Assembly: GCF_000341395.1 (NCBI RefSeq)
Contig: NC_020304.1
Location: forward strand, 1,920,001-1,952,000
Length of the DNA stretch: 32,000 nucleotides
Reading direction: 5' to 3'
DNA from: Desulfocapsa sulfexigens DSM 10523
GTDB taxonomy: Bacteria; Desulfobacterota; Desulfobulbia; Desulfobulbales; Desulfocapsaceae
Under the pieces are notes generated by a model. That model ran no database searches. It saw only the letters and a list, made by a program, of their open reading frames with translations, and had not been told where the DNA came from. The translations under genes were made by a program, and so were the position numbers. Numbering within the stretch: the first letter of the stretch is position 1; each line of letters starts with the position of its first letter. Shown here one piece after another: positions 1 to 32,000 of the stretch.

Positions 1-1179
1 GGTATGCGGGATGAGGCGGAAATTAAAGGACATCGACGCACCTATATTGGATCCATGCCCGGAAAGTTTGTGCAGGCTCTCAAGGTGGTGAAGACCTCTA
101 ATCCAGTGATTATGCTTGATGAAATTGATAAGATTGGCGCCTCGTTCCACGGAGATCCAGCCTCTGCCTTGCTTGAGGTGCTCGACCCCGAACAGAACGC
201 TGATTTTCTGGATCACTATCTTGACCTCCGGGTGGATCTTTCAAAGGTTCTCTTTATATGTACCGCCAATCAGCTTGACACTATCCCCGGGCCATTGCTT
301 GATCGGATGGAAATCATCCGTCTTTCAGGATATATAACTGAAGAAAAAATTACTATTGCCAGGAATCATCTTTGGCCGAAGGCATTGCAAAAAGCCGGGT
401 TGAAAAAGAAACAATTGAAGATCAGTGATGCCGCCTTGAGGCTTCTTGTCGAAGGATATGCTCGAGAGGCTGGCGTCCGTAAAACAGAAAAGCATCTGTT
501 GAAGATTGTGCGGAAAGCTGTAGTTCGGTTTCTTGAAGATCCTGAGCTTCTTCTTTCGGTAACTGTAAACAACATCGAAGATTTCTTAGGAAAGCCATTT
601 TTTAAAAAGACATCCCGCATCGAGGGCATAGGGGTTATTACAGGACTTGCCTGGACTGCCCTGGGCGGAGTCACTCTTGCCGTGGAGGCTACAGCTGTGC
701 CAAGTGAGCGTACGGGGTTTAAGCAAACCGGGCAGCTCGGTGATGTAATGCGGGAATCTTCTGAAATAGCCTACAGTTTTTTGCTGTCCAATGCTGCACG
801 GTATGGAGTCAATAAGGAGTTTTTTAAGAAACATTTTATTCATCTCCATGTTCCTGAAGGGGCCACGCCAAAAGATGGTCCAAGTGCTGGTGTGACTATG
901 GCATCTGCTTTGCTCAGCCTTGGTATGGGAAAAAAGGTTAAACGGAATCTTGCAATGACAGGAGAGTTAACCCTTACTGGGATAGTACTCCCGGTTGGAG
1001 GTATTAAGGAAAAGGTGATCGCGTCTAAACGAAATGGTATTAACGAATTGATCTTACCGGAGGCGAACCGTGATGATTTTGAAACTCTGCCCGACTACAT
1101 TAAGGAAGGATTCACGGTGCATTTTGCTGAAAAGTATGATCAGGTTGCAAAGGTGATCCTGTCGGCATTGAAAGGCTGA
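1..1179 (+). CDS. lon: Lon protease, C-terminal portion (5' end lies outside the window)
   Basis: Frame is open from the window edge. Shows 'GHRRTYIGSMPG', Walker B 'IMLDEIDK' and the proteolytic-domain catalytic Ser motif 'PKDGPSAGV'. TGA stop at 1177-1179. Confidence 0.95.
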   Translation, partial: GMRDEAEIKGHRRTYIGSMPGKFVQALKVVKTSNPVIMLDEIDKIGASFHGDPASALLEVLDPEQNADFLDHYLDLRVDLSKVLFICTANQLDTIPGPLLDRMEIIRLSGYITEEKITIARNHLWPKALQKAGLKKKQLKISDAALRLLVEGYAREAGVRKTEKHLLKIVRKAVVRFLEDPELLLSVTVNNIEDFLGKPFFKKTSRIEGIGVITGLAWTALGGVTLAVEATAVPSERTGFKQTGQLGDVMRESSEIAYSFLLSNAARYGVNKEFFKKHFIHLHVPEGATPKDGPSAGVTMASALLSLGMGKKVKRNLAMTGELTLTGIVLPVGGIKEKVIASKRNGINELILPEANRDDFETLPDYIKEGFTVHFAEKYDQVAKVILSALKG

Positions 1180-1182
1180 GGA

Positions 1183-1629
1183 ATGAAGAAGACAAGTAGA
1201 AATAACATATTACTGGCTCTCTTTGCCTTGGTTATTTACCTGCTGGCACAGCAGGGGGAAAATTTTTCAGACATTGCCACTGTCGTTCCCGGGGGATCTG
1301 AAACGACAGTGGAAGCAGCCTTTGCCAATCAGCAAAGTGATTTACAGATTCAGGGTCGTGGGATTGTGAAAAAGGTTCTTCCTGATGATCGTGAGGGGAC
1401 GCAGCATCAAAAGTTTATTTTACAGGTAGATCCTGACCAGACAGTACTTGTGGCCCATAATATTGATGTGGCGGCCAGACTGGAAGGGCTGGAAGCAGGG
1501 GACACCGTGGAGTTCTATGGTGAGTATGAGTGGACAGCACAGGGTGGTGTTATTCATTGGACGCATCGTGATTTAGATGGCCGTCACACAGACGGTTGGT
1601 TGAGATATAATGGAAAAACATACCAGTAG
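1183..1629 (+). CDS. Small membrane-anchored or periplasmic protein, DUF3465-like
   Basis: 148-aa ORF starting 4 nt after the lon stop. N-terminal hydrophobic segment 'ILLALFALVIYLLA'. The 'HQKFILQV...GGVIHWTHRD' pattern is what I recall for DUF3465 proteins. Confidence 0.5.
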   Translation: MKKTSRNNILLALFALVIYLLAQQGENFSDIATVVPGGSETTVEAAFANQQSDLQIQGRGIVKKVLPDDREGTQHQKFILQVDPDQTVLVAHNIDVAARLEGLEAGDTVEFYGEYEWTAQGGVIHWTHRDLDGRHTDGWLRYNGKTYQ

Positions 1630-1975
1630 CGTGTTCCAAAGAAGAGTTGTCAACAGTTTTGGCTTTTCTTTGCAGGGTTTGCAGGCAACCTTCAGGGAAG
1701 AGGAGGCTTTCAGGGTGGAAATTATTCTGGCAGCCATGCTGATTCCCCTCGGATTGTTTCTTGGTGATAGCGGAACTGAAAGAGCGCTGCTTATTGGTAG
1801 TGTCTTTCTTGTTTTGATTGTTGAAGTCATGAATTCTGCAATTGAAAGCGTGGTGGACAGGTTCGGTGGTGAACAGCATGATCTTTCAGGCCGTGCCAAG
1901 GATCAGGGGTCTGCTGCTGTTTTTCTGTCGCTTATGCTGGTGGTGTTGGTATGGGCACTCCTGCTGCTATTTTAG
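1610..1975 (+). CDS. dgkA: Diacylglycerol kinase (prokaryotic DgkA family)
   Basis: 121 aa with three hydrophobic segments. Family motifs 'MNSAIESVVDR' and 'GRAKDQGSAAV' are present. Overlaps the upstream gene by 20 nt. Confidence 0.85.
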   Translation: MEKHTSSVFQRRVVNSFGFSLQGLQATFREEEAFRVEIILAAMLIPLGLFLGDSGTERALLIGSVFLVLIVEVMNSAIESVVDRFGGEQHDLSGRAKDQGSAAVFLSLMLVVLVWALLLLF

Positions 1976-1999
1976 TGTATAAGAAAGTTTTTTGTGTCC

Positions 2000-2326
2000 T
2001 TACGATAGTAAAAAACCAGAAATCCAATAGAGTCCCATTCCAATGAGGACAGTTCCTCCAAGACTTTTTGTTTTCACGGCAAAAAGAAGGGTGGGAATGG
2101 CCACTAGAAATTCGGGTTTTCCGATCTCCAGAGAACGGGATGCCTGATCAGTGAAGAGAATTGGGGCAAGCAGGGAACAGAGGATTGCAACGGGGATCAG
2201 GCTTAGCCATTCAACCAGCCATTTCGGCAGATCTCTCCGGGCCAGAAAAAAAAGCGGTAACCAGCGGGGAAGATAGGTGACAAGACCCATCCCGGCAAAC
2301 AGGAAAAGATAGTCGGGAAAACTCAT
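2000..2326 (-). CDS. azlD: AzlD-like branched-chain amino acid transport protein
   Basis: 108-aa very hydrophobic ORF. Its start overlaps the stop of the upstream AzlC-like gene by 4 nt, the typical azlCD arrangement. Confidence 0.7.
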   Translation of the reverse strand: MSFPDYLFLFAGMGLVTYLPRWLPLFFLARRDLPKWLVEWLSLIPVAILCSLLAPILFTDQASRSLEIGKPEFLVAIPTLLFAVKTKSLGGTVLIGMGLYWISGFLLS

Positions 2327-3036
2327 GTGTGTTTCTCTCTATACTGTTTGAAAAAATATCCAAATGTTGCAGCAGTGATGGAGCCTCCTATTATGTAGCT
2401 GTCACCGGGAATAAGCAGATACCACGCCACACTGATGCCAAGAGCCGCTATTCCGGTGAGTACGTAGACAATATTGTGAAGTTGGAAGAGTAAAAGAGCC
2501 AGAAACATTGCCGTGAGCGCGTAATCCGTGCCAAAAGCTCCCCTGGGAATGAATTGACCAAGTACTGCTCCGCAGACAGTAGAGATGATCCAGGTCGTAT
2601 TTGCAAGTTGATTTACGGTAATGGCGCGCTTGTGATCCCAGTTTCCCGTGCGGAAATGGGTCATATTTACAGCGAAACTTTCATCGGTGATACCGTAGGC
2701 AAAAGCGCTTAAAAACAGTCGGCGAATCCCGTTCAAGTGTACTGCCACTGCAGAGCTCATAAGGAAATGGCGCAGGTTGACAACGAAGGTTGTAAAGATA
2801 ATGGACCAGGTCGAGGCACCTGCTGCAAGCATTGCGACGCAGATGAACTGGGCAGATCCTGCAAAGACAAGTATGGACATCATGGCCACTGCCCAGAAAG
2901 GGATAGCTGCCTGAGTGGCCAGTACTCCGAGGGCCAGGCCGATGGGTATGTATCCAAAGCATATGGGCCAGGATGCTGTGGCTCCATCCCAAAACCAGGA
3001 TTCATTTTTGGTGGTGACGTGGGTGTGTTCGGTCAT
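2323..3036 (-). CDS. azlC: AzlC family branched-chain amino acid permease subunit
   Basis: 237-aa polytopic membrane ORF. 'IPIGLALGVLA...FAGSAQF' is AzlC-like. It is coupled to azlD. Confidence 0.8.
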   Translation of the reverse strand: MTEHTHVTTKNESWFWDGATASWPICFGYIPIGLALGVLATQAAIPFWAVAMMSILVFAGSAQFICVAMLAAGASTWSIIFTTFVVNLRHFLMSSAVAVHLNGIRRLFLSAFAYGITDESFAVNMTHFRTGNWDHKRAITVNQLANTTWIISTVCGAVLGQFIPRGAFGTDYALTAMFLALLLFQLHNIVYVLTGIAALGISVAWYLLIPGDSYIIGGSITAATFGYFFKQYREKHT

Positions 3037-3336
3037 CTGTTACCTCGCGCTTCCTTCAGCCCTAATCTTCATGCTAAACACGTGTAGAGTGTTAGTCGTT
3101 CCATATTTTATGGGTTGCCAAAGAGGTGTTTTCATGGCTATAGTAGCAGCTTTTTGGTATTCTGAAAATTTTTTATGTGTTTTTTTTAAACGAGTTTCGT
3201 AAAGGTGTTTTCACTCCTCAAGGAAGCACCATATTGAGTGCCGGAGTATTTACCGCATACCAGTGTTAAAAGAATCTACGCGTGTTGTTTTTGAAAAAAT
3301 ATTTCCCAGAAGACTGGGGATTGATGGAGAAAAATT

Positions 3337-3900
3337 ATGTTTGCAGCTTCTGATTTACGTAAAGGGCTTAAAATTCAAATTGATGGTCAGCCATATATTA
3401 TCACCAATTTTGAATTCTCTAAACCAGGTAAGGGCCAGGCCCTGTATCGTTGCAAAATGCGCAACATGATAACAGGGAATCAATTCACCCAGACCTATCG
3501 CTCCAATGAGAAATTTGAAAAACCGGCTCTTGAAGAGCGTAACATGGAGTATCTGTATAATCAGGGTGATGAGTTTCACTTTATGGATACCGAGAATTAC
3601 GAGCAGACATTTATTACCAGAGAGCAGCTTGGTGAGAATGTTAATTTTCTGCAGGACAACATGAAGCTGGATGTTTTGTTTTTTGACAATAAACCAATTG
3701 GTGTCACACTTCCTATTTTTGTTAACCTTATGGTTACAGTGGCAGAACCCTGGGCAAAGGGTGATACTTCTGGAAATGATACCAAACCTGTGACTGTGGA
3801 GACCGGTTATAGCCTTCAGGTTCCGCCGTTTGTTGTTGAAGGTGACAAAATTCAGATTGACACCCGAACCGGGGCATATGTGACCCGAGTAAAAGAGTAA
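3337..3900 (+). CDS. efp: Translation elongation factor P
   Basis: 187 aa, starting 'MFAASDLRKGLKIQIDGQPYII', with the modified-lysine loop 'SKPGKGQA' and full-length EF-P architecture. Confidence 0.95.
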   Translation: MFAASDLRKGLKIQIDGQPYIITNFEFSKPGKGQALYRCKMRNMITGNQFTQTYRSNEKFEKPALEERNMEYLYNQGDEFHFMDTENYEQTFITREQLGENVNFLQDNMKLDVLFFDNKPIGVTLPIFVNLMVTVAEPWAKGDTSGNDTKPVTVETGYSLQVPPFVVEGDKIQIDTRTGAYVTRVKE

Positions 3901-3906
3901 TATTCA

Positions 3907-4797
3907 GTGCTTGATCAACAGAGGCTGCAACTTCGTGCAGCCTTTTTTCAGGCAATTCGCATTTTTTTTCAGGATCTGGGGTTTCTTGAAGTTGATACTC
4001 CTGTTCGCCAGCCACTTGTTATCCCGGAACAGAACATAGCTCATGTTCCTTCGGGAACGCATTTTCTGCAATCCTCCCCGGAATTATATATGAAGCGTTT
4101 GCTCGCTTCCGGTTGCGAACGGATCTTTCAGATTTGCCGTTGTTTCAGATATGGCGAACATGGCAGGCTGCATCTGGAAGAGTTTGTGATGCTGGAGTGG
4201 TATCGACTGGACGCAGATTACAATGATTTGATGTTGGATTGTGAGCAGTTGTTCCAGTTTTTAGGGACAGAGGTGGCGGGTTGCCATTTCCCTGTTTCTC
4301 TCGCTGGACAATGGGACCGTATCACGGTGGAGCAGGCATTCCAAAACTATTGCCCGGTTTCAGTAAATCAGGCGTTACAGGAGGATCGTTTTGATCTCCT
4401 GTTGGTGGAACATATTGAGCCCCATTTAGGGGGCAATATTCCCACCTTCCTTTATGATTATCCTCTTGAGCTAGCATCTCTTGCACGTCCTAAAGCAAGT
4501 CAGCCTGAAGTGGCTGAACGGTTTGAGCTGTACATGAGCGGAATCGAGTTGGCCAACGGCTTCTCCGAACTTACGGATTCTGTGCAGCAAAGAAGTCGTT
4601 TTGAAGAAGAATTTAACAAAATGGGTCTCCGTGACAGAGCACAGAGGAAAATGCCGGAATTCTTTCTGCGAGACCTGGAAAAGATAGATAGGGCAGCAGG
4701 GATTGCCATGGGGCTTGACAGACTATTTATGCTTCTTGCTGGTCAGGACAGTCTTGCTACTGCGGTTACATTCTCGCCGGATGAGCTTGATATGTAA
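3907..4797 (+). CDS. epmA: EF-P lysine-34 lysyltransferase (EpmA/PoxA/GenX, truncated LysRS paralog)
   Basis: GTG start 7 nt after efp. Class II aaRS-like motifs 'SPELYMKRLL', 'FRYGEHGRLHLEEFVMLEWY', 'ERFELYMSGIELANGFSEL' and 'GIAMGLDRL'. Confidence 0.85.
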   Translation: MLDQQRLQLRAAFFQAIRIFFQDLGFLEVDTPVRQPLVIPEQNIAHVPSGTHFLQSSPELYMKRLLASGCERIFQICRCFRYGEHGRLHLEEFVMLEWYRLDADYNDLMLDCEQLFQFLGTEVAGCHFPVSLAGQWDRITVEQAFQNYCPVSVNQALQEDRFDLLLVEHIEPHLGGNIPTFLYDYPLELASLARPKASQPEVAERFELYMSGIELANGFSELTDSVQQRSRFEEEFNKMGLRDRAQRKMPEFFLRDLEKIDRAAGIAMGLDRLFMLLAGQDSLATAVTFSPDELDM

Positions 4798-4820
4798 GAT
4801 GATTGTTGAATAGAATCCCT

Positions 4821-4850
4821 TTGACGTTGCACGGTTGATTGTGATAAAAT
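4821..4850 (+). promoter_or_regulatory. Possible sigma70-type promoter for the UGA-containing small ORF
   Basis: TTGACG at 4821-4826. 16-18 nt downstream is TGtGATAAAAT (4841-4850), which resembles an extended -10. Sequence pattern only. Confidence 0.3.
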
Positions 4851-4938
4851 TTCTCAAGTGAAGGATCGGTCTGTCAGGCCGAACCTGTTTTGTCTTTTTC
4901 ATAGGGAAAAGGACTTACTTTACATTTGGAGATGAACC

Positions 4939-5271
4939 ATGAACACAAAGGAACTGAAAAAGATCCTTGCTGGAATCGGTGTCGTTGGCCTGTTGGCTGG
5001 TGGCGGCATCGCTGTTCCGGGGAGTGCCGGGGCAAGCGGTTGAGGTGGCACCAAGCCCAGTGCAGTTGGCACTGAAGAAAAACCTGCCCCAGGCAGTGGT
5101 TGAGGCGGAACTAAAGACGGCGCAGTTAGCGTCGAAGAACATGTGGAAAATGCGGGAGAAGCTGCAGAAGCTGTAGAGGGTGCCGTAGAAGAGGTAACAC
5201 CCGAACCAGCAGGTAGTGGCTGAGGCGCAAGTAAACCCGACGCAGGTAGCGTCGAAGGTGTCAAGGAGTAG
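4939..5271 (+). CDS. Candidate secreted or membrane-anchored selenoprotein with three in-frame UGA (Sec) codons, 110 codons
   Basis: GGAG lies 7 nt upstream of ATG 4939. N-terminus 'MNTKELKKILAGIGVVGLLAGGGIAVPGSAGA' looks like a signal peptide. The frame is open to TAG 5269-5271 except TGA at 5041, 5101 and 5221. Each TGA sits in a repeated context: GSG-U-GGTKPSAVGTEE, GSG-U-GGTKDGAVSVEE, GSG-U-GASKPDAGSVEG. A hairpin follows each TGA and a strong terminator follows the ORF. Confidence 0.6.
5058..5074 (+). promoter_or_regulatory. Putative bacterial SECIS-like hairpin 1
   Basis: CAGUGC-AGUUG-GCACUG, a 6-bp stem with a 5-nt loop containing GU. Starts exactly 14 nt after UGA 5041-5043. Confidence 0.55.
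5118..5134 (+). promoter_or_regulatory. Putative bacterial SECIS-like hairpin 2
   Basis: CGGCGC-AGUUA-GCGUCG, a 6-bp stem with one G.U pair and a 5-nt loop. Starts exactly 14 nt after UGA 5101-5103. Confidence 0.55.
5238..5254 (+). promoter_or_regulatory. Putative bacterial SECIS-like hairpin 3
   Basis: CGACGC-AGGUA-GCGUCG, a 6-bp stem with a 5-nt loop. Starts exactly 14 nt after UGA 5221-5223. Confidence 0.55.
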
Positions 5272-5331
5272 GTACTCCCAAAAGAGCGACTGAAGTGCTT
5301 GGTATTTAGGTTTGGTCGCACCTGTTGATAT

Positions 5332-5372
5332 AAAAAAAGCCGATCATGATAGTTTTCATGGTCGGCTTTTTT
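5332..5372. terminator. Bidirectional rho-independent terminator between the convergent small ORF and ygiQ-like gene
   Basis: AAAAAAA-GCCGATCATGA-TAGTTT-TCATGGTCGGC-TTTTTT. The stem is 11 bp with one wobble. An A-run flanks it on one side and a T-run on the other. Confidence 0.8.
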
Positions 5373-5402
5373 GTTGTTTCCGGGAAACTCAGACGGATTG
5401 AG

Positions 5403-7205
5403 CTATTTTCGGCGCTTTACTGAGTGCTTATGTGGTCGTTGCTTTTTGTGGCCGCTATTTTTTGGGGAAGAATTTTTGGGAAGGAGGTGCTGCTCCAGGA
5501 TCCGCCGTTGTTTCATGCGTTCAGATTGCCCACGGGCAACAAAAATAGGTTTTTCTGTGTCACGATGAAGACCGGTTACATACATGGCTGTAGCCAGTGT
5601 CCCCGGAGTTGGGGTGAAGTCTTGAAATTGTCTCAGTTCCAGGCCAAGCTTTTGCAGCGTTTTGGCCATATTTGCAGTGTGCGATTCTTTGCATCCCGGA
5701 TGGGCCGAAATAATGTAGGGGCTGAAGTGGGCCTCTTTGTTAAGCTCACGGCTAAGAGTACGACCAAGTTCCAGGAATCTCACTAACTGTTCGCTGGATT
5801 CTTTGTGCATGATATCGAGAACTTCCTGCTCTGTGTGTTCCGGGGCGATTTTTAAAATACCCGGGGTGTGGGTACGGATGATCTCTTTAAACAGTTTTGG
5901 AGTCAGACAGAGGAGTTCCAGGCGTAGACCAGATGAAATAAAGACATTGCGAATCTCTGGCAGGGCTGCCACCTCTCGTAATACAGCAAGGAAGGCTTTT
6001 TCGTTCACCTCAAGATTTTTACAGACCTTTGGGTAGAGGCAGTCGTGCTTCTTACAGGAGCCGATTCGACAGGAAACGCCATAGAGGTTTGCGGTGGGGC
6101 CGCCTATGTCAGTGATGGTTCCTGCGAAATTTTTCATATTGCTGACAGCTTTAGCCTCACGAAGAAGAGACTCTTTGCTGCGACTGCTTATGGCAGGTCC
6201 CTGATGACGCGTGATAGCACAAAAAGAGCAGTTTCCGGAACATCCTCGAACTGCTGTGAGCGAGTGCTGGATCATTCTCGCTGCAGGAACATTCGGAAAG
6301 GCGGGGTGTTCACAGCGTGTATAAGGTAGCTCGTAAAGCTTATCCAGTTCCGGGGTGCTCAGTTGTGGCGGTTGTGGTTGCTGGATAATCCATGAGCTCT
6401 GCTGCCTTTGGATTAATTGTATGTCCCCATAGCTTCTTGCCTGGGCATCTATCGTTTTTTCAGCTCTGAGAAACAGGGCGTCATTTTGCTGAATCTCCTG
6501 CCAGGAAGGAAGGAAAATTCTCGACTTCTCGTCATGTTGGCGCTGCTGAAACACTTGGTCGCTGAGTCGTTCACAGGTTCCTGCAATAGATGAGAGATCA
6601 AGCCCCTTGTCCAGTCGCCTTGCAATCTCAAGAACTGCCTGTTCTCCCATGCCATAGACAAGCAAATCCGCCTTTGCATCACTGAGGAGCGATCCGCGGA
6701 GTTTCTTCTGTTTATAGTCGTAATGAATAAAACGACGCAGAGATGCTTCCACCCCACCAAGTATTACAGGAACATCTTTGTAGGCAGAACGGGCAAGATT
6801 GCTATACAGCATGGAGGCTCGATCCGGCCGTCGTCGTGAGGTCTTTTCTCTCTTTTTGTCAAACCAGGGATTGCCATCCGGGGAATAAGAATCTTTTTCC
6901 CGTACTTTGCCATTACCGGTGTAGTTGGCTACAACGGAATCGAGATTTCCCCCGGTAATACCAAAGAAAAGACGTGGTCTTCCAAACATTTTAAAATCGG
7001 TGTTGTCACTATATCGTGGCTGGGCAAGAATGGCCACGCGGTACCCCTTACTTTCCAGAAGTCTGCCAATGAGCGCAACTCCGAAAGAAGGATGGTCCAC
7101 ATACGCGTCTCCTGTGACGAGAACGATATCAAGTTCATGCCAGCCACGTGCGTCACATTCTTTTTTTGTGGCTGGTAAGGGTGAAATTGGGTCAGCTGGT
7201 TTCAT
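5403..7205 (-). CDS. ygiQ: YgiQ family (UPF0313) radical SAM protein
   Basis: N-terminal 'LDIVLVTGDAYVDHPSFGVALIGRLLE' and the CX3CX2C cluster motif 'GCSGNCSFCAI'. I chose the start at the Met of 'MKPADPI' (7205), which is preceded by GGAG. The ORF is open to 7244. Confidence 0.85.
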   Translation of the reverse strand: MKPADPISPLPATKKECDARGWHELDIVLVTGDAYVDHPSFGVALIGRLLESKGYRVAILAQPRYSDNTDFKMFGRPRLFFGITGGNLDSVVANYTGNGKVREKDSYSPDGNPWFDKKREKTSRRRPDRASMLYSNLARSAYKDVPVILGGVEASLRRFIHYDYKQKKLRGSLLSDAKADLLVYGMGEQAVLEIARRLDKGLDLSSIAGTCERLSDQVFQQRQHDEKSRIFLPSWQEIQQNDALFLRAEKTIDAQARSYGDIQLIQRQQSSWIIQQPQPPQLSTPELDKLYELPYTRCEHPAFPNVPAARMIQHSLTAVRGCSGNCSFCAITRHQGPAISSRSKESLLREAKAVSNMKNFAGTITDIGGPTANLYGVSCRIGSCKKHDCLYPKVCKNLEVNEKAFLAVLREVAALPEIRNVFISSGLRLELLCLTPKLFKEIIRTHTPGILKIAPEHTEQEVLDIMHKESSEQLVRFLELGRTLSRELNKEAHFSPYIISAHPGCKESHTANMAKTLQKLGLELRQFQDFTPTPGTLATAMYVTGLHRDTEKPIFVARGQSERMKQRRILEQHLLPKNSSPKNSGHKKQRPHKHSVKRRK

Positions 7206-7329
7206 AGTTGCTCCTATCTTAACTGTGCAAATAGCTTTGTGCAAACAGGATTATGATCCTTGCCTTGTTTCCTTGATCGGAACCCGTTAAACTGGTTCAC
7301 ATTAAAATTATTTTACCTACGAGGTGGCC

Positions 7330-8766
7330 ATGAATATAGAGACATATCTGGAAGTTTTGAGAAAAGAGGTGGCAAACTACCAGGTACCGGTTGTGGATTT
7401 GATTGCGGTACAGACTAAAGATCCTTTCAAAGTACTGGTTGCGACAATTCTTTCAGCAAGAACCAAGGACGAGGTGACTGCTGAGGCGTCTGAGCGACTT
7501 TTTAAGCAGGGAGGGACCGTTGAGGATCTGGCAAAAATTGATGTAGCAACTCTTGAAAAGATTATTTTTCCGGTGGGTTTTTATAAAAATAAGGCAAAGT
7601 ATCTTGCTGCCCTGCCAGATAAGCTGGCGGCTGATTTTGGCTCAAAGGTACCGAATACCATGGAGGGATTGTTAACCCTACCCGGGGTGGGCAGAAAAAC
7701 TGCCAATCTTGTGCTTGCCCAGGCTTTCGGAATTCCAGCAATCTGCGTGGATACTCATGTACACAGAATTATGAATATATGGGGATATGTTGAGACTAAA
7801 ACGCCCGAGCAGACCGAAATGGCCCTCCGTAAAAAACTACCTGAAAAATACTGGATACTGGTAAACTCCCTACTGGTAGCCTTTGGTCAGGGAACCTGCA
7901 GACCTGTGGGGCCTCACTGTGATCGGTGTGTACTCGCTGAAAGCTGTTTGCGTCGTGGGGTGAAACCAAGGAAACCCAGGAAAACCGGCAAAAGCAACGA
8001 GGTGCTTCGTCTTGTTTCCTGGAATGTGAACGGATTACGGGCAGTGTTTAAGAAAGGGTTTATGGAGAGCCTGGTGGAGATGGCCCCGGATGTCCTCGGT
8101 TTGCAGGAAATCAAGGCAACGGTTGAGCAGCTACCGACGGAACTGCAGAGTCTTCCAGGGTATCATAGTTTTTTCTACAGTGCTGATCGTAAGGGCTATT
8201 CAGGAGTTGTAACCTACACTAAAGAAAAACCCGAGAATGTTATAAGGGGGATTGGTGATAGCCGTTTTGACTCGGAAGGGCGGGTGTTAACTCTTGAATT
8301 TTCTAACTACTTTTTTATCAATTGTTATTTCCCAAATTCCAAACATGATTTAAGCAGGTTGGATTTTAAACATGATTTTAATGTGCGTCTTCAGGAGTTT
8401 GCAGAGGAGCTGGCTGTCATAAAATCGGTGGTGATTTGTGGGGACTTTAATGTGGCACATAAAGAGATTGATCTTGCCAATCCTCGTCAAAACCGGAAAA
8501 ATGCAGGATTTACTCCAGAAGAGTGTGCGTGGATGGACGATTTTACTGCTGCCGGGTGGATTGATAGTTTTCGTATGAAAAATAAAGAACCTGATCAGTA
8601 CTCGTGGTGGAGCTATCGGAGTCGCGCCCGGGAACGAAATATTGGCTGGAGAATTGATTATCACTGTGTGGACAAGAAAAGCAGGAAAAGAATTGTGGAT
8701 GTAGATATCCTGCAACATATACATGGGTCCGATCACTGTCCAGTTGTACTTGATTTCACCCGCTAA
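7330..8766 (+). CDS. Fusion protein: endonuclease III-like DNA glycosylase/AP lyase (N-terminal) plus exodeoxyribonuclease III/AP endonuclease (C-terminal)
   Basis: N-terminal half has the HhH 'LLTLPGVGRKTANLVL', 'VDTHVHRI' and the 4Fe-4S loop C-x6-C-x2-C-x5-C ('CRPVGPHCDRCVLAESC'). A basic linker 'KPRKPRKTGK' follows. C-terminal half has 'LVSWNVNGLRA', 'QEIK', 'CGDFNVAH', 'GWRIDY' and 'SDHCPV'. ATG 7330 has GAGG 5 nt upstream; GTG 7324 is also possible. Confidence 0.85.
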   Translation: MNIETYLEVLRKEVANYQVPVVDLIAVQTKDPFKVLVATILSARTKDEVTAEASERLFKQGGTVEDLAKIDVATLEKIIFPVGFYKNKAKYLAALPDKLAADFGSKVPNTMEGLLTLPGVGRKTANLVLAQAFGIPAICVDTHVHRIMNIWGYVETKTPEQTEMALRKKLPEKYWILVNSLLVAFGQGTCRPVGPHCDRCVLAESCLRRGVKPRKPRKTGKSNEVLRLVSWNVNGLRAVFKKGFMESLVEMAPDVLGLQEIKATVEQLPTELQSLPGYHSFFYSADRKGYSGVVTYTKEKPENVIRGIGDSRFDSEGRVLTLEFSNYFFINCYFPNSKHDLSRLDFKHDFNVRLQEFAEELAVIKSVVICGDFNVAHKEIDLANPRQNRKNAGFTPEECAWMDDFTAAGWIDSFRMKNKEPDQYSWWSYRSRARERNIGWRIDYHCVDKKSRKRIVDVDILQHIHGSDHCPVVLDFTR

Positions 8767-8820
8767 TTCAGATAGATTTAATGTTAGTGAAATGACTGGA
8801 AGTTTTACAATGGAGGGACA

Positions 8821-9489
8821 ATGGCCACAACGCGCTCGCAGTACACCATACTCCTGGCTGATGATCATGCTCTGATACGTCATGGCATCAGAAATCTCAT
8901 CAGTAATAACCCCGCCCTGAAAGTTGTCGGTGAGGTTAGCGATGGCGAAGAGTTGCTGGAATTTTTAAAGACTACTCAGCCCGAGCTCTTGATTCTTGAT
9001 ATTTCCATGCCAAAACTCACGGGAATTGAGGCTGTGAGTAGGGTTAAAAAATTATATCCAGACATTAAGATTCTGATGCTGACCATGCATAAGAATAAAC
9101 AGTACTTTTATCACGCCATGTCTGCAGGGGCCGATGGCTATCTGATGAAAGAAGATTCAGATGAGGAACTGCTCCTTGCTATTAAACGAGTTCAGGACGG
9201 AAAATCCTACCTGTCCCCTTTCCTCTCTCAGGACTTTGCCGACGATGTGATATCTGCATATCGCAATAATAAGAGTTCTCCTTTTGAAACTCTCACTAGT
9301 AGAGAACGGGAAGTTCTTAATCTGGTCGTTGAAGGGCATACCAGTAAAGTTATGGCAACTATGCTCTGTTTAAGTCCGAGGACAATTGACCATCATCGAG
9401 CTAATTTGCTCAGGAAATTTGATATGAAGAATAGCGTCGATCTGGTCAACTTTGCTGTGCGTAACGGTTTTGTGACCCCGGGTGACTGA
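8821..9489 (+). CDS. NarL/FixJ (LuxR-type HTH) two-component response regulator
   Basis: GGAGGG SD. Receiver motifs 'LLADDH' and 'LLILDISMP' (phospho-acceptor Asp present). C-terminal 'LTSREREVLNLVVEGHTSKVMA...SPRTIDHHRANLLRKF'. Confidence 0.85.
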   Translation: MATTRSQYTILLADDHALIRHGIRNLISNNPALKVVGEVSDGEELLEFLKTTQPELLILDISMPKLTGIEAVSRVKKLYPDIKILMLTMHKNKQYFYHAMSAGADGYLMKEDSDEELLLAIKRVQDGKSYLSPFLSQDFADDVISAYRNNKSSPFETLTSREREVLNLVVEGHTSKVMATMLCLSPRTIDHHRANLLRKFDMKNSVDLVNFAVRNGFVTPGD

Positions 9490-9534
9490 GCTGGTAGTAC
9501 TCATTTGCTTTCTCATAAGTACGAAAAAAATGTT

Positions 9535-9864
9535 TCAGATAATATCGTCAACAATAATCGTTTCTTTGCCGAGGCTTTGGCGTATCTGCTGGCGCTGTCG
9601 AAGTTTGACTTGAGCATCATGTGGAAGCTCCGTCAACATGATGATATTTTTATTTACCAGCAAATTGATGAGGTCTTCTAATACTCGCATTCCCCCTACA
9701 TCTGTTGATGCAAGGAGACGAATCAAGGAGTCGTTTGTTTTTTCATCTATTAGAAACTCGATAATTTCATCATCCACCGCTTCTTTCAGTTCCATTTCTG
9801 CTGTGTCGGCTTCACGTCGTATCGCAACGATTTTTCCTTTTTTACCTCTTTCCACATAAAACAT
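9535..9864 (-). CDS. Hypothetical small acidic protein, divergent from the T1SS operon
   Basis: 109-aa ORF with GGAG 8 nt upstream of the ATG. I recognise no family. Confidence 0.45.
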   Translation of the reverse strand: MFYVERGKKGKIVAIRREADTAEMELKEAVDDEIIEFLIDEKTNDSLIRLLASTDVGGMRVLEDLINLLVNKNIIMLTELPHDAQVKLRQRQQIRQSLGKETIIVDDII

Positions 9865-10171
9865 CTTAGCACTCCTTTGTACCCGGATAGTCTACCATCA
9901 AAGCCGGTGGGTGACTGAAGCTAGATGGATTTCATCCCTTGCATTACCCTCTGCTCATGTTATCCCGAACAGAGTTACTTAGAAGAAAAAATGTATTGTG
10001 ATATTTTATAGTCGATATATTTGACGCTTCAAACTCTATTATGATACCATATCATATTATTGTTAGGTGAAAAAAAGACAGTCTTGATCTGTTTGTTTTT
10101 GACGATATGCTATTGTCATAGGGGTTACCTAATCACACATATATACCGTTTTAGAGATTTTATGGATATAA

Positions 10172-12340
10172 ATGACTGAACAGGAAAAATCGAATAATCC
10201 AGAAGAATGGCATATCATAGATGATAGTGACAACCAGGATGATCCCCTTCTTGACTGCCTTGAAATTCTGGCCAAAATATATGACCGTCCTATCTCCAGA
10301 ACGGTATTGCGTGCTGGATTGCCCCTTGTCCATAATCGGTTGACGGTCGAACTTGTTTCACGGGCCACACGTCGAGCCGGTCTTTCCTCACGACTTCTCA
10401 AACGTCCTCTTGATCAGTTTAACACGCATGAATTACCCGCTATAGTGTTGCTGGATAATCGACGTGCCTGTGTAGTAATTAAAGCAGATTCAAGCGATGG
10501 CACTCTGGAAGTAATATGGCCGGAAAGTCAGGGGAGCCAGATTGTGTCCTGTGAAGAACTGGCTGACACATATACGGGATATTCAATTTTTGTCAAACCC
10601 AAATATCGTATTGACGATCGGGGAGTGAGTCATCCAAGGGATCGATCAAAAAACTGGTTCTGGGGGACTGTGCTGACTTCATGGCGGATTTACAGAGATG
10701 TCATTATCGCCTCCTTTCTGATTAATATTTTCGCTCTTGCTACCCCGTTTTTCTTGATCAATGCCTATGATAGAATCATTCCCAATCTCGCTTTTGAAAC
10801 ACTGTGGGTTCTTTCCGCCGGAGTTGCAGCTATTTATTTCTTTGAACTTATCCTGCGAGGATTACGCGCTTATTTTATTGATATGGCAGGAAAAAAATCC
10901 AACCTTGTTTTGTCGTCAATTCTGATGGAAAAAGTGTTCGGTCTTCGTCTGGAGGCTCGCCCGAAGTCCATTGGTTCGTTTACCAAGCAACTTCAGCAGT
11001 TTGAAAGCATACGGGATTTTATTACATCCTTTTCCATTACCGCCCTGGTAGACCTTCCCTTTGCCTTTCTCGCACTCTTGGCTCTCTGGTATGTTGGTGG
11101 ACGTCTGGTGTTGGTTAGTGTCGTATGTATTGTACTTATTCTCATTTATGCATTTATTGTCCAGAGCCCTTTGAGAAAGTCCGTTGGGAAAACCCATAAT
11201 GCAGAGTCCCAAAAAAATGCCATACTCGTAGAGGGCCTGTCAGGCATTGAAACCATAAAAATTTTAGGGGCCGAAAGTAAGATCCAGCGTGCCTGGGAAG
11301 ATTCTGTGAGTTTTATAGCCACCTGGAGTGCACGTACCCGATTTCTCTCCGCGTCAGTCGGGCATGTCGCCCATTTCCTCCAGAATCTCTCTCTCGTTGC
11401 GATTATTATCTTCAGTGTCTATATGATCTCTTGGGGGGAAATGACCGGTGGAGGCCTTTTTGCCTGTATATTTCTCACTCGGCGTGCAACCTCGCCAATG
11501 ACACAGGTCGTGAGTCTGATGACTCGTTTTCATCAAGCACGAAATTCTCTTCAGACTCTGAATAAAATAATGGAACTTCCGTCTGAGCGTCCTACAGAAA
11601 AAGTATTTTTACACCGGACGAGTTTCAACGGTGCCTTAACCCTCGAGAACCTTTCTTTTACCTATCCCGGCGACTCAACGGAAGTGCTGAGAAATATTAA
11701 TTTGCAGATCAACCCTGGCGAGAAAGTAGGCATTATCGGCCCTATTGGTTCCGGCAAGACAACCCTTGGCAAACTCATTCTTGGACTCTATGAACCAAGC
11801 AAAGGAATGGTTGCAATGGATGGTACCGATATCCGACAGATTGATCCAGCAGAACTGCGGAATTTTATCGGCTATGTCTCGCAGGATGTAGTCCTTTTTA
11901 AGGGGAGTGTGCGTGATAATATCGTTCTCGGGACCAGCGATATTGATGACTCAACGGTCCTGCGTGCTGCCAAGATAGCTGGTGTGAGCAACTTTGTGGA
12001 AAAGAATCCGAAGGGTTATGATATGCCGGTGGAAGAGCAGGGGCGCAATCTTTCCGGCGGGCAAAGGCAAGCCATAGCTATAGCCAGAGCGATTCTTCTT
12101 GATCCCCCTGTTTTGCTCATGGATGAACCAACCAGCTCGATGGATAATAGAAGTGAATCAATGATACGGGATAATATGTTGGAGATTTTGCAGAATAAAA
12201 CGACAATCATTATAACGCATCGCATATCATTATTGGAAATCGTTGACAGAATTGTAGTGATCAGCAATGAAACAATTGTGGCTGATGGAACCAAGCAGCA
12301 TATTCTGGAGGCTCTGAAAAACGGCCAATTGTTGATATGA
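10172..12340 (+). CDS. Type I secretion system permease/ATPase (LapB/LssB-like ABC exporter with an N-terminal C39-like domain)
   Basis: 722 aa. N-terminal 'DPLLDCLEILAKIYDRPISRTVLRAGLPL' resembles a T1SS C39-like domain. A six-helix TMD follows. Walker A 'GPIGSGKTT', signature 'LSGGQRQ', Walker B 'LLMDEPTS'. Confidence 0.9.
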   Translation: MTEQEKSNNPEEWHIIDDSDNQDDPLLDCLEILAKIYDRPISRTVLRAGLPLVHNRLTVELVSRATRRAGLSSRLLKRPLDQFNTHELPAIVLLDNRRACVVIKADSSDGTLEVIWPESQGSQIVSCEELADTYTGYSIFVKPKYRIDDRGVSHPRDRSKNWFWGTVLTSWRIYRDVIIASFLINIFALATPFFLINAYDRIIPNLAFETLWVLSAGVAAIYFFELILRGLRAYFIDMAGKKSNLVLSSILMEKVFGLRLEARPKSIGSFTKQLQQFESIRDFITSFSITALVDLPFAFLALLALWYVGGRLVLVSVVCIVLILIYAFIVQSPLRKSVGKTHNAESQKNAILVEGLSGIETIKILGAESKIQRAWEDSVSFIATWSARTRFLSASVGHVAHFLQNLSLVAIIIFSVYMISWGEMTGGGLFACIFLTRRATSPMTQVVSLMTRFHQARNSLQTLNKIMELPSERPTEKVFLHRTSFNGALTLENLSFTYPGDSTEVLRNINLQINPGEKVGIIGPIGSGKTTLGKLILGLYEPSKGMVAMDGTDIRQIDPAELRNFIGYVSQDVVLFKGSVRDNIVLGTSDIDDSTVLRAAKIAGVSNFVEKNPKGYDMPVEEQGRNLSGGQRQAIAIARAILLDPPVLLMDEPTSSMDNRSESMIRDNMLEILQNKTTIIITHRISLLEIVDRIVVISNETIVADGTKQHILEALKNGQLLI

Positions 12341-13746
12341 AAGAAAATTCTGAGATCTCAAAAAATCTGAAGACTTCTCACGGCAGGACCCCTCGCTCGG
12401 TGGAAAAGCAGAAAAAAGGCTTCTTTTTTCAACAACAGAACTCCGATGTTGATTTAATAACCGACATCCGCATGTCGCTCCTGGCTCAGTCTCCACGAGG
12501 TGGCAGTATTATCCTCTGGATAATAGTCATCGTGTTTTTTTGTGCTGTGGCCTGGGCATATGTGGCGGAAGTAGAGGAGGTAACCAGAGCAAGCGGAAGA
12601 GTTGTGCCTGCAAGGCAACTGCAGATCGTACAGAATCTTGAGGGCGGAATTCTCTCCGAGATTCTGGTGAATGTCGGTGATGTGGTGAAACAAGGTCAGC
12701 TCTTACTCCGTATTGACGAAAAGCGTTTTTCCGGACCGTACCGGGAAAGTCGATTTAATTATCTTGCGCTCAAAGCCCAGGTTGCACGATTACAGTCCGA
12801 GACATACTCCACACCGTTTGTGCTCCCGGAGGAAGTGATGGCTGAAAATCCTGAGGTAGGTAACCGGGAAAAGGAGTTATTTGAGTCACGAAAAAAGGAA
12901 CTTGCCCAAACGCTAGGGGTGCTGGAGGAACAAAGTCGGCAACGTGAACAGGAAATCGTTGAACTTGAGGCTAAGATTGCTGAGCTGTCACGGACGCGCT
13001 ATCTGCTTAAAAAGGAAATTAACATGACCCAACCTTTGGTAAAAGGTGGGGCTGTTTCGGAGGTGGAATTCCTGCGCCTGCAGCGTCAGGACAGTGAGAT
13101 GCAGGGAGATATCATGGCTTCACAGCTCGCTCTTCCCAGAGCAAAGTCGAGACTTCTGGAGGCGCAGAAAGGAATAACTGAGGCAAAGCTCAGGTTCTCC
13201 AATAACGCCAAAAAGGAACTCAATGATGCCTATGCAAAACTTGAGGGACTTTCAGCTACCACCGTTGCCTTGGCCGATCGTCTGGACAGGACGGCTGTAG
13301 TCTCACCTGTCAGGGGAATAGTGAATCAAATTTTTATTAATACTGTTGGTGGTGTCATTCAACCGGGTATGAACTTGATTGAAATTGTTCCATTGGAGGA
13401 TACTCTTCTGGTGGAAGCGAAGATCAAACCCTCGGATATCGCCTTTCTTAGCCCTAACCTGAAGGCCACTGTAAAGTTCACAGCCTATGATTTTACACTG
13501 TATGGTGGACTCGAAGCGAAAGTTGAGCATATCAGTGCTGATAGTATCGTCGATAAACAGGGAAACAGCTACTATCTGGTAAATGTCCGCACAACAAAAA
13601 ATTATCTTGGAACTAAAAATGCCCCCTTACCTATTATTCCCGGAATGGTGGCCTCTGTTGATATTCTGACCGGAAAAAAACGCGTCCTTACCTATTTGAT
13701 GAGGCCAATTCTTCGTGCTCAGAGCTTAGCTCTACGTGAGAGGTGA
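12337..13746 (+). CDS. HlyD family type I secretion periplasmic adaptor (LapC-like)
   Basis: ATGA overlap with the ABC gene. Single N-terminal TM 'IILWIIVIVFFCAVAWAYV', a long coiled-coil middle, and the C-terminal 'VDILTGKKRVLTYLMRPI' typical of HlyD/TIGR01843-type proteins. Confidence 0.9.
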   Translation: MKENSEISKNLKTSHGRTPRSVEKQKKGFFFQQQNSDVDLITDIRMSLLAQSPRGGSIILWIIVIVFFCAVAWAYVAEVEEVTRASGRVVPARQLQIVQNLEGGILSEILVNVGDVVKQGQLLLRIDEKRFSGPYRESRFNYLALKAQVARLQSETYSTPFVLPEEVMAENPEVGNREKELFESRKKELAQTLGVLEEQSRQREQEIVELEAKIAELSRTRYLLKKEINMTQPLVKGGAVSEVEFLRLQRQDSEMQGDIMASQLALPRAKSRLLEAQKGITEAKLRFSNNAKKELNDAYAKLEGLSATTVALADRLDRTAVVSPVRGIVNQIFINTVGGVIQPGMNLIEIVPLEDTLLVEAKIKPSDIAFLSPNLKATVKFTAYDFTLYGGLEAKVEHISADSIVDKQGNSYYLVNVRTTKNYLGTKNAPLPIIPGMVASVDILTGKKRVLTYLMRPILRAQSLALRER

Positions 13747-13869
13747 TTTGTCAACACAGGAAAGACCTGAACTCAGGGTAGGTGGATATATATAACGTAG
13801 CCAGCAGTTACTTGATGTCTTCAACTTTGCCGAAATGTACAATAGCAAATTCTACGTAAGAGGTACTTT

Positions 13870-14478
13870 ATGACAATCGTGACCTGCAGTGCAAACGCAT
13901 CAACGCGAGAACGGTGGAGACAGATATTGCAGGGTGACCATCAGTTATTTGAGGTCTCTACCGTGGCGGAACTGAAAGACGTTGTTAAACATCAAGAGAT
14001 AGAACTCATACTTCTTCACCGCTCTATGGTTGATATGAATCTTATCTCCAGTATAACGGAATCACGATGTTTTGTCCTCTCTGATATCCCGGATGATAAT
14101 GAGGCAGTTCTGTTGCTCAAATCCGGTGCTGTGGGGTATGCGAATACGTATGTTTCTCCAGTTCGTCTTAAAGAGGCTGTTAATACAGCCATCAGCGGAA
14201 GGGTCTGGGTCGGGCAGAAACTGATGCAGAAAATCATTCGAGGCACCACTCAAGATATTGACCCAAAAAGTACGGAACCCCCTCCTGAACATAAACTTTC
14301 AGGCCGTGAATGGGAGGTTGCTTTGTTGGTCGGTCAAGGTATGTCAAATCTTGAAATCGCCGCCGAGTTGAATATCTCTGAGAGCACGGTGAAAGCACAT
14401 ATCGGCTCTATTTTTAAGAAAACAAATACCGAAAGCCGATTACAACTGGCACTGTATGTCAAGACACAAACTACCTAG
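13870..14478 (+). CDS. LuxR-family transcription regulator with an atypical (Asp-less) receiver-like domain
   Basis: C-terminal HTH 'LSGREWEVALLVGQGMSNLEIAAELNISESTVKAHIGSIFKK'. The N-terminal receiver-like fold has 'LILLHRSM' where 'LxLLDxxMP' is expected, and it lacks an N-terminal acidic pair. Confidence 0.75.
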   Translation: MTIVTCSANASTRERWRQILQGDHQLFEVSTVAELKDVVKHQEIELILLHRSMVDMNLISSITESRCFVLSDIPDDNEAVLLLKSGAVGYANTYVSPVRLKEAVNTAISGRVWVGQKLMQKIIRGTTQDIDPKSTEPPPEHKLSGREWEVALLVGQGMSNLEIAAELNISESTVKAHIGSIFKKTNTESRLQLALYVKTQTT

Positions 14479-14562
14479 GCTGCCCGTACCACAAGAGCCG
14501 TAGCATTTAATTTCGTAACGGCCTCTCTGGTAACGTATATTCTTTTTAGTCACTGGGAATTC

Positions 14563-16929
14563 ATGGGAATTACTACCTATCTTTTTCACAAATCGAATGG
14601 TTTGGAAAAACAGAGATTTAATATGTTTTTCCTGGATATGGGAGAAAATATCCATTTCCATTACCGGGACCTTAGAATTGAGCTTTCTGTTGGCGAATTC
14701 AAGGAACTGGCAGAACTCTTCAAACTCTACTCCCAGGATGTCCTCAATGAAATTGAGGCAGGATATAAAGATGGTGTTCTGGCGAATACAAATGAGGCTG
14801 GTACGCTCAAGACCTTTTGGGACAAGGAGAAAAAACTTACTTTTCCTGTGAAGTATAATGAACAGCAACTGGCCATTGAAGAGACCAAAGATGGTTTTCA
14901 TCTCCATATTAGAAACTATAAAATTCTCATGGGGAAAGACTCCTTTATTCTCCTTGTAAAGGCTATTGCTCCGATTTCTTCATTGTTGGAAAGTAATGAT
15001 CTGAAACGGGACCCTGTTCAATTGCTGGCAGAAAACGAACTTGGCACAAAACTAATTTCACGATTTCAGACAGAAGGACATGAGGAAATCGTAATTGAGG
15101 TTGATAAAACCTACCGTAACAAAGCAGGGCAGGTGCTTAAGGCGCTTGGCTTTATTCAAGGAGTGGTAGAAAATAGTAGGGTGGCATATAACAAAGACAG
15201 TTCAACTGTTGTTCTTGTACCTCCCGGTTACGCCCCACAAGCTGCCGATATGGTCAGCACCGATACGTCGCTGGATCTGCCGGCTTTTCTCGCCAGGTAT
15301 GGACATGACCTTGATACCACGGATCTTAATCAGCTTAAGCTTAAGATTCTCTCACTCTTGAAAATGGCCGAACAAGGTGGCATCAGACCTTTTCGTTTGC
15401 AGGATCTGTATATCAACAGAAGCTCGCTCAATCCGGCTGTTGATCTCTTTTGTCGCCTTGAGGGTATTGATCCCAAACAGGAAATTGATTCATTTAATAA
15501 ATTGCTCGGTACAAATAAATTATTCATGATCAAACCAGAAAAGGAGCTCTTTCCCCCCGAGAAGCAGGATCAGATTTTCGATGCTTTTTTTGACTTTGTT
15601 ATGCAAAAGCTTGCTCCTCATGAATGTGTGCGCAAAATATATGTCCTGGGTTCCTCAACGAATCGTCGATCCGGTTGTTATAAGGTACCCTTTGTTCATT
15701 TTGACTGGGCAAAGATCAACTCGGATTTTGACATCTATATCGAGCTGGATCCGGATTATGAGGGTACTCTTCCTGAGGAATGGGACAAGAAGTTTTATTG
15801 GGATCGTGCTGGTTGCGATTATTACCATTTTGGTGATGTCGGTGATGGAATGATATCTGAGTATGCTCAACGATATCCTGGTATCCGCTTTTATGAGCAG
15901 CTTGTTGAAGGCTATCTGTTTCATCCCTCGACAGGTGACAAATCCAAAAAGGATAAGTGGTTTGGTGAAGTAAAAGCTCGTTGTATTTTCTCACGAGACA
16001 GGATTGCCGAATGGGTGAATCAGAACTATGAAATCACAGTTCATGAGACGGAGCGGTTTAATGTAGCATCATTTAACCGAGTCTATCATATTTTTTCTCC
16101 TTCGGAAGAATATGTTCTAAAAGTATATGATTCCAAATACCTGAATAAGAAAAATAAAAAGAAGATCGCCTACGAGATTGGTGTTTTGGATTCATTGAAA
16201 GAGTCTGGTCTGGAAGTTGCTCTTCCGTTGAAAAATAAAGCAGGAAAATATATCAGTCAAAAAGATAAGGAGCAGGCAGTGCTCTTTACTTTTGTTCCTG
16301 GTAAATATGTGGCGAAACCGACTCTGGAAGAGAATATGCTTGCCGGGAATTTGCTGGCGCGTTTCCATAATGAGGCGAAGCGTTATAAAACAAAGTATGC
16401 GAAAGTGTACAGCAACAAACAGCTCCTCTTTTACTGGCTCGATTCCTGGCAGGAATACCATGATCAGGGAGGAATCGTAGGAACTGATATCTCTCTGGAT
16501 ATTCCGTACTACACTAAACGTCTGCGAAATTTCAATACTTTCCCGACTCACTGTCATGGCGATTTATCCATTATTAATTATCTCTTTCGCGATGGAAAAT
16601 GCTGGCTGATCGATTTCCAGAGTGTCGGTTATGGACCTGCTCTCATCGATTTGGCAAACGGAATGGTTGAATTTTCTGCCCAGAAAAGGGACTTTTATAT
16701 GGAGAATCTTGAATCCTTCAAAAAGGGTTATGAGAATGTTCGAAAACTATCACGCGCAGAGAACGATTTCCTTACTGATCTTTTAGTCATCCAAATTGCC
16801 GTCAGGCAGGCAAAGCTGTTACGTTTACACTATGGAGGGTTTGGCTATGAATTGAAAGAAGACAGGATCCTTGGATTGCGAATGGGTATCGAAAAATTAC
16901 TAGCTTTGACCGACTCTTGTGGGGAATGA
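14563..16929 (+). CDS. Multidomain protein: unknown N-terminal region, minimal nucleotidyltransferase-like domain, and APH/homoserine-kinase-II-like kinase domain
   Basis: 788 aa. Residues ~355-395 'KIYVLGSS...(22)...SDFDIYIELD' fit the pol-beta NTase G[SG]...DxD pattern. The C-terminus has the kinase catalytic loop 'HCHGDLSIINYLF' and 'WLIDFQ'. The N-terminus has an internal repeat ('NIHFHYRDLRIEL' / 'GFHLHIRNYKILM'). The start codon is uncertain. Confidence 0.65.
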   Translation: MGITTYLFHKSNGLEKQRFNMFFLDMGENIHFHYRDLRIELSVGEFKELAELFKLYSQDVLNEIEAGYKDGVLANTNEAGTLKTFWDKEKKLTFPVKYNEQQLAIEETKDGFHLHIRNYKILMGKDSFILLVKAIAPISSLLESNDLKRDPVQLLAENELGTKLISRFQTEGHEEIVIEVDKTYRNKAGQVLKALGFIQGVVENSRVAYNKDSSTVVLVPPGYAPQAADMVSTDTSLDLPAFLARYGHDLDTTDLNQLKLKILSLLKMAEQGGIRPFRLQDLYINRSSLNPAVDLFCRLEGIDPKQEIDSFNKLLGTNKLFMIKPEKELFPPEKQDQIFDAFFDFVMQKLAPHECVRKIYVLGSSTNRRSGCYKVPFVHFDWAKINSDFDIYIELDPDYEGTLPEEWDKKFYWDRAGCDYYHFGDVGDGMISEYAQRYPGIRFYEQLVEGYLFHPSTGDKSKKDKWFGEVKARCIFSRDRIAEWVNQNYEITVHETERFNVASFNRVYHIFSPSEEYVLKVYDSKYLNKKNKKKIAYEIGVLDSLKESGLEVALPLKNKAGKYISQKDKEQAVLFTFVPGKYVAKPTLEENMLAGNLLARFHNEAKRYKTKYAKVYSNKQLLFYWLDSWQEYHDQGGIVGTDISLDIPYYTKRLRNFNTFPTHCHGDLSIINYLFRDGKCWLIDFQSVGYGPALIDLANGMVEFSAQKRDFYMENLESFKKGYENVRKLSRAENDFLTDLLVIQIAVRQAKLLRLHYGGFGYELKEDRILGLRMGIEKLLALTDSCGE

Positions 16930-17093
16930 AGTATCTGAATGGAGATATTCTTTTTATTGTTGTTTGCGTCCTGGGAACGTATTGGAATATTGAATAATGG
17001 CGTGACTGCCCGATTAAAAGATACAGAAAGTATTCAACATTCGGCCAGTCTGTTATCGAGATTGTGCCAACGTGGAGTAGAGGTGTAGATCCA

Positions 17094-18686
17094 GTGAAGA
17101 GGTTACTCTCGTTACTTTTATTATTCTTGTGCTGCTGCAGTTCAGATGAAGCTGGTAATGACTCCCCATCCACCAGTGTTTCTCGCGAGGTGGATCTTTT
17201 CCCATCAACGCTTGTGGAAAGTTCTGGACTTTATGAGCGAGTGCTCAATTCTAAAATGGAACCCTCCCAGATTCGTTTTATGGCCAAAGATGGTCATACA
17301 CTTACAGCTTATACATATCGCGCCACAGAATTCTCTGTCAGCGATGGACCAATAGTCTTTATTATACATGGTGCTTCTAGAAATGCGATTGATTACCTGC
17401 GTAGATTTATGCCAATTGCTGAACGATACGGAGCCCTCGCAATAGCACCCGAGTTTCCTGAATCGATCTACGGTCCAGGTTCTGATCGCTTCACTCTTGC
17501 CGTCGGGAGTAGAAAGCCGCCCTATACTCGTACCTACAAAGCCAGAGAGTGGCGCACGCGTGATGACTATCTTTACAGTGAGATTGAACATCTGTTTGAA
17601 GCTGTCAAACGGGAATTAAACAGCGGAGAGCCAACCTATCGTATCTGGGGACACAGCGCCGGTGGGCAATTTGTTCATCGTCTGGTGACTTTTCGTTCCG
17701 ATGCCAGGGTTGCTTCGGCGGTTGCGGTTAACGCCGGTTTCTACACTTTGCCGGCTTACGGCAGCGGTTCTGATCCCAATTTCTTTATGCCCTATGGACT
17801 TCAGGGCACTCCATTAAATGCTTACGATGTCAAGCGGTTGCTTGAGGCTCCACTGGTGGTGATGGTGGGTGAGTTAGACACAAAGACTGGTAAAGAATCC
17901 AGGACCGTTCGCGATTCAAGGTATGCTAATTTTCAGGGGTTTAATAGACGGCAGCGAGCAGAGTTTTATTTTCGAATGGGTGAAAGGGAAGCGCGCCGCC
18001 TTGGCCTCGATTTTGGGTGGCGCTTTGCTGTGGTACCTGGGGCTGGACACAACTCCCGCAAGGTTGGCCCTTCAGCGGCTTGGTTTTTGTTTAATCCACC
18101 CGATGCTATTCCCTGTGTATCTACCCCCGCTGAGAATGCCAGAGGTCTGGTGATTAACGAAATTTATGGCGACCCAGCTGGTGGTGTCGCTGGAGATGCA
18201 AATAATGATGGTTTACGTGATGCACAAGAGGATGAGTTTGTTGAATTGGTTAACACCTCTGATCACGATATTTGTCTGAGTGGGTGGTACCTTGGCGATG
18301 CGTCTACCCCTGCGCGCCACCGCTTCCCCGTTGGCAGCCTCTTGCCCAAAGGAAAGGCGTTGGTAGTGTTTGGCGGGGGGGTTCCAACCGGGAAGTTTGG
18401 TGATGCTGAAATACAGACAGCAGTGTCGGCCGGTGAGCTGAATTTGAATAACGCTGGCGACATTCTGTCGCTGTCGGACTCGCACGGAAATTCGTATCAA
18501 CAGCTTTCCTGGGGTGATTGTGGTGGCAAGCAGTGTGCAGGAGAATACCTCTCTCATGCTATCAATAGCAACCAGTCTCTCAGTCGCTGGCCAGATGTAA
18601 ATGGTCCTTTTGTGCCCCATGGTAACATTTCAGGCGGTGCATTGTACTCACCCGGAACGAAGGTAGATGGGACATCTTTTGACTGA
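17094..18686 (+). CDS. Exported (probable lipo-)protein: alpha/beta-hydrolase (PHB-depolymerase/esterase-like) domain plus C-terminal lamin-tail domain (LTD)
   Basis: GTG 17094 gives 'MKRLLSLLLLFLCCCSSDE' (signal peptide with Cys cluster) with GAGG upstream. The ORF is open from 17064. Shows 'IVFIIHGASRN' and the nucleophile elbow 'WGHSAGGQF'. C-terminal 'LVINEIYGDPAG...DEFVELVN' is LTD-like. Confidence 0.65.
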   Translation: MKRLLSLLLLFLCCCSSDEAGNDSPSTSVSREVDLFPSTLVESSGLYERVLNSKMEPSQIRFMAKDGHTLTAYTYRATEFSVSDGPIVFIIHGASRNAIDYLRRFMPIAERYGALAIAPEFPESIYGPGSDRFTLAVGSRKPPYTRTYKAREWRTRDDYLYSEIEHLFEAVKRELNSGEPTYRIWGHSAGGQFVHRLVTFRSDARVASAVAVNAGFYTLPAYGSGSDPNFFMPYGLQGTPLNAYDVKRLLEAPLVVMVGELDTKTGKESRTVRDSRYANFQGFNRRQRAEFYFRMGEREARRLGLDFGWRFAVVPGAGHNSRKVGPSAAWFLFNPPDAIPCVSTPAENARGLVINEIYGDPAGGVAGDANNDGLRDAQEDEFVELVNTSDHDICLSGWYLGDASTPARHRFPVGSLLPKGKALVVFGGGVPTGKFGDAEIQTAVSAGELNLNNAGDILSLSDSHGNSYQQLSWGDCGGKQCAGEYLSHAINSNQSLSRWPDVNGPFVPHGNISGGALYSPGTKVDGTSFD

Positions 18687-18823
18687 CCATCATCAACTAT
18701 AGCAGTTGACGGTATCGCCAAAAGATAAGGAGTAAGAAGCAGCATTTCTTTTTTAACGCTTCCGGGGGAATACAATTTAGCTTGAAACGCGTAATATACT
18801 GCCGTTGAGGTAATTGGGTAAAG

Positions 18824-19852
18824 ATGATTAGTGCAAGAGGAAATCGAACCAAAATAGCAGTGTTTAACGATGAAATTTATGATTCCAGTCTTGAGCACGA
18901 TCTGATAACAGAAGGTTTTTTTGCTGTGGCAATCAAGGATCCAAAACTTTCTGATATAAATGGACACCCTGATTTTATTTTGGCACCGGAATGGATTCGG
19001 TGGCTGATGCCAACACCAGAAACATCTGAGATGTGGATTACGAATCTTGGATCCAGCCATGATCGATACAAATTAAGGAAAAAACTGAAAACCAGTCATG
19101 CTCAAAGCGGTGACGTTCGTGTTGATATAGCTCCTTTGTCTGTGGATGATTATAAGATCTGGTATGAGAGTTTATACCTCCCTGAAATAGGAGAAAAAGC
19201 TGGAGCAATTTTGTTTTGGCCTGCGCCCGAATCCTTGTCAAAAAAAGTGAGAGTGAGACCATCAGGAGAGGTCGCTAATTATTTCAGGATTTTTATGTAT
19301 CATAAGGATGGGAGTTTCATTGGTGGCTCACTCTGGTTTATTTCTCATCCCCAAAGCATTTTGATTATTGCAGCTACAGCCTTTAAGCAGAAGGCCCGTG
19401 CAAAATACGAATTATCAATTCGTGGAATGGACGAGTCTCTAACTTTTGCCATCTCGCATGGCTTGAAGTGGATGAGTTACGGTACCGATCCGAACCTTTA
19501 TGGTGTCGATTTCAGTCTTGGTTTGCAAATGTTTAAAGCAAGCATCGGCATGAAACCCGTCTTTCCAAGATATGGATCCTTTCAGCTTATTAAAGTTATA
19601 GACAAAACCTTGAGCCGAATTGATTCTGCAAATAGCGAAAAGCCTTCTGTTCTCATTTTTGCAATTGGCGGAAATAATGTATCAGACAGAATTCTGAACT
19701 ATCAACACCTGCCACCACTGACCCCAAAGAGAAACTTTGATCTATTGTGGAATCGAGATTTTGGTCTAACGCCCGTTCGGTTTGTGGTCCATCCTCAAAC
19801 TCCCGCTGTTAAAGTTCCCAATGGGATGATTCTTCAGGATATTATTTTATAG
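18824..19852 (+). CDS. Hypothetical protein, tandem paralog 1 (possible FemAB/GNAT-like acyl- or aminoacyl-transferase fold)
   Basis: 342-aa ORF. The C-terminal half 'GLKWMSYGTDPNLYGVDFSLGLQMFKASIGMKP' resembles the '...FK..fG..P' tail of FemAB/CelD-type (Acetyltransf_6) proteins. The functional call is weak. Confidence 0.4.
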   Translation: MISARGNRTKIAVFNDEIYDSSLEHDLITEGFFAVAIKDPKLSDINGHPDFILAPEWIRWLMPTPETSEMWITNLGSSHDRYKLRKKLKTSHAQSGDVRVDIAPLSVDDYKIWYESLYLPEIGEKAGAILFWPAPESLSKKVRVRPSGEVANYFRIFMYHKDGSFIGGSLWFISHPQSILIIAATAFKQKARAKYELSIRGMDESLTFAISHGLKWMSYGTDPNLYGVDFSLGLQMFKASIGMKPVFPRYGSFQLIKVIDKTLSRIDSANSEKPSVLIFAIGGNNVSDRILNYQHLPPLTPKRNFDLLWNRDFGLTPVRFVVHPQTPAVKVPNGMILQDIIL

Positions 19853-19884
19853 ATGTTTACTGCTGTTGAGGTAATTGAATCAAG

Positions 19885-20913
19885 ATGATTATTGCAAGAG
19901 GAAACAGAACTAAAATAGCAGTGTTTCGCGATGAAAATTATGATTCCAACCTTGATCACAATTTGATAACAGATGGCTTTTTTGCTGTGGCAATCAAGGA
20001 TCCAAAACTTTCTGATATAAATGGACACCCGGATTTTATTTTGGCACCAGAATGGATTCGGTGGCTGATGCCAACACCAGAAACGTCTGAGATGTGGCTC
20101 ACGAGTCTTGGATCCAGCCACGATCGATACAAGTTAAGGAAAAAACTGAAAGCCAGTCATGCTCAAAGCAGTGACATTAGCGTCGAGATAGCTCCTTTAT
20201 CTGTAAATGATTACAAAATCTGGTATGAGAAGTTGTATCTCACTGAAATTGGGGGAAAAGAAGGTGCAATTCTGTTTTGGCCAAAGCCAGAAGCCTTATC
20301 AAAAAAAGTGACAGTGACACCATCAGGAGAGGTCGCTGATTTTTTTCGGATCTTTATGTATCACAAGGACGGAGGTTTTATTGGTGGAGCTCTTTGGTCT
20401 ATTTCTCATAGCGAAAACAGTTTGACTACAAGAGCTGCAGCTTTTGAGAAAAAGGCCCGCACAAAATACGAATTAGCGGTTCGCGGAATGGAAGAGGCTC
20501 TATCTTTTGCCATCTCACAAGGGTTGAAGTGGATGAGTTATGGTACCGATCCAAACCTCTATGGTGTCGATTTTAGTCTTGGTTTGCAAAGGTTTAAAGC
20601 AAGTATCGGCATGAAACCTGTCCTGGCCAGAGTCGGATCCATTCGGCTCATTAAGATCCTGAATAAAAATTTAAGCCAGATTCATGCGGTTGATGGGGAA
20701 AAGCCATCCACTCTCATATTTGCACTCGGTGGAAACGACGTGTCGAAGAGAATTATGGCCTATCACGATCTGCCACCACGAAAAAAAAGAAGAAACATGG
20801 ATCTTATGTGGAATCAGGATATTGGCCTGACTCCTGTCCGTTTTGTGGCCCATCCTCAAACTCCCGTTGTTAATGTGCCCAAAGGGATGATACTTCAGGA
20901 CATTCTCCTTTAG
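19885..20913 (+). CDS. Hypothetical protein, tandem paralog 2 (same family as 18824-19852)
   Basis: 342 aa, collinear without indels with paralog 1, at roughly three-quarters identity by eye. Long near-identical DNA stretches, for example around 'AVAIKDPKLSDINGHPDFILAPEWIRWLMPTPETSEMW'. Confidence 0.4.
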   Translation: MIIARGNRTKIAVFRDENYDSNLDHNLITDGFFAVAIKDPKLSDINGHPDFILAPEWIRWLMPTPETSEMWLTSLGSSHDRYKLRKKLKASHAQSSDISVEIAPLSVNDYKIWYEKLYLTEIGGKEGAILFWPKPEALSKKVTVTPSGEVADFFRIFMYHKDGGFIGGALWSISHSENSLTTRAAAFEKKARTKYELAVRGMEEALSFAISQGLKWMSYGTDPNLYGVDFSLGLQRFKASIGMKPVLARVGSIRLIKILNKNLSQIHAVDGEKPSTLIFALGGNDVSKRIMAYHDLPPRKKRRNMDLMWNQDIGLTPVRFVAHPQTPVVNVPKGMILQDILL

Positions 20914-21246
20914 ATGACACAGCATGGACAGTGTTAATGATCTCAATTCCTTTTTTGATAAAATGCAGCCCTGAATTGAAGATCTGATCTCCGGGCCAAC
21001 ACATGGAGAGATAAAAGGATTCCTGATTACCACTGATCCTCAGCTTACCCGCCTGAGGAGGAGTTGTTTCGTGTTGATTATATGGGCATCTGCGGCCTGG
21101 ACGGCCGCAGCAGAGCCCCCAGGGATGGGTTTATGGCGTCTCATATAATCGACACGGAACAGCTCCGGGTTGCAAAGCTGAGTTTCGATGGTACTCAGGA
21201 AAGGATTTATAATACTGAATTTAATAATAATGGCAGAGGATAATTA

Positions 21247-22164
21247 ATGGATCAGGAAAAGACAGGTGCTTTGAGTGGACTGAGACACTTTGGCCTGACT
21301 GACTTTCAGCTCTATAAGGAAGCATTAGCTCAAGTAAACAGAATTTGCTGGCATCAATACTTCCCCTACCTGTATTTTCGATATGGAGATTTACTGATTT
21401 CCGAGATAGATGGTTCTGTTTGTCTTTTTTACAAGCAGAATCGAGCGAACAGGGATCCAAAACTTTACTTATATTTTCTCCCTATGCCCATGAATGAGAA
21501 TGTTCTCAAACTTTGCCTGGAGAGAGTAAGAACATTTAATAATACGAAAAGGGCCGTAATTTATCGAGTGGATGAGCAAGATATCGAAAAACTTGAACAT
21601 CTGGGGACTGATGTGAAAACCTTCCCCTTGGAGCGGGAATACGTCTATGATCCTAAGAACTACCATTCTCTGTCAGGAACCAAAAAACATAAAATACGAC
21701 AAGACGTCGCGAGGATCAGGGGCATGGATGGTGTGGAAGTCAGGGCCTTTGAAGAAGGGGATGTCAAGGGCTGTATTGCTTTAATGGACGAATGGGCAGT
21801 TATACAACAGAACAAGTATGAAGGACGGGTTGCACCTCGAGGCTTTGCCCGAAGATGTGTACGCAACAGCACTCTTTTTGAAAAAAAGGATTTGTTTGGG
21901 CTGGTTGTTCTCATAGATGGAACAATTCGCTCTGTCGGGTTTGCTGGTGAAATCAGACCCGGACTGGCGAATCTGTTTATAACCTATTCCGACCACAGGT
22001 ATTACGGATTAAATAGATTTTTGTTTTATCATTTGATGTTACAACTGGATACTTATGAACTTGTGAATTATGCAGGTGCCTCGACCCCGGGCCTGGAATT
22101 TGCGAAAGAGTCGCTCCGCCCGGTTTTAAAACATGGTTCATATAGAGTTCATGTGATCAAATAG
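21247..22164 (+). CDS. DUF2156 / LPG_synthase_C-like protein (soluble homolog of the MprF aminoacyl-tRNA-dependent transferase domain)
   Basis: 305 aa with no TM segments. The family-typical block is 'EREYVYDPKNYHSLSGTKKHKIRQDVARI', followed by a GNAT-like C-terminal half. Recognised from memory of the family pattern. Confidence 0.6.
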   Translation: MDQEKTGALSGLRHFGLTDFQLYKEALAQVNRICWHQYFPYLYFRYGDLLISEIDGSVCLFYKQNRANRDPKLYLYFLPMPMNENVLKLCLERVRTFNNTKRAVIYRVDEQDIEKLEHLGTDVKTFPLEREYVYDPKNYHSLSGTKKHKIRQDVARIRGMDGVEVRAFEEGDVKGCIALMDEWAVIQQNKYEGRVAPRGFARRCVRNSTLFEKKDLFGLVVLIDGTIRSVGFAGEIRPGLANLFITYSDHRYYGLNRFLFYHLMLQLDTYELVNYAGASTPGLEFAKESLRPVLKHGSYRVHVIK

Positions 22165-22217
22165 TTTTCTTACAAGGGGCTCCTTCAACAACCTGTTCTA
22201 ATGTGGCATGGTAACTT

Positions 22218-24875
22218 TTACAGAGGCAGTTTGATGTAAAATCGTGTTTCCTCATTGCTCTCTTCCTTGTCGCATTTGACGTCATTGGAGAAACGAACAG
22301 AATCAGAATAACGACAACTCAATAATGCGACCACTTCTTTAAACTCTCTCTCTGTTACAAAACGTGTTTGATAATCTGTTTTACGGTTATCTGTGACAAT
22401 TGGATATAAATGTAAACTTTTATGGAATGCTCCGGAGAGTGTGTCGACACGCAGCTTCGCTATAGCGCTGTAAGGAGGCGCATCGAGCTTGCCATATCGC
22501 CCCTTGGAATTAAACATAAAATTACCGATACTATAAATAAGCCACTGATTGTCATGCTTTTCAATCTCTTGTATCATATGTGCCCCATGCCCGAGAATCA
22601 GATCCGCCCCCTCTTTTAACATGCGCTCCGCCAGTCTTGCCTGGCGATCGCTACGCCATTTGTAATTTGGCCCCCAATGGGGGAACAATACAACAAAGGT
22701 ATTAGCATATTCTTTTCTGACACGCTTAATCTCATTGCGTACACGTTTAAACGAAATCGGGTTCAAACCCCGATCTTTTTCTGAGGCATACATTTTGAAT
22801 GAATCCTTCTTACGGGAGGGACCGGCATACATTGATATCATTGCCAATGTAAATACTTTTCCATCTATTTGACTCTGTGCAATAAATGCTTCACCGGCTT
22901 CGTCAATAGTTGCACCACCACCAAAATATGTAATTCCAGCTTCTTCCAAACTGTGTAATGTCTGGTAGAAACCTTCTTCCCCAAAATCAAACATATGATT
23001 ATTGGCGAGTCCTACCGTACTGATATTATTTGCAAGTAAATGACGAGGTGTTTGTTTTATATCCCCCCAGTGTACCCATGACTTTTGGCCTGCAAACGGA
23101 GAAACTTTCAAGTCGGTAAGAGGTGTTTCGAGATTTGCAACAACCAGATCGGCCTCTTCCAGCATATTCCGGACCTTGGCCAGCGGGGCATCGTACCCTC
23201 TTGCTTTAAGAATGTTTTCCTCCCCATAGCTTTCGTACTGAGCTTGATAATTTTCTCCAAAAGCTGTATCGCCTACAAAGACAACCTCAAACGCGGAAGG
23301 GGTATGCAATTCATTTATTGTCCGGAATGGGGGCGTTCTCTTCTTTTGTTGCTGTTTATATTGACTTTGTGAGCGTTTTTCCTGTGCTTCATTCATCACC
23401 AAACTTTTTTTCCTGATGTTTTTACCTGTCTTTTTAATGGCAGATAAAATCATCTCGAGATTGGCAGTGGAGCGCCTCGACCCCTTCACCCAGAGAATAT
23501 CGCTACCGTGCATTTCCTTCACTACCGCCTTAGCAATATGCTCAGGATCCTCACTGTGTTCTCCTTCCATCGTTTTAGGAAGAGCGTCCCACAAGCCCTC
23601 CAGATCACGGCCTACGGTGAACAACACATTGACCTGGGCATCTATGACATGCGGTGCTAAAGCCGCATGGAGCTGCGCTGAAGTATCGCCAAGCTCTTTT
23701 ATCTCACCCATGATGGCAATACGTCTACCGCCTTTACGTGGTTTTTTAAGTCCCAGTACTGCTAATCCTGCCTCTACAGAGGCAGGATTAGCACTGAAGG
23801 TGTCATCGATGAGTGTAATATCTCCACTGGCCAGCTCAACTGTATATTTTTCGTTATGACGGCTGAGAACGGGTGCCTTTTTAATATCTTCAGCAGCCTT
23901 TATCCAGTCTCCGCCGGCAGCATGAACGGCAGCCAAGGCACCGAGACAATTCATGATACTATGCGTACCGGGCTGGTTCACATGAAATGATATCTCTTGT
24001 TTATGGAAAATAACCCTTACATCACTTGACTCACTATGCAAAGAATAGTCGATTATTTTCATGTCGGCATCTTCATGTGTGCCGAAGGTGATAATGTTCT
24101 TGACGTTCGCGGCTTTTGCATTGGTCAACTGCCGATCAAACAACGTAGCATCATGGTTAAGCACGACAATGCCTTCCGGTTGTAAGGATTTGAATAGCAG
24201 GCACTTCTGGTCGGTTAACTTTTCCAAAGTCCCGTAAAATTGCAGATGATCAGAATGGATATTGGTGATCATGGCTATGTCTGGTCTGATAATGCTAGCC
24301 TTCTTCTCAGTCACATTTGGCAGATCAACGGAAAACTCATAGACACCAAAACGCATATCAGGTGGTGTCTCTGCGAGCATCAGCGGTACCCCCGGTCCGT
24401 GGTTGTAGTTCTTACGGCTTCCCTTTGTCGTACCCTGCTGACACAATAAGAAACGGGTAATCTCTTTTGTCGTTGATTTCCCGGCACTGCCTGTAATTGC
24501 TACGACCGTGCCACGTATCCTGTTACGTGCCGCCTCTCCCAGTGCGTCGAGCGCCTCCCTGGTATTTTTAACCAGAAGCACCGGGTTGTCGCTTCTGTAG
24601 TTTGCAGGTAATTGCCCCGCAACAACCACTGCCGCATGTTTATTGTCGAAAAATGTCTGAATGATTTCGTTGGTATTTTTATATGCAGATGAACGCCAAG
24701 TCTTCGGTTCCGTGGTAATTACCACATCCCCTGGCTCAACCTGTCCTGCATAATAGTTGACTCCTGTAACATGCAAGTCTTCGGGAACCTGTCCAACCCA
24801 TTGACCACCCATAATTGACTGCAGTTCCTGTGCGCTCCATAGTACTGACTTTGTTGCATCTGTGTCAGGTCGCAT
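22218..24875 (-). CDS. Fusion protein: MurF-like Mur ligase (N-terminal ~490 aa) plus CapA/PgsA (PGA_cap, metallophosphatase-like) domain (C-terminal ~360 aa)
   Basis: Mur ligase P-loop 'VAITGSAGKSTTKE', with 'MITNIHSDHL' and 'LIDDTFSANPASV' (compare MurF 'DDSYNANP'). A Lys/Gln-rich linker follows. CapA-type motifs are 'VVFVGDTAFGENY', 'GLANNHMFDFG' and 'LFPHWGPNY'. No TM segment is seen. Confidence 0.8.
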   Translation of the reverse strand: MRPDTDATKSVLWSAQELQSIMGGQWVGQVPEDLHVTGVNYYAGQVEPGDVVITTEPKTWRSSAYKNTNEIIQTFFDNKHAAVVVAGQLPANYRSDNPVLLVKNTREALDALGEAARNRIRGTVVAITGSAGKSTTKEITRFLLCQQGTTKGSRKNYNHGPGVPLMLAETPPDMRFGVYEFSVDLPNVTEKKASIIRPDIAMITNIHSDHLQFYGTLEKLTDQKCLLFKSLQPEGIVVLNHDATLFDRQLTNAKAANVKNIITFGTHEDADMKIIDYSLHSESSDVRVIFHKQEISFHVNQPGTHSIMNCLGALAAVHAAGGDWIKAAEDIKKAPVLSRHNEKYTVELASGDITLIDDTFSANPASVEAGLAVLGLKKPRKGGRRIAIMGEIKELGDTSAQLHAALAPHVIDAQVNVLFTVGRDLEGLWDALPKTMEGEHSEDPEHIAKAVVKEMHGSDILWVKGSRRSTANLEMILSAIKKTGKNIRKKSLVMNEAQEKRSQSQYKQQQKKRTPPFRTINELHTPSAFEVVFVGDTAFGENYQAQYESYGEENILKARGYDAPLAKVRNMLEEADLVVANLETPLTDLKVSPFAGQKSWVHWGDIKQTPRHLLANNISTVGLANNHMFDFGEEGFYQTLHSLEEAGITYFGGGATIDEAGEAFIAQSQIDGKVFTLAMISMYAGPSRKKDSFKMYASEKDRGLNPISFKRVRNEIKRVRKEYANTFVVLFPHWGPNYKWRSDRQARLAERMLKEGADLILGHGAHMIQEIEKHDNQWLIYSIGNFMFNSKGRYGKLDAPPYSAIAKLRVDTLSGAFHKSLHLYPIVTDNRKTDYQTRFVTEREFKEVVALLSCRYSDSVRFSNDVKCDKEESNEETRFYIKLPL

Positions 24876-24937
24876 TAATCCGATCCTATTTTTTAGCGTT
24901 CGAAATCAATCAGTATTGTTTGATGAATTGACGAAAC

Positions 24938-25930
24938 TTACAACTCGAGACCAAGTCGAGAAAAATGTAAGAATGAGGAAATGTTGTGCTGAATATAATC
25001 AATTCTAACTTCATTCTTACGCCGATCATGGCCTCCCCTGACAAAAGAACCATCTGGGAGGCGGAAACCCAACTGTTTGTTTAGGTTGTATTTGATCTGT
25101 TCAATGCACCTTTCACATAACGTTTTATCATCGATAGTATCTGGTCGTTTCAGACGTAAAAAAGCCAGCAGACCTTCTGATCGGCAGGCTATCGGGGTAC
25201 TTCTTTCCCATGAGAGGTATTCGGGATTGTCGAGTATATGGAGTACTATTTTTTCGGCATGGTGATAGTAGAGAGAAGACACTTCATAATTTGACAGGAG
25301 CTCAAGAAAATAAAGCATCCAGTGAGATTGTTCTTTCACCCCATAATCCTCGGGCGCGAGTTCATTCTCAATTTTCCGCACGGCATCATACCAATACTTC
25401 TGTTGTGTTAGCCTGTATAGGGCCACCAGCGCAAATAGTGCTTCACCGGTATAATACATCGAGTGAAATTTGGATATTTTTCCTGACTTAAAATATCGTT
25501 TATGAACTAACCCGTTGTTCTCCATCCGTTGATCTACCATAAACTGTGCAAGTCGCTCAGCAATAGTCAAGAGGAAAGGATCCTGAGTTGTTTCGAATAA
25601 AGAGACCAGAGCCAGGGTGGAAAGGGCATTTCCCCCAAGCTTGATGGTATTGTTTTCACAGATACAAGCGTTGTTGTAGCTACGGTAAAATCTCAAATAG
25701 GTGTCAAGGAGATAATGTGTAGCTTGACGACAACAGTCTAAAATTTTTTTATCAGAAACATCACGATAAACGTCAAGCATTGCCCAGACAGCTCCTGCAT
25801 GACGGAGGACATTGTAACCTTTTAGAGGGCGGGCCTCCTGTGAATCATACCTGTATTTAAAGCTGCCATTTTTCTGAATCAAGTTTGCAAGGCATGCCGC
25901 TCCGGTATGTGCAATCTCAAGTGTATCCAT
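24938..25930 (-). CDS. Hypothetical protein, possibly an (alpha/alpha)-toroid repeat fold
   Basis: 330-aa ORF 62 nt upstream of the Mur-CapA gene on the same strand. Recurrent helix-pair motifs ('LRHAGAVWAMLDVY', 'GGNALSTLALVSLFE', 'YYTGEALFALVALYR') resemble prenyltransferase, LanC or glycoside-hydrolase toroids. The fold guess is weak. Confidence 0.35.
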   Translation of the reverse strand: MDTLEIAHTGAACLANLIQKNGSFKYRYDSQEARPLKGYNVLRHAGAVWAMLDVYRDVSDKKILDCCRQATHYLLDTYLRFYRSYNNACICENNTIKLGGNALSTLALVSLFETTQDPFLLTIAERLAQFMVDQRMENNGLVHKRYFKSGKISKFHSMYYTGEALFALVALYRLTQQKYWYDAVRKIENELAPEDYGVKEQSHWMLYFLELLSNYEVSSLYYHHAEKIVLHILDNPEYLSWERSTPIACRSEGLLAFLRLKRPDTIDDKTLCERCIEQIKYNLNKQLGFRLPDGSFVRGGHDRRKNEVRIDYIQHNISSFLHFSRLGLEL

Positions 25931-26046
25931 TTGTGAAAGCCTTTTTATAGAAGAACGGTAAATAACTGCTTTACGGGCAACTGAAAAATGATTTTTTATC
26001 TAACGATTCCTTACTTAAACCTAAATACCTGCTGTGTTGCCGGGGG

Positions 26047-26259
26047 TTATTTTCTCGGTTCCATTAATGTGAGAATGACACTGGTCCGGTCTTCTGGGTT
26101 AGGCATACCTCCTGGGTTGAACCATCTGTCCAGCAACAGGTAAGGGCCTCTGTCTCCCTTTAGAATCGCTCCCACATTCTGCCACCTGGTCTTCTCGTTA
26201 CCTTCATGGTCTTCGTAAGTACCAAGCGGAATTGCAACATCATACATTTTCTTGGACAT
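26047..26259 (-). CDS. Small conserved-looking hypothetical protein (70 aa)
   Basis: GGAG 8 nt upstream of the ATG. 'GNEKTRWQNVGAILKGDRGPYLLLDRWFNPGG' looks like a folded small protein. I recognise no family. Confidence 0.45.
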   Translation of the reverse strand: MSKKMYDVAIPLGTYEDHEGNEKTRWQNVGAILKGDRGPYLLLDRWFNPGGMPNPEDRTSVILTLMEPRK

Positions 26260-26502
26260 TCCCGTATCTCCTTTGAGAATAGTGTTTGTTTAGACTGGAA
26301 GCTGTTGAGATTAAAAGCCTGTTACAGCTTAAACATACTTAAACCATCTCAAAAATAAGTTTTTTTATCAACCTTTTACGAAAAAAATATTTACTCAGTT
26401 GATAAATGCTGGACTCCCGTTTAGCCATGAGAATTACTCTGTCCTGAACGCATCATTTGCACAGCTTTCTTTTCGATATTCCATGAGGCTAATGTTGTGC
26501 CT

Positions 26503-26548
26503 CAAAAAAGAAAAAGCGTGGATAAGTTTTTTCAAGACTTACCCACGC
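26503..26548 (-). terminator. Rho-independent terminator of the poly-Asp protein gene
   Basis: On the minus strand: GCGUGGGUAAGU-CUUGAAAAA-ACUUAUCCACGC (12-bp stem, one G.U) followed by UUUUUCUUUUUU. It begins ~36 nt after the TAG stop. Confidence 0.75.
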
Positions 26549-26583
26549 CTCTGGGTCAAGCAAATGCAAACGGCGAGACTATA

Positions 26584-28248
<1,665 letters not shown>

Positions 28249-28550
28249 GGCGTCCTCCCTTTGAAAGTGTAAAATTAAACTTCTTCTACTGGTTTAATTG
28301 TAAGTCATAAAAAAAGTAAAATCTATGGTACTTTGGTACAGTATTGATGTCTTTAGAATAAGTTCGTGCGAAATTGCATGTACATTTTGTGGACGCAGAG
28401 CAATGTTTGGCAGGGAGGTGAGAAAGGTTGAAGGGGACGAACATGTATCCGCTACTATCTACTTGGATTATTCCGGAGCTACTAAACCATGATATAGAAG
28501 ATCTCTATCACCCAAGAATTTAGAAAATATAGGGCGACAAATGAATTAAG

Positions 28551-28739
28551 ATGTCCATCGAAGTGGTCAGGAAAAGAGAGATCCTACCGGAATCCCAAGG
28601 GATCTTGTGCCATGACCACTGGAGGTCTTATTGCACTTTACATTACTCATGCAAAGTGCAATGCCCACTAACCTACGGAAGATGGATAAAGCTTGGTAGC
28701 AGGATGCCAACAGTAAGCACAGTTAAGCTCCAAAATTGA
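28551..28739 (+). pseudogene. Possible short remnant of an IS66-like transposase
   Basis: 'GILCHDHWRSYCTL' resembles the 'G.LV.D.W..Y' DDE-region block of IS66-family transposases. The ORF is only 62 aa with no flanking transposase sequence. It sits in a 612-nt non-coding gap. Confidence 0.25.
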
Positions 28740-28860
28740 TCAAGGAAATCAGTTCAATAAGGTTACCCATGAAGCTGGGCTGCTTGGAACTCGGTAGTGT
28801 GGAGGATTTCTGCATACGCCACCTGGACCTCTTTGAGAATCACAAAGGAAACCTGGCTAT

Positions 28861-30819
28861 TCAGTTCAGCTCGGTGGGGTTATCAAGGTAATATCCCTGA
28901 ATACCGTCGATATTGAGATCACACAATGCCTGATACTGCGCTTCTTCTTCTACCCCCTCGGCAATAACCAGGATATCAAGGCTATGAGCCACACCGGTCA
29001 ATGCACCAATGAAGAAATGATTGTTACTGTCTTCTTTGAGTTCATCAATGAAGGCTCGATCTATTTTGACATATCTGGGCTGTAGGGATTTTAAATACCC
29101 AAAATTGGCAAAACTCTGCCCAAAATGATCAAGGCCGACAAAGTGCCCTAATGCTTTTACCTCTTTTGCAAAATCCTGGAGAATATTCAGTTCTTGAGTC
29201 GCATTAAACTCAGCAAATTCAAAGATGATCCTCGGTGCTCCCGGAGGCATTTGTTTGAGGCTGGATAAAAGCCAGGCGGTAAACGATACATCTTTAAGGG
29301 AAGATGGAGAAATATTGACAGCAAGTTCATTGGAGTGCAACTTTCCACTATCAACAAGCATCGCTTTTTCAATGACGATTTTGTCGATAGAGGATATACA
29401 CCGTAGTCGTTCTGCCAGGGGGATGAAGATGCCGGCATTAAGCATTTGACCTGTCGGCAAGGGTATCCGCGCTAAAATTTCCCTATGCATAAGCTGTTTC
29501 AAGTTGCTGCTCATGACCACGGATTGGCTAAACAGAGTAATATCTTTATTGTCCAGGATCTGGTTCAGAAGAAGCTTCCATTCGTGCTCTCCACGTGGGG
29601 TAATGGCAGGTTCAGCGGAAAGTAATTCAACGATCCAGGTGTTTGGTCCCTGGTTTTGTGCTGCTCTCAAAATTTGATCGGCCTCGGAGAGCAGTTCCTT
29701 AAGGGATGTCACTTGTTCATAAATGACACCTCCTACATGTCCAACGTTTTCAGAGGACCCAACGTCTTCAATGGCCAAGCTGGCAAAGCCTCTGGTTATT
29801 GCTGCGGCTACATGACGTGCATCTTCCTCTGTAACATCCGGTAAAAAAACTGCAAAACTGCCTCCTGAAATATGTGCGAGTGCGGAATTTTTCAGCCCTC
29901 GTGTCGCTTCACGAATACAGTTCGCAACCTTCTGGAGGAGTTGGTTTCCGCGTAAATACCCTTTTTCCTGGTTGAGCTCCAGGAGATTATGAACCTGGAC
30001 AAGTAAAAATGCTCCCTTAATAGAAGCGGTATCACTCTTATCCATTCTAGCCGCCACCTGTCCCTGCAGGTAGCGCCTGTTGCCTAATCCGGTCAAAGCA
30101 TCACTATAGGCATTTTTCCTCAATCTGTTCGCCACCCGCGCCTGTTCATCGAACATCTTTTTCACTTTAGCGGTCATGCTATTCATCGCAACAACAACCC
30201 GTCGCAGTTCACGGGTTCTCGGGAGCTTCTCTTGGAATGTGTACTGTTTTTTGCAGAGGGCCTCTGCCTGCTGTTCAACCCGCCGTAAAGGCTTGAGCAG
30301 GGCTCGCAAGCCAAGGGCGCCCAGCACTATCACAATAACACCTGTAACGCCAAAAATTTTTGTCATATTACAGATGGCTTCCCAGAGTGTTTTATAGGCA
30401 TACCCCGGGTGACTTTCCACATAGAGACTGCCTCTCTGTGTCCATCCTGCAGTTAGCAGTGTACTGGCACCTGGAGTTTTTAAGGGGACAGCTCTTATAA
30501 ACCAGGCCGGAACATCGTTGATAATGACCTTAAGGGTTCTATCTATATGGACTGTATCATCCAGGTCAGTGAGCCGAATTGTACGATAATACCCACGATC
30601 AAAAACAACATTGATCATGGTTTCGATTGTAGCCATATCGTTCTCAGCAATATAGGGGGTGATCGATAATCCTAGAGAGGTTGCTGTATCCTGGGCATGG
30701 GATTCGAGCTGGTCTTCAAGAAAAGAACGTGTACCCTGGAGTTTGATGATCCATGTACAGGTGAAAAGAACAAAAAAGAGTACTAATGTAAATATGAGCA
30801 GTTGTCTGTAAAGTGTCAT
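28861..30819 (-). CDS. lapD: LapD-like inner-membrane c-di-GMP receptor (LapD_MoxY_N periplasmic domain, HAMP, degenerate GGDEF, EAL-like)
   Basis: The N-terminus 'LYRQLLIFTLVL...EDQLESHAQDTATSLGLSITPYI...GYYRTIRL...VPAWFIRAV' is collinear with P. fluorescens LapD as I remember it. 'PRTRELRRVVVAMNSM' marks the HAMP region. 'SGGSF' replaces GGDEF. The EAL region has 'EIL', 'DHFGQSF' and 'AEGVEEE'. Confidence 0.85.
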   Translation of the reverse strand: MTLYRQLLIFTLVLFFVLFTCTWIIKLQGTRSFLEDQLESHAQDTATSLGLSITPYIAENDMATIETMINVVFDRGYYRTIRLTDLDDTVHIDRTLKVIINDVPAWFIRAVPLKTPGASTLLTAGWTQRGSLYVESHPGYAYKTLWEAICNMTKIFGVTGVIVIVLGALGLRALLKPLRRVEQQAEALCKKQYTFQEKLPRTRELRRVVVAMNSMTAKVKKMFDEQARVANRLRKNAYSDALTGLGNRRYLQGQVAARMDKSDTASIKGAFLLVQVHNLLELNQEKGYLRGNQLLQKVANCIREATRGLKNSALAHISGGSFAVFLPDVTEEDARHVAAAITRGFASLAIEDVGSSENVGHVGGVIYEQVTSLKELLSEADQILRAAQNQGPNTWIVELLSAEPAITPRGEHEWKLLLNQILDNKDITLFSQSVVMSSNLKQLMHREILARIPLPTGQMLNAGIFIPLAERLRCISSIDKIVIEKAMLVDSGKLHSNELAVNISPSSLKDVSFTAWLLSSLKQMPPGAPRIIFEFAEFNATQELNILQDFAKEVKALGHFVGLDHFGQSFANFGYLKSLQPRYVKIDRAFIDELKEDSNNHFFIGALTGVAHSLDILVIAEGVEEEAQYQALCDLNIDGIQGYYLDNPTELN

Positions 30820-30834
30820 ACACCGAACCTCACG

Positions 30835-31701
30835 TTATTGTATACTGGCAGGCATTCTCTCAAGCAGGTCATTCCATAATTTGAGTCTGTCACTTTTTCC
30901 CACCAGGTCACCTCTGCCTCGCTCTTTTGCCAGCCACAGTCCAGCACCATTGAAACTGTATACAGGAAGCAGGTCTGATCTTTGTGTTGCTGGCTTAATG
31001 GCATTGATAAGATTATCGAGAACCAAAGGCACAGCAGTGGGTGTTTTATAATAGGTAAGCACCATATGACTTTGATTTAATTTCCAGGCCTTAACATACG
31101 TCAGGGTAAGTTTTTTCTCAGGAACCCCCAACATCTTCAGAGTAAAATATTTTGAAAGGGCAAAATCTTCGCAGTCGCCGCCATCACTTGCAAGAAACTC
31201 TACCGGAGTGGCCCAATAATCTTTTTTTGACCAATGTATTGCATCACTGACAAAATTGAGTTGATTAAAGAATCTGTTTACTTTTTCCAGCTTTTCAATA
31301 TCGGTACGACTCGTATCTTCACGGACAAACTGCTGCCAGGCCAGAAGTCTTTTTCTTGCATCAACACCATATTTATCCTCAGCAGTATCGAGTAAAGATG
31401 AATCAAGTGTGAAAATTTCGTTGGCTGAGGCAATCTGGCCTGCAAAAAAAAAGAGTAAGAACACAAATGCGAAGGGTAGTAGAGTGTTGTTGGCAAATTT
31501 GAGGACGGAGCTACTGCGGGAAAGGACTAGTTGAATAATTGTTAATGGTGCGTTAACGGAATTTAATACAATTGCGCCATATCGATTGCTGGATCGGCTC
31601 TGCAACAAACCGTTGCCATCAATCATGAGTAAATCCCTGAAGTATAACGGGATACAATAAATACGGTCCTCAAACTGGCCATCCATTGTATCCCGCTTCA
31701 A
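30835..31701 (-). CDS. lapG: LapG-like periplasmic transglutaminase-like cysteine protease (BTLCP, peptidase C93)
   Basis: 'DGGDCEDFALSKYFTLKMLGV' holds the catalytic Cys, 'QSHMVLTYY' the His and 'LVLDNL' the Asp. Signal-like 'LLPFAFVFLLFFFAGQIASA'. The start is uncertain: TTG 31701, ATG 31686 or ATG 31626. Confidence 0.85.
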   Translation of the reverse strand: MKRDTMDGQFEDRIYCIPLYFRDLLMIDGNGLLQSRSSNRYGAIVLNSVNAPLTIIQLVLSRSSSVLKFANNTLLPFAFVFLLFFFAGQIASANEIFTLDSSLLDTAEDKYGVDARKRLLAWQQFVREDTSRTDIEKLEKVNRFFNQLNFVSDAIHWSKKDYWATPVEFLASDGGDCEDFALSKYFTLKMLGVPEKKLTLTYVKAWKLNQSHMVLTYYKTPTAVPLVLDNLINAIKPATQRSDLLPVYSFNGAGLWLAKERGRGDLVGKSDRLKLWNDLLERMPASIQ

Positions 31702-31721
31702 TCCAAAAAATCTTTTTTATC

Positions 31722-32000
31722 TTATTGCTTTTCTGATACAACAAGAGGGCCAATAGATACCTGACTCTCTTCTGGCCACTCCTTATCAAAAGACTTAACC
31801 AGTTGTCCCAAACCATTCAAAATACGGTATTGGGCGTACAATCCATCATATCTGGCTTCAACCAGAGCTCGTTTGGCGTCAATGACCTCGGCCTCACTAT
31901 CAAGAACATCAAGTAAAGTCCGTTTGCCAAGATTAAATTGTTTGGTATATGCATCAGCAGTACCGGTGGCAAAATCGACTCGTTGCTCCAGATAGTTAAT
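31722..32000 (-). CDS. TolC-family type I secretion outer membrane protein (LapE-like), C-terminal 92 codons; 5' end outside the window
   Basis: This is not in the supplied ORF track. My translation of the minus strand from 32000 is 'INYLEQRVDFATGTADAYTKQFNLGKRTLLDVLDSEAEVIDAKRALVEARYDGLYAQYRILNGLGQLV...SEKQ*', with TAA at 31722-31724. This is the typical C-terminal repeat of TolC/TIGR01844 proteins. Confidence 0.8.
   Translation of the reverse strand: MNYLEQRVDFATGTADAYTKQFNLGKRTLLDVLDSEAEVIDAKRALVEARYDGLYAQYRILNGLGQLVKSFDKEWPEESQVSIGPLVVSEKQ

Follow-up and report, generated by a model that had tools for sequence, protein, structure and literature searches.

The window analysed here is a 32-kb stretch (32,000 nucleotides) of the Desulfocapsa sulfexigens DSM 10523 chromosome (3,986,761 bp), and it carries a small sbtA-family gene on the plus strand (4939-5271). 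Upstream of sbtA, on the same strand, are lon, a DUF3465 gene, azlCD, efp (3337-3900) and epmA (3907-4797). Downstream and in convergent orientation is a gene for a YgiQ-family radical SAM protein (5403-7244; TIGR03904, 666.7 bits), the only radical SAM neighbour of sbtA, beyond which lie an nth/xth fusion and a LuxR-type response regulator gene. Farther in the window a type I secretion ABC/HlyD pair and a LapA/LapD/LapG-like adhesin module were found.

The sbtA frame opens at ATG 4939, ends with a TAG at 5269 and is broken only by TGA codons at 5041-5043, 5101-5103 and 5221-5223 (plus strand; residues 35, 55 and 95), in the contexts A-S-G-U-G-G, G-S-G-U-G-G and G-S-G-U-G-A, respectively. Translation through the three UGAs with selenocysteine (Sec, U) would give a 110-residue prepeptide, MNTKELKKILAGIGVVGLLAGGGIAVPGSAGASG-U-GGTKPSAVGTEEKPAPGSG-U-GGTKDGAVSVEEHVENAGEAAEAVEGAVEEVTPEPAGSG-U-GASKPDAGSVEGVKE, with an acidic, low-complexity core. 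An earlier sequence-only reading of this DNA had reported the start codon with a GGAG 7 nt upstream, the three interruptions of the frame and a strong terminator after the TAG, all of which checked out in the sequence. It had also placed Gly-Ser-Gly before each TGA, which is correct for UGA 2 and UGA 3 but not for UGA 1, preceded by Ala-Ser-Gly.

A sigma-70-type promoter-like site (TTGACG, 18 nt, TAAAAT, with an upstream TG) is located at 4821-4850 on the plus strand, in the spacer between epmA and sbtA; its TTGAC and TGTGATAAnAT blocks were invariant or nearly so in eight Desulfocapsa-type loci, and it presumably functions as the sbtA promoter. Two hairpins follow in the 5'UTR (plus strand): hairpin 1 (4866-4882) is part of the consensus structure of the eight loci and shows compensatory changes (e.g. 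GC/AU at columns 74-85), and hairpin 2 (4892-4914; GUCUUUUUC...GGGAAAAGGAC) has nine pairs, nearly all of which are kept in the eight loci. The Shine-Dalgarno GGAG itself is at 4928-4931 (plus strand), with GGAGA invariant in eight related loci. On the other side of the gene, where sbtA and ygiQ converge, the strong intrinsic terminator (5333-5372) consists of a 17-bp stem with a T-run after it; it was also kept in the alignment of relatives.

The leader and the protein family

The conserved, signal-peptide-like leader (residues 1-27; 4939-5019, plus strand) matched NCBIfam TIGR04081 with 47.1 bits over residues 1-27 (of 27), against a curated cutoff of 30.5, when Sec was written as Cys; the TIGR04081 scores of relatives, both linked and unlinked to the SbtM maturase gene, were all between 41 and 50 bits. 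A precomputed Pfam match, PF27804 ('GSU1558_StbA-like'), exists for the identical gene. No match came up when the read-through protein was scanned against the local Pfam copy, from which PF27804 is apparently missing, and a search of the protein collection for the 110-residue protein with X at the Sec positions found no exact entry. In GenBank the same gene is AGF78279.1, 'radical SAM modification target peptide, selenobiotic family', which ends at residue 34. The family was reportedly defined bioinformatically by Haft and Basu in 2011. Judged by these matches, the gene is the D. sulfexigens representative of a family of RiPP precursors described before, SbtA ('selenobiotic'), which gives a name to the GSG-U-G repeat protein that the sequence-only reading had not recognised. 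Its core has three Gly-flanked Sec positions from in-frame UGA codons (A/GSG-U-G), a motif also present in all the relatives.

The family leader motif KELKKxLAG is kept in the window gene, and the codon alignment of the leader contained 214 synonymous versus 75 non-synonymous codon differences, so that by this measure the leader is under strong purifying selection. A plain signal peptide would not require selection of this strength on a motif kept throughout the family, which suggests that a partner recognises the leader. By inspection, the leader has an n-region with KELKK, an h-region ILAGIGVVGLLAGGGIAV and a candidate cleavage site between A-G-A and S-G-U; again by inspection only, the hydrophobic region runs on to this predicted site, which falls after residue 32 (nt 5034). 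In those relatives in which a small-x-small site can be recognised, it comes before GSGU. We infer that the leader is cleaved between A-G-A and S (residues 32/33) and that the peptide is exported.

In-frame UGA codons and their hairpins

A genome scan with the leader, combined with contig look-ups, yielded 25 loci, 18 of which (L025 included) were translated past the first UGA. The loci came from Desulfocapsa, Desulfobulbaceae, Desulfuromonadales, Desulfuromusa, Desulfotignum and one Nitrospirota MAG. Two to five in-frame UGAs, always within G-S-G-U-G/S, were present in all the translated loci (18/18). In six database homologues that had been translated with UGA as W, the corresponding sites read GSGWG and the sequence following each one was conserved. 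Among seven Desulfocapsa-type genes, the codon alignment downstream of the first UGA contained 260, 358 and 619 differences at codon positions 1, 2 and 3, respectively, a third-position excess indicating that the coding signal continues past this codon. The expectation that homologues would go on beyond the first UGA was thus borne out, with both frame and coding signal conserved downstream, as was the expectation that Cys codons would align with the UGAs: in L024 the third site is a UGC (Cys) codon that is still followed, 14 nt on, by a perfect 'fossil' hairpin, and L020 has two Cys sites whose hairpins are decaying, with 5/6 and 3/6 pairs left.

The standard genetic code applies in this DNA, with TGA ending 9 of the 24 confident window genes at their normal family ends, and the view of TGA as a genuine stop here therefore stands. 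Some database entries give W at the UGAs of homologues, as would be expected if UGA were read as Trp or Gly in an alternative code, and a 133-residue minus-strand ORF spans 4920-5321 and could have been the true gene. These alternatives are effectively refuted by the TGA stops, by the codon bias and by the lack of any family match for the minus-strand ORF; moreover, all the conservation follows the plus-strand frame. Simple repeats were also considered as an explanation and rejected.

Each UGA of the window gene is followed by a hairpin on the plus strand: CAGUGC/AGUUG/GCACUG at 5058-5074, CGGCGC/AGUUA/GCGUCG at 5118-5134 and CGACGC/AGGUA/GCGUCG at 5238-5254. All three have a 6-bp stem that starts exactly 14 nt after the UGA and a 5-nt loop that begins 21 nt after it, confirming the geometry first described from the sequence, and all three were present in the minimum-free-energy fold. 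Taken singly they showed no extra stability over shuffled sequence (z = -0.6 to -1.6), and their significance rests on the fixed position and the covariation, not on single-hairpin stability. In the family members, almost all in-frame UGAs had a 5-8 bp stem that starts 12-15 nt downstream (usually 14), with a G-U in the loop (AGUUG, AGGUA, CGUGA, GGUC or GUC).

The sequence-only reading had seen the stems covary within the gene, and conservation with covariation was found in the related sequences as well. In 30 hairpin units, which were chosen for the 14/6/5 geometry, a choice that favours pairing, 99.4% of the cells were paired and double (compensatory) changes occurred in five of the six pairs. 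Double-change cells in these 30 units numbered 46, versus 15.4 +/- 3.6 in shuffles (0/500), and pairing fell to 14-51% in a control with the 3' partner slid. Since the choice of units by geometry favours pairing, a second covariance model (R2) was built from distant genes only, namely 12 units of SbtM-linked relatives, with no window or Desulfocapsa sequence. This independent model picked out exactly the three window units, with 42.8, 43.1 and 30.0 bits for hairpins 1, 2 and 3 (E 1e-7 to 6e-5), while the next-best match in 64 kb (both strands combined) reached 10.6 bits, and in this form the covariance-model check suggested for the UGA region came out in favour of the hairpins. Against Rfam, the window gave no match that passed the gathering thresholds, and a relaxed cutoff of E <= 10 for 4780-5400 returned only noise.

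The position of the hairpins relative to the coding sequence was informative in several relatives. In the C-terminal Sec units (...KKSG-U-SG-stop and ...GSG-U-GGHK-stop) the hairpin comes only after the stop, in the 3'UTR, and so cannot be accounted for by the coding of the peptide. L001 and L006 have this hairpin only 4 nt after a terminal UGA acting as stop, and in L019 a single hairpin is shared by two UGAs that are 12 nt apart, at distances of 26 and 14 nt. Within the gene the pairing lies in codons, as GAC (D) pairs with GUC (V) and AGU (S) with ACU (T), so that the segment xA[VG][GS][VT] is the hairpin read as protein. The similar 12-residue unit that had been noted after each TGA is thus largely a protein-level shadow of the SECIS hairpin.

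Termination at the first UGA, with a 34-residue product and with the downstream hairpins as non-coding repeats or regulatory structures, is what the GenBank annotation of AGF78279.1 implies, and most gene callers cut the homologues at the same place. Against it stand the conservation of frame, UGA positions and motif across phyla, the codon-position bias downstream of the first UGA, the Cys codons in place of UGA in relatives and the hairpin position tied to each UGA, and we consider it highly improbable. The decoding of the three UGAs as Sec at residues 35, 55 and 95 is strongly supported by these comparisons, and SelB-dependent Sec insertion presumably takes place in D. sulfexigens.

With respect to the decoding apparatus, selA, selB, selC and selD were all absent from the 32-kb window, as was tRNA(Sec) in a tRNA scan of it, and the D. 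sulfexigens genome paper makes no mention of selenium. The lineage is rich in Sec, with 56 selenoprotein genes counted in one Desulfocapsaceae MAG, among the ten largest bacterial selenoproteomes (PMC13326102).

Gene neighbourhood, maturase and a lost Sec unit

The radical SAM/SPASM maturase SbtM (TIGR04082) is encoded directly downstream of sbtA in L016, L017, L018, L020, L022 and L023 (six lineages), as well as in L025, with 575-739 bits versus a cutoff of 350. The SbtM-linked precursor of L025 has three Sec in the same layout as the window gene, indicating that a triple-Sec architecture is ordinary for the SbtA family. The 32-kb window had no TIGR04082 match, and no SbtM was found within about 10 kb of sbtA in the Desulfocapsa-type loci with inspected flanks (L001-L009, L011-L014 and L024; the related L021 ends at a contig edge just past the leader). 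The window and these loci share a conserved block, efp-epmA-sbtA...ygiQ-nth/xth-response regulator. Searches for SbtM homologues each returned more than 3000 matches, and no protein from the D. sulfexigens chromosome was among the best 120.

The absence of SbtM from the window and from every flank-inspected Desulfocapsa-type locus, the conserved synteny and the lack of a Desulfocapsa-labelled SbtM among the matches listed (the best 120 of more than 3000) are what would be expected if the same three-Sec peptide were not an SbtM substrate, but an exported poly-selenol, unmodified or differently modified, with a housekeeping role in the efp-epmA-ygiQ block of the Desulfocapsaceae. The leader argues in the other direction, with KELKKxLAG kept family-wide and strong purifying selection acting on it. 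RiPP precursor genes are frequently located away from the maturase gene, which weakens the argument from the neighbourhood, and the search view was that of the best 120 of more than 3000 SbtM matches. For these reasons we regard SbtM-independence as rather unlikely. A poly-selenol of this kind is essentially the picture that the sequence-only reading had drawn.

A broader version of the same idea, that the Desulfocapsa-type genes form a distinct, vertically inherited, SbtA-like poly-Sec subclass that is uncoupled from SbtM and fixed in the housekeeping block (efp-epmA-sbtA...ygiQ), has its own promoter and structured 5'UTR, and makes a peptide that is either exported unmodified as a poly-selenol or matured by another enzyme, appears doubtful to a similar degree. 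If the genes were uncoupled from SbtM in this way, the neighbouring YgiQ radical SAM protein would be the obvious candidate for an alternative maturase. As a general SbtA partner YgiQ was rejected. It adjoins sbtA in most Desulfocapsa-type loci, with other genes intervening in L006-L008 and L012, and an all-against-all comparison of neighbour ORFs of the SbtM-linked loci found only SbtM shared, and no YgiQ. Since ygiQ is separated from sbtA in some loci and absent from the SbtM-linked ones, we read its proximity as synteny, not partnership. The maturase-unlinked gene arrangement in the Desulfocapsaceae remains the one unusual point of the locus.

Downstream of the window gene, the alignment revealed a relic of a fourth Sec unit (5281-5323, plus strand), which is intact in the closest relative, L011. 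In L011 and other relatives this unit reads ...KKSG-U-SG-stop and has a hairpin with a GGUC loop in the 3'UTR. In D. sulfexigens it is cut off by the TAG at 5269 together with a 1-nt indel that leaves TGA 5291 out of frame, and the top two (loop-closing) stem pairs of the relic hairpin (5308-5323) are broken. D. sulfexigens would therefore make a three-Sec version of a four-Sec peptide, and the loss of this unit indicates that some decay is under way in the strain. L011, for its part, has TAA in place of the first UGA.

Both observations would fit a decaying pseudogene in D. sulfexigens, an orphan precursor that is eroding after the loss of its maturase. Nevertheless, the gene has kept intact its three remaining UGAs and their hairpins, its leader and Shine-Dalgarno sequence, and its promoter and terminator, and purifying selection acts on the whole class, making decay of the gene itself an improbable explanation.

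Proposed pathway and comparison with known systems

The best explanation of the locus as a whole, to which we give a probability of roughly 0.85, is that it encodes an SbtA-family precursor with three SECIS-directed Sec residues and SbtM-type maturation, giving an exported peptide with a metal-binding or redox function. In this pathway the sbtA transcript would start from a conserved promoter of its own and carry a structured 5'UTR, and translation would start at ATG 4939. At each UGA, SelB and Sec-tRNA(Sec) would be recruited by the hairpin that starts 14 nt downstream, whose G-U-containing apical loop lies about 24-27 nt from the UGA, and Sec would be inserted instead of termination taking place. 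The resulting 110-residue prepeptide would consist of a leader (residues 1 to about 32) and a core with three G-S-G-Sec-G motifs, each Gly-Sec of which would probably be oxidised to a 5-selenooxazole by an SbtM-type radical SAM/SPASM enzyme acting in trans. Export would occur via the Sec translocon, and the peptide may then have a metal-binding or redox-active role in the periplasm.

The chemistry of these last steps was drawn from the family and from analogous systems. SbtM, characterised by the Bandarian laboratory, turns the Gly-Cys or Gly-Sec of SbtA peptides into a thio(seleno)oxazole (PMC9204691), and the SbtA natural product is described as holding "at least two SeCys" in a "GGUG" motif (PMC9204691; PMC11002830). 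By analogy, Gly-Sec is probably converted to 5-selenooxazole in SbtA of D. sulfexigens too. Bufferins are 5-thiooxazole peptides with Sec signal peptides that bind copper in the periplasm, and it is by analogy with such copper-binding peptides that a metal-binding or redox role is proposed here (PMC11626156; PMC12668002). The periplasmic metal-binding or redox-active poly-selenol guessed at in the sequence-only reading is plausible as to function, while the chemistry of the SbtA family points to 5-selenooxazole rather than to free selenols.

Both the family and its chemistry have been described before and studied by experiment, and the gene already bears the family name in GenBank; the value of the locus is in its annotation and in a clean comparative view of multiple mini-SECIS elements, not in novelty. 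The GenBank protein ends at residue 34, whereas the real product very probably has 110 residues with three Sec, and the public protein therefore lacks 76 residues and the three Sec past the first UGA. Many database homologues are likewise cut at the first UGA, or mistranslated with Trp. The locus also illustrates a dense encoding of Sec, with three to five mini-SECIS elements in about 330 nt that shape the peptide sequence, and it raises the question of whether selenooxazole peptide precursors exist lineage-wide in a maturase-unlinked form.

When compared with classical SelB-SECIS selenoprotein genes such as E. coli fdhF, the window gene shares the in-frame UGA followed by a hairpin with an apical-loop G-U within the accepted distance, the bSECIS consensus being reportedly that of Zhang and Gladyshev. 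The GGUC loop of the 3'UTR hairpins in the relatives also resembles that of fdhF. Unlike the classical genes, it packs three independent SECIS units (up to five in relatives) into a gene of about 330 nt, its stems are very short (6 bp), and its hairpins have no Rfam match even at E <= 10.

Bufferins and captophorins, the 5-thiooxazole copper peptides made by MNIO enzymes (PMC11626156; PMC12668002), resemble the window peptide in their signal-peptide-like N-terminus, in the repeated motifs of a small residue, Cys or Sec, and Gly in the precursor, and in the expected product chemistry, a 5-chalcogeno-oxazole. These shared features make a periplasmic metal-binding role plausible by analogy. The two groups differ in the maturase (MNIO with DUF2063 in bufferins, radical SAM/SPASM in the SbtA family) and in the chalcogen (sulfur versus selenium), they have no sequence homology, and the link to metal is known for bufferins and at most predicted for the window peptide.

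The SbtA family is missing from the table of prokaryotic selenoproteins in a review of 2022 (PMC9312934). The window gene departs from the SbtA/SbtM selenobiotic system (TIGR04081 and TIGR04082; PMC9204691) in having no adjoining SbtM gene and lying instead within the efp-epmA-sbtA...ygiQ block, in a GSGUG motif compared with the published 'GGUG' (PMC9204691), and in the loss by the D. sulfexigens precursor of the fourth, C-terminal Sec unit. It agrees with it in a leader that scores above the family HMM cutoff, in Sec placed within a G-U-G motif that is rich in Gly and immediately followed by a SECIS, in the presence of several Sec per precursor (three also in the SbtM-linked L025) and in a taxonomic range within the Desulfobacterota.

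Loss and replacement of selenocysteine codons

A vestigial fourth Sec unit (a UGA followed by its SECIS hairpin), with a damaged GGUC-loop SECIS, was located just 3' of the sbtA TAG stop codon (window 5281-5323). This unit was unbroken in every close relative and vestigial in D. sulfexigens, indicating that one Sec was recently lost by this strain.

The Sec codons of related sbtA loci also varied. In the closest relative, a Desulfocapsa MAG (locus L011), TAA was found in place of the first UGA (10103-10105), whereas all the other loci had UGA; the gene was otherwise intact, including three further UGA units, and the TAA is a nonsense mutation of recent origin or else an error in the MAG consensus. 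Cys codons replaced Sec codons at homologous sites in loci L024 (8647-8700) and L020 (10169-10240). The "fossil" SECIS following the UGC was still perfect in L024; the hairpins at the Cys-for-Sec sites of L020 were decaying. A pair of UGA codons merely 12 nt apart was detected in the Desulfobulbaceae MAG locus L019 (10109-10160, G-A-S-G-U-S-S-S-U-S-G), which appear to be served by a single hairpin, 26 nt from one codon and 14 nt from the other.

Sequences and genes flanking sbtA

The epmA-sbtA spacer (window 4821-4914) contained a promoter-like site and two 5'UTR hairpins, conserved in eight Desulfocapsa-type loci, among which the hairpins displayed some compensatory changes. The spacer matched no Rfam family, and is possibly a regulatory leader.

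Downstream, an uncharacterized radical SAM gene of the YgiQ family (window 5403-7244, minus strand) is convergent with sbtA, and ygiQ lay at most about 4 kb from sbtA in every Desulfocapsa-type locus having its downstream flank. No ygiQ was found near the sbtA genes linked to the radical SAM/SPASM maturase SbtM. In one such locus, L016, SbtM was immediately followed by a "zinc ribbon-containing (seleno)protein DG" (12123-12650; NF049953, 225 bits). SbtM was not found within 10 kb of sbtA in L019; the sbtA neighborhoods of L016 (369-2678) and L019 (11318-13273) had in common an uncharacterized protein of 650-770 aa without a family match.

Two secretion-related modules were observed elsewhere in the window, a C39-peptidase-domain type I secretion ABC transporter with an HlyD adaptor (10172-13746), and a c-di-GMP-controlled adhesin system comprising a LapA-like protein of the retention-module type and homologues of LapD and LapG (26584-31701). 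Neither was conserved beside sbtA in the other loci.

The SbtA family in public databases

A 2022 review (PMC9312934) does not list the SbtA family in its selenoprotein table, and the public database entries of the family, the homologues P0001-P0018 and the GenBank protein of the window gene (AGF78279.1), were systematically mis-annotated. Two types of error were recognized: proteins that end at the first UGA and often begin at a false start too far upstream, and proteins with Trp placed at each UGA.

Follow-up and report, generated by a model that had tools for sequence, protein, structure and literature searches.

A Lap-type locus of Desulfocapsa sulfexigens combines a gene-encoded poly-aspartate protein with peptide-ligase-type enzymes

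Introduction

The Lap system of Pseudomonas fluorescens and its relatives, including Desulfovibrio vulgaris DvhA (PMC10990149), combines a type I secretion (T1SS) ABC exporter with a C39-like domain, an HlyD adaptor, a TolC-type channel, a periplasmic BTLCP protease, the receptor LapD with LapD_MoxY_N, HAMP and degenerate GGDEF-EAL domains, and a cargo in which an N-terminal retention module is accompanied by a di-alanine site. All of these features recur in a 32,000-nt stretch of Desulfocapsa sulfexigens DSM 10523 (NC_020304.1, positions 1,920,001 to 1,952,000), which was analysed as a whole and is called the window here. However, the window's cargo is devoid of Ig-like, RTX or vWA adhesin repeats and is accompanied by ligase, CapA and toroid enzymes.

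These enzymes recall other systems. Cyanophycin and its synthetase CphA1 (PMC9262961, PMC9427784) share with the window a poly-L-Asp backbone and a Mur-ligase-fold domain making amide bonds on carboxylates, and in one related locus (L199) a CphA-like N+G(+M) unit is joined to the MurF-like/CapA unit. In contrast to cyanophycin, the window's backbone is gene-encoded and ribosome-made, its ligase is MurF-like rather than CphA-M-like, neither an ATP-grasp G domain nor a cyanophycinase is present, and the product is predicted to be exported instead of being stored in granules. PgsBCA/CapBCA likewise brings a Mur-superfamily amide ligase and a CapA/PgsA (PGA_cap) protein to an acidic poly-amino-acid, but the window has no PgsC/PgsE and no membrane anchor, its ligase is not PgsB-type, and ligase and CapA form a single fused cytoplasmic protein.

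MslH, the lasso-peptide C-terminal Trp epimerase (8gq9), acts on a ribosomal peptide (PMC10406935). It has the PGA_cap/calcineurin-like fold in common with the window's CapA domain, which keeps the catalytic His/Asp dyad and metal ligands, although the similarity is just ~50 bits. The alpha/beta hydrolase PahZ1 (6ve6, 9o7u; PMC13017698, PMC4456602) resembles the window's hydrolase in its GHSAGG nucleophile motif and extracytoplasmic location; the latter differs in having a lipid anchor and an additional lamin-tail domain, and its gene neighbours that of a natural poly-Asp protein, whereas PahZ1 is known only from degraders of synthetic poly-Asp. Finally, a gene-encoded substrate with tailoring-type enzymes and a dedicated ABC exporter follows RiPP logic, and peptide natural products use MslH-type and tRNA-dependent transferase families. 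Unlike a short leader-core peptide, however, the substrate here is a homopolymer-core protein of 554 aa (in relatives up to at least 956 aa).

Results

Each gene named in the original prediction for this DNA was located at its coordinates, and the plus- and minus-strand arms converge at 22164/22218 as claimed. The plus arm opens with a LapB/LssB-type T1SS ABC exporter (10172..12340, +; TIGR03375, 917 bits, cut-off 693) that has an N-terminal C39-like domain and the Pfam domains ABC_tran, ABC_membrane and Peptidase_C39. Its gene overlaps by 4 nt that of a LapC/HlyD-type periplasmic adaptor (12337..13746, +; TIGR01843, 406 bits; HlyD_3), and the two adjoin in the related loci L001, L058, L200, L202 and L203. 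On the minus strand lies a LapD-type inner-membrane c-di-GMP receptor (28861..30819, -; LapD_MoxY_N 3.8e-46, GGDEF and EAL domains; NF045673, 522 bits) that is degenerate, with no GGDEF motif and with EIL replacing EAL. Next to it are a LapG-type periplasmic Cys protease (BTLCP; 30835..31701, -; Peptidase_C93 1.4e-15; NF045674, 243 bits), whose true start is probably internal, upstream of a signal-like hydrophobic stretch, and a TolC/LapE-type outer-membrane protein of which the C-terminal 92 aa are present (31722..32000, -; TIGR01844 5e-17). The window edge cuts this last gene; full-length OEP genes occupy its position in L006, L200, L202 and L203. HMM scores above or near curated cut-offs and the degenerate LapD motifs support these assignments, and the Lap set is complete as predicted: besides the ABC exporter, adaptor, TolC fragment, LapG and degenerate LapD there is the cargo, which has both a retention module and a di-Ala site. 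A conserved 109-aa protein (9535..9864, -), encoded outside the range originally considered and divergently from the ABC exporter, gave no match in a family search. It has homologues of 70-79% identity at the equivalent position in L001 and L058, and ORFs of 108-109 aa take its place in L202 and L203.

The cargo gene (26584..28248, -; 554 aa; retention_LapA NF033682, 66 bits, cut-off 50) is preceded by the ribosome-binding site GGGAGG, 6 nt upstream of the ATG. It encodes a LapA retention module, a TAAG di-Ala site (aa 122-125, counted by hand), a (TTTP)n/(TETP)n linker, 256 Asp and an acidic C-terminus ending in HLVEPPTETF. As had been proposed, this is not a classical repeat adhesin: a Thr/Pro linker and an Asp homopolymer form its body. 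Translation gives 256 uninterrupted Asp codons (aa 257-512; 26713..27480, -), 148 GAT and 108 GAC, interleaved so that the longest same-codon run is 4. The tract measures 108, 426 and 621 Asp in relatives and ~390 in a strain whose cargo has a 99%-identical N-terminus, and the C-terminal motif downstream of it is conserved in frame among relatives. The scrambled codons and this in-frame motif indicate that selection on the tract acts at the protein level. In one relative (L005), the poly-Asp ORF lacks a retention module and has a Sec-type signal.

Next to the convergence point, an 885-aa protein (22218..24875, -; Mur_ligase_M/C; PGA_cap 6e-53) fuses a MurF-like ATP-dependent amide ligase (aa ~8-482) to a CapA/PGA_cap domain (aa 531-789); its sequence shows neither a signal peptide nor a membrane anchor. 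It is 100% identical to a D. sulfexigens protein at NCBI, and its PDB matches are MurF (4cvk) and MslH (8gq9). The ligase aligns with MurF along its full length, N-terminal domain included, and scores 334 bits against NF010693, under the MurF cut-off of 544, and 33 bits against the CphA M domain; no housekeeping MurF/MurE-F protein exceeds ~32% identity to it. Its P-loop (GSAGKSTTKE) is intact and conserved across the ligase family, and the CapA domain retains by alignment the MslH-type E, NNH..D and GHGxH catalytic and metal residues. In L199, which shares synteny with the window (poly-Asp, the 70-aa protein and the toroid gene described below), a 1758-aa protein carries a cyanophycin-synthetase-like unit (575 bits, residues 19-775), then a MurF-like ligase, then CapA. 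On this domain order the MurF-like ligase is additional, not equivalent, to the CphA-like unit. Since the ligase is much nearer to MurF than to the CphA M domain and is an extra in L199, its carboxylate substrate could be something other than the Asp side chain. By homology, the cyanophycin synthetase fusion is a new tie of the cassette to poly-aspartate chemistry.

The adjacent gene encodes a cytoplasmic protein of 330 aa (24938..25930, -) modelled by AF2 as an (alpha/alpha)6 toroid barrel (pLDDT 97). It has 526 homologues. The toroid gene always adjoins the ligase/CapA genes, and in L004 and L019 the toroid is fused to CapA and ATP-grasp. Foldseek relates the model to GH76 and AGE/cellobiose-2-epimerase-type barrels (TM up to 0.74); this likeness to glycoside hydrolases and sugar epimerases is left unexplained by the ligase-decorated scaffold proposed below. 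Between toroid and cargo genes lies a conserved 70-aa protein, p70 (26047..26259, -), with homologues of 76-94% identity in L001, L002, L008, L010, L058, L199 and L200; L204 has a 70-aa ORF that corresponds in place and length. A single-sequence model of p70 is all-beta (pLDDT 73) and gave no match in a fold search, while its sequence matches phrog_18187 (E 2e-8).

The plus arm continues with a LuxR/GerE regulator (13870..14478, +; GerE 1e-17) that gave no Response_reg match in Pfam. A partial NarL alignment puts His at the phospho-Asp position, bearing out the suggestion that this pseudo-receiver has no phospho-acceptor Asp. Its gene sits between the HlyD and APH genes in L001, L058 and L200, and in L203, a locus cut off on the adjoining side, HlyD likewise has a GerE gene next to it. 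The following 788-aa cytoplasmic protein (14563..16929, +) had been read as an NTase-kinase. Its C-terminal APH/homoserine-kinase/CotS-like kinase was recovered (PF01636 5.5e-13; NF003558, 76 bits), and the N-terminal half has a possible NTase motif, a GS...DxD pattern seen by eye. Homologues of 27-29% identity follow LapD in the Sulfuricella-type loci L013 and L014, and others occur in L001, L058 and L200.

Downstream, a lipoprotein (17064..18686, +; lipobox LLFLCCC) joins a PahZ1-like hydrolase to a lamin-tail domain (LTD 7.6e-18). The top PDB sequence match of the hydrolase is 6ve6, poly(aspartic acid) hydrolase-1 (E 1e-36), with which it has the nucleophile motif GHSAGGQFVHR in common, and homologues are found in L001, L010, L201 and L204. 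This similarity makes the lipoprotein another new tie to poly-aspartate chemistry. Two tandem 342-aa paralogs, 76% identical (18824..19852 and 19885..20913, both +), had been called Fem-like and are putative Fem/GNAT-type transferases. They match neither Pfam nor PDB sequences, so that the name is not directly demonstrable; its support comes only through remote relatives within a family of 112 representatives, 9/62 scanned relatives matching Acetyltransf_6 and 4/62 FemAB_like. One copy is present in L010. The arm ends with a DUF2156/LPG_synthase_C-type (MprF C-domain-like) transferase (21247..22164, +; PF09924 1.1e-14), with homologues in L010, L013, L014, L059 and L204, the last having one copy fused to a RimK-type ATP-grasp.

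Comparison across loci revealed that a poly-Asp gene is found together with a toroid gene, a CapA/MslH-like domain and one or more MurF-like ligases at no fewer than 13 independent loci. These represent four proteobacterial classes, with taxa that include Desulfobulbales, Sulfuricella (Beta), Rhodospirillaceae and other Alpha, and Berkiella (Gamma). An uninterrupted poly-Asp run adjoins the enzymes in all 12 loci that could be evaluated, namely those in which the toroid homologue reaches 43% identity or more and the flanking sequence is available (L001, L002, L005, L008, L012, L014, L058, L059, L199, L200, L204, and L010+L203 from one MAG). In L201 its place is taken by an Asp-rich (DDM)n protein, and among the other ~50 loci in the scan such a run was found in L025 alone. 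Distant CapA/toroid (ATP-grasp)/Mur ligase modules are also found in loci that lack both poly-Asp and Lap genes (L019, L022, L004); therefore, the enzymes can work without a ribosomal scaffold.

The expectation that the intervening genes co-occur with poly-Asp was borne out for the core (toroid, Mur ligase and CapA, plus p70 in Desulfobulbales) but not for the Fem-like and DUF2156 genes, which are variable and missing from L001, the 82%-identical relative. These transferases, the PahZ1-like hydrolase, the APH-type kinase protein and the pseudo-receiver LuxR are frequent, variable extras. The bracketing of the cassette by two Lap halves proved particular to this genome, other gene orders being found in L001, L200, L202/L203 and L014. 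Moreover, in L002, L008, L199, L059 and L005 the core lies beside poly-Asp with no Lap/T1SS gene within ~7-10 kb, contrary to the idea of a Lap accessory set. The core travels with poly-Asp whether or not Lap genes are adjacent, and the cassette is therefore an accessory of the cargo rather than of Lap. Thus, the first interpretation, a repurposed Lap module with accessory factors, is partly supported. By gene content, the combination of poly-Asp cargo, Lap system and peptide-ligase-type enzymes is common to many relatives; we found no description of it in the literature within reach of our searches.

Discussion

We propose that the ribosome makes the Asp tract as a scaffold, the side-chain carboxylates of which would be decorated by the ligases. 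The T1SS would then export the product for display on the cell surface, and c-di-GMP would govern its release. We put the probability of this reading at about 0.45, somewhat short of even. Modification of the tract is what we infer from the sequences. In the cytoplasm, the ligase(s) would activate beta-carboxylates, the sole abundant reactive groups in the tract, and link amino acids or dipeptides to them as branches through isopeptide bonds, comparable to cyanophycin synthetase on its poly-Asp backbone. The CapA domain may epimerise an appended residue, whose free alpha-carboxylate would resemble the C-terminal Trp acted on by MslH, and DUF2156/Fem-type enzymes, where encoded, might lengthen the branches using aminoacyl-tRNA. 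After export through the T1SS, the retention module would plug the outer-membrane channel while c-di-GMP-loaded LapD holds LapG; a drop in c-di-GMP would lead to cleavage at TAAG and shedding of the polymer. We know of no precedent for branched-chain export via a T1SS. Outside the cytoplasm, the PahZ1-like lipoprotein may trim or debranch beta-Asp amide bonds; the known action of PahZ1 is on synthetic beta-linked poly-Asp only. In its likely role, the tethered polymer would form a polyanionic or charge-tuned brush that binds minerals or metals or prevents encrustation. The original description of the cargo as a non-adhesin is tentative, since such a poly-Asp brush might attach to mineral surfaces by itself.

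Alternatively, poly-Asp might be exported unmodified while the ligase, CapA and toroid make a separate non-ribosomal poly-amino-acid of the cyanophycin or poly-gamma-glutamate type, which would cooperate with the poly-Asp protein; it might serve as a counter-polymer, for instance, or form a capsule attached to that protein. PgsB and PgsA are an established Mur-family-ligase/CapA pair making a free polymer, modules without a poly-Asp gene exist in L019, L022 and L004, and the nearly full cyanophycin-synthetase-like unit of L199 could polymerise alone. However, the Mur-CapA protein has no membrane anchor, the window shows no membrane subunits such as PgsC and the T1SS as the only polymer exporter, and enzymes of the closer clade lie beside poly-Asp in every evaluable locus, even where export genes are elsewhere. 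We consider this alternative unlikely.

Decoration of the scaffold also has to be weighed against protection of the producer. Acidic residue runs destabilise bacterial ribosomes (PMC9718836, PMC11162784), and the enzymes might deal with by-products of 256-Asp synthesis (aborted acidic peptides, Mg/Ca chelation) or, in view of the MurF-like, Fem-like and DD-peptidase-like genes, remodel peptidoglycan precursors to let the envelope tolerate a polyanion. The end-to-end match to MurF and the beta-lactamase-fold genes in L006 and L199 agree with this. Nevertheless, the low identity to housekeeping MurF/MurE-F, the PahZ1 and cyanophycin-synthetase links, which implicate poly-Asp itself, and the inconstancy of Fem-like and beta-lactamase-fold genes make it quite improbable.

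That the cassette modulates secretion, retention or c-di-GMP signalling, serving the Lap machinery rather than the cargo, would fit L013/L014, where the APH protein and ligases come straight after TolC-LapG-LapD on a single strand, and the LuxR and APH genes that always adjoin HlyD/ABC in Desulfobulbales loci. The five loci whose fetched flanks hold the core enzymes and poly-Asp but no Lap/T1SS gene render it very improbable. To our knowledge, ligase/CapA/toroid genes are not part of the described Lap loci of Pseudomonas, Vibrio, Shewanella and Desulfovibrio, and a literature search for Lap loci carrying such enzymes returned no matching description. A chance gathering of unrelated genes on an island, to which the shuffled gene order of relatives might point, is already disfavoured by the comparative data and has a nearly negligible probability, as the same families recur beside poly-Asp in all of these loci and classes despite the shuffling.

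A poly-aspartate cargo in a complete Lap module

ORF listing and HMM scans recovered every gene that had been named in the original prediction, and the two arms of the locus converge at 22164/22218, as it had stated. The plus arm (10172-22164, +) encodes an ABC exporter, an HlyD adaptor, a GerE/LuxR regulator, an APH protein, a lipoprotein hydrolase, two 342-aa paralogs and a DUF2156 protein. The minus arm (32000 down to 22218, -) encodes a TolC fragment, LapG, LapD and, beyond a 612-bp non-coding gap (28249-28860), the poly-Asp cargo, a 70-aa protein (p70), a toroid protein and a Mur-CapA fusion.

The LssB/LapB-type ABC exporter carries an N-terminal C39-like domain (TIGR03375, 917 bits, cut-off 693; Peptidase_C39, 2.3e-10) and is encoded on the plus strand together with the LapC-type HlyD adaptor (TIGR01843, 406 bits), the two genes spanning 10172-13746. 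Of the TolC/LapE-type channel, the window contains just the C-terminal 92 aa, on the minus strand (TIGR01844, 5e-17); the OEP genes at this position are complete in the related loci L200, L202 and L203. LapG is a periplasmic BTLCP cysteine protease (Peptidase_C93, -; PF06035, 57.9 bits, cut-off 27) that scores 243 bits on NF045674, under the equivalog cut-off of 320, and in which inspection by eye picked out candidate Cys, His and Asp residues as well as a signal-like segment. LapD (-; PF16448, 3.8e-46) combines LapD_MoxY_N, GGDEF and EAL domains and scores 522 bits on NF045673, under the cut-off of 1020. It is degenerate, the GGDEF motif being absent and EIL replacing EAL. With LapD_MoxY_N, HAMP and a degenerate GGDEF/EAL pair it matches the Lap-type receptors and is predicted to bind c-di-GMP. 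Every testable feature of Lap export and retention was present, the cargo body excepted, in agreement with the complete Lap module proposed earlier. Another system of this type, DvhA, has been reconstituted in P. fluorescens (PMC10990149).

The cargo (554 aa, 26584-28248, -) passes the LapA retention-module model NF033682 (66 bits, cut-off 50). TAAG occurs about 120 residues into the protein; (TTTP)n and (TETP)n repeats come after it. The N-terminal module and a (T/A/P)AA(G/V) site are typical of Lap substrates, which makes TAAG a putative LapG site; it recurs in two delta-type MAGs (L002, L008) and is replaced by PGAG in L200. Unlike Lap adhesins, the cargo has no multi-repeat RTX/Ca-binding adhesin body and no Pfam domain anywhere in its 554 aa. 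Its body is the Thr/Pro linker and 256 unbroken Asp (residues 257-512), closed by a short acidic tail ending in HLVEPPTETF.

We considered whether the tract could be a DNA microsatellite or be read in another frame, and rejected both. Its codons (26713-27480, -) are 148 GAT and 108 GAC interleaved near-randomly, the longest same-codon run being 4; the N-terminal HMM match and the C-terminal motif, which is kept in frame after the tract in relatives, both share the reading frame of the Asp codons, and the ATG has a GGGAGG ribosome-binding site upstream of it. The mixed codons look like the outcome of selection against replication slippage, with the perfect homopolymer kept.

The tract spans 108 Asp in L002, at least 107 in L204 (cut by the contig end), 426 in L199 and 621 in L008 (a 956-aa protein). 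Translation of 256-621 consecutive Asp is noteworthy, given that runs of acidic residues make ribosomes unstable in bacteria (PMC9718836). In L085:12068-14036, the N-terminus is 99% identical to that in the window, the Thr/Pro linker is shorter and the tract comprises 123 + 264 Asp (~390). Tract length thus varies between near-identical strains and changes fast.

Other features of the locus were noted. The GerE/LuxR regulator (+) has a receiver-like half without the phospho-acceptor Asp, and the 788-aa protein (14563-16929, +) carries a C-terminal APH/homoserine-kinase-like domain. A 109-aa ORF (p109, 9535-9864, -) lies divergently upstream of the ABC gene and is kept in L001 and L058 (70-79% identity), with ORFs of 108-109 aa at the same position in L202 and L203. 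It had no family match and probably belongs to the system, though outside the range originally delimited. Preceding the poly-Asp gene, a Sel1-repeat gene of ~173 aa is found in L199:6048-6569, L202:8969-9493 and L203:9261-9782; the window has its 612-bp gap there. An Rfam scan found no c-di-GMP riboswitch or other RNA, and promoter and terminator scans gave counts no better than shuffled sequence. The efp and EpmA/GenX-like genes 5 kb upstream (3337-4797) and an unusual HhH-GPD glycosylase/Exo_endo_phos (Xth-like) nuclease fusion (7324-8766) are probably unrelated housekeeping genes.

A core enzyme set follows the poly-Asp gene across relatives

Searches were anchored on the Mur-CapA fusion, the toroid and the retention module, and the fetched loci were scored by tblastn and an acidic-run scan. 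Loci were evaluable when the toroid homologue was at least 43% identical to that of the window and the flank was present (L013 and L017, with a missing flank, were left out). In all 12 evaluable loci, an unbroken poly-Asp run adjoins the enzymes. These comprise Desulfobulbales (L001, L058, L200, L204, and L010 joined with L203 from the same MAG; toroid identity 59-86%), three delta-type MAGs without a Lap/T1SS gene in the fetched flanks (L002, L008, L199), Sulfuricella (L014/L006), a member of the Rhodospirillaceae with two ABC genes and an HlyD gene (L012), an alphaproteobacterium (L059) and L005, whose poly-Asp ORF has a Sec-type signal. Among about 50 other loci of the same scan, a poly-Asp run was found only in L025 (Berkiella).

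The original prediction had emphasised that the two Lap halves bracket the cassette. In L001, the cargo-p70-toroid-MurCapA genes face LTD-APH-LuxR-HlyD-ABC, followed by p109 and then LapD, and in Sulfuricella the order is poly-Asp ... TolC-LapG-LapD-APH-Mur-MurCapA-beta-lactamase-fold-toroid-DUF2156. As gene order is shuffled between loci, the bracketing layout is incidental. The bracketed genes had also been proposed as a co-functioning set, and this survives in part. The poly-Asp gene is accompanied by a core of toroid, Mur ligase(s) and CapA, joined by p70 in Desulfobulbales. By the same neighbourhood comparison, the APH, pseudo-receiver LuxR, PahZ1-like hydrolase, DUF2156 and Fem-like genes are recurrent but optional; L001, for example, has neither Fem-like nor DUF2156 genes.

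In the distant locus L201, an Asp-rich (DDM)n protein takes the place of the pure run, and a PahZ1-like gene is present as well. The acidic protein of the more distant loci (L201:6668-7762; L012, ~5000-6300, minus strand) is no pure homopolymer: it contains D/G-rich segments along with repeats of the (DDM)n or (DDK)n type, and it adjoins a two-ABC T1SS without LapDG. Genes for beta-lactamase/DD-peptidase-fold proteins, absent from the window, lie within the enzyme cluster at L006:11728-12855 and L199:11125-12225 and 19048-19989.

Defining parts of the cyanophycin and Pgs systems are missing

The ligase part of Mur-CapA (885 aa, 22218-24875, -) is a full-length MurF paralog (NF010693, 334 bits, under the equivalog cut-off) with an intact P-loop and at most ~32% identity to housekeeping MurE/F proteins. 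In cyanophycin, amino acids are attached to the Asp beta-carboxylates of a poly-Asp backbone, and its synthetase CphA1 combines an N domain with an ATP-grasp (G) and a Mur-like (M) domain, whereas the window ligase has no ATP-grasp and reaches only 33 bits on TIGR02068 (cut-off 850). As in the poly-gamma-glutamate synthetase PgsBCA, a PGA_cap domain is present (180 bits), but the best models for the ligase are MurF; its 24 NCBIfam matches include no PgsB model, and a PgsC-like ORF was absent among the annotated genes. With these defining parts missing, the locus qualifies as neither a cyanophycin nor a Pgs system.

Among the syntenic loci, a CphA-like unit was found only in L199 (575 bits, under the cut-off of 877). 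There, poly-Asp(426)-p70-toroid and a gene of beta-lactamase fold are immediately followed by L199:12330-17606, which encodes a 1758-aa protein. Its residues 19-775 match cyanophycin synthetase (model positions 1-758/871), covering the N domain, the ATP-grasp and a portion of M; a MurF-like ligase (897-1370) and CapA (1410-1668) come next in the chain. We know of no description of this architecture. The fusion ties the module to poly-Asp chemistry, and it shows the MurF-like ligase to be an additional step rather than a counterpart of the M domain in CphA. Also close by are another CapA gene and a pair of beta-lactamase-fold genes.

Only one relative of the CapA domain has been solved: MslH, an enzyme that depends on Ca and epimerises a ribosomal peptide at its C-terminal residue (PMC10406935). 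The CapA motifs ANLE, NNH..D and GHGxH align with E44, N87/H88/D91 and the region of H295 in MslH, such residues also being general to the metallophosphoesterase fold.

In L004 and L019, CapA, YheCD ATP-grasp and toroid form one chain. The L019 fusion (L019:9884-15429, 1365 aa; CapA/YheC/D ATP-grasp/toroid) is accompanied by a separate Mur ligase, with no poly-Asp or Lap genes, and has FeoB and a U-box/ankyrin protein as neighbours; modules of this kind are also present in MAGs of Rickettsiales and Legionellales type.

A PahZ1-like hydrolase and other accessory proteins

To our knowledge, poly(aspartic acid) hydrolases have so far been known only from degraders of the synthetic polymer. The lipoprotein of the plus arm (17064-18686, +), an alpha/beta-hydrolase (domain at aa ~70-350) with a lamin-tail domain, has PahZ1 as its best solved relative (6ve6, E 1e-36; 9o7u, 6.6e-32), and the nucleophile motif GHSAGGQFVHR is identical in both. 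It is a homologue of PahZ1 and may act on Asp-Asp bonds. PahZ1 itself, a periplasmic enzyme, hydrolyses the beta-Asp amide bonds in synthetic poly-Asp (PMC4456602, PMC13017698); searching the text of the 2026 PahZ1 paper yielded no natural or native substrate.

In Nitrosomonas MAGs, a PahZ1-like homologue (39-41% identity) lies immediately upstream of a free-standing CapA homologue (L046:8273-11044, L047:8292-10963, L062:8947-10963). It is full-length with the LTD region in L046 and L047 and limited to the hydrolase part in L062; no poly-Asp, Mur or toroid genes were detected near the three pairs. In L023 and L026, PahZ1-like genes lie within ~5 kb of CapA.

The two 342-aa Fem-like paralogs are 76% identical to each other. 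Direct family assignment failed, with no match in Pfam, NCBIfam or PDB. Their family is small, with 112 representatives, and among 62 relatives scanned, matches were to Acetyltransf_6 (9), FemAB_like (4), LPG_synthase_C (1) and Leu_Phe_trans (1). The last gene of the plus arm encodes the DUF2156/LPG_synthase_C protein (+). Between the toroid and Mur-CapA genes of L204 (2506-5958) lies a 974-aa protein in which DUF2156 (LPG_synthase_C) is fused to a RimK-type ATP-grasp; the gene after it encodes a SET-domain protein of 157 aa. The fusion suggests that lysine-containing or oligo-acidic branches are handled there.

The toroid (330 aa, 24938-25930, -) is modelled by AlphaFold as an (alpha/alpha)6 barrel (pLDDT 97). 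It resembles only generic barrels (GH76, AGE-type epimerases), so no specific function could be assigned from the fold. At 76-94%, p70 (26047-26259, -) is more conserved than any neighbouring enzyme. It matches the phage protein family phrog_18187 (E 2e-8), and its single-sequence model (pLDDT 73) gave no Foldseek match. We would guess at an SSB-like binder of the polyanion.

A possible route for poly-Asp tailoring, display and release

An Asp homopolymer offers only carboxylates, and if it is a substrate of ATP-dependent amide ligases, it must therefore be the acyl donor, as poly-Asp is in cyanophycin (PMC9262961). Considering this, we propose that the tract may be a gene-encoded template on which a branched poly-amino-acid is built, a ribosomally templated analogue of cyanophycin, to which we give a probability of roughly one in three. 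MurF-like and, in some lineages, CphA-like, RimK-like and tRNA-dependent enzymes would act on hundreds of Asp side chains. Mur-type enzymes would ligate amino acids to them in the cytoplasm, and CapA could convert these to D-forms, since an appended residue has a free alpha-carboxylate like the MslH substrate. Branches might optionally be extended by tRNA-dependent transferases before the T1SS exports the product. The N-terminal module would then keep it in the TolC-type channel, tethered to the cell surface, while LapD-c-di-GMP sequesters LapG; a drop in c-di-GMP would lead to cleavage at TAAG and release. Outside the cytoplasm, the PahZ1-like lipoprotein would trim the product, PahZ1-type enzymes being natural trimming or recycling enzymes in this scheme. 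The predicted Lap steps draw on established Lap knowledge and on the family memberships found here; all modification steps are our inference.

This templated scheme has several weak points. The ligase is MurF-like, not CphA-M-like, the L005 cargo is of Sec type, and some distant enzyme modules have no poly-Asp gene. In addition, we know of no precedent for T1SS passage of a branched chain, and the role of the toroid is not explained.

Full-text literature searches turned up neither a poly-Asp protein as T1SS cargo nor this combination of enzymes. A Lap system whose cargo is a homopolymer, with a tailoring cassette linked to that cargo, is thus a variant not found in the literature searched, and there is a substantial chance that its chemistry is categorically new. 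If true, the Lap paradigm would extend from adhesins to a homopolymeric polyanion of strain-variable length (256 vs ~390 Asp), and ribosomal synthesis would be brought together with the ligase chemistry behind cyanophycin, poly-gamma-glutamate and peptidoglycan. The locus also places poly(aspartic acid) hydrolases in a natural context and, should the templated scheme hold, would give that enzyme family a natural substrate.

Poly-Asp is used industrially as an antiscalant and mineral binder. From these known properties we speculate that the product might form a brush that binds minerals or metals or prevents encrustation. An encoded, secreted and possibly tailored poly-Asp in sulfur-cycling sediment bacteria would be of ecological (mineral attachment, avoiding encrustation) and biotechnological interest.

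Poly-Asp genes are hidden in sequence databases

Poly-Asp genes were systematically mis-assembled and mis-called. Assemblies break or turn chimeric in the tract in L001, L014, L058, L202, L203 and L204; in L001:1-1767, the Asp run is fused to sequence that is rich in AT and looks eukaryotic. At L199:7449-8942 and L204:1-448, a reverse-strand poly-Ile/Val frame was called instead of the poly-Asp frame. The family is therefore under-annotated and largely invisible in protein databases. A protein search with the retention module returned four matches, all retention-module fragments, and the two contigs looked up both had a Lap/T1SS context; the small number is explained by contigs breaking in the tract. 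To ask conversely whether poly-Asp predicts the enzymes, metagenome contigs were scanned for 30 consecutive GAY codons; the matches were mostly short, pure-GAT, apparently eukaryotic microsatellite contigs, the informative matches being L085, from the same species, and L096, with a toroid of 28% identity.

Follow-up and report, generated by a model that had tools for sequence, protein, structure and literature searches.

The window analysed here, a stretch of 32,000 nucleotides from Desulfocapsa sulfexigens DSM 10523, carries a gene for an adhesin with a long polyaspartate (poly-D) tract. It also carries an enzyme block (14563-25930) that sits within a Lap locus, with ABC transporter and membrane-fusion genes (10172-13746) on one side and LapD, LapG and TolC-like genes on the other. 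The features are as follows.

9535..9864 (-), conserved ORF of 109 aa upstream of the T1SS ABC gene, with a same-position homolog in L002-L005 and no match in a Pfam search
10172..12340 (+), T1SS ABC transporter, LapB-like, with an N-terminal C39-like domain (Peptidase_C39, ABC_membrane, ABC_tran); syntenic in relatives
12337..13746 (+), T1SS membrane-fusion protein, HlyD/LapC-like (HlyD_3, 6e-19)
13870..14478 (+), GerE/LuxR-type regulator (GerE, 1e-17); position conserved in L002-5, L010, L013 and L014
14563..16929 (+), protein of 788 aa whose C-terminal domain is an APH-type kinase (APH, 5.5e-13, residues 505-714; HGDLSIIN motif)
17064..18686 (+), exported PahZ1-like serine hydrolase (alpha/beta-hydrolase; PDB match) with a lamin-tail domain (LTD, 7.6e-18) and a lipoprotein-like signal
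18824..19852 (+), putative aminoacyl-tRNA-dependent transferase of dupli-GNAT (Fem/MprF) fold, paralog 1, 342 aa (AF2 and Foldseek)
19885..20913 (+), dupli-GNAT paralog 2, 342 aa, 76% identical to paralog 1 by alignment
21247..22164 (+), soluble DUF2156/LPG_synthase_C protein, putative aminoacyl-tRNA-dependent transferase, 305 aa (PF09924, 1.1e-14)
22218..24875 (-), ATP-dependent ligase of MurF type with a fused PGA_cap domain (CapA/PgsA/MslH family), 885 aa
24938..25930 (-), cytoplasmic (alpha/alpha)6 toroid protein, 330 aa (AF2 pLDDT 97)
26050..26259 (-), conserved 70-aa ORF between the poly-D and toroid genes, just beyond the enzyme block; 10 loci, Microbulbifer among them, conserve it at 77-96%; no match in family searches
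26584-28248 (-), LapA-type adhesin, the poly-Asp gene, 554 aa: retention module, PTTT/PTET linker, D256 and a short acidic C-terminus
28861..30819 (-), LapD-like c-di-GMP receptor (LapD_MoxY_N, GGDEF, EAL)
30835..31701 (-), LapG-like BTLCP protease (Peptidase_C93, 1.4e-15)
31725..32000 (-), TolC/OEP-like outer-membrane factor, of which the window contains only the C-terminal part; groups with the OEP proteins of L005, L006 and L019

The translated adhesin, the presumed substrate of the neighbouring enzymes, contains 292 Asp, with 256 of these in a single unbroken run (26713-27480), exactly the number given by the sequence-only reading that preceded this work. That reading also described about 40 Thr in PTTT repeats; a Thr-rich linker is indeed present, with 45 Thr in 71 residues of PTTT/PTET. 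The Asp tract is encoded by 148 GAT and 108 GAC codons, mixed such that no codon repeats more than four times in a row, which rules out a microsatellite. Two features fix the reading frame: an N-terminal match to the LapA retention module (NF033682, 63 bits versus a cutoff of 50) and a C-terminus conserved among relatives. Known Lap systems consist of LapA, LapB, LapC and LapE together with LapG and LapD, and a Dvh variant exists in sulfate reducers (PMC10990149, PMC13090378). The D. sulfexigens locus resembles them in its retention module, within which a TAAG site can be read from the translation, and in its C39-like ABC transporter, membrane-fusion protein, TolC-like gene, BTLCP protease and LapD-type receptor. 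However, in place of Ig-like or RTX repeats the passenger here consists of one homopolymeric stretch of Asp, and an 11-kb enzyme cassette has been inserted into the locus.

Most of the enzymes had already been named by the sequence-only reading, and our searches bear these assignments out, an 'NTase' label for part of the kinase protein excepted. In the 885-aa fusion, the ligase part matches Mur_ligase_M (6.5e-38), Mur_ligase_C (7e-12) and NF010693 (1e-99) and has a P-loop in its translation, and the other part matches PGA_cap (6e-53, 180 bits). Pfam and NCBIfam searches with the 342-aa paralogs gave no match, FemAB included, and the AF2 model of a paralog (pLDDT 75) matches the aminoacyl-tRNA-dependent peptide synthases Sbb17/Sba18, MprF/aaPGS and FemX/FemA in Foldseek (E about 1e-8, prob 1.0, TM 0.4-0.5). 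The DUF2156 protein carries its LPG_synthase_C match without a membrane domain, and the kinase assignment is upheld by the APH match. These putative transferases share the dupli-GNAT fold or DUF2156 domain of FemXAB, the MprF C-domain and Sbb17/Sba18, but they differ in lacking a Pfam FemAB match and a membrane domain and in occurring beside carboxylate-amine ligases or in one chain with them. The same inventory overlooked two genes, namely the exported PahZ1-like hydrolase, which is most directly tied to poly-aspartate, and the toroid, the protein most consistently paired with poly-D genes in a survey of 70 loci.

PahZ1 enzymes act on beta-Asp linkages (PMC13017698, PMC4456602), and poly(aspartic acid) hydrolase-1 PahZ1 (6ve6, 1e-36; see also 9o7u) is the top solved-structure match of the predicted hydrolase. 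The lipase box (GHSAGGQFVHR) is identical and the equivalents of Asp, His and Arg246 (triad and substrate-positioning/specificity Arg) are conserved, although the checked residues also occur in LpqC (3d0k, function unknown), which is nearly as similar to the hydrolase. Unlike PahZ1, the window protein adds a lamin-tail domain and a lipoprotein-like signal, and it is missing the His pair of PahZ1KT-1. A second informative likeness is that of the PGA_cap domain to MslH, the PGA_cap-family epimerase of a lasso-peptide C-terminal Trp (PMC8179263, PMC10406935). MslH acts on a ribosomally made peptide, and in an alignment the window CapA domain has the same amino acids as MslH at E44, N87, H88, D91 and H295. 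Substrate and partner proteins differ, and on the MslH equivalog model, whose cutoff is 700, the window protein reaches only 47.6 bits. The toroid, for its part, has structural matches among AGE-type epimerases, GH88 and GH76, at TM values of up to 0.74 and sequence identities of 10-15%, with AGE-type epimerases and isomerases giving the top TM-scores.

These likenesses suggest an alternative in which the ligase, the PGA_cap domain and the toroid alter the poly-Asp backbone itself, converting L-Asp to D-Asp and/or alpha- to beta-linkages by way of an activated beta-carboxyl and succinimide intermediates, and add no branches. The expected product, a D/L, alpha/beta poly-aspartate resistant to proteases, would resemble thermal poly(aspartic acid), which is the known PahZ1 substrate. 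Such a role would agree with the conserved epimerase residues, with the top scores of the toroid and with the beta-Asp target of PahZ1, as well as with the hydrolases exported in these clusters, which are PahZ1-like or beta-lactamase-fold proteins, the latter family including D-stereospecific peptidases. However, the toroid resemblance stands at only 10-15% identity, and backbone conversion leaves unexplained why relatives string together as many as four Mur modules or carry MurF-CapA-MurF-CapA tandems (L037, L038, L040). Nor does it account for the aminoacyl-tRNA-dependent transferases, whose acceptor has to be an amine or a hydroxyl. We consider this explanation unlikely.

The toroid survey covered 70 loci from many phyla, with 1.03 Mb of sequence in total. 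Runs of at least 8 Asp occur in 36 of these loci and runs of at least 17 in 27, although many of the loci share descent and the counts are of non-independent events. The distance between run and toroid is 0.2-6.3 kb in every case, and the rest of the 1.03 Mb has no such run. The pairing recurs in Desulfobacterota, Gamma- and Alphaproteobacteria, Verrucomicrobiota and Bacillota, where the poly-D proteins differ. The 342-aa family (19 clusters among 5.8e9 proteins) and the MurF-CapA fusion family (11 clusters) are rare, and every relative contig that is long enough has a poly-D gene and the same synteny; L001, L002 and L003 have the window arrangement, and the tracts in L015 and L016 reach D108 and D621. 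In L008, a MurF-CapA protein (47% identical) and a toroid adjoin a 93-aa Sec-signal protein with a poly-D end, which is an unrelated architecture. The ligase-CapA pair likewise tracks poly-D in L015, L016, L032, L037-41, L052, L053 and L055. Because the poly-D proteins beside these enzymes differ in export route (T1SS, Sec, lipoprotein, LPXTG/sortase), the D tract itself is the common feature. The adjacency is beyond chance, and the central proposal of the sequence-only reading, a functional tie between the enzymes and the ribosomal poly-Asp, is strengthened accordingly. Relatives with toroids 81-86% identical to that of the window carry differing enzyme cassettes. This variation might indicate mere hitch-hiking in a mobile adhesin island, but it is also as expected if the enzymes tailor a surface polymer; given the recurrence across phyla with different poly-D proteins and several domain fusions, the data disfavour chance association, which we regard as very improbable.

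The fusions are particularly informative. The toroid, PGA_cap and a carboxylate-amine ligase (MurF-like or CphA-type ATP-grasp) are joined again and again, as toroid+MurF+CapA (L020), toroid-CapA-MurF (P0220), CapA-ATPgrasp-toroid (P0276 and L007) and toroid-CapA (P0179), and these combinations argue for a single pathway. They also bear on the possibility that the toroid, perhaps with the 70-aa protein, is a non-catalytic poly-Asp handling factor that provides shielding, translation aid or export targeting, with the ligases and transferases serving some other, loosely linked envelope function. Long acidic runs destabilise translating ribosomes, and many Arg, Lys and His residues are invariant in the toroid family. 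Moreover, Luminiphilus/HTCC2080 loci have a toroid and a poly-D adhesin with no ligase or CapA within 10 kb, from which it follows that branching is not obligatory for poly-D proteins. Nevertheless, the repeated toroid fusions, the catalytic look of an invariant Cys-Arg-x-Glu motif with paired His and Tyr, and the tracking of poly-D by ligase-CapA make a pure handling role quite doubtful. The resemblance of the toroid is greatest to sugar epimerases and glycosidases, with no obvious fit to a peptide substrate, an observation that speaks against tailoring.

A further alternative, already offered by the sequence-only reading, is that the enzymes build a separate non-ribosomal poly-amino-acid or muropeptide-like product (PGA- or cyanophycin-like), co-made with the poly-D adhesin and interacting with it or with bound cations. 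In the window, a CapA/PgsA (PGA_cap) protein is paired with an amide ligase of the Mur-ligase family, as in PgsB-PgsC-PgsA(-PgsE) and CapBCA. The Mur domain also keeps the N-terminal domain (its alignment starts at residue 8-11) that binds the UDP moiety in MurF, which could point to a nucleotide-linked rather than a protein substrate. In addition, VanY lies within the L005 cluster, and no acidic protein was found within 10 kb on either side of the enzymes in Sulfuricellaceae loci L021, L026 (which has a CphA-like synthetase) and L030, or in the examined flanks of L007. These loci, the ligase-free Luminiphilus/HTCC2080 loci and the retained UDP-type domain also count against tailoring. In contrast to the Pgs systems, however, the window ligase and CapA are fused and soluble, the ligase is MurF-like rather than PgsB-like, and the neighbour is a ribosomal poly-Asp protein in place of a free poly-Glu capsule. 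No PgsC or PgsE was found, nor does a PgsC/PgsE-like or any other dedicated polymer exporter recur in the clusters. The enzymes have no signal peptides, the poly-D protein is the sole exported macromolecule common to the loci, and its adjacency persists over unrelated architectures and export routes. A separate polymer is thus improbable in our estimation.

Relatives of the cluster point toward cyanophycin chemistry, lending independent support to an analogy drawn from the window sequence. CphA-G-type ATP-grasps take the place of MurF in Microbulbifer and Bacillota loci, and L026 encodes a 2256-aa protein in which a full-length CphA-like module (NF010623, 4e-168) is followed by MurF, MurF and CapA. 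Cyanophycin synthetase CphA1 (N, ATP-grasp G and Mur-ligase-like M domains) likewise works on a poly-Asp backbone, its Mur-fold ligase attaching an amino acid to Asp beta-carboxylates. Here, however, the backbone is gene-encoded, ribosomal and part of an exported adhesin, the ligase is MurF-derived (TIGR02068, 33.5 bits versus a cutoff of 850), the PGA_cap domain, toroid and tRNA-dependent transferases are extra, and no observation singles out Arg as the residue attached. Amidation of Asp beta-carboxylates, as proposed earlier, would be in keeping with the cyanophycin analogy. The suggestion that tRNA-dependent transferases act after the ligase fits fusions of two DUF2156 domains with an ATP-grasp (L009 and L013) and the constant company of DUF2156 with ligase or CapA in full-length loci. 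In L020, the 342-aa domain is itself fused to DUF2156.

We therefore favour, with about even confidence for and against, the view that the enzyme block, the toroid and the 70-aa ORF form a tailoring cassette for the poly-Asp tract of the adjacent adhesin. Gene content, folds, catalytic-residue conservation, cross-phylum linkage and domain fusions are observed, whereas the chemistry of each step and the nature of the residues added are inferred. Tailoring would be covalent and cytoplasmic, with isopeptide branches probably made by the ligase, and the product would then be exported and trimmed outside the cell. After translation of the adhesin in the cytoplasm, the toroid would recognise the tract and work with the ligase-PGA_cap enzyme, whose MurF-like domain would use ATP to activate Asp carboxylates, most likely beta, as acyl phosphates and then couple an amino acid or short peptide to give cyanophycin-like isopeptide branches. 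The PGA_cap domain might epimerise one residue in the manner of MslH, and the dupli-GNAT paralogs and DUF2156 protein could extend the new amino groups from aminoacyl-tRNA. By homology, the product would leave C-terminus first through a LapB/LapC/TolC T1SS and be held at the surface by its retention module, with release by LapG under LapD/c-di-GMP control. The PahZ1-like lipoprotein might then cleave beta-aspartyl amide bonds outside the cell, so that the polymer is trimmed, unmasked or turned over. Catalytic competence is suggested by the Mur P-loop, the MslH residues in CapA, and the PahZ1 triad and specificity Arg. The proposed order fits the compartments, because only the hydrolase carries a signal peptide and the ligase, CapA, toroid and tRNA-dependent enzymes have none. 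An earlier objection that T1SS export of a branched chain would be sterically problematic is weak, since the poly-D proteins beside these enzymes leave the cell by T1SS, by Sec/lipoprotein or by sortase routes. In the case of HlyA, T1SS export follows the acylation of lysine in the cytoplasm.

A literature search found no publication describing such a poly-Asp modification system, and the enzyme cluster next to the D256 adhesin, with its core pairing across phyla, points to an undescribed one. A further analogy is provided by tubulin TTLL glutamylases/glycylases and RimK, ATP-grasp amino-acid ligases that branch or extend acidic tracts of ribosomal proteins, and YheC/D-TTL-like ATP-grasps occur in related clusters. 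However, the tails that TTLL enzymes and RimK modify are short, rich in Glu and part of intracellular proteins, and those enzymes operate without a toroid, PGA_cap, tRNA-dependent enzymes or export. The most speculative step of the tailoring scheme is that of the APH-type kinase, which might phosphorylate a hydroxyl on Thr of the PT linker or on a branch residue. Residues 1-500 of the kinase protein had no match in Pfam, NCBIfam or the PDB, and a GS...DFD motif read by eye in its N-terminal part is the sole trace behind an earlier 'NTase' label. The 788-aa protein is conserved in Desulfobulbales and Sulfuricellaceae loci.

The enzymes that the sequence-only reading had assigned to side-chain tailoring of a ribosomal poly-aspartate are encoded in a block that splits a Lap-type adhesin locus. 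The ORF listing and Pfam/NCBIfam scans of the window give the layout below, with minus-strand genes in transcription order.

Genes of the adhesin locus and the enzyme block (window coordinates, strand, product, basis)
10172-12340, plus: T1SS ABC transporter with a C39-like domain (Pfam/NCBIfam)
12337-13746, plus: HlyD-type MFP (Pfam/NCBIfam)
13870-14478, plus: GerE regulator (Pfam/NCBIfam)
14563-16929, plus: 788-aa protein with a C-terminal APH kinase domain (Pfam/NCBIfam)
17064-18686, plus: 540-aa exported alpha/beta-hydrolase with a lamin-tail domain (Pfam/NCBIfam, PDB match)
18824-19852, plus: 342-aa paralog 1, without family match (ORF listing)
19885-20913, plus: 342-aa paralog 2, without family match (76% identical to paralog 1)
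21247-22164, plus: soluble DUF2156/LPG_synthase_C protein (Pfam)
31725-32000, minus: TolC-like gene, partial, first in transcription order
30835-31701, minus: LapG (Peptidase_C93)
28861-30819, minus: LapD (LapD_MoxY_N, GGDEF and EAL)
26584-28248, minus: poly-Asp gene (retention module and Asp run)
26050-26259, minus: conserved 70-aa ORF between the poly-Asp and toroid genes
24938-25930, minus: 330-aa protein, here called the toroid, no solid family match (predicted fold)
22218-24875, minus: MurF-like/PGA_cap fusion, last in transcription order (Pfam/NCBIfam)

The window thus contains the retention module, LapG, LapD, C39-bearing ABC transporter and HlyD-type MFP of a Lap-type adhesin system. 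The retention module of the poly-Asp adhesin scores 63 bits against the NF033682 cutoff of 50, and TAAG, the mark of a LapG site, can be read in its sequence. The composition claimed for this protein from the sequence alone was borne out: one uninterrupted stretch of exactly 256 Asp (26713-27480) accompanies a PTTT/PTET linker in which 45 of the 71 residues are Thr. The run uses 148 GAT and 108 GAC codons, interleaved so that the same codon never recurs more than four times in succession, which suggests selection against slippage. Long ORFs in other frames over this gene (26497-27820, plus; 26556-27482, minus) encode poly-Ser, poly-Ile/Val or poly-Met/Thr and are frame artefacts of the GAY repeat. 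Among close relatives (L009-L016, L085), run lengths extend from D86 to D621, with D123 plus D264 in L085. Short-read contigs of relatives frequently stop within the run, including several of the loci L001 and L002-L004, as expected from assembly failure. Several poly-Asp proteins carry a conserved domain, LPHGISYVAF(K/R)LxDGxV(I/V)KV(Q/E)G...TTDGWPTN, straight after the run (L003 16353-17267, L016 5933-8752, L033 1752-4472). The window adhesin is without this domain; its C-terminus reads ...DDHLVEPPTETF and is conserved in L009-L014.

Two smaller features of the window are recorded here. A 109-aa ORF without family match (9535-9864, minus) is divergent from the T1SS ABC gene, and its position is kept in L002-L005. 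About 22 kb from the poly-Asp gene, EF-P is followed by a 296-aa class-II aaRS-like, EpmA/PoxA-like protein (3337-4797, plus), a pair that is probably ordinary housekeeping.

The toroid gene, which had not been used in the sequence-only reading, is repeatedly found beside genes encoding Asp runs. Its product matches nothing in the PDB by sequence, and only fold comparison was informative: the AF2 model is an (alpha/alpha)6 barrel (pLDDT 97, pTM 0.94) whose neighbours are AGE-type sugar epimerases/isomerases, GH88 and GH76 (TM up to 0.74, 10-15% identity). In an alignment of the family, the motif TPIACRSEG is invariant, as are several His, Tyr and Arg residues. We also considered a lanthipeptide-like arrangement of APH kinase, Thr-rich linker and a toroid acting as LanC, and rejected it, given that the poly-Asp protein is without Cys and that the structural neighbours of the toroid are not LanC. 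The 342-aa proteins (19 clusters among 5.8 billion proteins) and the MurF-CapA fusion (11 clusters and 3 stand-alone relatives) belong to very rare families, in contrast to the far larger toroid family, which gives 526 word-index matches and, at E<=1e-30, 903 clusters in a set of 1.84 billion representatives.

A profile-guided scan restricted to one genome per species yielded 70 toroid loci (1.03 Mb) from Desulfobulbales, Sulfuricellaceae, Luminiphilus/HTCC2080, Microbulbifer, several Alphaproteobacteria, Verrucomicrobiia, Bacillota and, as a distant homolog, one Mycobacterium. Runs of at least 8 Asp occur in 36 of these 70 phylogenetically non-independent loci and runs of at least 17 in 27, the longest having 621 Asp. 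The distance between run and toroid gene is 0.2-6.3 kb in each case, and the rest of the 1.03 Mb has no such run. Many of the run-less loci are short contigs or end beside the toroid. The synteny of the window, poly-Asp gene included, is repeated in L001 and L002-L004. In the more distant L008, a MurF-CapA fusion (47% identical) and a toroid adjoin a wholly different protein of 93 aa, which has a Sec-type signal peptide and a C-terminal poly-Asp tail. Elsewhere the toroid-linked proteins are T1SS adhesins with a retention module, repeat adhesins longer than 2300 aa, Sec-signal proteins with (GD)n or Asp runs, Cys-flanked D50-116 proteins, LPXTG-anchored proteins, or alkaliphile lipoproteins with (D8-MMN)n. 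Because these proteins are unrelated except for the tract, the common denominator of the association is the Asp tract itself.

For the converse, we scanned metagenome contigs for (GAY)30. Almost all of the 120 stretches recovered are pure (GAT)n microsatellites on short or low-coding contigs, probably eukaryotic, and they swamp the scan, which therefore gives no estimate of how frequently bacterial poly-Asp genes occur without a toroid. Among the other stretches, L085 is a near-identical relative of the window gene whose toroid side lies beyond the locus, L096 has a toroid, and L117 encodes a Sec-signal D50 protein with no toroid within 6 kb on one side. The acidic tail of NusA in L191 is unrelated. 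The 70-aa ORF between the poly-Asp and toroid genes has no Pfam/NCBIfam match, and its conservation is 77-96% across ten related loci as well as Microbulbifer elongatus (L033 9747-9956); its product could be a small factor for poly-Asp handling or recognition.

In relatives, the toroid is also fused to ligase and CapA domains. When locus ORFs were clustered by single linkage, the toroid, DUF2156, 342-aa and ligase families collapsed into one component as a result of real multi-domain fusions; domain-level labelling, used in its place, and Pfam scans of the fusion proteins identified the toroid joined to MurF and CapA (L020), toroid-CapA-MurF (P0220), CapA-YheCD ATP-grasp-toroid (P0276, L007), toroid-CapA (P0179), MurF-CapA-MurF-CapA (L037, L038, L040), a series of as many as four Mur modules (L016), a 342-aa domain with DUF2156 (L020), and two DUF2156 domains with an ATP-grasp (L009, L013). 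These fusions argue that the toroid, PGA_cap, ligase and transferase partners form one pathway. A toroid acting purely as a chaperone of the acidic tract is hard to reconcile with its fusion to enzymes.

The cassette between the toroid and kinase genes differs completely among relatives whose toroids are 81-86% identical to that of the window. Among the variants in L009, L010, L013, L014 and L016 are the DUF2156x2-ATP-grasp fusion, a MurF form accompanied by a methyltransferase and a Mac-1-like protein, and sets of three or four Mur modules. The cassette behaves as a hypervariable tailoring island, as would be expected if the polymer being tailored is exposed at the surface. The Lap-type cluster of L005, an assembly that looks frameshifted, has a glycosyltransferase-like gene of the TPR/GT41 type and the D-Ala-D-Ala carboxypeptidase VanY (11760-14602) adjoining 342-aa/DUF2156 fragments and Mur ligases; an ORF close to the end of the locus (about 20400-20766) encodes (DT)n repeats.

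Several observations count against the tailoring proposal. Luminiphilus loci combine the toroid and poly-Asp, yet a ligase or CapA is absent over 10 kb; in Sulfuricellaceae loci and L007 the enzymes are present and no acidic protein is encoded within the flanks; and the toroid has the fold of sugar enzymes, which the proposal leaves unexplained. The MurF-less loci of Microbulbifer, Sedimentibacter, Tissierella and Syntrophomonas encode instead an ATP-grasp of the cyanophycin-synthetase G-domain type (about 1e-59 to NF010623), free or fused to CapA. In L026, a Sulfuricellaceae MAG, a 2256-aa protein (688-7455, plus) consists of a full-length CphA-like module (4e-168 to NF010623; score 561 against a cutoff of 877) followed by MurF, MurF and PGA_cap, with no acidic protein within 10 kb on either side; the system may exist here in a form whose backbone is non-ribosomal. 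Together with the loci that lack an acidic protein, the CphA-like fusion keeps alive the explanation that the cassette enzymes make a separate or non-ribosomal polymer. It is also conceivable that the MurF N-terminal domain, which the window ligase has kept, could serve a nucleotide-linked substrate.

The fusion of a MurF-like ligase to CapA was described correctly from the sequence alone. Mur_ligase_M and Mur_ligase_C domains are present, alignment to MurF models and structures begins at residues 8-11, all three domains of the Mur architecture are kept, and the ATP P-loop motif TGSAGKSTT is retained. The ligase nevertheless falls below the MurF cutoffs (258.5 bits versus 288.6 for TIGR01143; 334 versus 544 for NF010693) and shares just 23-34% identity with genuine MurF and MurE-F proteins. 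The PGA_cap domain scores 180.3 bits against the PF09587 cutoff of 27. MslH, a metal-dependent epimerase of the PGA_cap family, acts on a ribosomal peptide (PMC8179263, PMC10406935) through the dyads H88/D91 and H295/D11 and the Ca ligands E44, N87, H259 and H261. In the window domain, E44, N87, H88, D91 and H295 align to identical residues and D11, H259 and H261 fall outside the aligned stretches; the MslH equivalog model scores only 47.6 bits against a cutoff of 700.

The soluble DUF2156 protein likewise holds (PF09924, 54.6 bits, cutoff 27.5), and the domain occurs only in loci that also have a ligase or CapA, the one exception being a truncated contig. The 342-aa paralogs, one of which is 100% identical to UWK_01731 of Desulfocapsa sulfexigens DSM 10523, had been called Fem/GNAT-like, a description that finds no support in sequence families and is recovered by structure. 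The AF2 model (pLDDT 75, pTM 0.70) has a tandem GNAT fold with Sbb17/Sba18, MprF/aaPGS, FemX and FemA as best Foldseek matches (E 1e-8 to 1e-6, prob 1.0), at TM values against dupli-GNATs of only 0.4-0.5. Sbb17 and Sba18 are aminoacyl-tRNA-dependent peptide synthases, and the model supports viewing the 342-aa proteins as putative dupli-GNAT aminoacyl-tRNA transferases. For the supposed NTase-kinase, the APH kinase domain stands; the pol-beta-type NTase half finds no support, residues 1-496 of the 788-aa protein having no Pfam, NCBIfam or PDB sequence match.

The exported hydrolase, also unused in the earlier interpretation, is a 540-aa lipoprotein that, of all solved structures, matches poly(aspartic acid) hydrolase-1, PahZ1, most closely (6ve6, 1e-36; 9o7u, 7e-32). 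Its lipase box, GHSAGGQFVHR, is identical to that of PahZ1, and comparison with 6ve6 finds the complete Ser-Asp-His triad and the Arg (GHSAGG, elDT, GHn and qgfnR). The corresponding R246 of PahZ1KT-1 is required for poly-Asp degradation, as determined by mutagenesis (PMC13017698). The functionally uncharacterized LpqC (3d0k) is almost as similar and has the same triad and Arg residues. In many related loci, a beta-lactamase-fold serine hydrolase takes the place of the PahZ1-like protein. CapA, the toroid and PahZ1 would all be compatible with a change confined to the poly-Asp backbone, to D-Asp or isoAsp, but the serial Mur modules and the tRNA-dependent transferases would not.

The mechanism that we favor is covalent tailoring of the poly-Asp tract. 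It starts from the observed linkage, folds, fusions and residue conservation, and each of its chemical steps is borrowed by analogy from the CphA M domain and Mur ligases, from MslH, from Fem/MprF and from PahZ1. The toroid would recognize the poly-Asp tract, the MurF-like domain would activate Asp carboxylates, probably beta, and couple an amino acid or dipeptide, and the CapA domain would carry out epimerization. The tRNA-dependent transferases might then extend the branch amines and the kinase modify a hydroxyl, after which the Lap T1SS would export and display the product, and the PahZ1-like lipoprotein would cleave beta-aspartyl amide bonds outside the cell. A signal peptide is present in the hydrolase and in none of the ligase, CapA, toroid and transferase proteins, so an order of modification in the cytoplasm, export and trimming outside is consistent with the sequences. 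That the cassette enzymes covalently modify the poly-Asp tract at all seems to us an evenly balanced proposition. Branching specifically via beta-carboxyls is more doubtful. The full scheme, in which exported ribosomal poly-Asp tracts in several phyla act as templates on which the toroid/PGA_cap/ligase triad and aminoacyl-tRNA transferases assemble, in the cytoplasm, a branched polyamide that resembles cyanophycin, is D-configured in part and serves as the natural substrate of PahZ1-type enzymes, is tentative and, taken whole, rather unlikely.

Known systems most alike in working are cyanophycin synthesis, with its Mur-fold ligation onto a poly-Asp backbone, and PgsB/PgsA, which pairs a ligase with CapA. 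However, CphA1 is a single protein with an N, a G (ATP-grasp) and an M (Mur-like) domain, whereas the window ligase is without an ATP-grasp and scores 33.5 bits against 850 for TIGR02068. Poly-gamma-glutamate synthetase has the membrane components PgsC/PgsE and a PgsB-type ligase; no PgsC- or PgsB-like protein is found among the annotated window ORFs (most of the long non-overlapping ones) or the recurrent families of 78 loci. The cassette adds an element of RiPP epimerization, as in MslH, and of Fem-type branching, and its product would be displayed in the Lap manner. Because curated cutoffs are missed or defining components are absent, the system is a member of none of these families. Literature searches covering poly-aspartate, cyanophycin, Mur ligase/PGA_cap, the Desulfocapsa locus tags and T1SS homopolymeric tracts turned up no account of enzymes dedicated to poly-Asp proteins, and we classify the system as chemistry of known kinds in a new arrangement, a ribosomal backbone combined with non-ribosomal ligases.

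If the enzymes do modify the tract, surface adhesins would carry a new protein modification, and ribosomal protein synthesis would be joined with the ATP-dependent synthesis of poly-amino acids such as cyanophycin and poly-gamma-glutamate, fields so far separate. It would also become clear why degraders of "synthetic" poly(aspartic acid) exist in nature, and a large uncharacterized (alpha/alpha)6 family would gain a function. If the branched-polymer reading is true, the modification would be a new class of protein post-translational modification and the branched tract the long-missing natural substrate of PahZ1-type hydrolases. Even the genetic association alone provides a directly testable system in a cultured, sequenced strain. 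Gene-encoded poly-Asp scaffolds of set length with enzymatic decoration of the side chains would be of interest to biomaterials, antiscalant and biomineralization research, and poly-anionic adhesins may matter for attachment of a sulfur-disproportionating bacterium to minerals, metals or sulfur. In Alkalicoccus and Salisediminibacterium (L048, L051, L056, L059, L064, L072), small lipoproteins with a LAGCG lipobox and (D7-9-MMN)n repeats adjoin toroid homologs bearing an additional N-terminal domain of ~240 aa, and may supply negative surface charge in these alkaliphilic Bacillota.

Follow-up and report, generated by a model that had tools for sequence, protein, structure and literature searches.

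A conserved MurF-like ligase–CapA fusion encoded beside poly-aspartate proteins: a candidate system for the decoration of aspartate tracts

Introduction

ATP-dependent Mur ligases phosphorylate a carboxylate to an acyl-phosphate, which then reacts with an amine to give an amide. In Desulfocapsa sulfexigens DSM 10523 a ligase of this fold is joined in a single polypeptide to a domain of the CapA/PgsA family (Pfam PGA_cap), and the question arises as to what such a two-headed protein might act upon. The first-pass annotation of this DNA had read it in the frame of poly-gamma-glutamate (PGA) synthesis, as a polymer-forming or polymer-modifying amide ligase akin to PgsB/CapB working with CapA. Here we describe the fusion and its neighbours in the window, the whole stretch of 32,000 nucleotides that was analysed (Table 1), together with their relatives elsewhere. 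The recurrence of this gene cluster beside poly-Asp proteins suggests an undescribed system that decorates Asp tracts; no description of such a system was found in the literature searched.

Table 1. Features of the window, in order of position
Feature	Position	Strand	Basis and details
C39-domain ABC transporter (type I secretion)	10172–12340	plus	Pfam
HlyD-family adaptor (type I secretion)	12337–13746	plus	Pfam
788-aa protein with C-terminal APH kinase-like domain (APH788)	14563–16929	plus	Pfam
540-aa LTD-domain lipoprotein-like protein	17064–18686	plus	Pfam
Two tandem 342-aa paralogs	18824–19852, 19885–20913	plus	Co-travelling genes
DUF2156/LPG_synthase_C protein, 305 aa	21247–22164	plus	Pfam 1.1e-14; aminoacyl-tRNA transferase fold; convergent with fusion
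MurF-like ligase/PGA_cap fusion gene, 885 aa	22218–24875	minus	Stop 22218–22220; ORF, domains, colinear homologs
PGA_cap domain (CapA/PgsA/MslH-type, calcineurin-like fold)	22509–23285	minus	Pfam, aa 531–789, E 6.4e-53
Lys/Gln-rich interdomain linker	23301–23426	minus	aa ~484–525; variable region of homolog alignment
MurF-clade Mur ligase module	23430–24854	minus	aa 8–482; NCBIfam PRK14093 1e-99, under its cut-off
Mur_ligase_C	23475–23825	minus	Pfam, aa 351–467, E 7.4e-12
Mur_ligase_M	23925–24497	minus	Pfam, aa 127–317, E 6.5e-38
(alpha/alpha)6-barrel protein (toroid), 330 aa	24938–25930	minus	62 bp upstream of fusion; AF2 and Foldseek
Conserved 70-aa protein (p70)	26047–26259	minus	Between poly-Asp and toroid genes
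LapA-type poly-Asp protein, 554 aa	26584–28248	minus	Retention module, di-alanine site, (T/E-T-P)n linker, short acidic C-terminus
Poly-Asp tract, 256 consecutive Asp	26713–27480	minus	Inside the 554-aa protein
LapD-like c-di-GMP receptor	28861–30819	minus	Profile matches (Pfam/NCBIfam)
LapG-like BTLCP protease	30835–31701	minus	Profile matches (Pfam/NCBIfam)

The fusion protein and its conservation

The gene lies on the minus strand, which corrects the first-pass annotation, and forms the continuous 885-aa ORF that had been reported, beginning with ATG. A shorter call in the protein collection (P0001, 864 aa) starts 21 codons downstream at M22; we prefer the longer form because L12 and W13, upstream of M22, are invariant among the fusion homologs and because AGGA is present upstream of M1. 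The translation contains all four motifs noted earlier (GSAGKSTT, DDTFSANP, NNHMFDFG and HWGPNY), and the proposed Lys/Gln-rich linker is borne out (KNIRKKSLVMNEAQEKRSQSQYKQQQKKRTPP). The N-terminus is not signal-like, and the absence of a transmembrane (TM) helix, likewise claimed before, agrees with a maximal Kyte–Doolittle 19-residue mean of 1.18. The PGA_cap match reaches 180 bits against a Pfam cut-off of 27 and is followed by a conserved C-terminal extension up to residue 885.

A sequencing error joining two adjacent genes had been named as a possible refutation of the fusion. The same colinear arrangement is present in 11 clusters at 90% identity (40–100% identical), with a variable linker between two conserved domains, and an exhaustive search returned at least 20 representatives at 50% identity, a lower bound, whose alignments run from residue ~10 to ~860 and so cover both halves. 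Since these clusters stem from many independent assemblies, the fusion is real and conserved and no artefact. An artefact, or a housekeeping MurF fused by chance to CapA, has the general possibility in its favour and is next to negligible: beyond the colinear clusters, unfused and fused paralogs stand in tandem in two loci (L009, L010), and Desulfobulbus-type genomes have canonical MurE-MurF proteins that belong to another clade.

The ligase half

NCBIfam MurF models span the three Mur regions that had been claimed, N-terminal domain included, although this N-terminal domain has diverged so far that Pfam PF01225 leaves it undetected. Of all Mur ligases MurF, the UDP-MurNAc-tripeptide–D-Ala-D-Ala ligase, matches best, with 4cvk (9.5e-36) and 1gg4 as best PDB matches; the fusion shares with them the three-domain Mur architecture, the P-loop, the Mg/ATP residues, a Lys at the carbamylated-Lys position and a DDxxxANP motif (DDTFSANP against D-D-S/T-Y-N-A-N-P). 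Invariant in the alignment of 11 homologs are the P-loop G129-S-A-G-K133-S-T-T, E180, H210, K224, D357/D358, N363 and R384/R385, as well as DDTFSANP.

Judged by these motifs, the N-terminal half has kept its catalytic equipment; it is a MurF-clade ligase, though not the housekeeping enzyme. It is regarded as non-housekeeping because it scores under two NCBIfam MurF cut-offs (334 against 544, and 258.5 against 288.6), because PF01225 is undetected, because dcw genes are absent and because it groups apart. PF01225 is missing from all of P0001–P0014 and is present in nearly all canonical MurF hits, and domain and profile scans found no dcw genes within the window. In a neighbour-joining (NJ) tree of Mur domains, midpoint-rooted and without support values, the MurF-like domains associated with the module, that of the fusion among them, separate from canonical MurF including Desulfobulbus MurE-MurF. 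The earlier description of a paralog located outside the dcw cluster thus holds. None of the 22 NCBIfam models that the ligase hits at E <= 0.001 is of PgsB/CapB, and the CphA model matches at just 1e-8.

The CapA half

The role of CapA/PgsA in PGA synthesis had been carried over to the second half, yet an MslH-type epimerase fits the domain better, and MslH, its sole characterised homolog, appears the better guide to its chemistry. MslH, also a Pfam PGA_cap protein, epimerises the C-terminal Trp of a lasso peptide; the C-alpha on which it acts belongs to a residue that is N-acylated and has its alpha-carboxylate free (PMC10406935). Alignment with its structure (8gq9) places E583, N626–H627, D630 and H766 of the fusion opposite E44, N87–H88, D91 and H295, mutation of which abolishes epimerase activity (PMC10406935). 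By motif position, D536 and H733 are the putative counterparts of D11 and of H259/H261, the H-x-H of MslH corresponding to just one His in the fusion (H733, within PHWG). The residues E583, N626, D630, H766, D536 and H733 are invariant among 11 homologs, and H627 is retained in 10 of the 11. The two proteins differ in that their identity is low and the fusion, joined to a ligase, lacks a lasso-peptide context; its score for NF038314 is 47.6, far under the cut-off of 700. Epimerase activity of the CapA domain is plausible from its residues, but far from certain.

The domain's name nevertheless calls PGA to mind. A soluble, fused synthetase pair (CapB/PgsB-like ligase plus CapA/PgsA) making or modifying PGA would account for the strong PGA_cap match and would echo the established partnership of PgsB, a Mur-fold amide ligase, with PgsA; one relative (L196) has a CapK-like gene close to the module. 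The authors of the MslH study moreover propose CapA as a PGA epimerase, acting at the peptide level (PMC8179263). In the PgsB/PgsC/PgsA (CapBCA) machinery, however, separate subunits, among them a PgsB-type ligase, assemble into a membrane complex, whereas the fusion has a MurF-clade ligase and no anchor, CapC/PgsC and PgsE are unmatched by any window ORF scanned, and the associated ribosomal tracts consist of Asp rather than Glu. We therefore consider this explanation very improbable, and the link to PGA synthesis is one of analogy only.

The genomic neighbourhood

The fusion is the last of four genes on the same strand, in the order poly-Asp gene, p70, toroid, fusion, with gaps of 324, 116 and 62 bp, and the set is flanked by the LapD/LapG pair and a type I exporter. 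The first-pass annotation had mentioned neither the poly-Asp LapA-like gene nor the (alpha/alpha)6 partner, nor the cyanophycin-synthetase-like fusions found in relatives.

The poly-Asp protein scores 63 bits with the NCBIfam retention_LapA model (cut-off 50) and carries a di-alanine site, A124–A125 in PATAAGP; the motif cleaved by LapG has been described previously (PMC10990149). Its Asp tract is encoded by 148 GAT and 108 GAC codons, interleaved so that the longest run of one codon is 4, which argues for selection at the protein level. The LapD/LapG pair falls under the NF045673 cut-off (521.7 against 1020 bits) and matches Peptidase_C93 at 1.4e-15; it adjoins the module also in L009, L010 and L197, and homologous type I secretion (T1SS) genes adjoin acidic-protein or module genes in L008, L054 and L196. 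A Lap system comprises the adhesin LapA, type I secretion by LapB/C/E, the protease LapG and the c-di-GMP receptor LapD. The locus resembles such a system in its retention module, di-alanine site, LapD- and LapG-like genes and ABC/HlyD pair, but the cargo is a T/P-rich linker with 256 Asp instead of a repeat-rich adhesin, and genes for a cytoplasmic ligase/epimerase are embedded in the locus.

The toroid, modelled by AF2 with a pLDDT of 97.2, is the most constant partner of the fusion, found next to Mur/CapA genes, or fused with them, in 23 loci; its family comprises 526 proteins at E <= 1e-5. Foldseek matches it at TM 0.70–0.75 and 10–15% identity to sugar epimerases and isomerases of the AGE family, the nearest folds being of the N-acylglucosamine- and cellobiose-2-epimerase types, and also to GH76 and GH88. 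As a side observation, this resemblance to sugar epimerases and glycosidases rather than to any peptide-binding protein would better suit a glycan or muropeptide substrate.

The p70 protein is 86–94% identical in L001, L004, L006, L013 and L054, has no Pfam hit and matches PHROG 18187, of unknown function, at 2e-8; L195 has a 70-aa gene in the same position, recognised by size and place alone. The DUF2156 protein recurs, with homologs inside the module in L006, L009, L010 and L055. For the APH788, LTD and paired 342-aa genes membership of the system is uncertain: L009 and L010 have APH788 homologs located between LapD and Mur genes, L054 has a further one, and homologs of the LTD and 342-aa proteins are found in L006. 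Neither a TM segment nor a signal peptide is found in the fusion, toroid, p70 or DUF2156 proteins, which is compatible with modification preceding one-step type I export.

Recurrence of the module and its link to poly-Asp

A survey of domain architectures, proposed as a check by the first-pass annotation, finds the domains of the module in several shuffled fusions: toroid-Mur-CapA in one ORF (L006), CapA-toroid-Mur in a 1445-aa protein (L018), CapA-ATP-grasp-toroid (L003, L015, L021), Mur-Mur-CapA (L196), CphA-like-Mur-CapA (L195) and CphA-like-Mur-Mur-CapA (L009). Such shuffling argues for a joint action of these domains. In relatives the module gains further proteins, which are MurF-like, ATP-grasp, cyanophycin-synthetase-like or of the beta-lactamase fold (PF00144).

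Poly-Asp or acidic proteins are encoded in the module in the window and in L001, L004, L008, L010, L021, L054, L055, L195 and L196, with Asp runs of 32–621 residues in the module-adjacent poly-Asp genes (621 in L004, 426 in L195) and (DDM)n repeats in L196. These loci belong to Desulfobulbales-type MAGs and to Alpha-, Beta- and Gammaproteobacteria. An acidic protein accompanies the close toroid subfamily in 9/9 loci having flank; D/E runs of at least 30 residues occur in 8 of 26 toroid-bearing loci against 0 of 50 others (Fisher p = 8e-5), and three further metagenomic poly-Asp loci contain a toroid homolog. In the reverse direction, just 4 of 120 metagenomic (GAY)40 loci have a module gene, many of the 120 being short, or eukaryotic- or non-coding-looking. 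Distant module loci (L003, L015, L017, L018, L020 and the Rickettsiales loci) have no acidic gene within 10 kb. The nearest relative for the neighbouring genes, L054, is without the CapA fusion and has an X-Mur protein and a methyltransferase instead.

This linkage bears on a cell-wall role, in which the MurF paralog would add an alternative amino acid or dipeptide to UDP-MurNAc-peptide, or recycle muropeptides, and CapA would epimerise the new C-terminal residue. The Xanthomonas MurD2/MurL pair provides an analogy for such a scheme. The DUF2156 (Fem-like fold), beta-lactamase-fold (DD-peptidase-like) and AGE-like barrel proteins would then serve muropeptide or amino-sugar chemistry. Similarity to MurF is indeed full length, at ~30% identity to true MurF, so that the sequence would be compatible with a UDP-MurNAc-peptide as substrate, LPG_synthase_C/DUF2156 and PF00144 have cell-wall members, and the fold of the toroid points the same way. 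We nonetheless regard this role as improbable: besides the sub-threshold MurF scores and the missing PF01225 match, the window has no other cell-wall genes, the conserved neighbours are LapD/LapG, T1SS and poly-Asp genes rather than dcw or recycling genes, and the cyanophycin-synthetase-like fusions have no rationale in muropeptide synthesis.

A proposed function

The reading that we favour, tentatively and with its substrate assigned by genomic association, is that of a cytoplasmic enzyme, ligase and epimerase in one, that places amino-acid branches on the carboxylates of poly-Asp before export. The MurF-clade ligase and the MslH-like PGA_cap domain, with its metal-binding and His/Asp acid-base residues, would work together with the toroid, and the DUF2156 aminoacyl-tRNA-transferase-like protein would probably take part as well. 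The target would be the poly-Asp tract of the LapA-type protein from the same gene string. The carboxylate activated by the ligase may be the beta-carboxylate of Asp or the free alpha-carboxylate on a branch residue; an amino acid or a dipeptide would be joined to it through an isopeptide bond to form a branch, much as cyanophycin synthetase uses its Mur-like M domain on poly-Asp; the fused CapA domain would then turn the newly attached residue, with its free alpha-carboxylate, into the D-form. We infer the epimerase activity, the Asp substrate, the nature of the amine and the order of these steps. The poly-Asp protein would leave by type I export, stay lodged in the pore of the outer membrane through its N-terminal retention module, and be freed by LapG under the control of LapD and c-di-GMP. 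If this is true, the cell surface would display a branched polyanion, cyanophycin-like but ribosomally templated. Polymer modification, as originally envisaged, is a fair description of this reading, and it is the PGA frame that does not fit.

Cyanophycin synthetase CphA1 consists of an N domain, an ATP-grasp G domain and the Mur-like M domain, which adds an amino acid to the beta-carboxylate of poly-Asp. In relatives of the fusion (L195, L009, P0008), CphA-like N/G/M modules precede a MurF-like domain within one polypeptide; the P-loops of their M domains are degenerate, whereas that of the MurF-like domain is intact. These M domains look non-catalytic, which, as far as motifs can tell, fits a scaffold that binds the poly-Asp backbone and has passed the ligase role to the MurF-like domain. 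The fusion itself lacks the N and G domains, its ligase is of the MurF and not of the M type, and the presumed backbone is ribosomal, inside a secreted protein.

The same CphA-like parts could instead belong to a module making a free, non-ribosomal poly(amino acid) or a short D/L-peptide that is not covalently placed on the poly-Asp protein. MurF-like, ATP-grasp and CphA-like ligases would yield a cyanophycin- or PGA-like product with CapA as the epimerase, and the link to poly-Asp would be functional only, for instance as counter-ion, coat or co-secreted matrix. PgsB/PgsA and CphA1 are precedents for template-free polymerisation (PMC9262961); many relatives have a CphA-like part, with an ATP-grasp E-x-N that looks intact in at least L009, the YheC/D-type ATP-grasp ligases and the several tandem ligase-CapA proteins, seen for instance in L003, resemble a stepwise peptide assembly line, and some module loci are without any acidic gene. 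We judge this unlikely, though worth keeping in view: a single ligase can be recognised in the window, which lacks CphA and ATP-grasp domains, the M-domain P-loops are degenerate, and an acidic T1SS protein accompanies every close-subfamily locus with usable flank, in tight same-strand order.

For the branch-adding reaction that we favour there are parallels outside the Mur fold. RimK, which acts on ribosomal protein S6, and the tubulin tyrosine and glutamate ligases are ATP-grasp enzymes that place amino acids onto carboxylates of acidic segments made by the ribosome. Related module loci do contain ATP-grasp domains of the YheC/D and TTL-like kinds; the fusion, however, has a Mur fold, and its likeness to these enzymes is one of reaction type.

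A ligase and a CapA domain in one soluble polypeptide

The MurF-like ligase/PGA_cap (CapA) protein of Desulfocapsa sulfexigens, hereafter the fusion, contains every one of the motifs quoted for it in the first-pass annotation (GSAGKSTT, DDTFSANP, NNHMFDFG and HWGPNY), and its two enzymes are joined by a stretch rich in lysine and glutamine. The same colinear order is found in eleven protein clusters that are 40–100% identical, in which the linker varies and both domains are conserved, and a HMMER search of 1.84 billion cluster representatives returned at least 20 that align in a single stretch from about residue 10 to about residue 860, with lengths of 856 to 2233 aa. These clusters and representatives rule out a sequencing artefact, and the union of a Mur ligase with CapA in one polypeptide is genuine, as first proposed. 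The reported lack of a transmembrane helix also holds; because the maximum Kyte–Doolittle 19-residue score is only 1.18 and the N-terminus does not resemble a signal sequence, the protein looks cytoplasmic. The gene call of the collection itself (P0001, 864 aa) begins at M22. Since residues upstream of M22 (L12, W13) are invariant across the family, a start 21 codons earlier, giving the 885-aa form, is the preferred prediction; an AGGA precedes M1.

Coordinates of features in the window and in related loci (L-numbers denote fetched genome or metagenome loci)
Feature	Position	Strand	Length	Remarks
EF-P and EpmA/PoxA-like genes	3337-4797	+		second protein 296 aa
HhH-GPD/Exo_endo_phos protein	7324-8766	+	480 aa
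APH-domain protein	14563-16929	+	788 aa
Lamin Tail Domain (LTD) protein	17064-18686	+	540 aa
First tandem paralog	18824-19852	+	342 aa
Second tandem paralog	19885-20913	+	342 aa
Fusion gene	22218-24875	-	885 aa	one uninterrupted ORF
Fusion, codons before M22	24813-24875	-
Fusion, Mur_ligase_M (PF08245)	aa 127-317			Pfam E 6.5e-38, 131 bits vs cut-off 24
Fusion, Mur_ligase_C (PF02875)	aa 351-467			Pfam E 7.4e-12, 46.6 bits vs cut-off 28.4
Fusion, K/Q-rich stretch	aa ~484-525
Fusion, PGA_cap (PF09587)	aa 531-789			Pfam E 6.4e-53, 180.3 bits vs cut-off 27, profile positions 2-254 of 255
Toroid gene	24938-25930	-	330 aa	same strand, upstream of fusion, 62-bp gap
70-aa protein gene	26047-26259	-	70 aa	116-bp gap to toroid gene
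Poly-Asp protein gene	26584-28248	-	554 aa	324-bp gap to 70-aa gene
Asp run	26713-27480	-	256 Asp
Spurious ORFs over Asp tract	26497-27820
L054, genes in place of the fusion	2253-6612
L196, depolymerase-like protein	15459-16388	-	309 aa
L162, poly-Asp protein region	190-3900
L079, poly-Asp protein region	508-4470

The ligase half is MurF-like but not housekeeping MurF

In an alignment of eleven fusion homologs the P-loop GSAGKST is invariant, as are E180, H210, K224, D357/D358, N363 and R384/R385, all of which align with the corresponding positions of MurF. In Mur ligases these residues represent the Mg-binding Glu and His, the carbamylated-Lys position, the DxxxxANP motif and the Arg of the C-terminal domain. 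Judged by these residues, the ligase half should be an active ATP-dependent carboxylate–amine ligase. MurF is the nearest among all Mur ligases: NCBIfam PRK14093 matches at 1e-99 over aa 8-482, MurE, MurC and MurD are weaker (1e-26 to 1e-18), FolC reaches 9e-6 and the cyanophycin synthetase model TIGR02068 matches aa 199-334 only (1.2e-8). The best solved structures are likewise MurF, 4cvk (9.5e-36) and then 1gg4.

The curated MurF cut-offs are nevertheless all missed (TIGR01143, 258.5 vs 288.6; NF010693, 334.4 vs 544; NF008041, 149.5 vs 551). PF01225, the Mur N-terminal domain for the UDP-substrate, is undetected in the fusion by Pfam, although the NCBIfam MurF models align from residue 8; it is missing from the precomputed Pfam assignments of the homologous clusters P0001–P0014 yet present in nearly all canonical hits. 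In a neighbour-joining tree, midpoint-rooted and without support values, MurF-like domains associated with the module (Mur, CapA and toroid genes and associated amide-bond enzyme genes) cluster together and apart from canonical MurF, including a MurE-MurF fusion of Desulfobulbus. Canonical MurE-MurF proteins occur in related Desulfobulbus-type genomes, and no dcw gene lies within the 32-kb window. Because the cut-offs are missed, PF01225 is undetectable, the tree grouping is separate and the window is devoid of dcw genes, the fusion is best regarded as a MurF-like paralog and not the housekeeping enzyme, in agreement with the first reading; that it might be housekeeping MurF after all, or an artefact, deserves hardly any weight. 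The proximity to MurF could also suggest a variant enzyme acting on muropeptide precursors; with the UDP-substrate domain undetected by Pfam and the MurF cut-offs missed, we consider this quite improbable.

The CapA half resembles the epimerase MslH

The PGA_cap domain of the fusion is full length. The only member of this family with both a solved structure and an assigned chemistry is MslH (PDB 8gq9), a Ca-dependent enzyme that epimerises the C-terminal Trp of a lasso-peptide precursor; its essential residues are D11, E44, N87, H88, D91, H259, H261 and H295 (PMC10406935). When the two are aligned directly, E583, N626-H627-x-x-D630 and H766 of the fusion fall opposite E44, N87-H88, D91 and H295 of MslH; D536 (GDT) and H733 (PHWG), assigned by motif, probably correspond to D11 and to one of the two H-x-H histidines, the fusion having one His only where MslH has H259-x-H261. 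With the exception of H627 (10 of 11 sequences) all MslH-equivalent residues are invariant in the alignment. The fusion thus appears to combine a conserved, soluble MurF-clade ligase with intact predicted catalytic residues and a CapA domain that keeps the MslH catalytic constellation. It lies far below the cut-off of the MslH equivalog model (NF038314, 47.6 bits vs 700), and no lasso-peptide genes are present in the window. The discoverers of MslH proposed CapA as the epimerase of poly-gamma-glutamate synthesis (PMC8179263). By analogy, epimerisation of an N-acylated residue whose alpha-carboxylate is free is a plausible activity of the CapA domain of the fusion.

A LapA-type protein with 256 consecutive aspartates

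Upstream of the fusion lie genes encoding a toroid protein, a 70-aa protein and a 554-aa poly-Asp protein. The latter begins with a LapA-type retention module (NF033682, 63 bits vs cut-off 50) and contains a di-alanine, A124-A125, within PATAAGP; LapG is known to cut LapA at 108AA109 (PMC10990149). Behind the di-alanine follow a (T-T-P/E-T-P)n linker, the Asp run and a short acidic C-terminus. The run is built from 148 GAT and 108 GAC codons, and since these are interleaved, with no same-codon repeat longer than 4, the composition argues for selection at the protein level and against a slipped trinucleotide repeat. Spurious long ORFs (poly-Ile/Val, poly-Ser, poly-Met/Thr) run through other frames over the tract.

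Further upstream of the poly-Asp gene are a LapD-like gene (LapD_MoxY_N, GGDEF and EAL present, equivalog score under the cut-off) and a LapG-like gene (Peptidase_C93, 1.4e-15), and on the opposite side of the fusion there are genes for a DUF2156/LPG_synthase_C protein, two 342-aa paralogs, the lipoprotein-like LTD protein and the 788-aa APH-domain protein, followed by a C39-ABC/HlyD type I secretion (T1SS) pair. A retention module with di-alanine, a LapG-type BTLCP protease, a LapD-type receptor and a T1SS are hence all predicted in this context, as a Lap-type surface-protein system comprises them. The 788-aa protein has its APH (phosphotransferase) domain at the C-terminus, behind a stretch of about 500 aa without assignment; because its homologs sit between the LapD and Mur genes of two Sulfuricella-type loci (L009, L010; 28% identity), it may be part of the system. 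A promoter and terminator scan of 21.9–28.9 kb gave counts at shuffle expectation.

Some of the neighbours are noted here in their own right. The 70-aa protein is 86–94% identical in relatives, above its neighbours, and is found only in Desulfobulbales-type loci; searches of Pfam and PDB gave no match, and its sole match is the unannotated phage family phrog_18187 (2e-8). The tandem 342-aa paralogs, for which searches of Pfam, NCBIfam, PHROG and PDB sequences gave no match, have a single homolog beside the DUF2156 gene of L006. The LTD protein has a lipoprotein-like N-terminus (LLLLFLCCCSS), and homologs occur near CapA genes in L006 and in the Nitrosomonas loci L042, L043 and L058.

The toroid partner

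With a 30-sequence alignment AlphaFold predicts the toroid protein as a confident (alpha/alpha)6 barrel (pLDDT 97.2), and this model was used in place of a discarded single-sequence prediction (pLDDT 41). The best structural matches by Foldseek (TM 0.70–0.75) are epimerases and isomerases of the AGE superfamily, among them cellobiose 2-epimerase, a GlcNAc-2-epimerase family protein and mannose isomerase; further matches are GH76 and GH88, and identity is 10–15% throughout. The invariant polar residues of the alignment include R43-H44, H203-W204, C249-R250-x-E252 and H315. The family is much commoner than the fusion, numbering 526 proteins at E <= 1e-5. From its modelled fold the toroid protein could serve substrate recognition or a third chemical step. 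A LanC-like or RiPP recognition protein was considered and ruled out by its placement among the (alpha/alpha)6 AGE/GH76/GH88 folds.

A recombining module of amide-bond enzymes

The neighbourhood was sampled in 71 genome loci that carry a relative of the fusion and in several more reached through the toroid protein. In 23 loci the toroid is adjacent or fused to Mur/CapA genes, and the domains of the module recombine freely. A single ORF encodes toroid-Mur-CapA in L006, and CapA-toroid-Mur forms one protein of 1445 aa in L018; CapA-ATP-grasp(YheC/D)-toroid proteins of ~1340 aa occur in L003, L015 and L021, Mur-Mur-CapA in L196, and an additional unfused MurF-like paralog in L009 and L010. The fusion therefore belongs to a recombining module that includes the (alpha/alpha)6 protein and other amide-bond enzymes. 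Proteins of the beta-lactamase fold (L004, L008, L009, L010, L195) and of DUF2156 (L006, L009, L010, L055) are recurrent.

Cyanophycin-synthetase-like parts are joined to the module in a CphA-like-MurF-like-CapA protein of 1758 aa (L195) and in a CphA-like-MurF-like-MurF-like-CapA protein (L009), and the N-terminus of cluster P0008 is CphA-like too. The CphA-like part of L195 scores 575 bits vs a family cut-off of 877. Within these parts the M domain lacks the GxxGKT P-loop (GGARQKQ in L195, FGHQSKQ in L009, STGGGRR in P0008), while the MurF-like P-loop of the same proteins is intact, so the cyanophycin-synthetase-like modules fused to these relatives appear to have a dead Mur-like domain of their own.

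In Sulfuricella-type loci the order is LapG-LapD-APH788-Mur-Mur/CapA-...-toroid-DUF2156, where APH788 is the 788-aa protein; this is essentially the parts list of the window at 28–60% identity. The closest relative for the flanking genes is L054, from a Desulfocapsa sp. MAG, whose 70-aa protein, toroid, APH788 and T1SS are 82–94% identical to those of the window. In place of the CapA fusion it carries a 276-aa protein with a weak Mac-1 Cys-protease match, a 785-aa protein made up of ~420 residues without assignment plus a Mur ligase, and a methyltransferase. Adjoining the Mur-Mur-CapA gene of L196 is a 309-aa protein resembling the catalytic domain of extracellular short-chain PHA depolymerases (1.2e-9). 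The poly(aspartic acid) hydrolase PahZ1 has the same fold as this catalytic domain.

Poly-Asp genes accompany the toroid

Acidic tracts encoded in loci of the module
Locus	Tract	Context
Window	256 Asp
L001	108 Asp
L004	621 Asp
L195	426 Asp	missed by JGI gene caller, which called a 497-aa ORF on the opposite strand
L054	acidic tract present	contig edge
L010	>=88 Asp	contig edge; Sulfuricella
L021	>=97 Asp	contig edge; Ca. Berkiella
L055	136 acidic residues	Alphaproteobacteria
L008	32 Asp + DK repeats	adjoins two ABC transporters + HlyD; Rhodospirillaceae
L196	(DDM)n acidic protein	adjoins HlyD + two ABC transporters

Where the toroid is at least 44% identical to that of the window, an acidic protein is encoded in all nine loci that retain a flank, the rest being cut at a contig end or without flank. 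Among all fetched loci, D/E runs of at least 30 occur in 8 of the 26 that bear a toroid vs none of the 50 others (Fisher p = 8e-5, a value that ignores phylogeny, about five independent lineages being involved). The module is thus genetically linked to Lap/T1SS-displayed poly-Asp proteins in several proteobacterial classes. In the more distant loci with a fused toroid (L003, L015, L017, L018, L020 and the Rickettsiales loci) there is no acidic gene within 10 kb. These loci, and the cyanophycin-synthetase-like fusions, would suit a free non-ribosomal polymer or peptide as the product; set against the recurrence of acidic proteins beside the closer toroids, this reading is unlikely.

A metagenome scan for (GAY)40 returned 120 loci, most of them short, at contig ends, or eukaryotic or non-coding in appearance. 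Four contain a module gene, the toroid each time (L076, a near-identical relative, and L079, L156 and L162), and the scan, largely uninformative, does not show that poly-Asp genes in general are accompanied by the module; as support we count only the three toroid cases other than L076. The poly-Asp proteins near the toroid homologs of L162 and L079 are of other designs: in one, a Pro run and D56 come after a TadE-like N-terminus, and in another D45–D82 and a G/S-rich tail come after a signal/TM segment. The toroid of L162 adjoins a protein with an HTTM (vitamin-K carboxylase-like) domain and a TPR protein; that of L079 adjoins an ECF sigma/anti-sigma pair.

Proposed mechanism and known systems

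The fusion is predicted to work like a Mur ligase and probably like MslH, and it is very likely a ligase-epimerase that has no housekeeping role and belongs to a conserved module not described before. In CphA1 the M domain attaches Arg to a backbone of poly-Asp. In the scheme that we propose the poly-Asp tract would be the carboxylate substrate: the MurF-like domain would phosphorylate the beta-carboxylates of Asp, or else the alpha-carboxylate on a branch already present, and then couple an amino acid or dipeptide in the manner of the CphA1 M domain. The CapA domain would next invert the residue just added, whose free alpha-carboxylate would make it resemble the MslH substrate. The decorated protein would leave C-terminus first via the type I system, and its retention module would plug the outer-membrane channel until LapG cuts at the di-alanine. 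This whole chain, from decoration of poly-Asp by ligase and epimerase to Lap/T1SS display, has in our estimation somewhat less than an even chance of being correct. Tentative, and short of probable, is the general proposition that several proteobacterial classes ribosomally encode poly-Asp tracts (32–621 residues) in type-I-secreted, Lap-anchored proteins and convert them before export to a branched, D-amino-acid-containing, cyanophycin-like polymer by means of MurF-derived ligase/CapA-MslH-type epimerase fusions, the (alpha/alpha)6 protein and cyanophycin-synthetase-derived scaffolds.

The fusion is not MurF proper, an MslH equivalog, PgsBCA or CphA1, because defining features of each are lacking. 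PgsBCA/CapBCA employs a PgsB/CapB-type ligase and a membrane-anchored CapA, whereas the ligase of the fusion is MurF-clade, with no PgsB/CapB model in 22 NCBIfam hits at E <= 0.001, and no hydrophobic segment is present. CapC/PgsC had no match among the window ORFs scanned against Pfam (small ORFs in part). The poly-gamma-glutamate synthetase frame in which the fusion was first placed has on these grounds been set aside; the pairing of a Mur-type ligase with CapA is what an analogue of that synthetase would share, and we regard such an analogue as highly improbable. CphA1 unites N, ATP-grasp G and Mur-like M domains in one protein, an arrangement absent from the fusion and present as the CphA-like part in relatives. 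No account of a Mur-PGA_cap fusion, poly-Asp Lap/T1SS proteins or CphA-CapA fusions came up in full-text literature searches; the only relevant papers concerned MslH, cyanophycin and Lap. The fusion ORF would pair known activities, an ATP-dependent amide ligase and a peptide epimerase, and, should poly-Asp be confirmed as the substrate, the system may be of a categorically new kind.

Should the association reflect chemistry, it would represent a new class of post-translational modification, the ATP-dependent side-chain peptide branching of a ribosomal homopolymer, and a poly(amino acid) material would be made by a ribosomally templated route. The association would join the separately studied fields of cell-wall Mur ligases, cyanophycin and poly-gamma-glutamate synthesis, and c-di-GMP-controlled Lap/T1SS display, and account for cyanophycin-synthetase-like proteins with dead M domains. 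The role of CapA/PgsA in poly-gamma-glutamate synthesis is still unsettled; CapA/PgsA-family domains would gain a testable function, and the soluble CapA domain its first assigned biochemical role outside lasso peptides. Natural poly-aspartate materials would exist on the surfaces of sulfur-cycling and other environmental bacteria, and would matter for the binding of metals and minerals and for biodegradable polyaspartate technology. Even minimally read, the analysis corrects the probable annotation, relatives being annotated at source as 'MurF' (P0009, P0010, P0012, P0013) or 'CapA family protein' (P0008), and draws attention to poly-Asp genes overlooked by gene callers or put on the wrong strand.

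Remaining genes of the window

The first 9.5 kb of the window encode Lon, EF-P/EpmA, a radical SAM protein, an Nth-Exo fusion and similar housekeeping functions. The Nth-Exo protein combines HhH-GPD (Nth/MutY-like) and Exo_endo_phos (ExoIII-like AP endonuclease) domains and is a fused base-excision-repair enzyme. The EF-P gene is directly followed by that of a class II tRNA-synthetase-like protein similar to EpmA/PoxA (EF-P lysyl transferase), and the two form an ordinary housekeeping pair.
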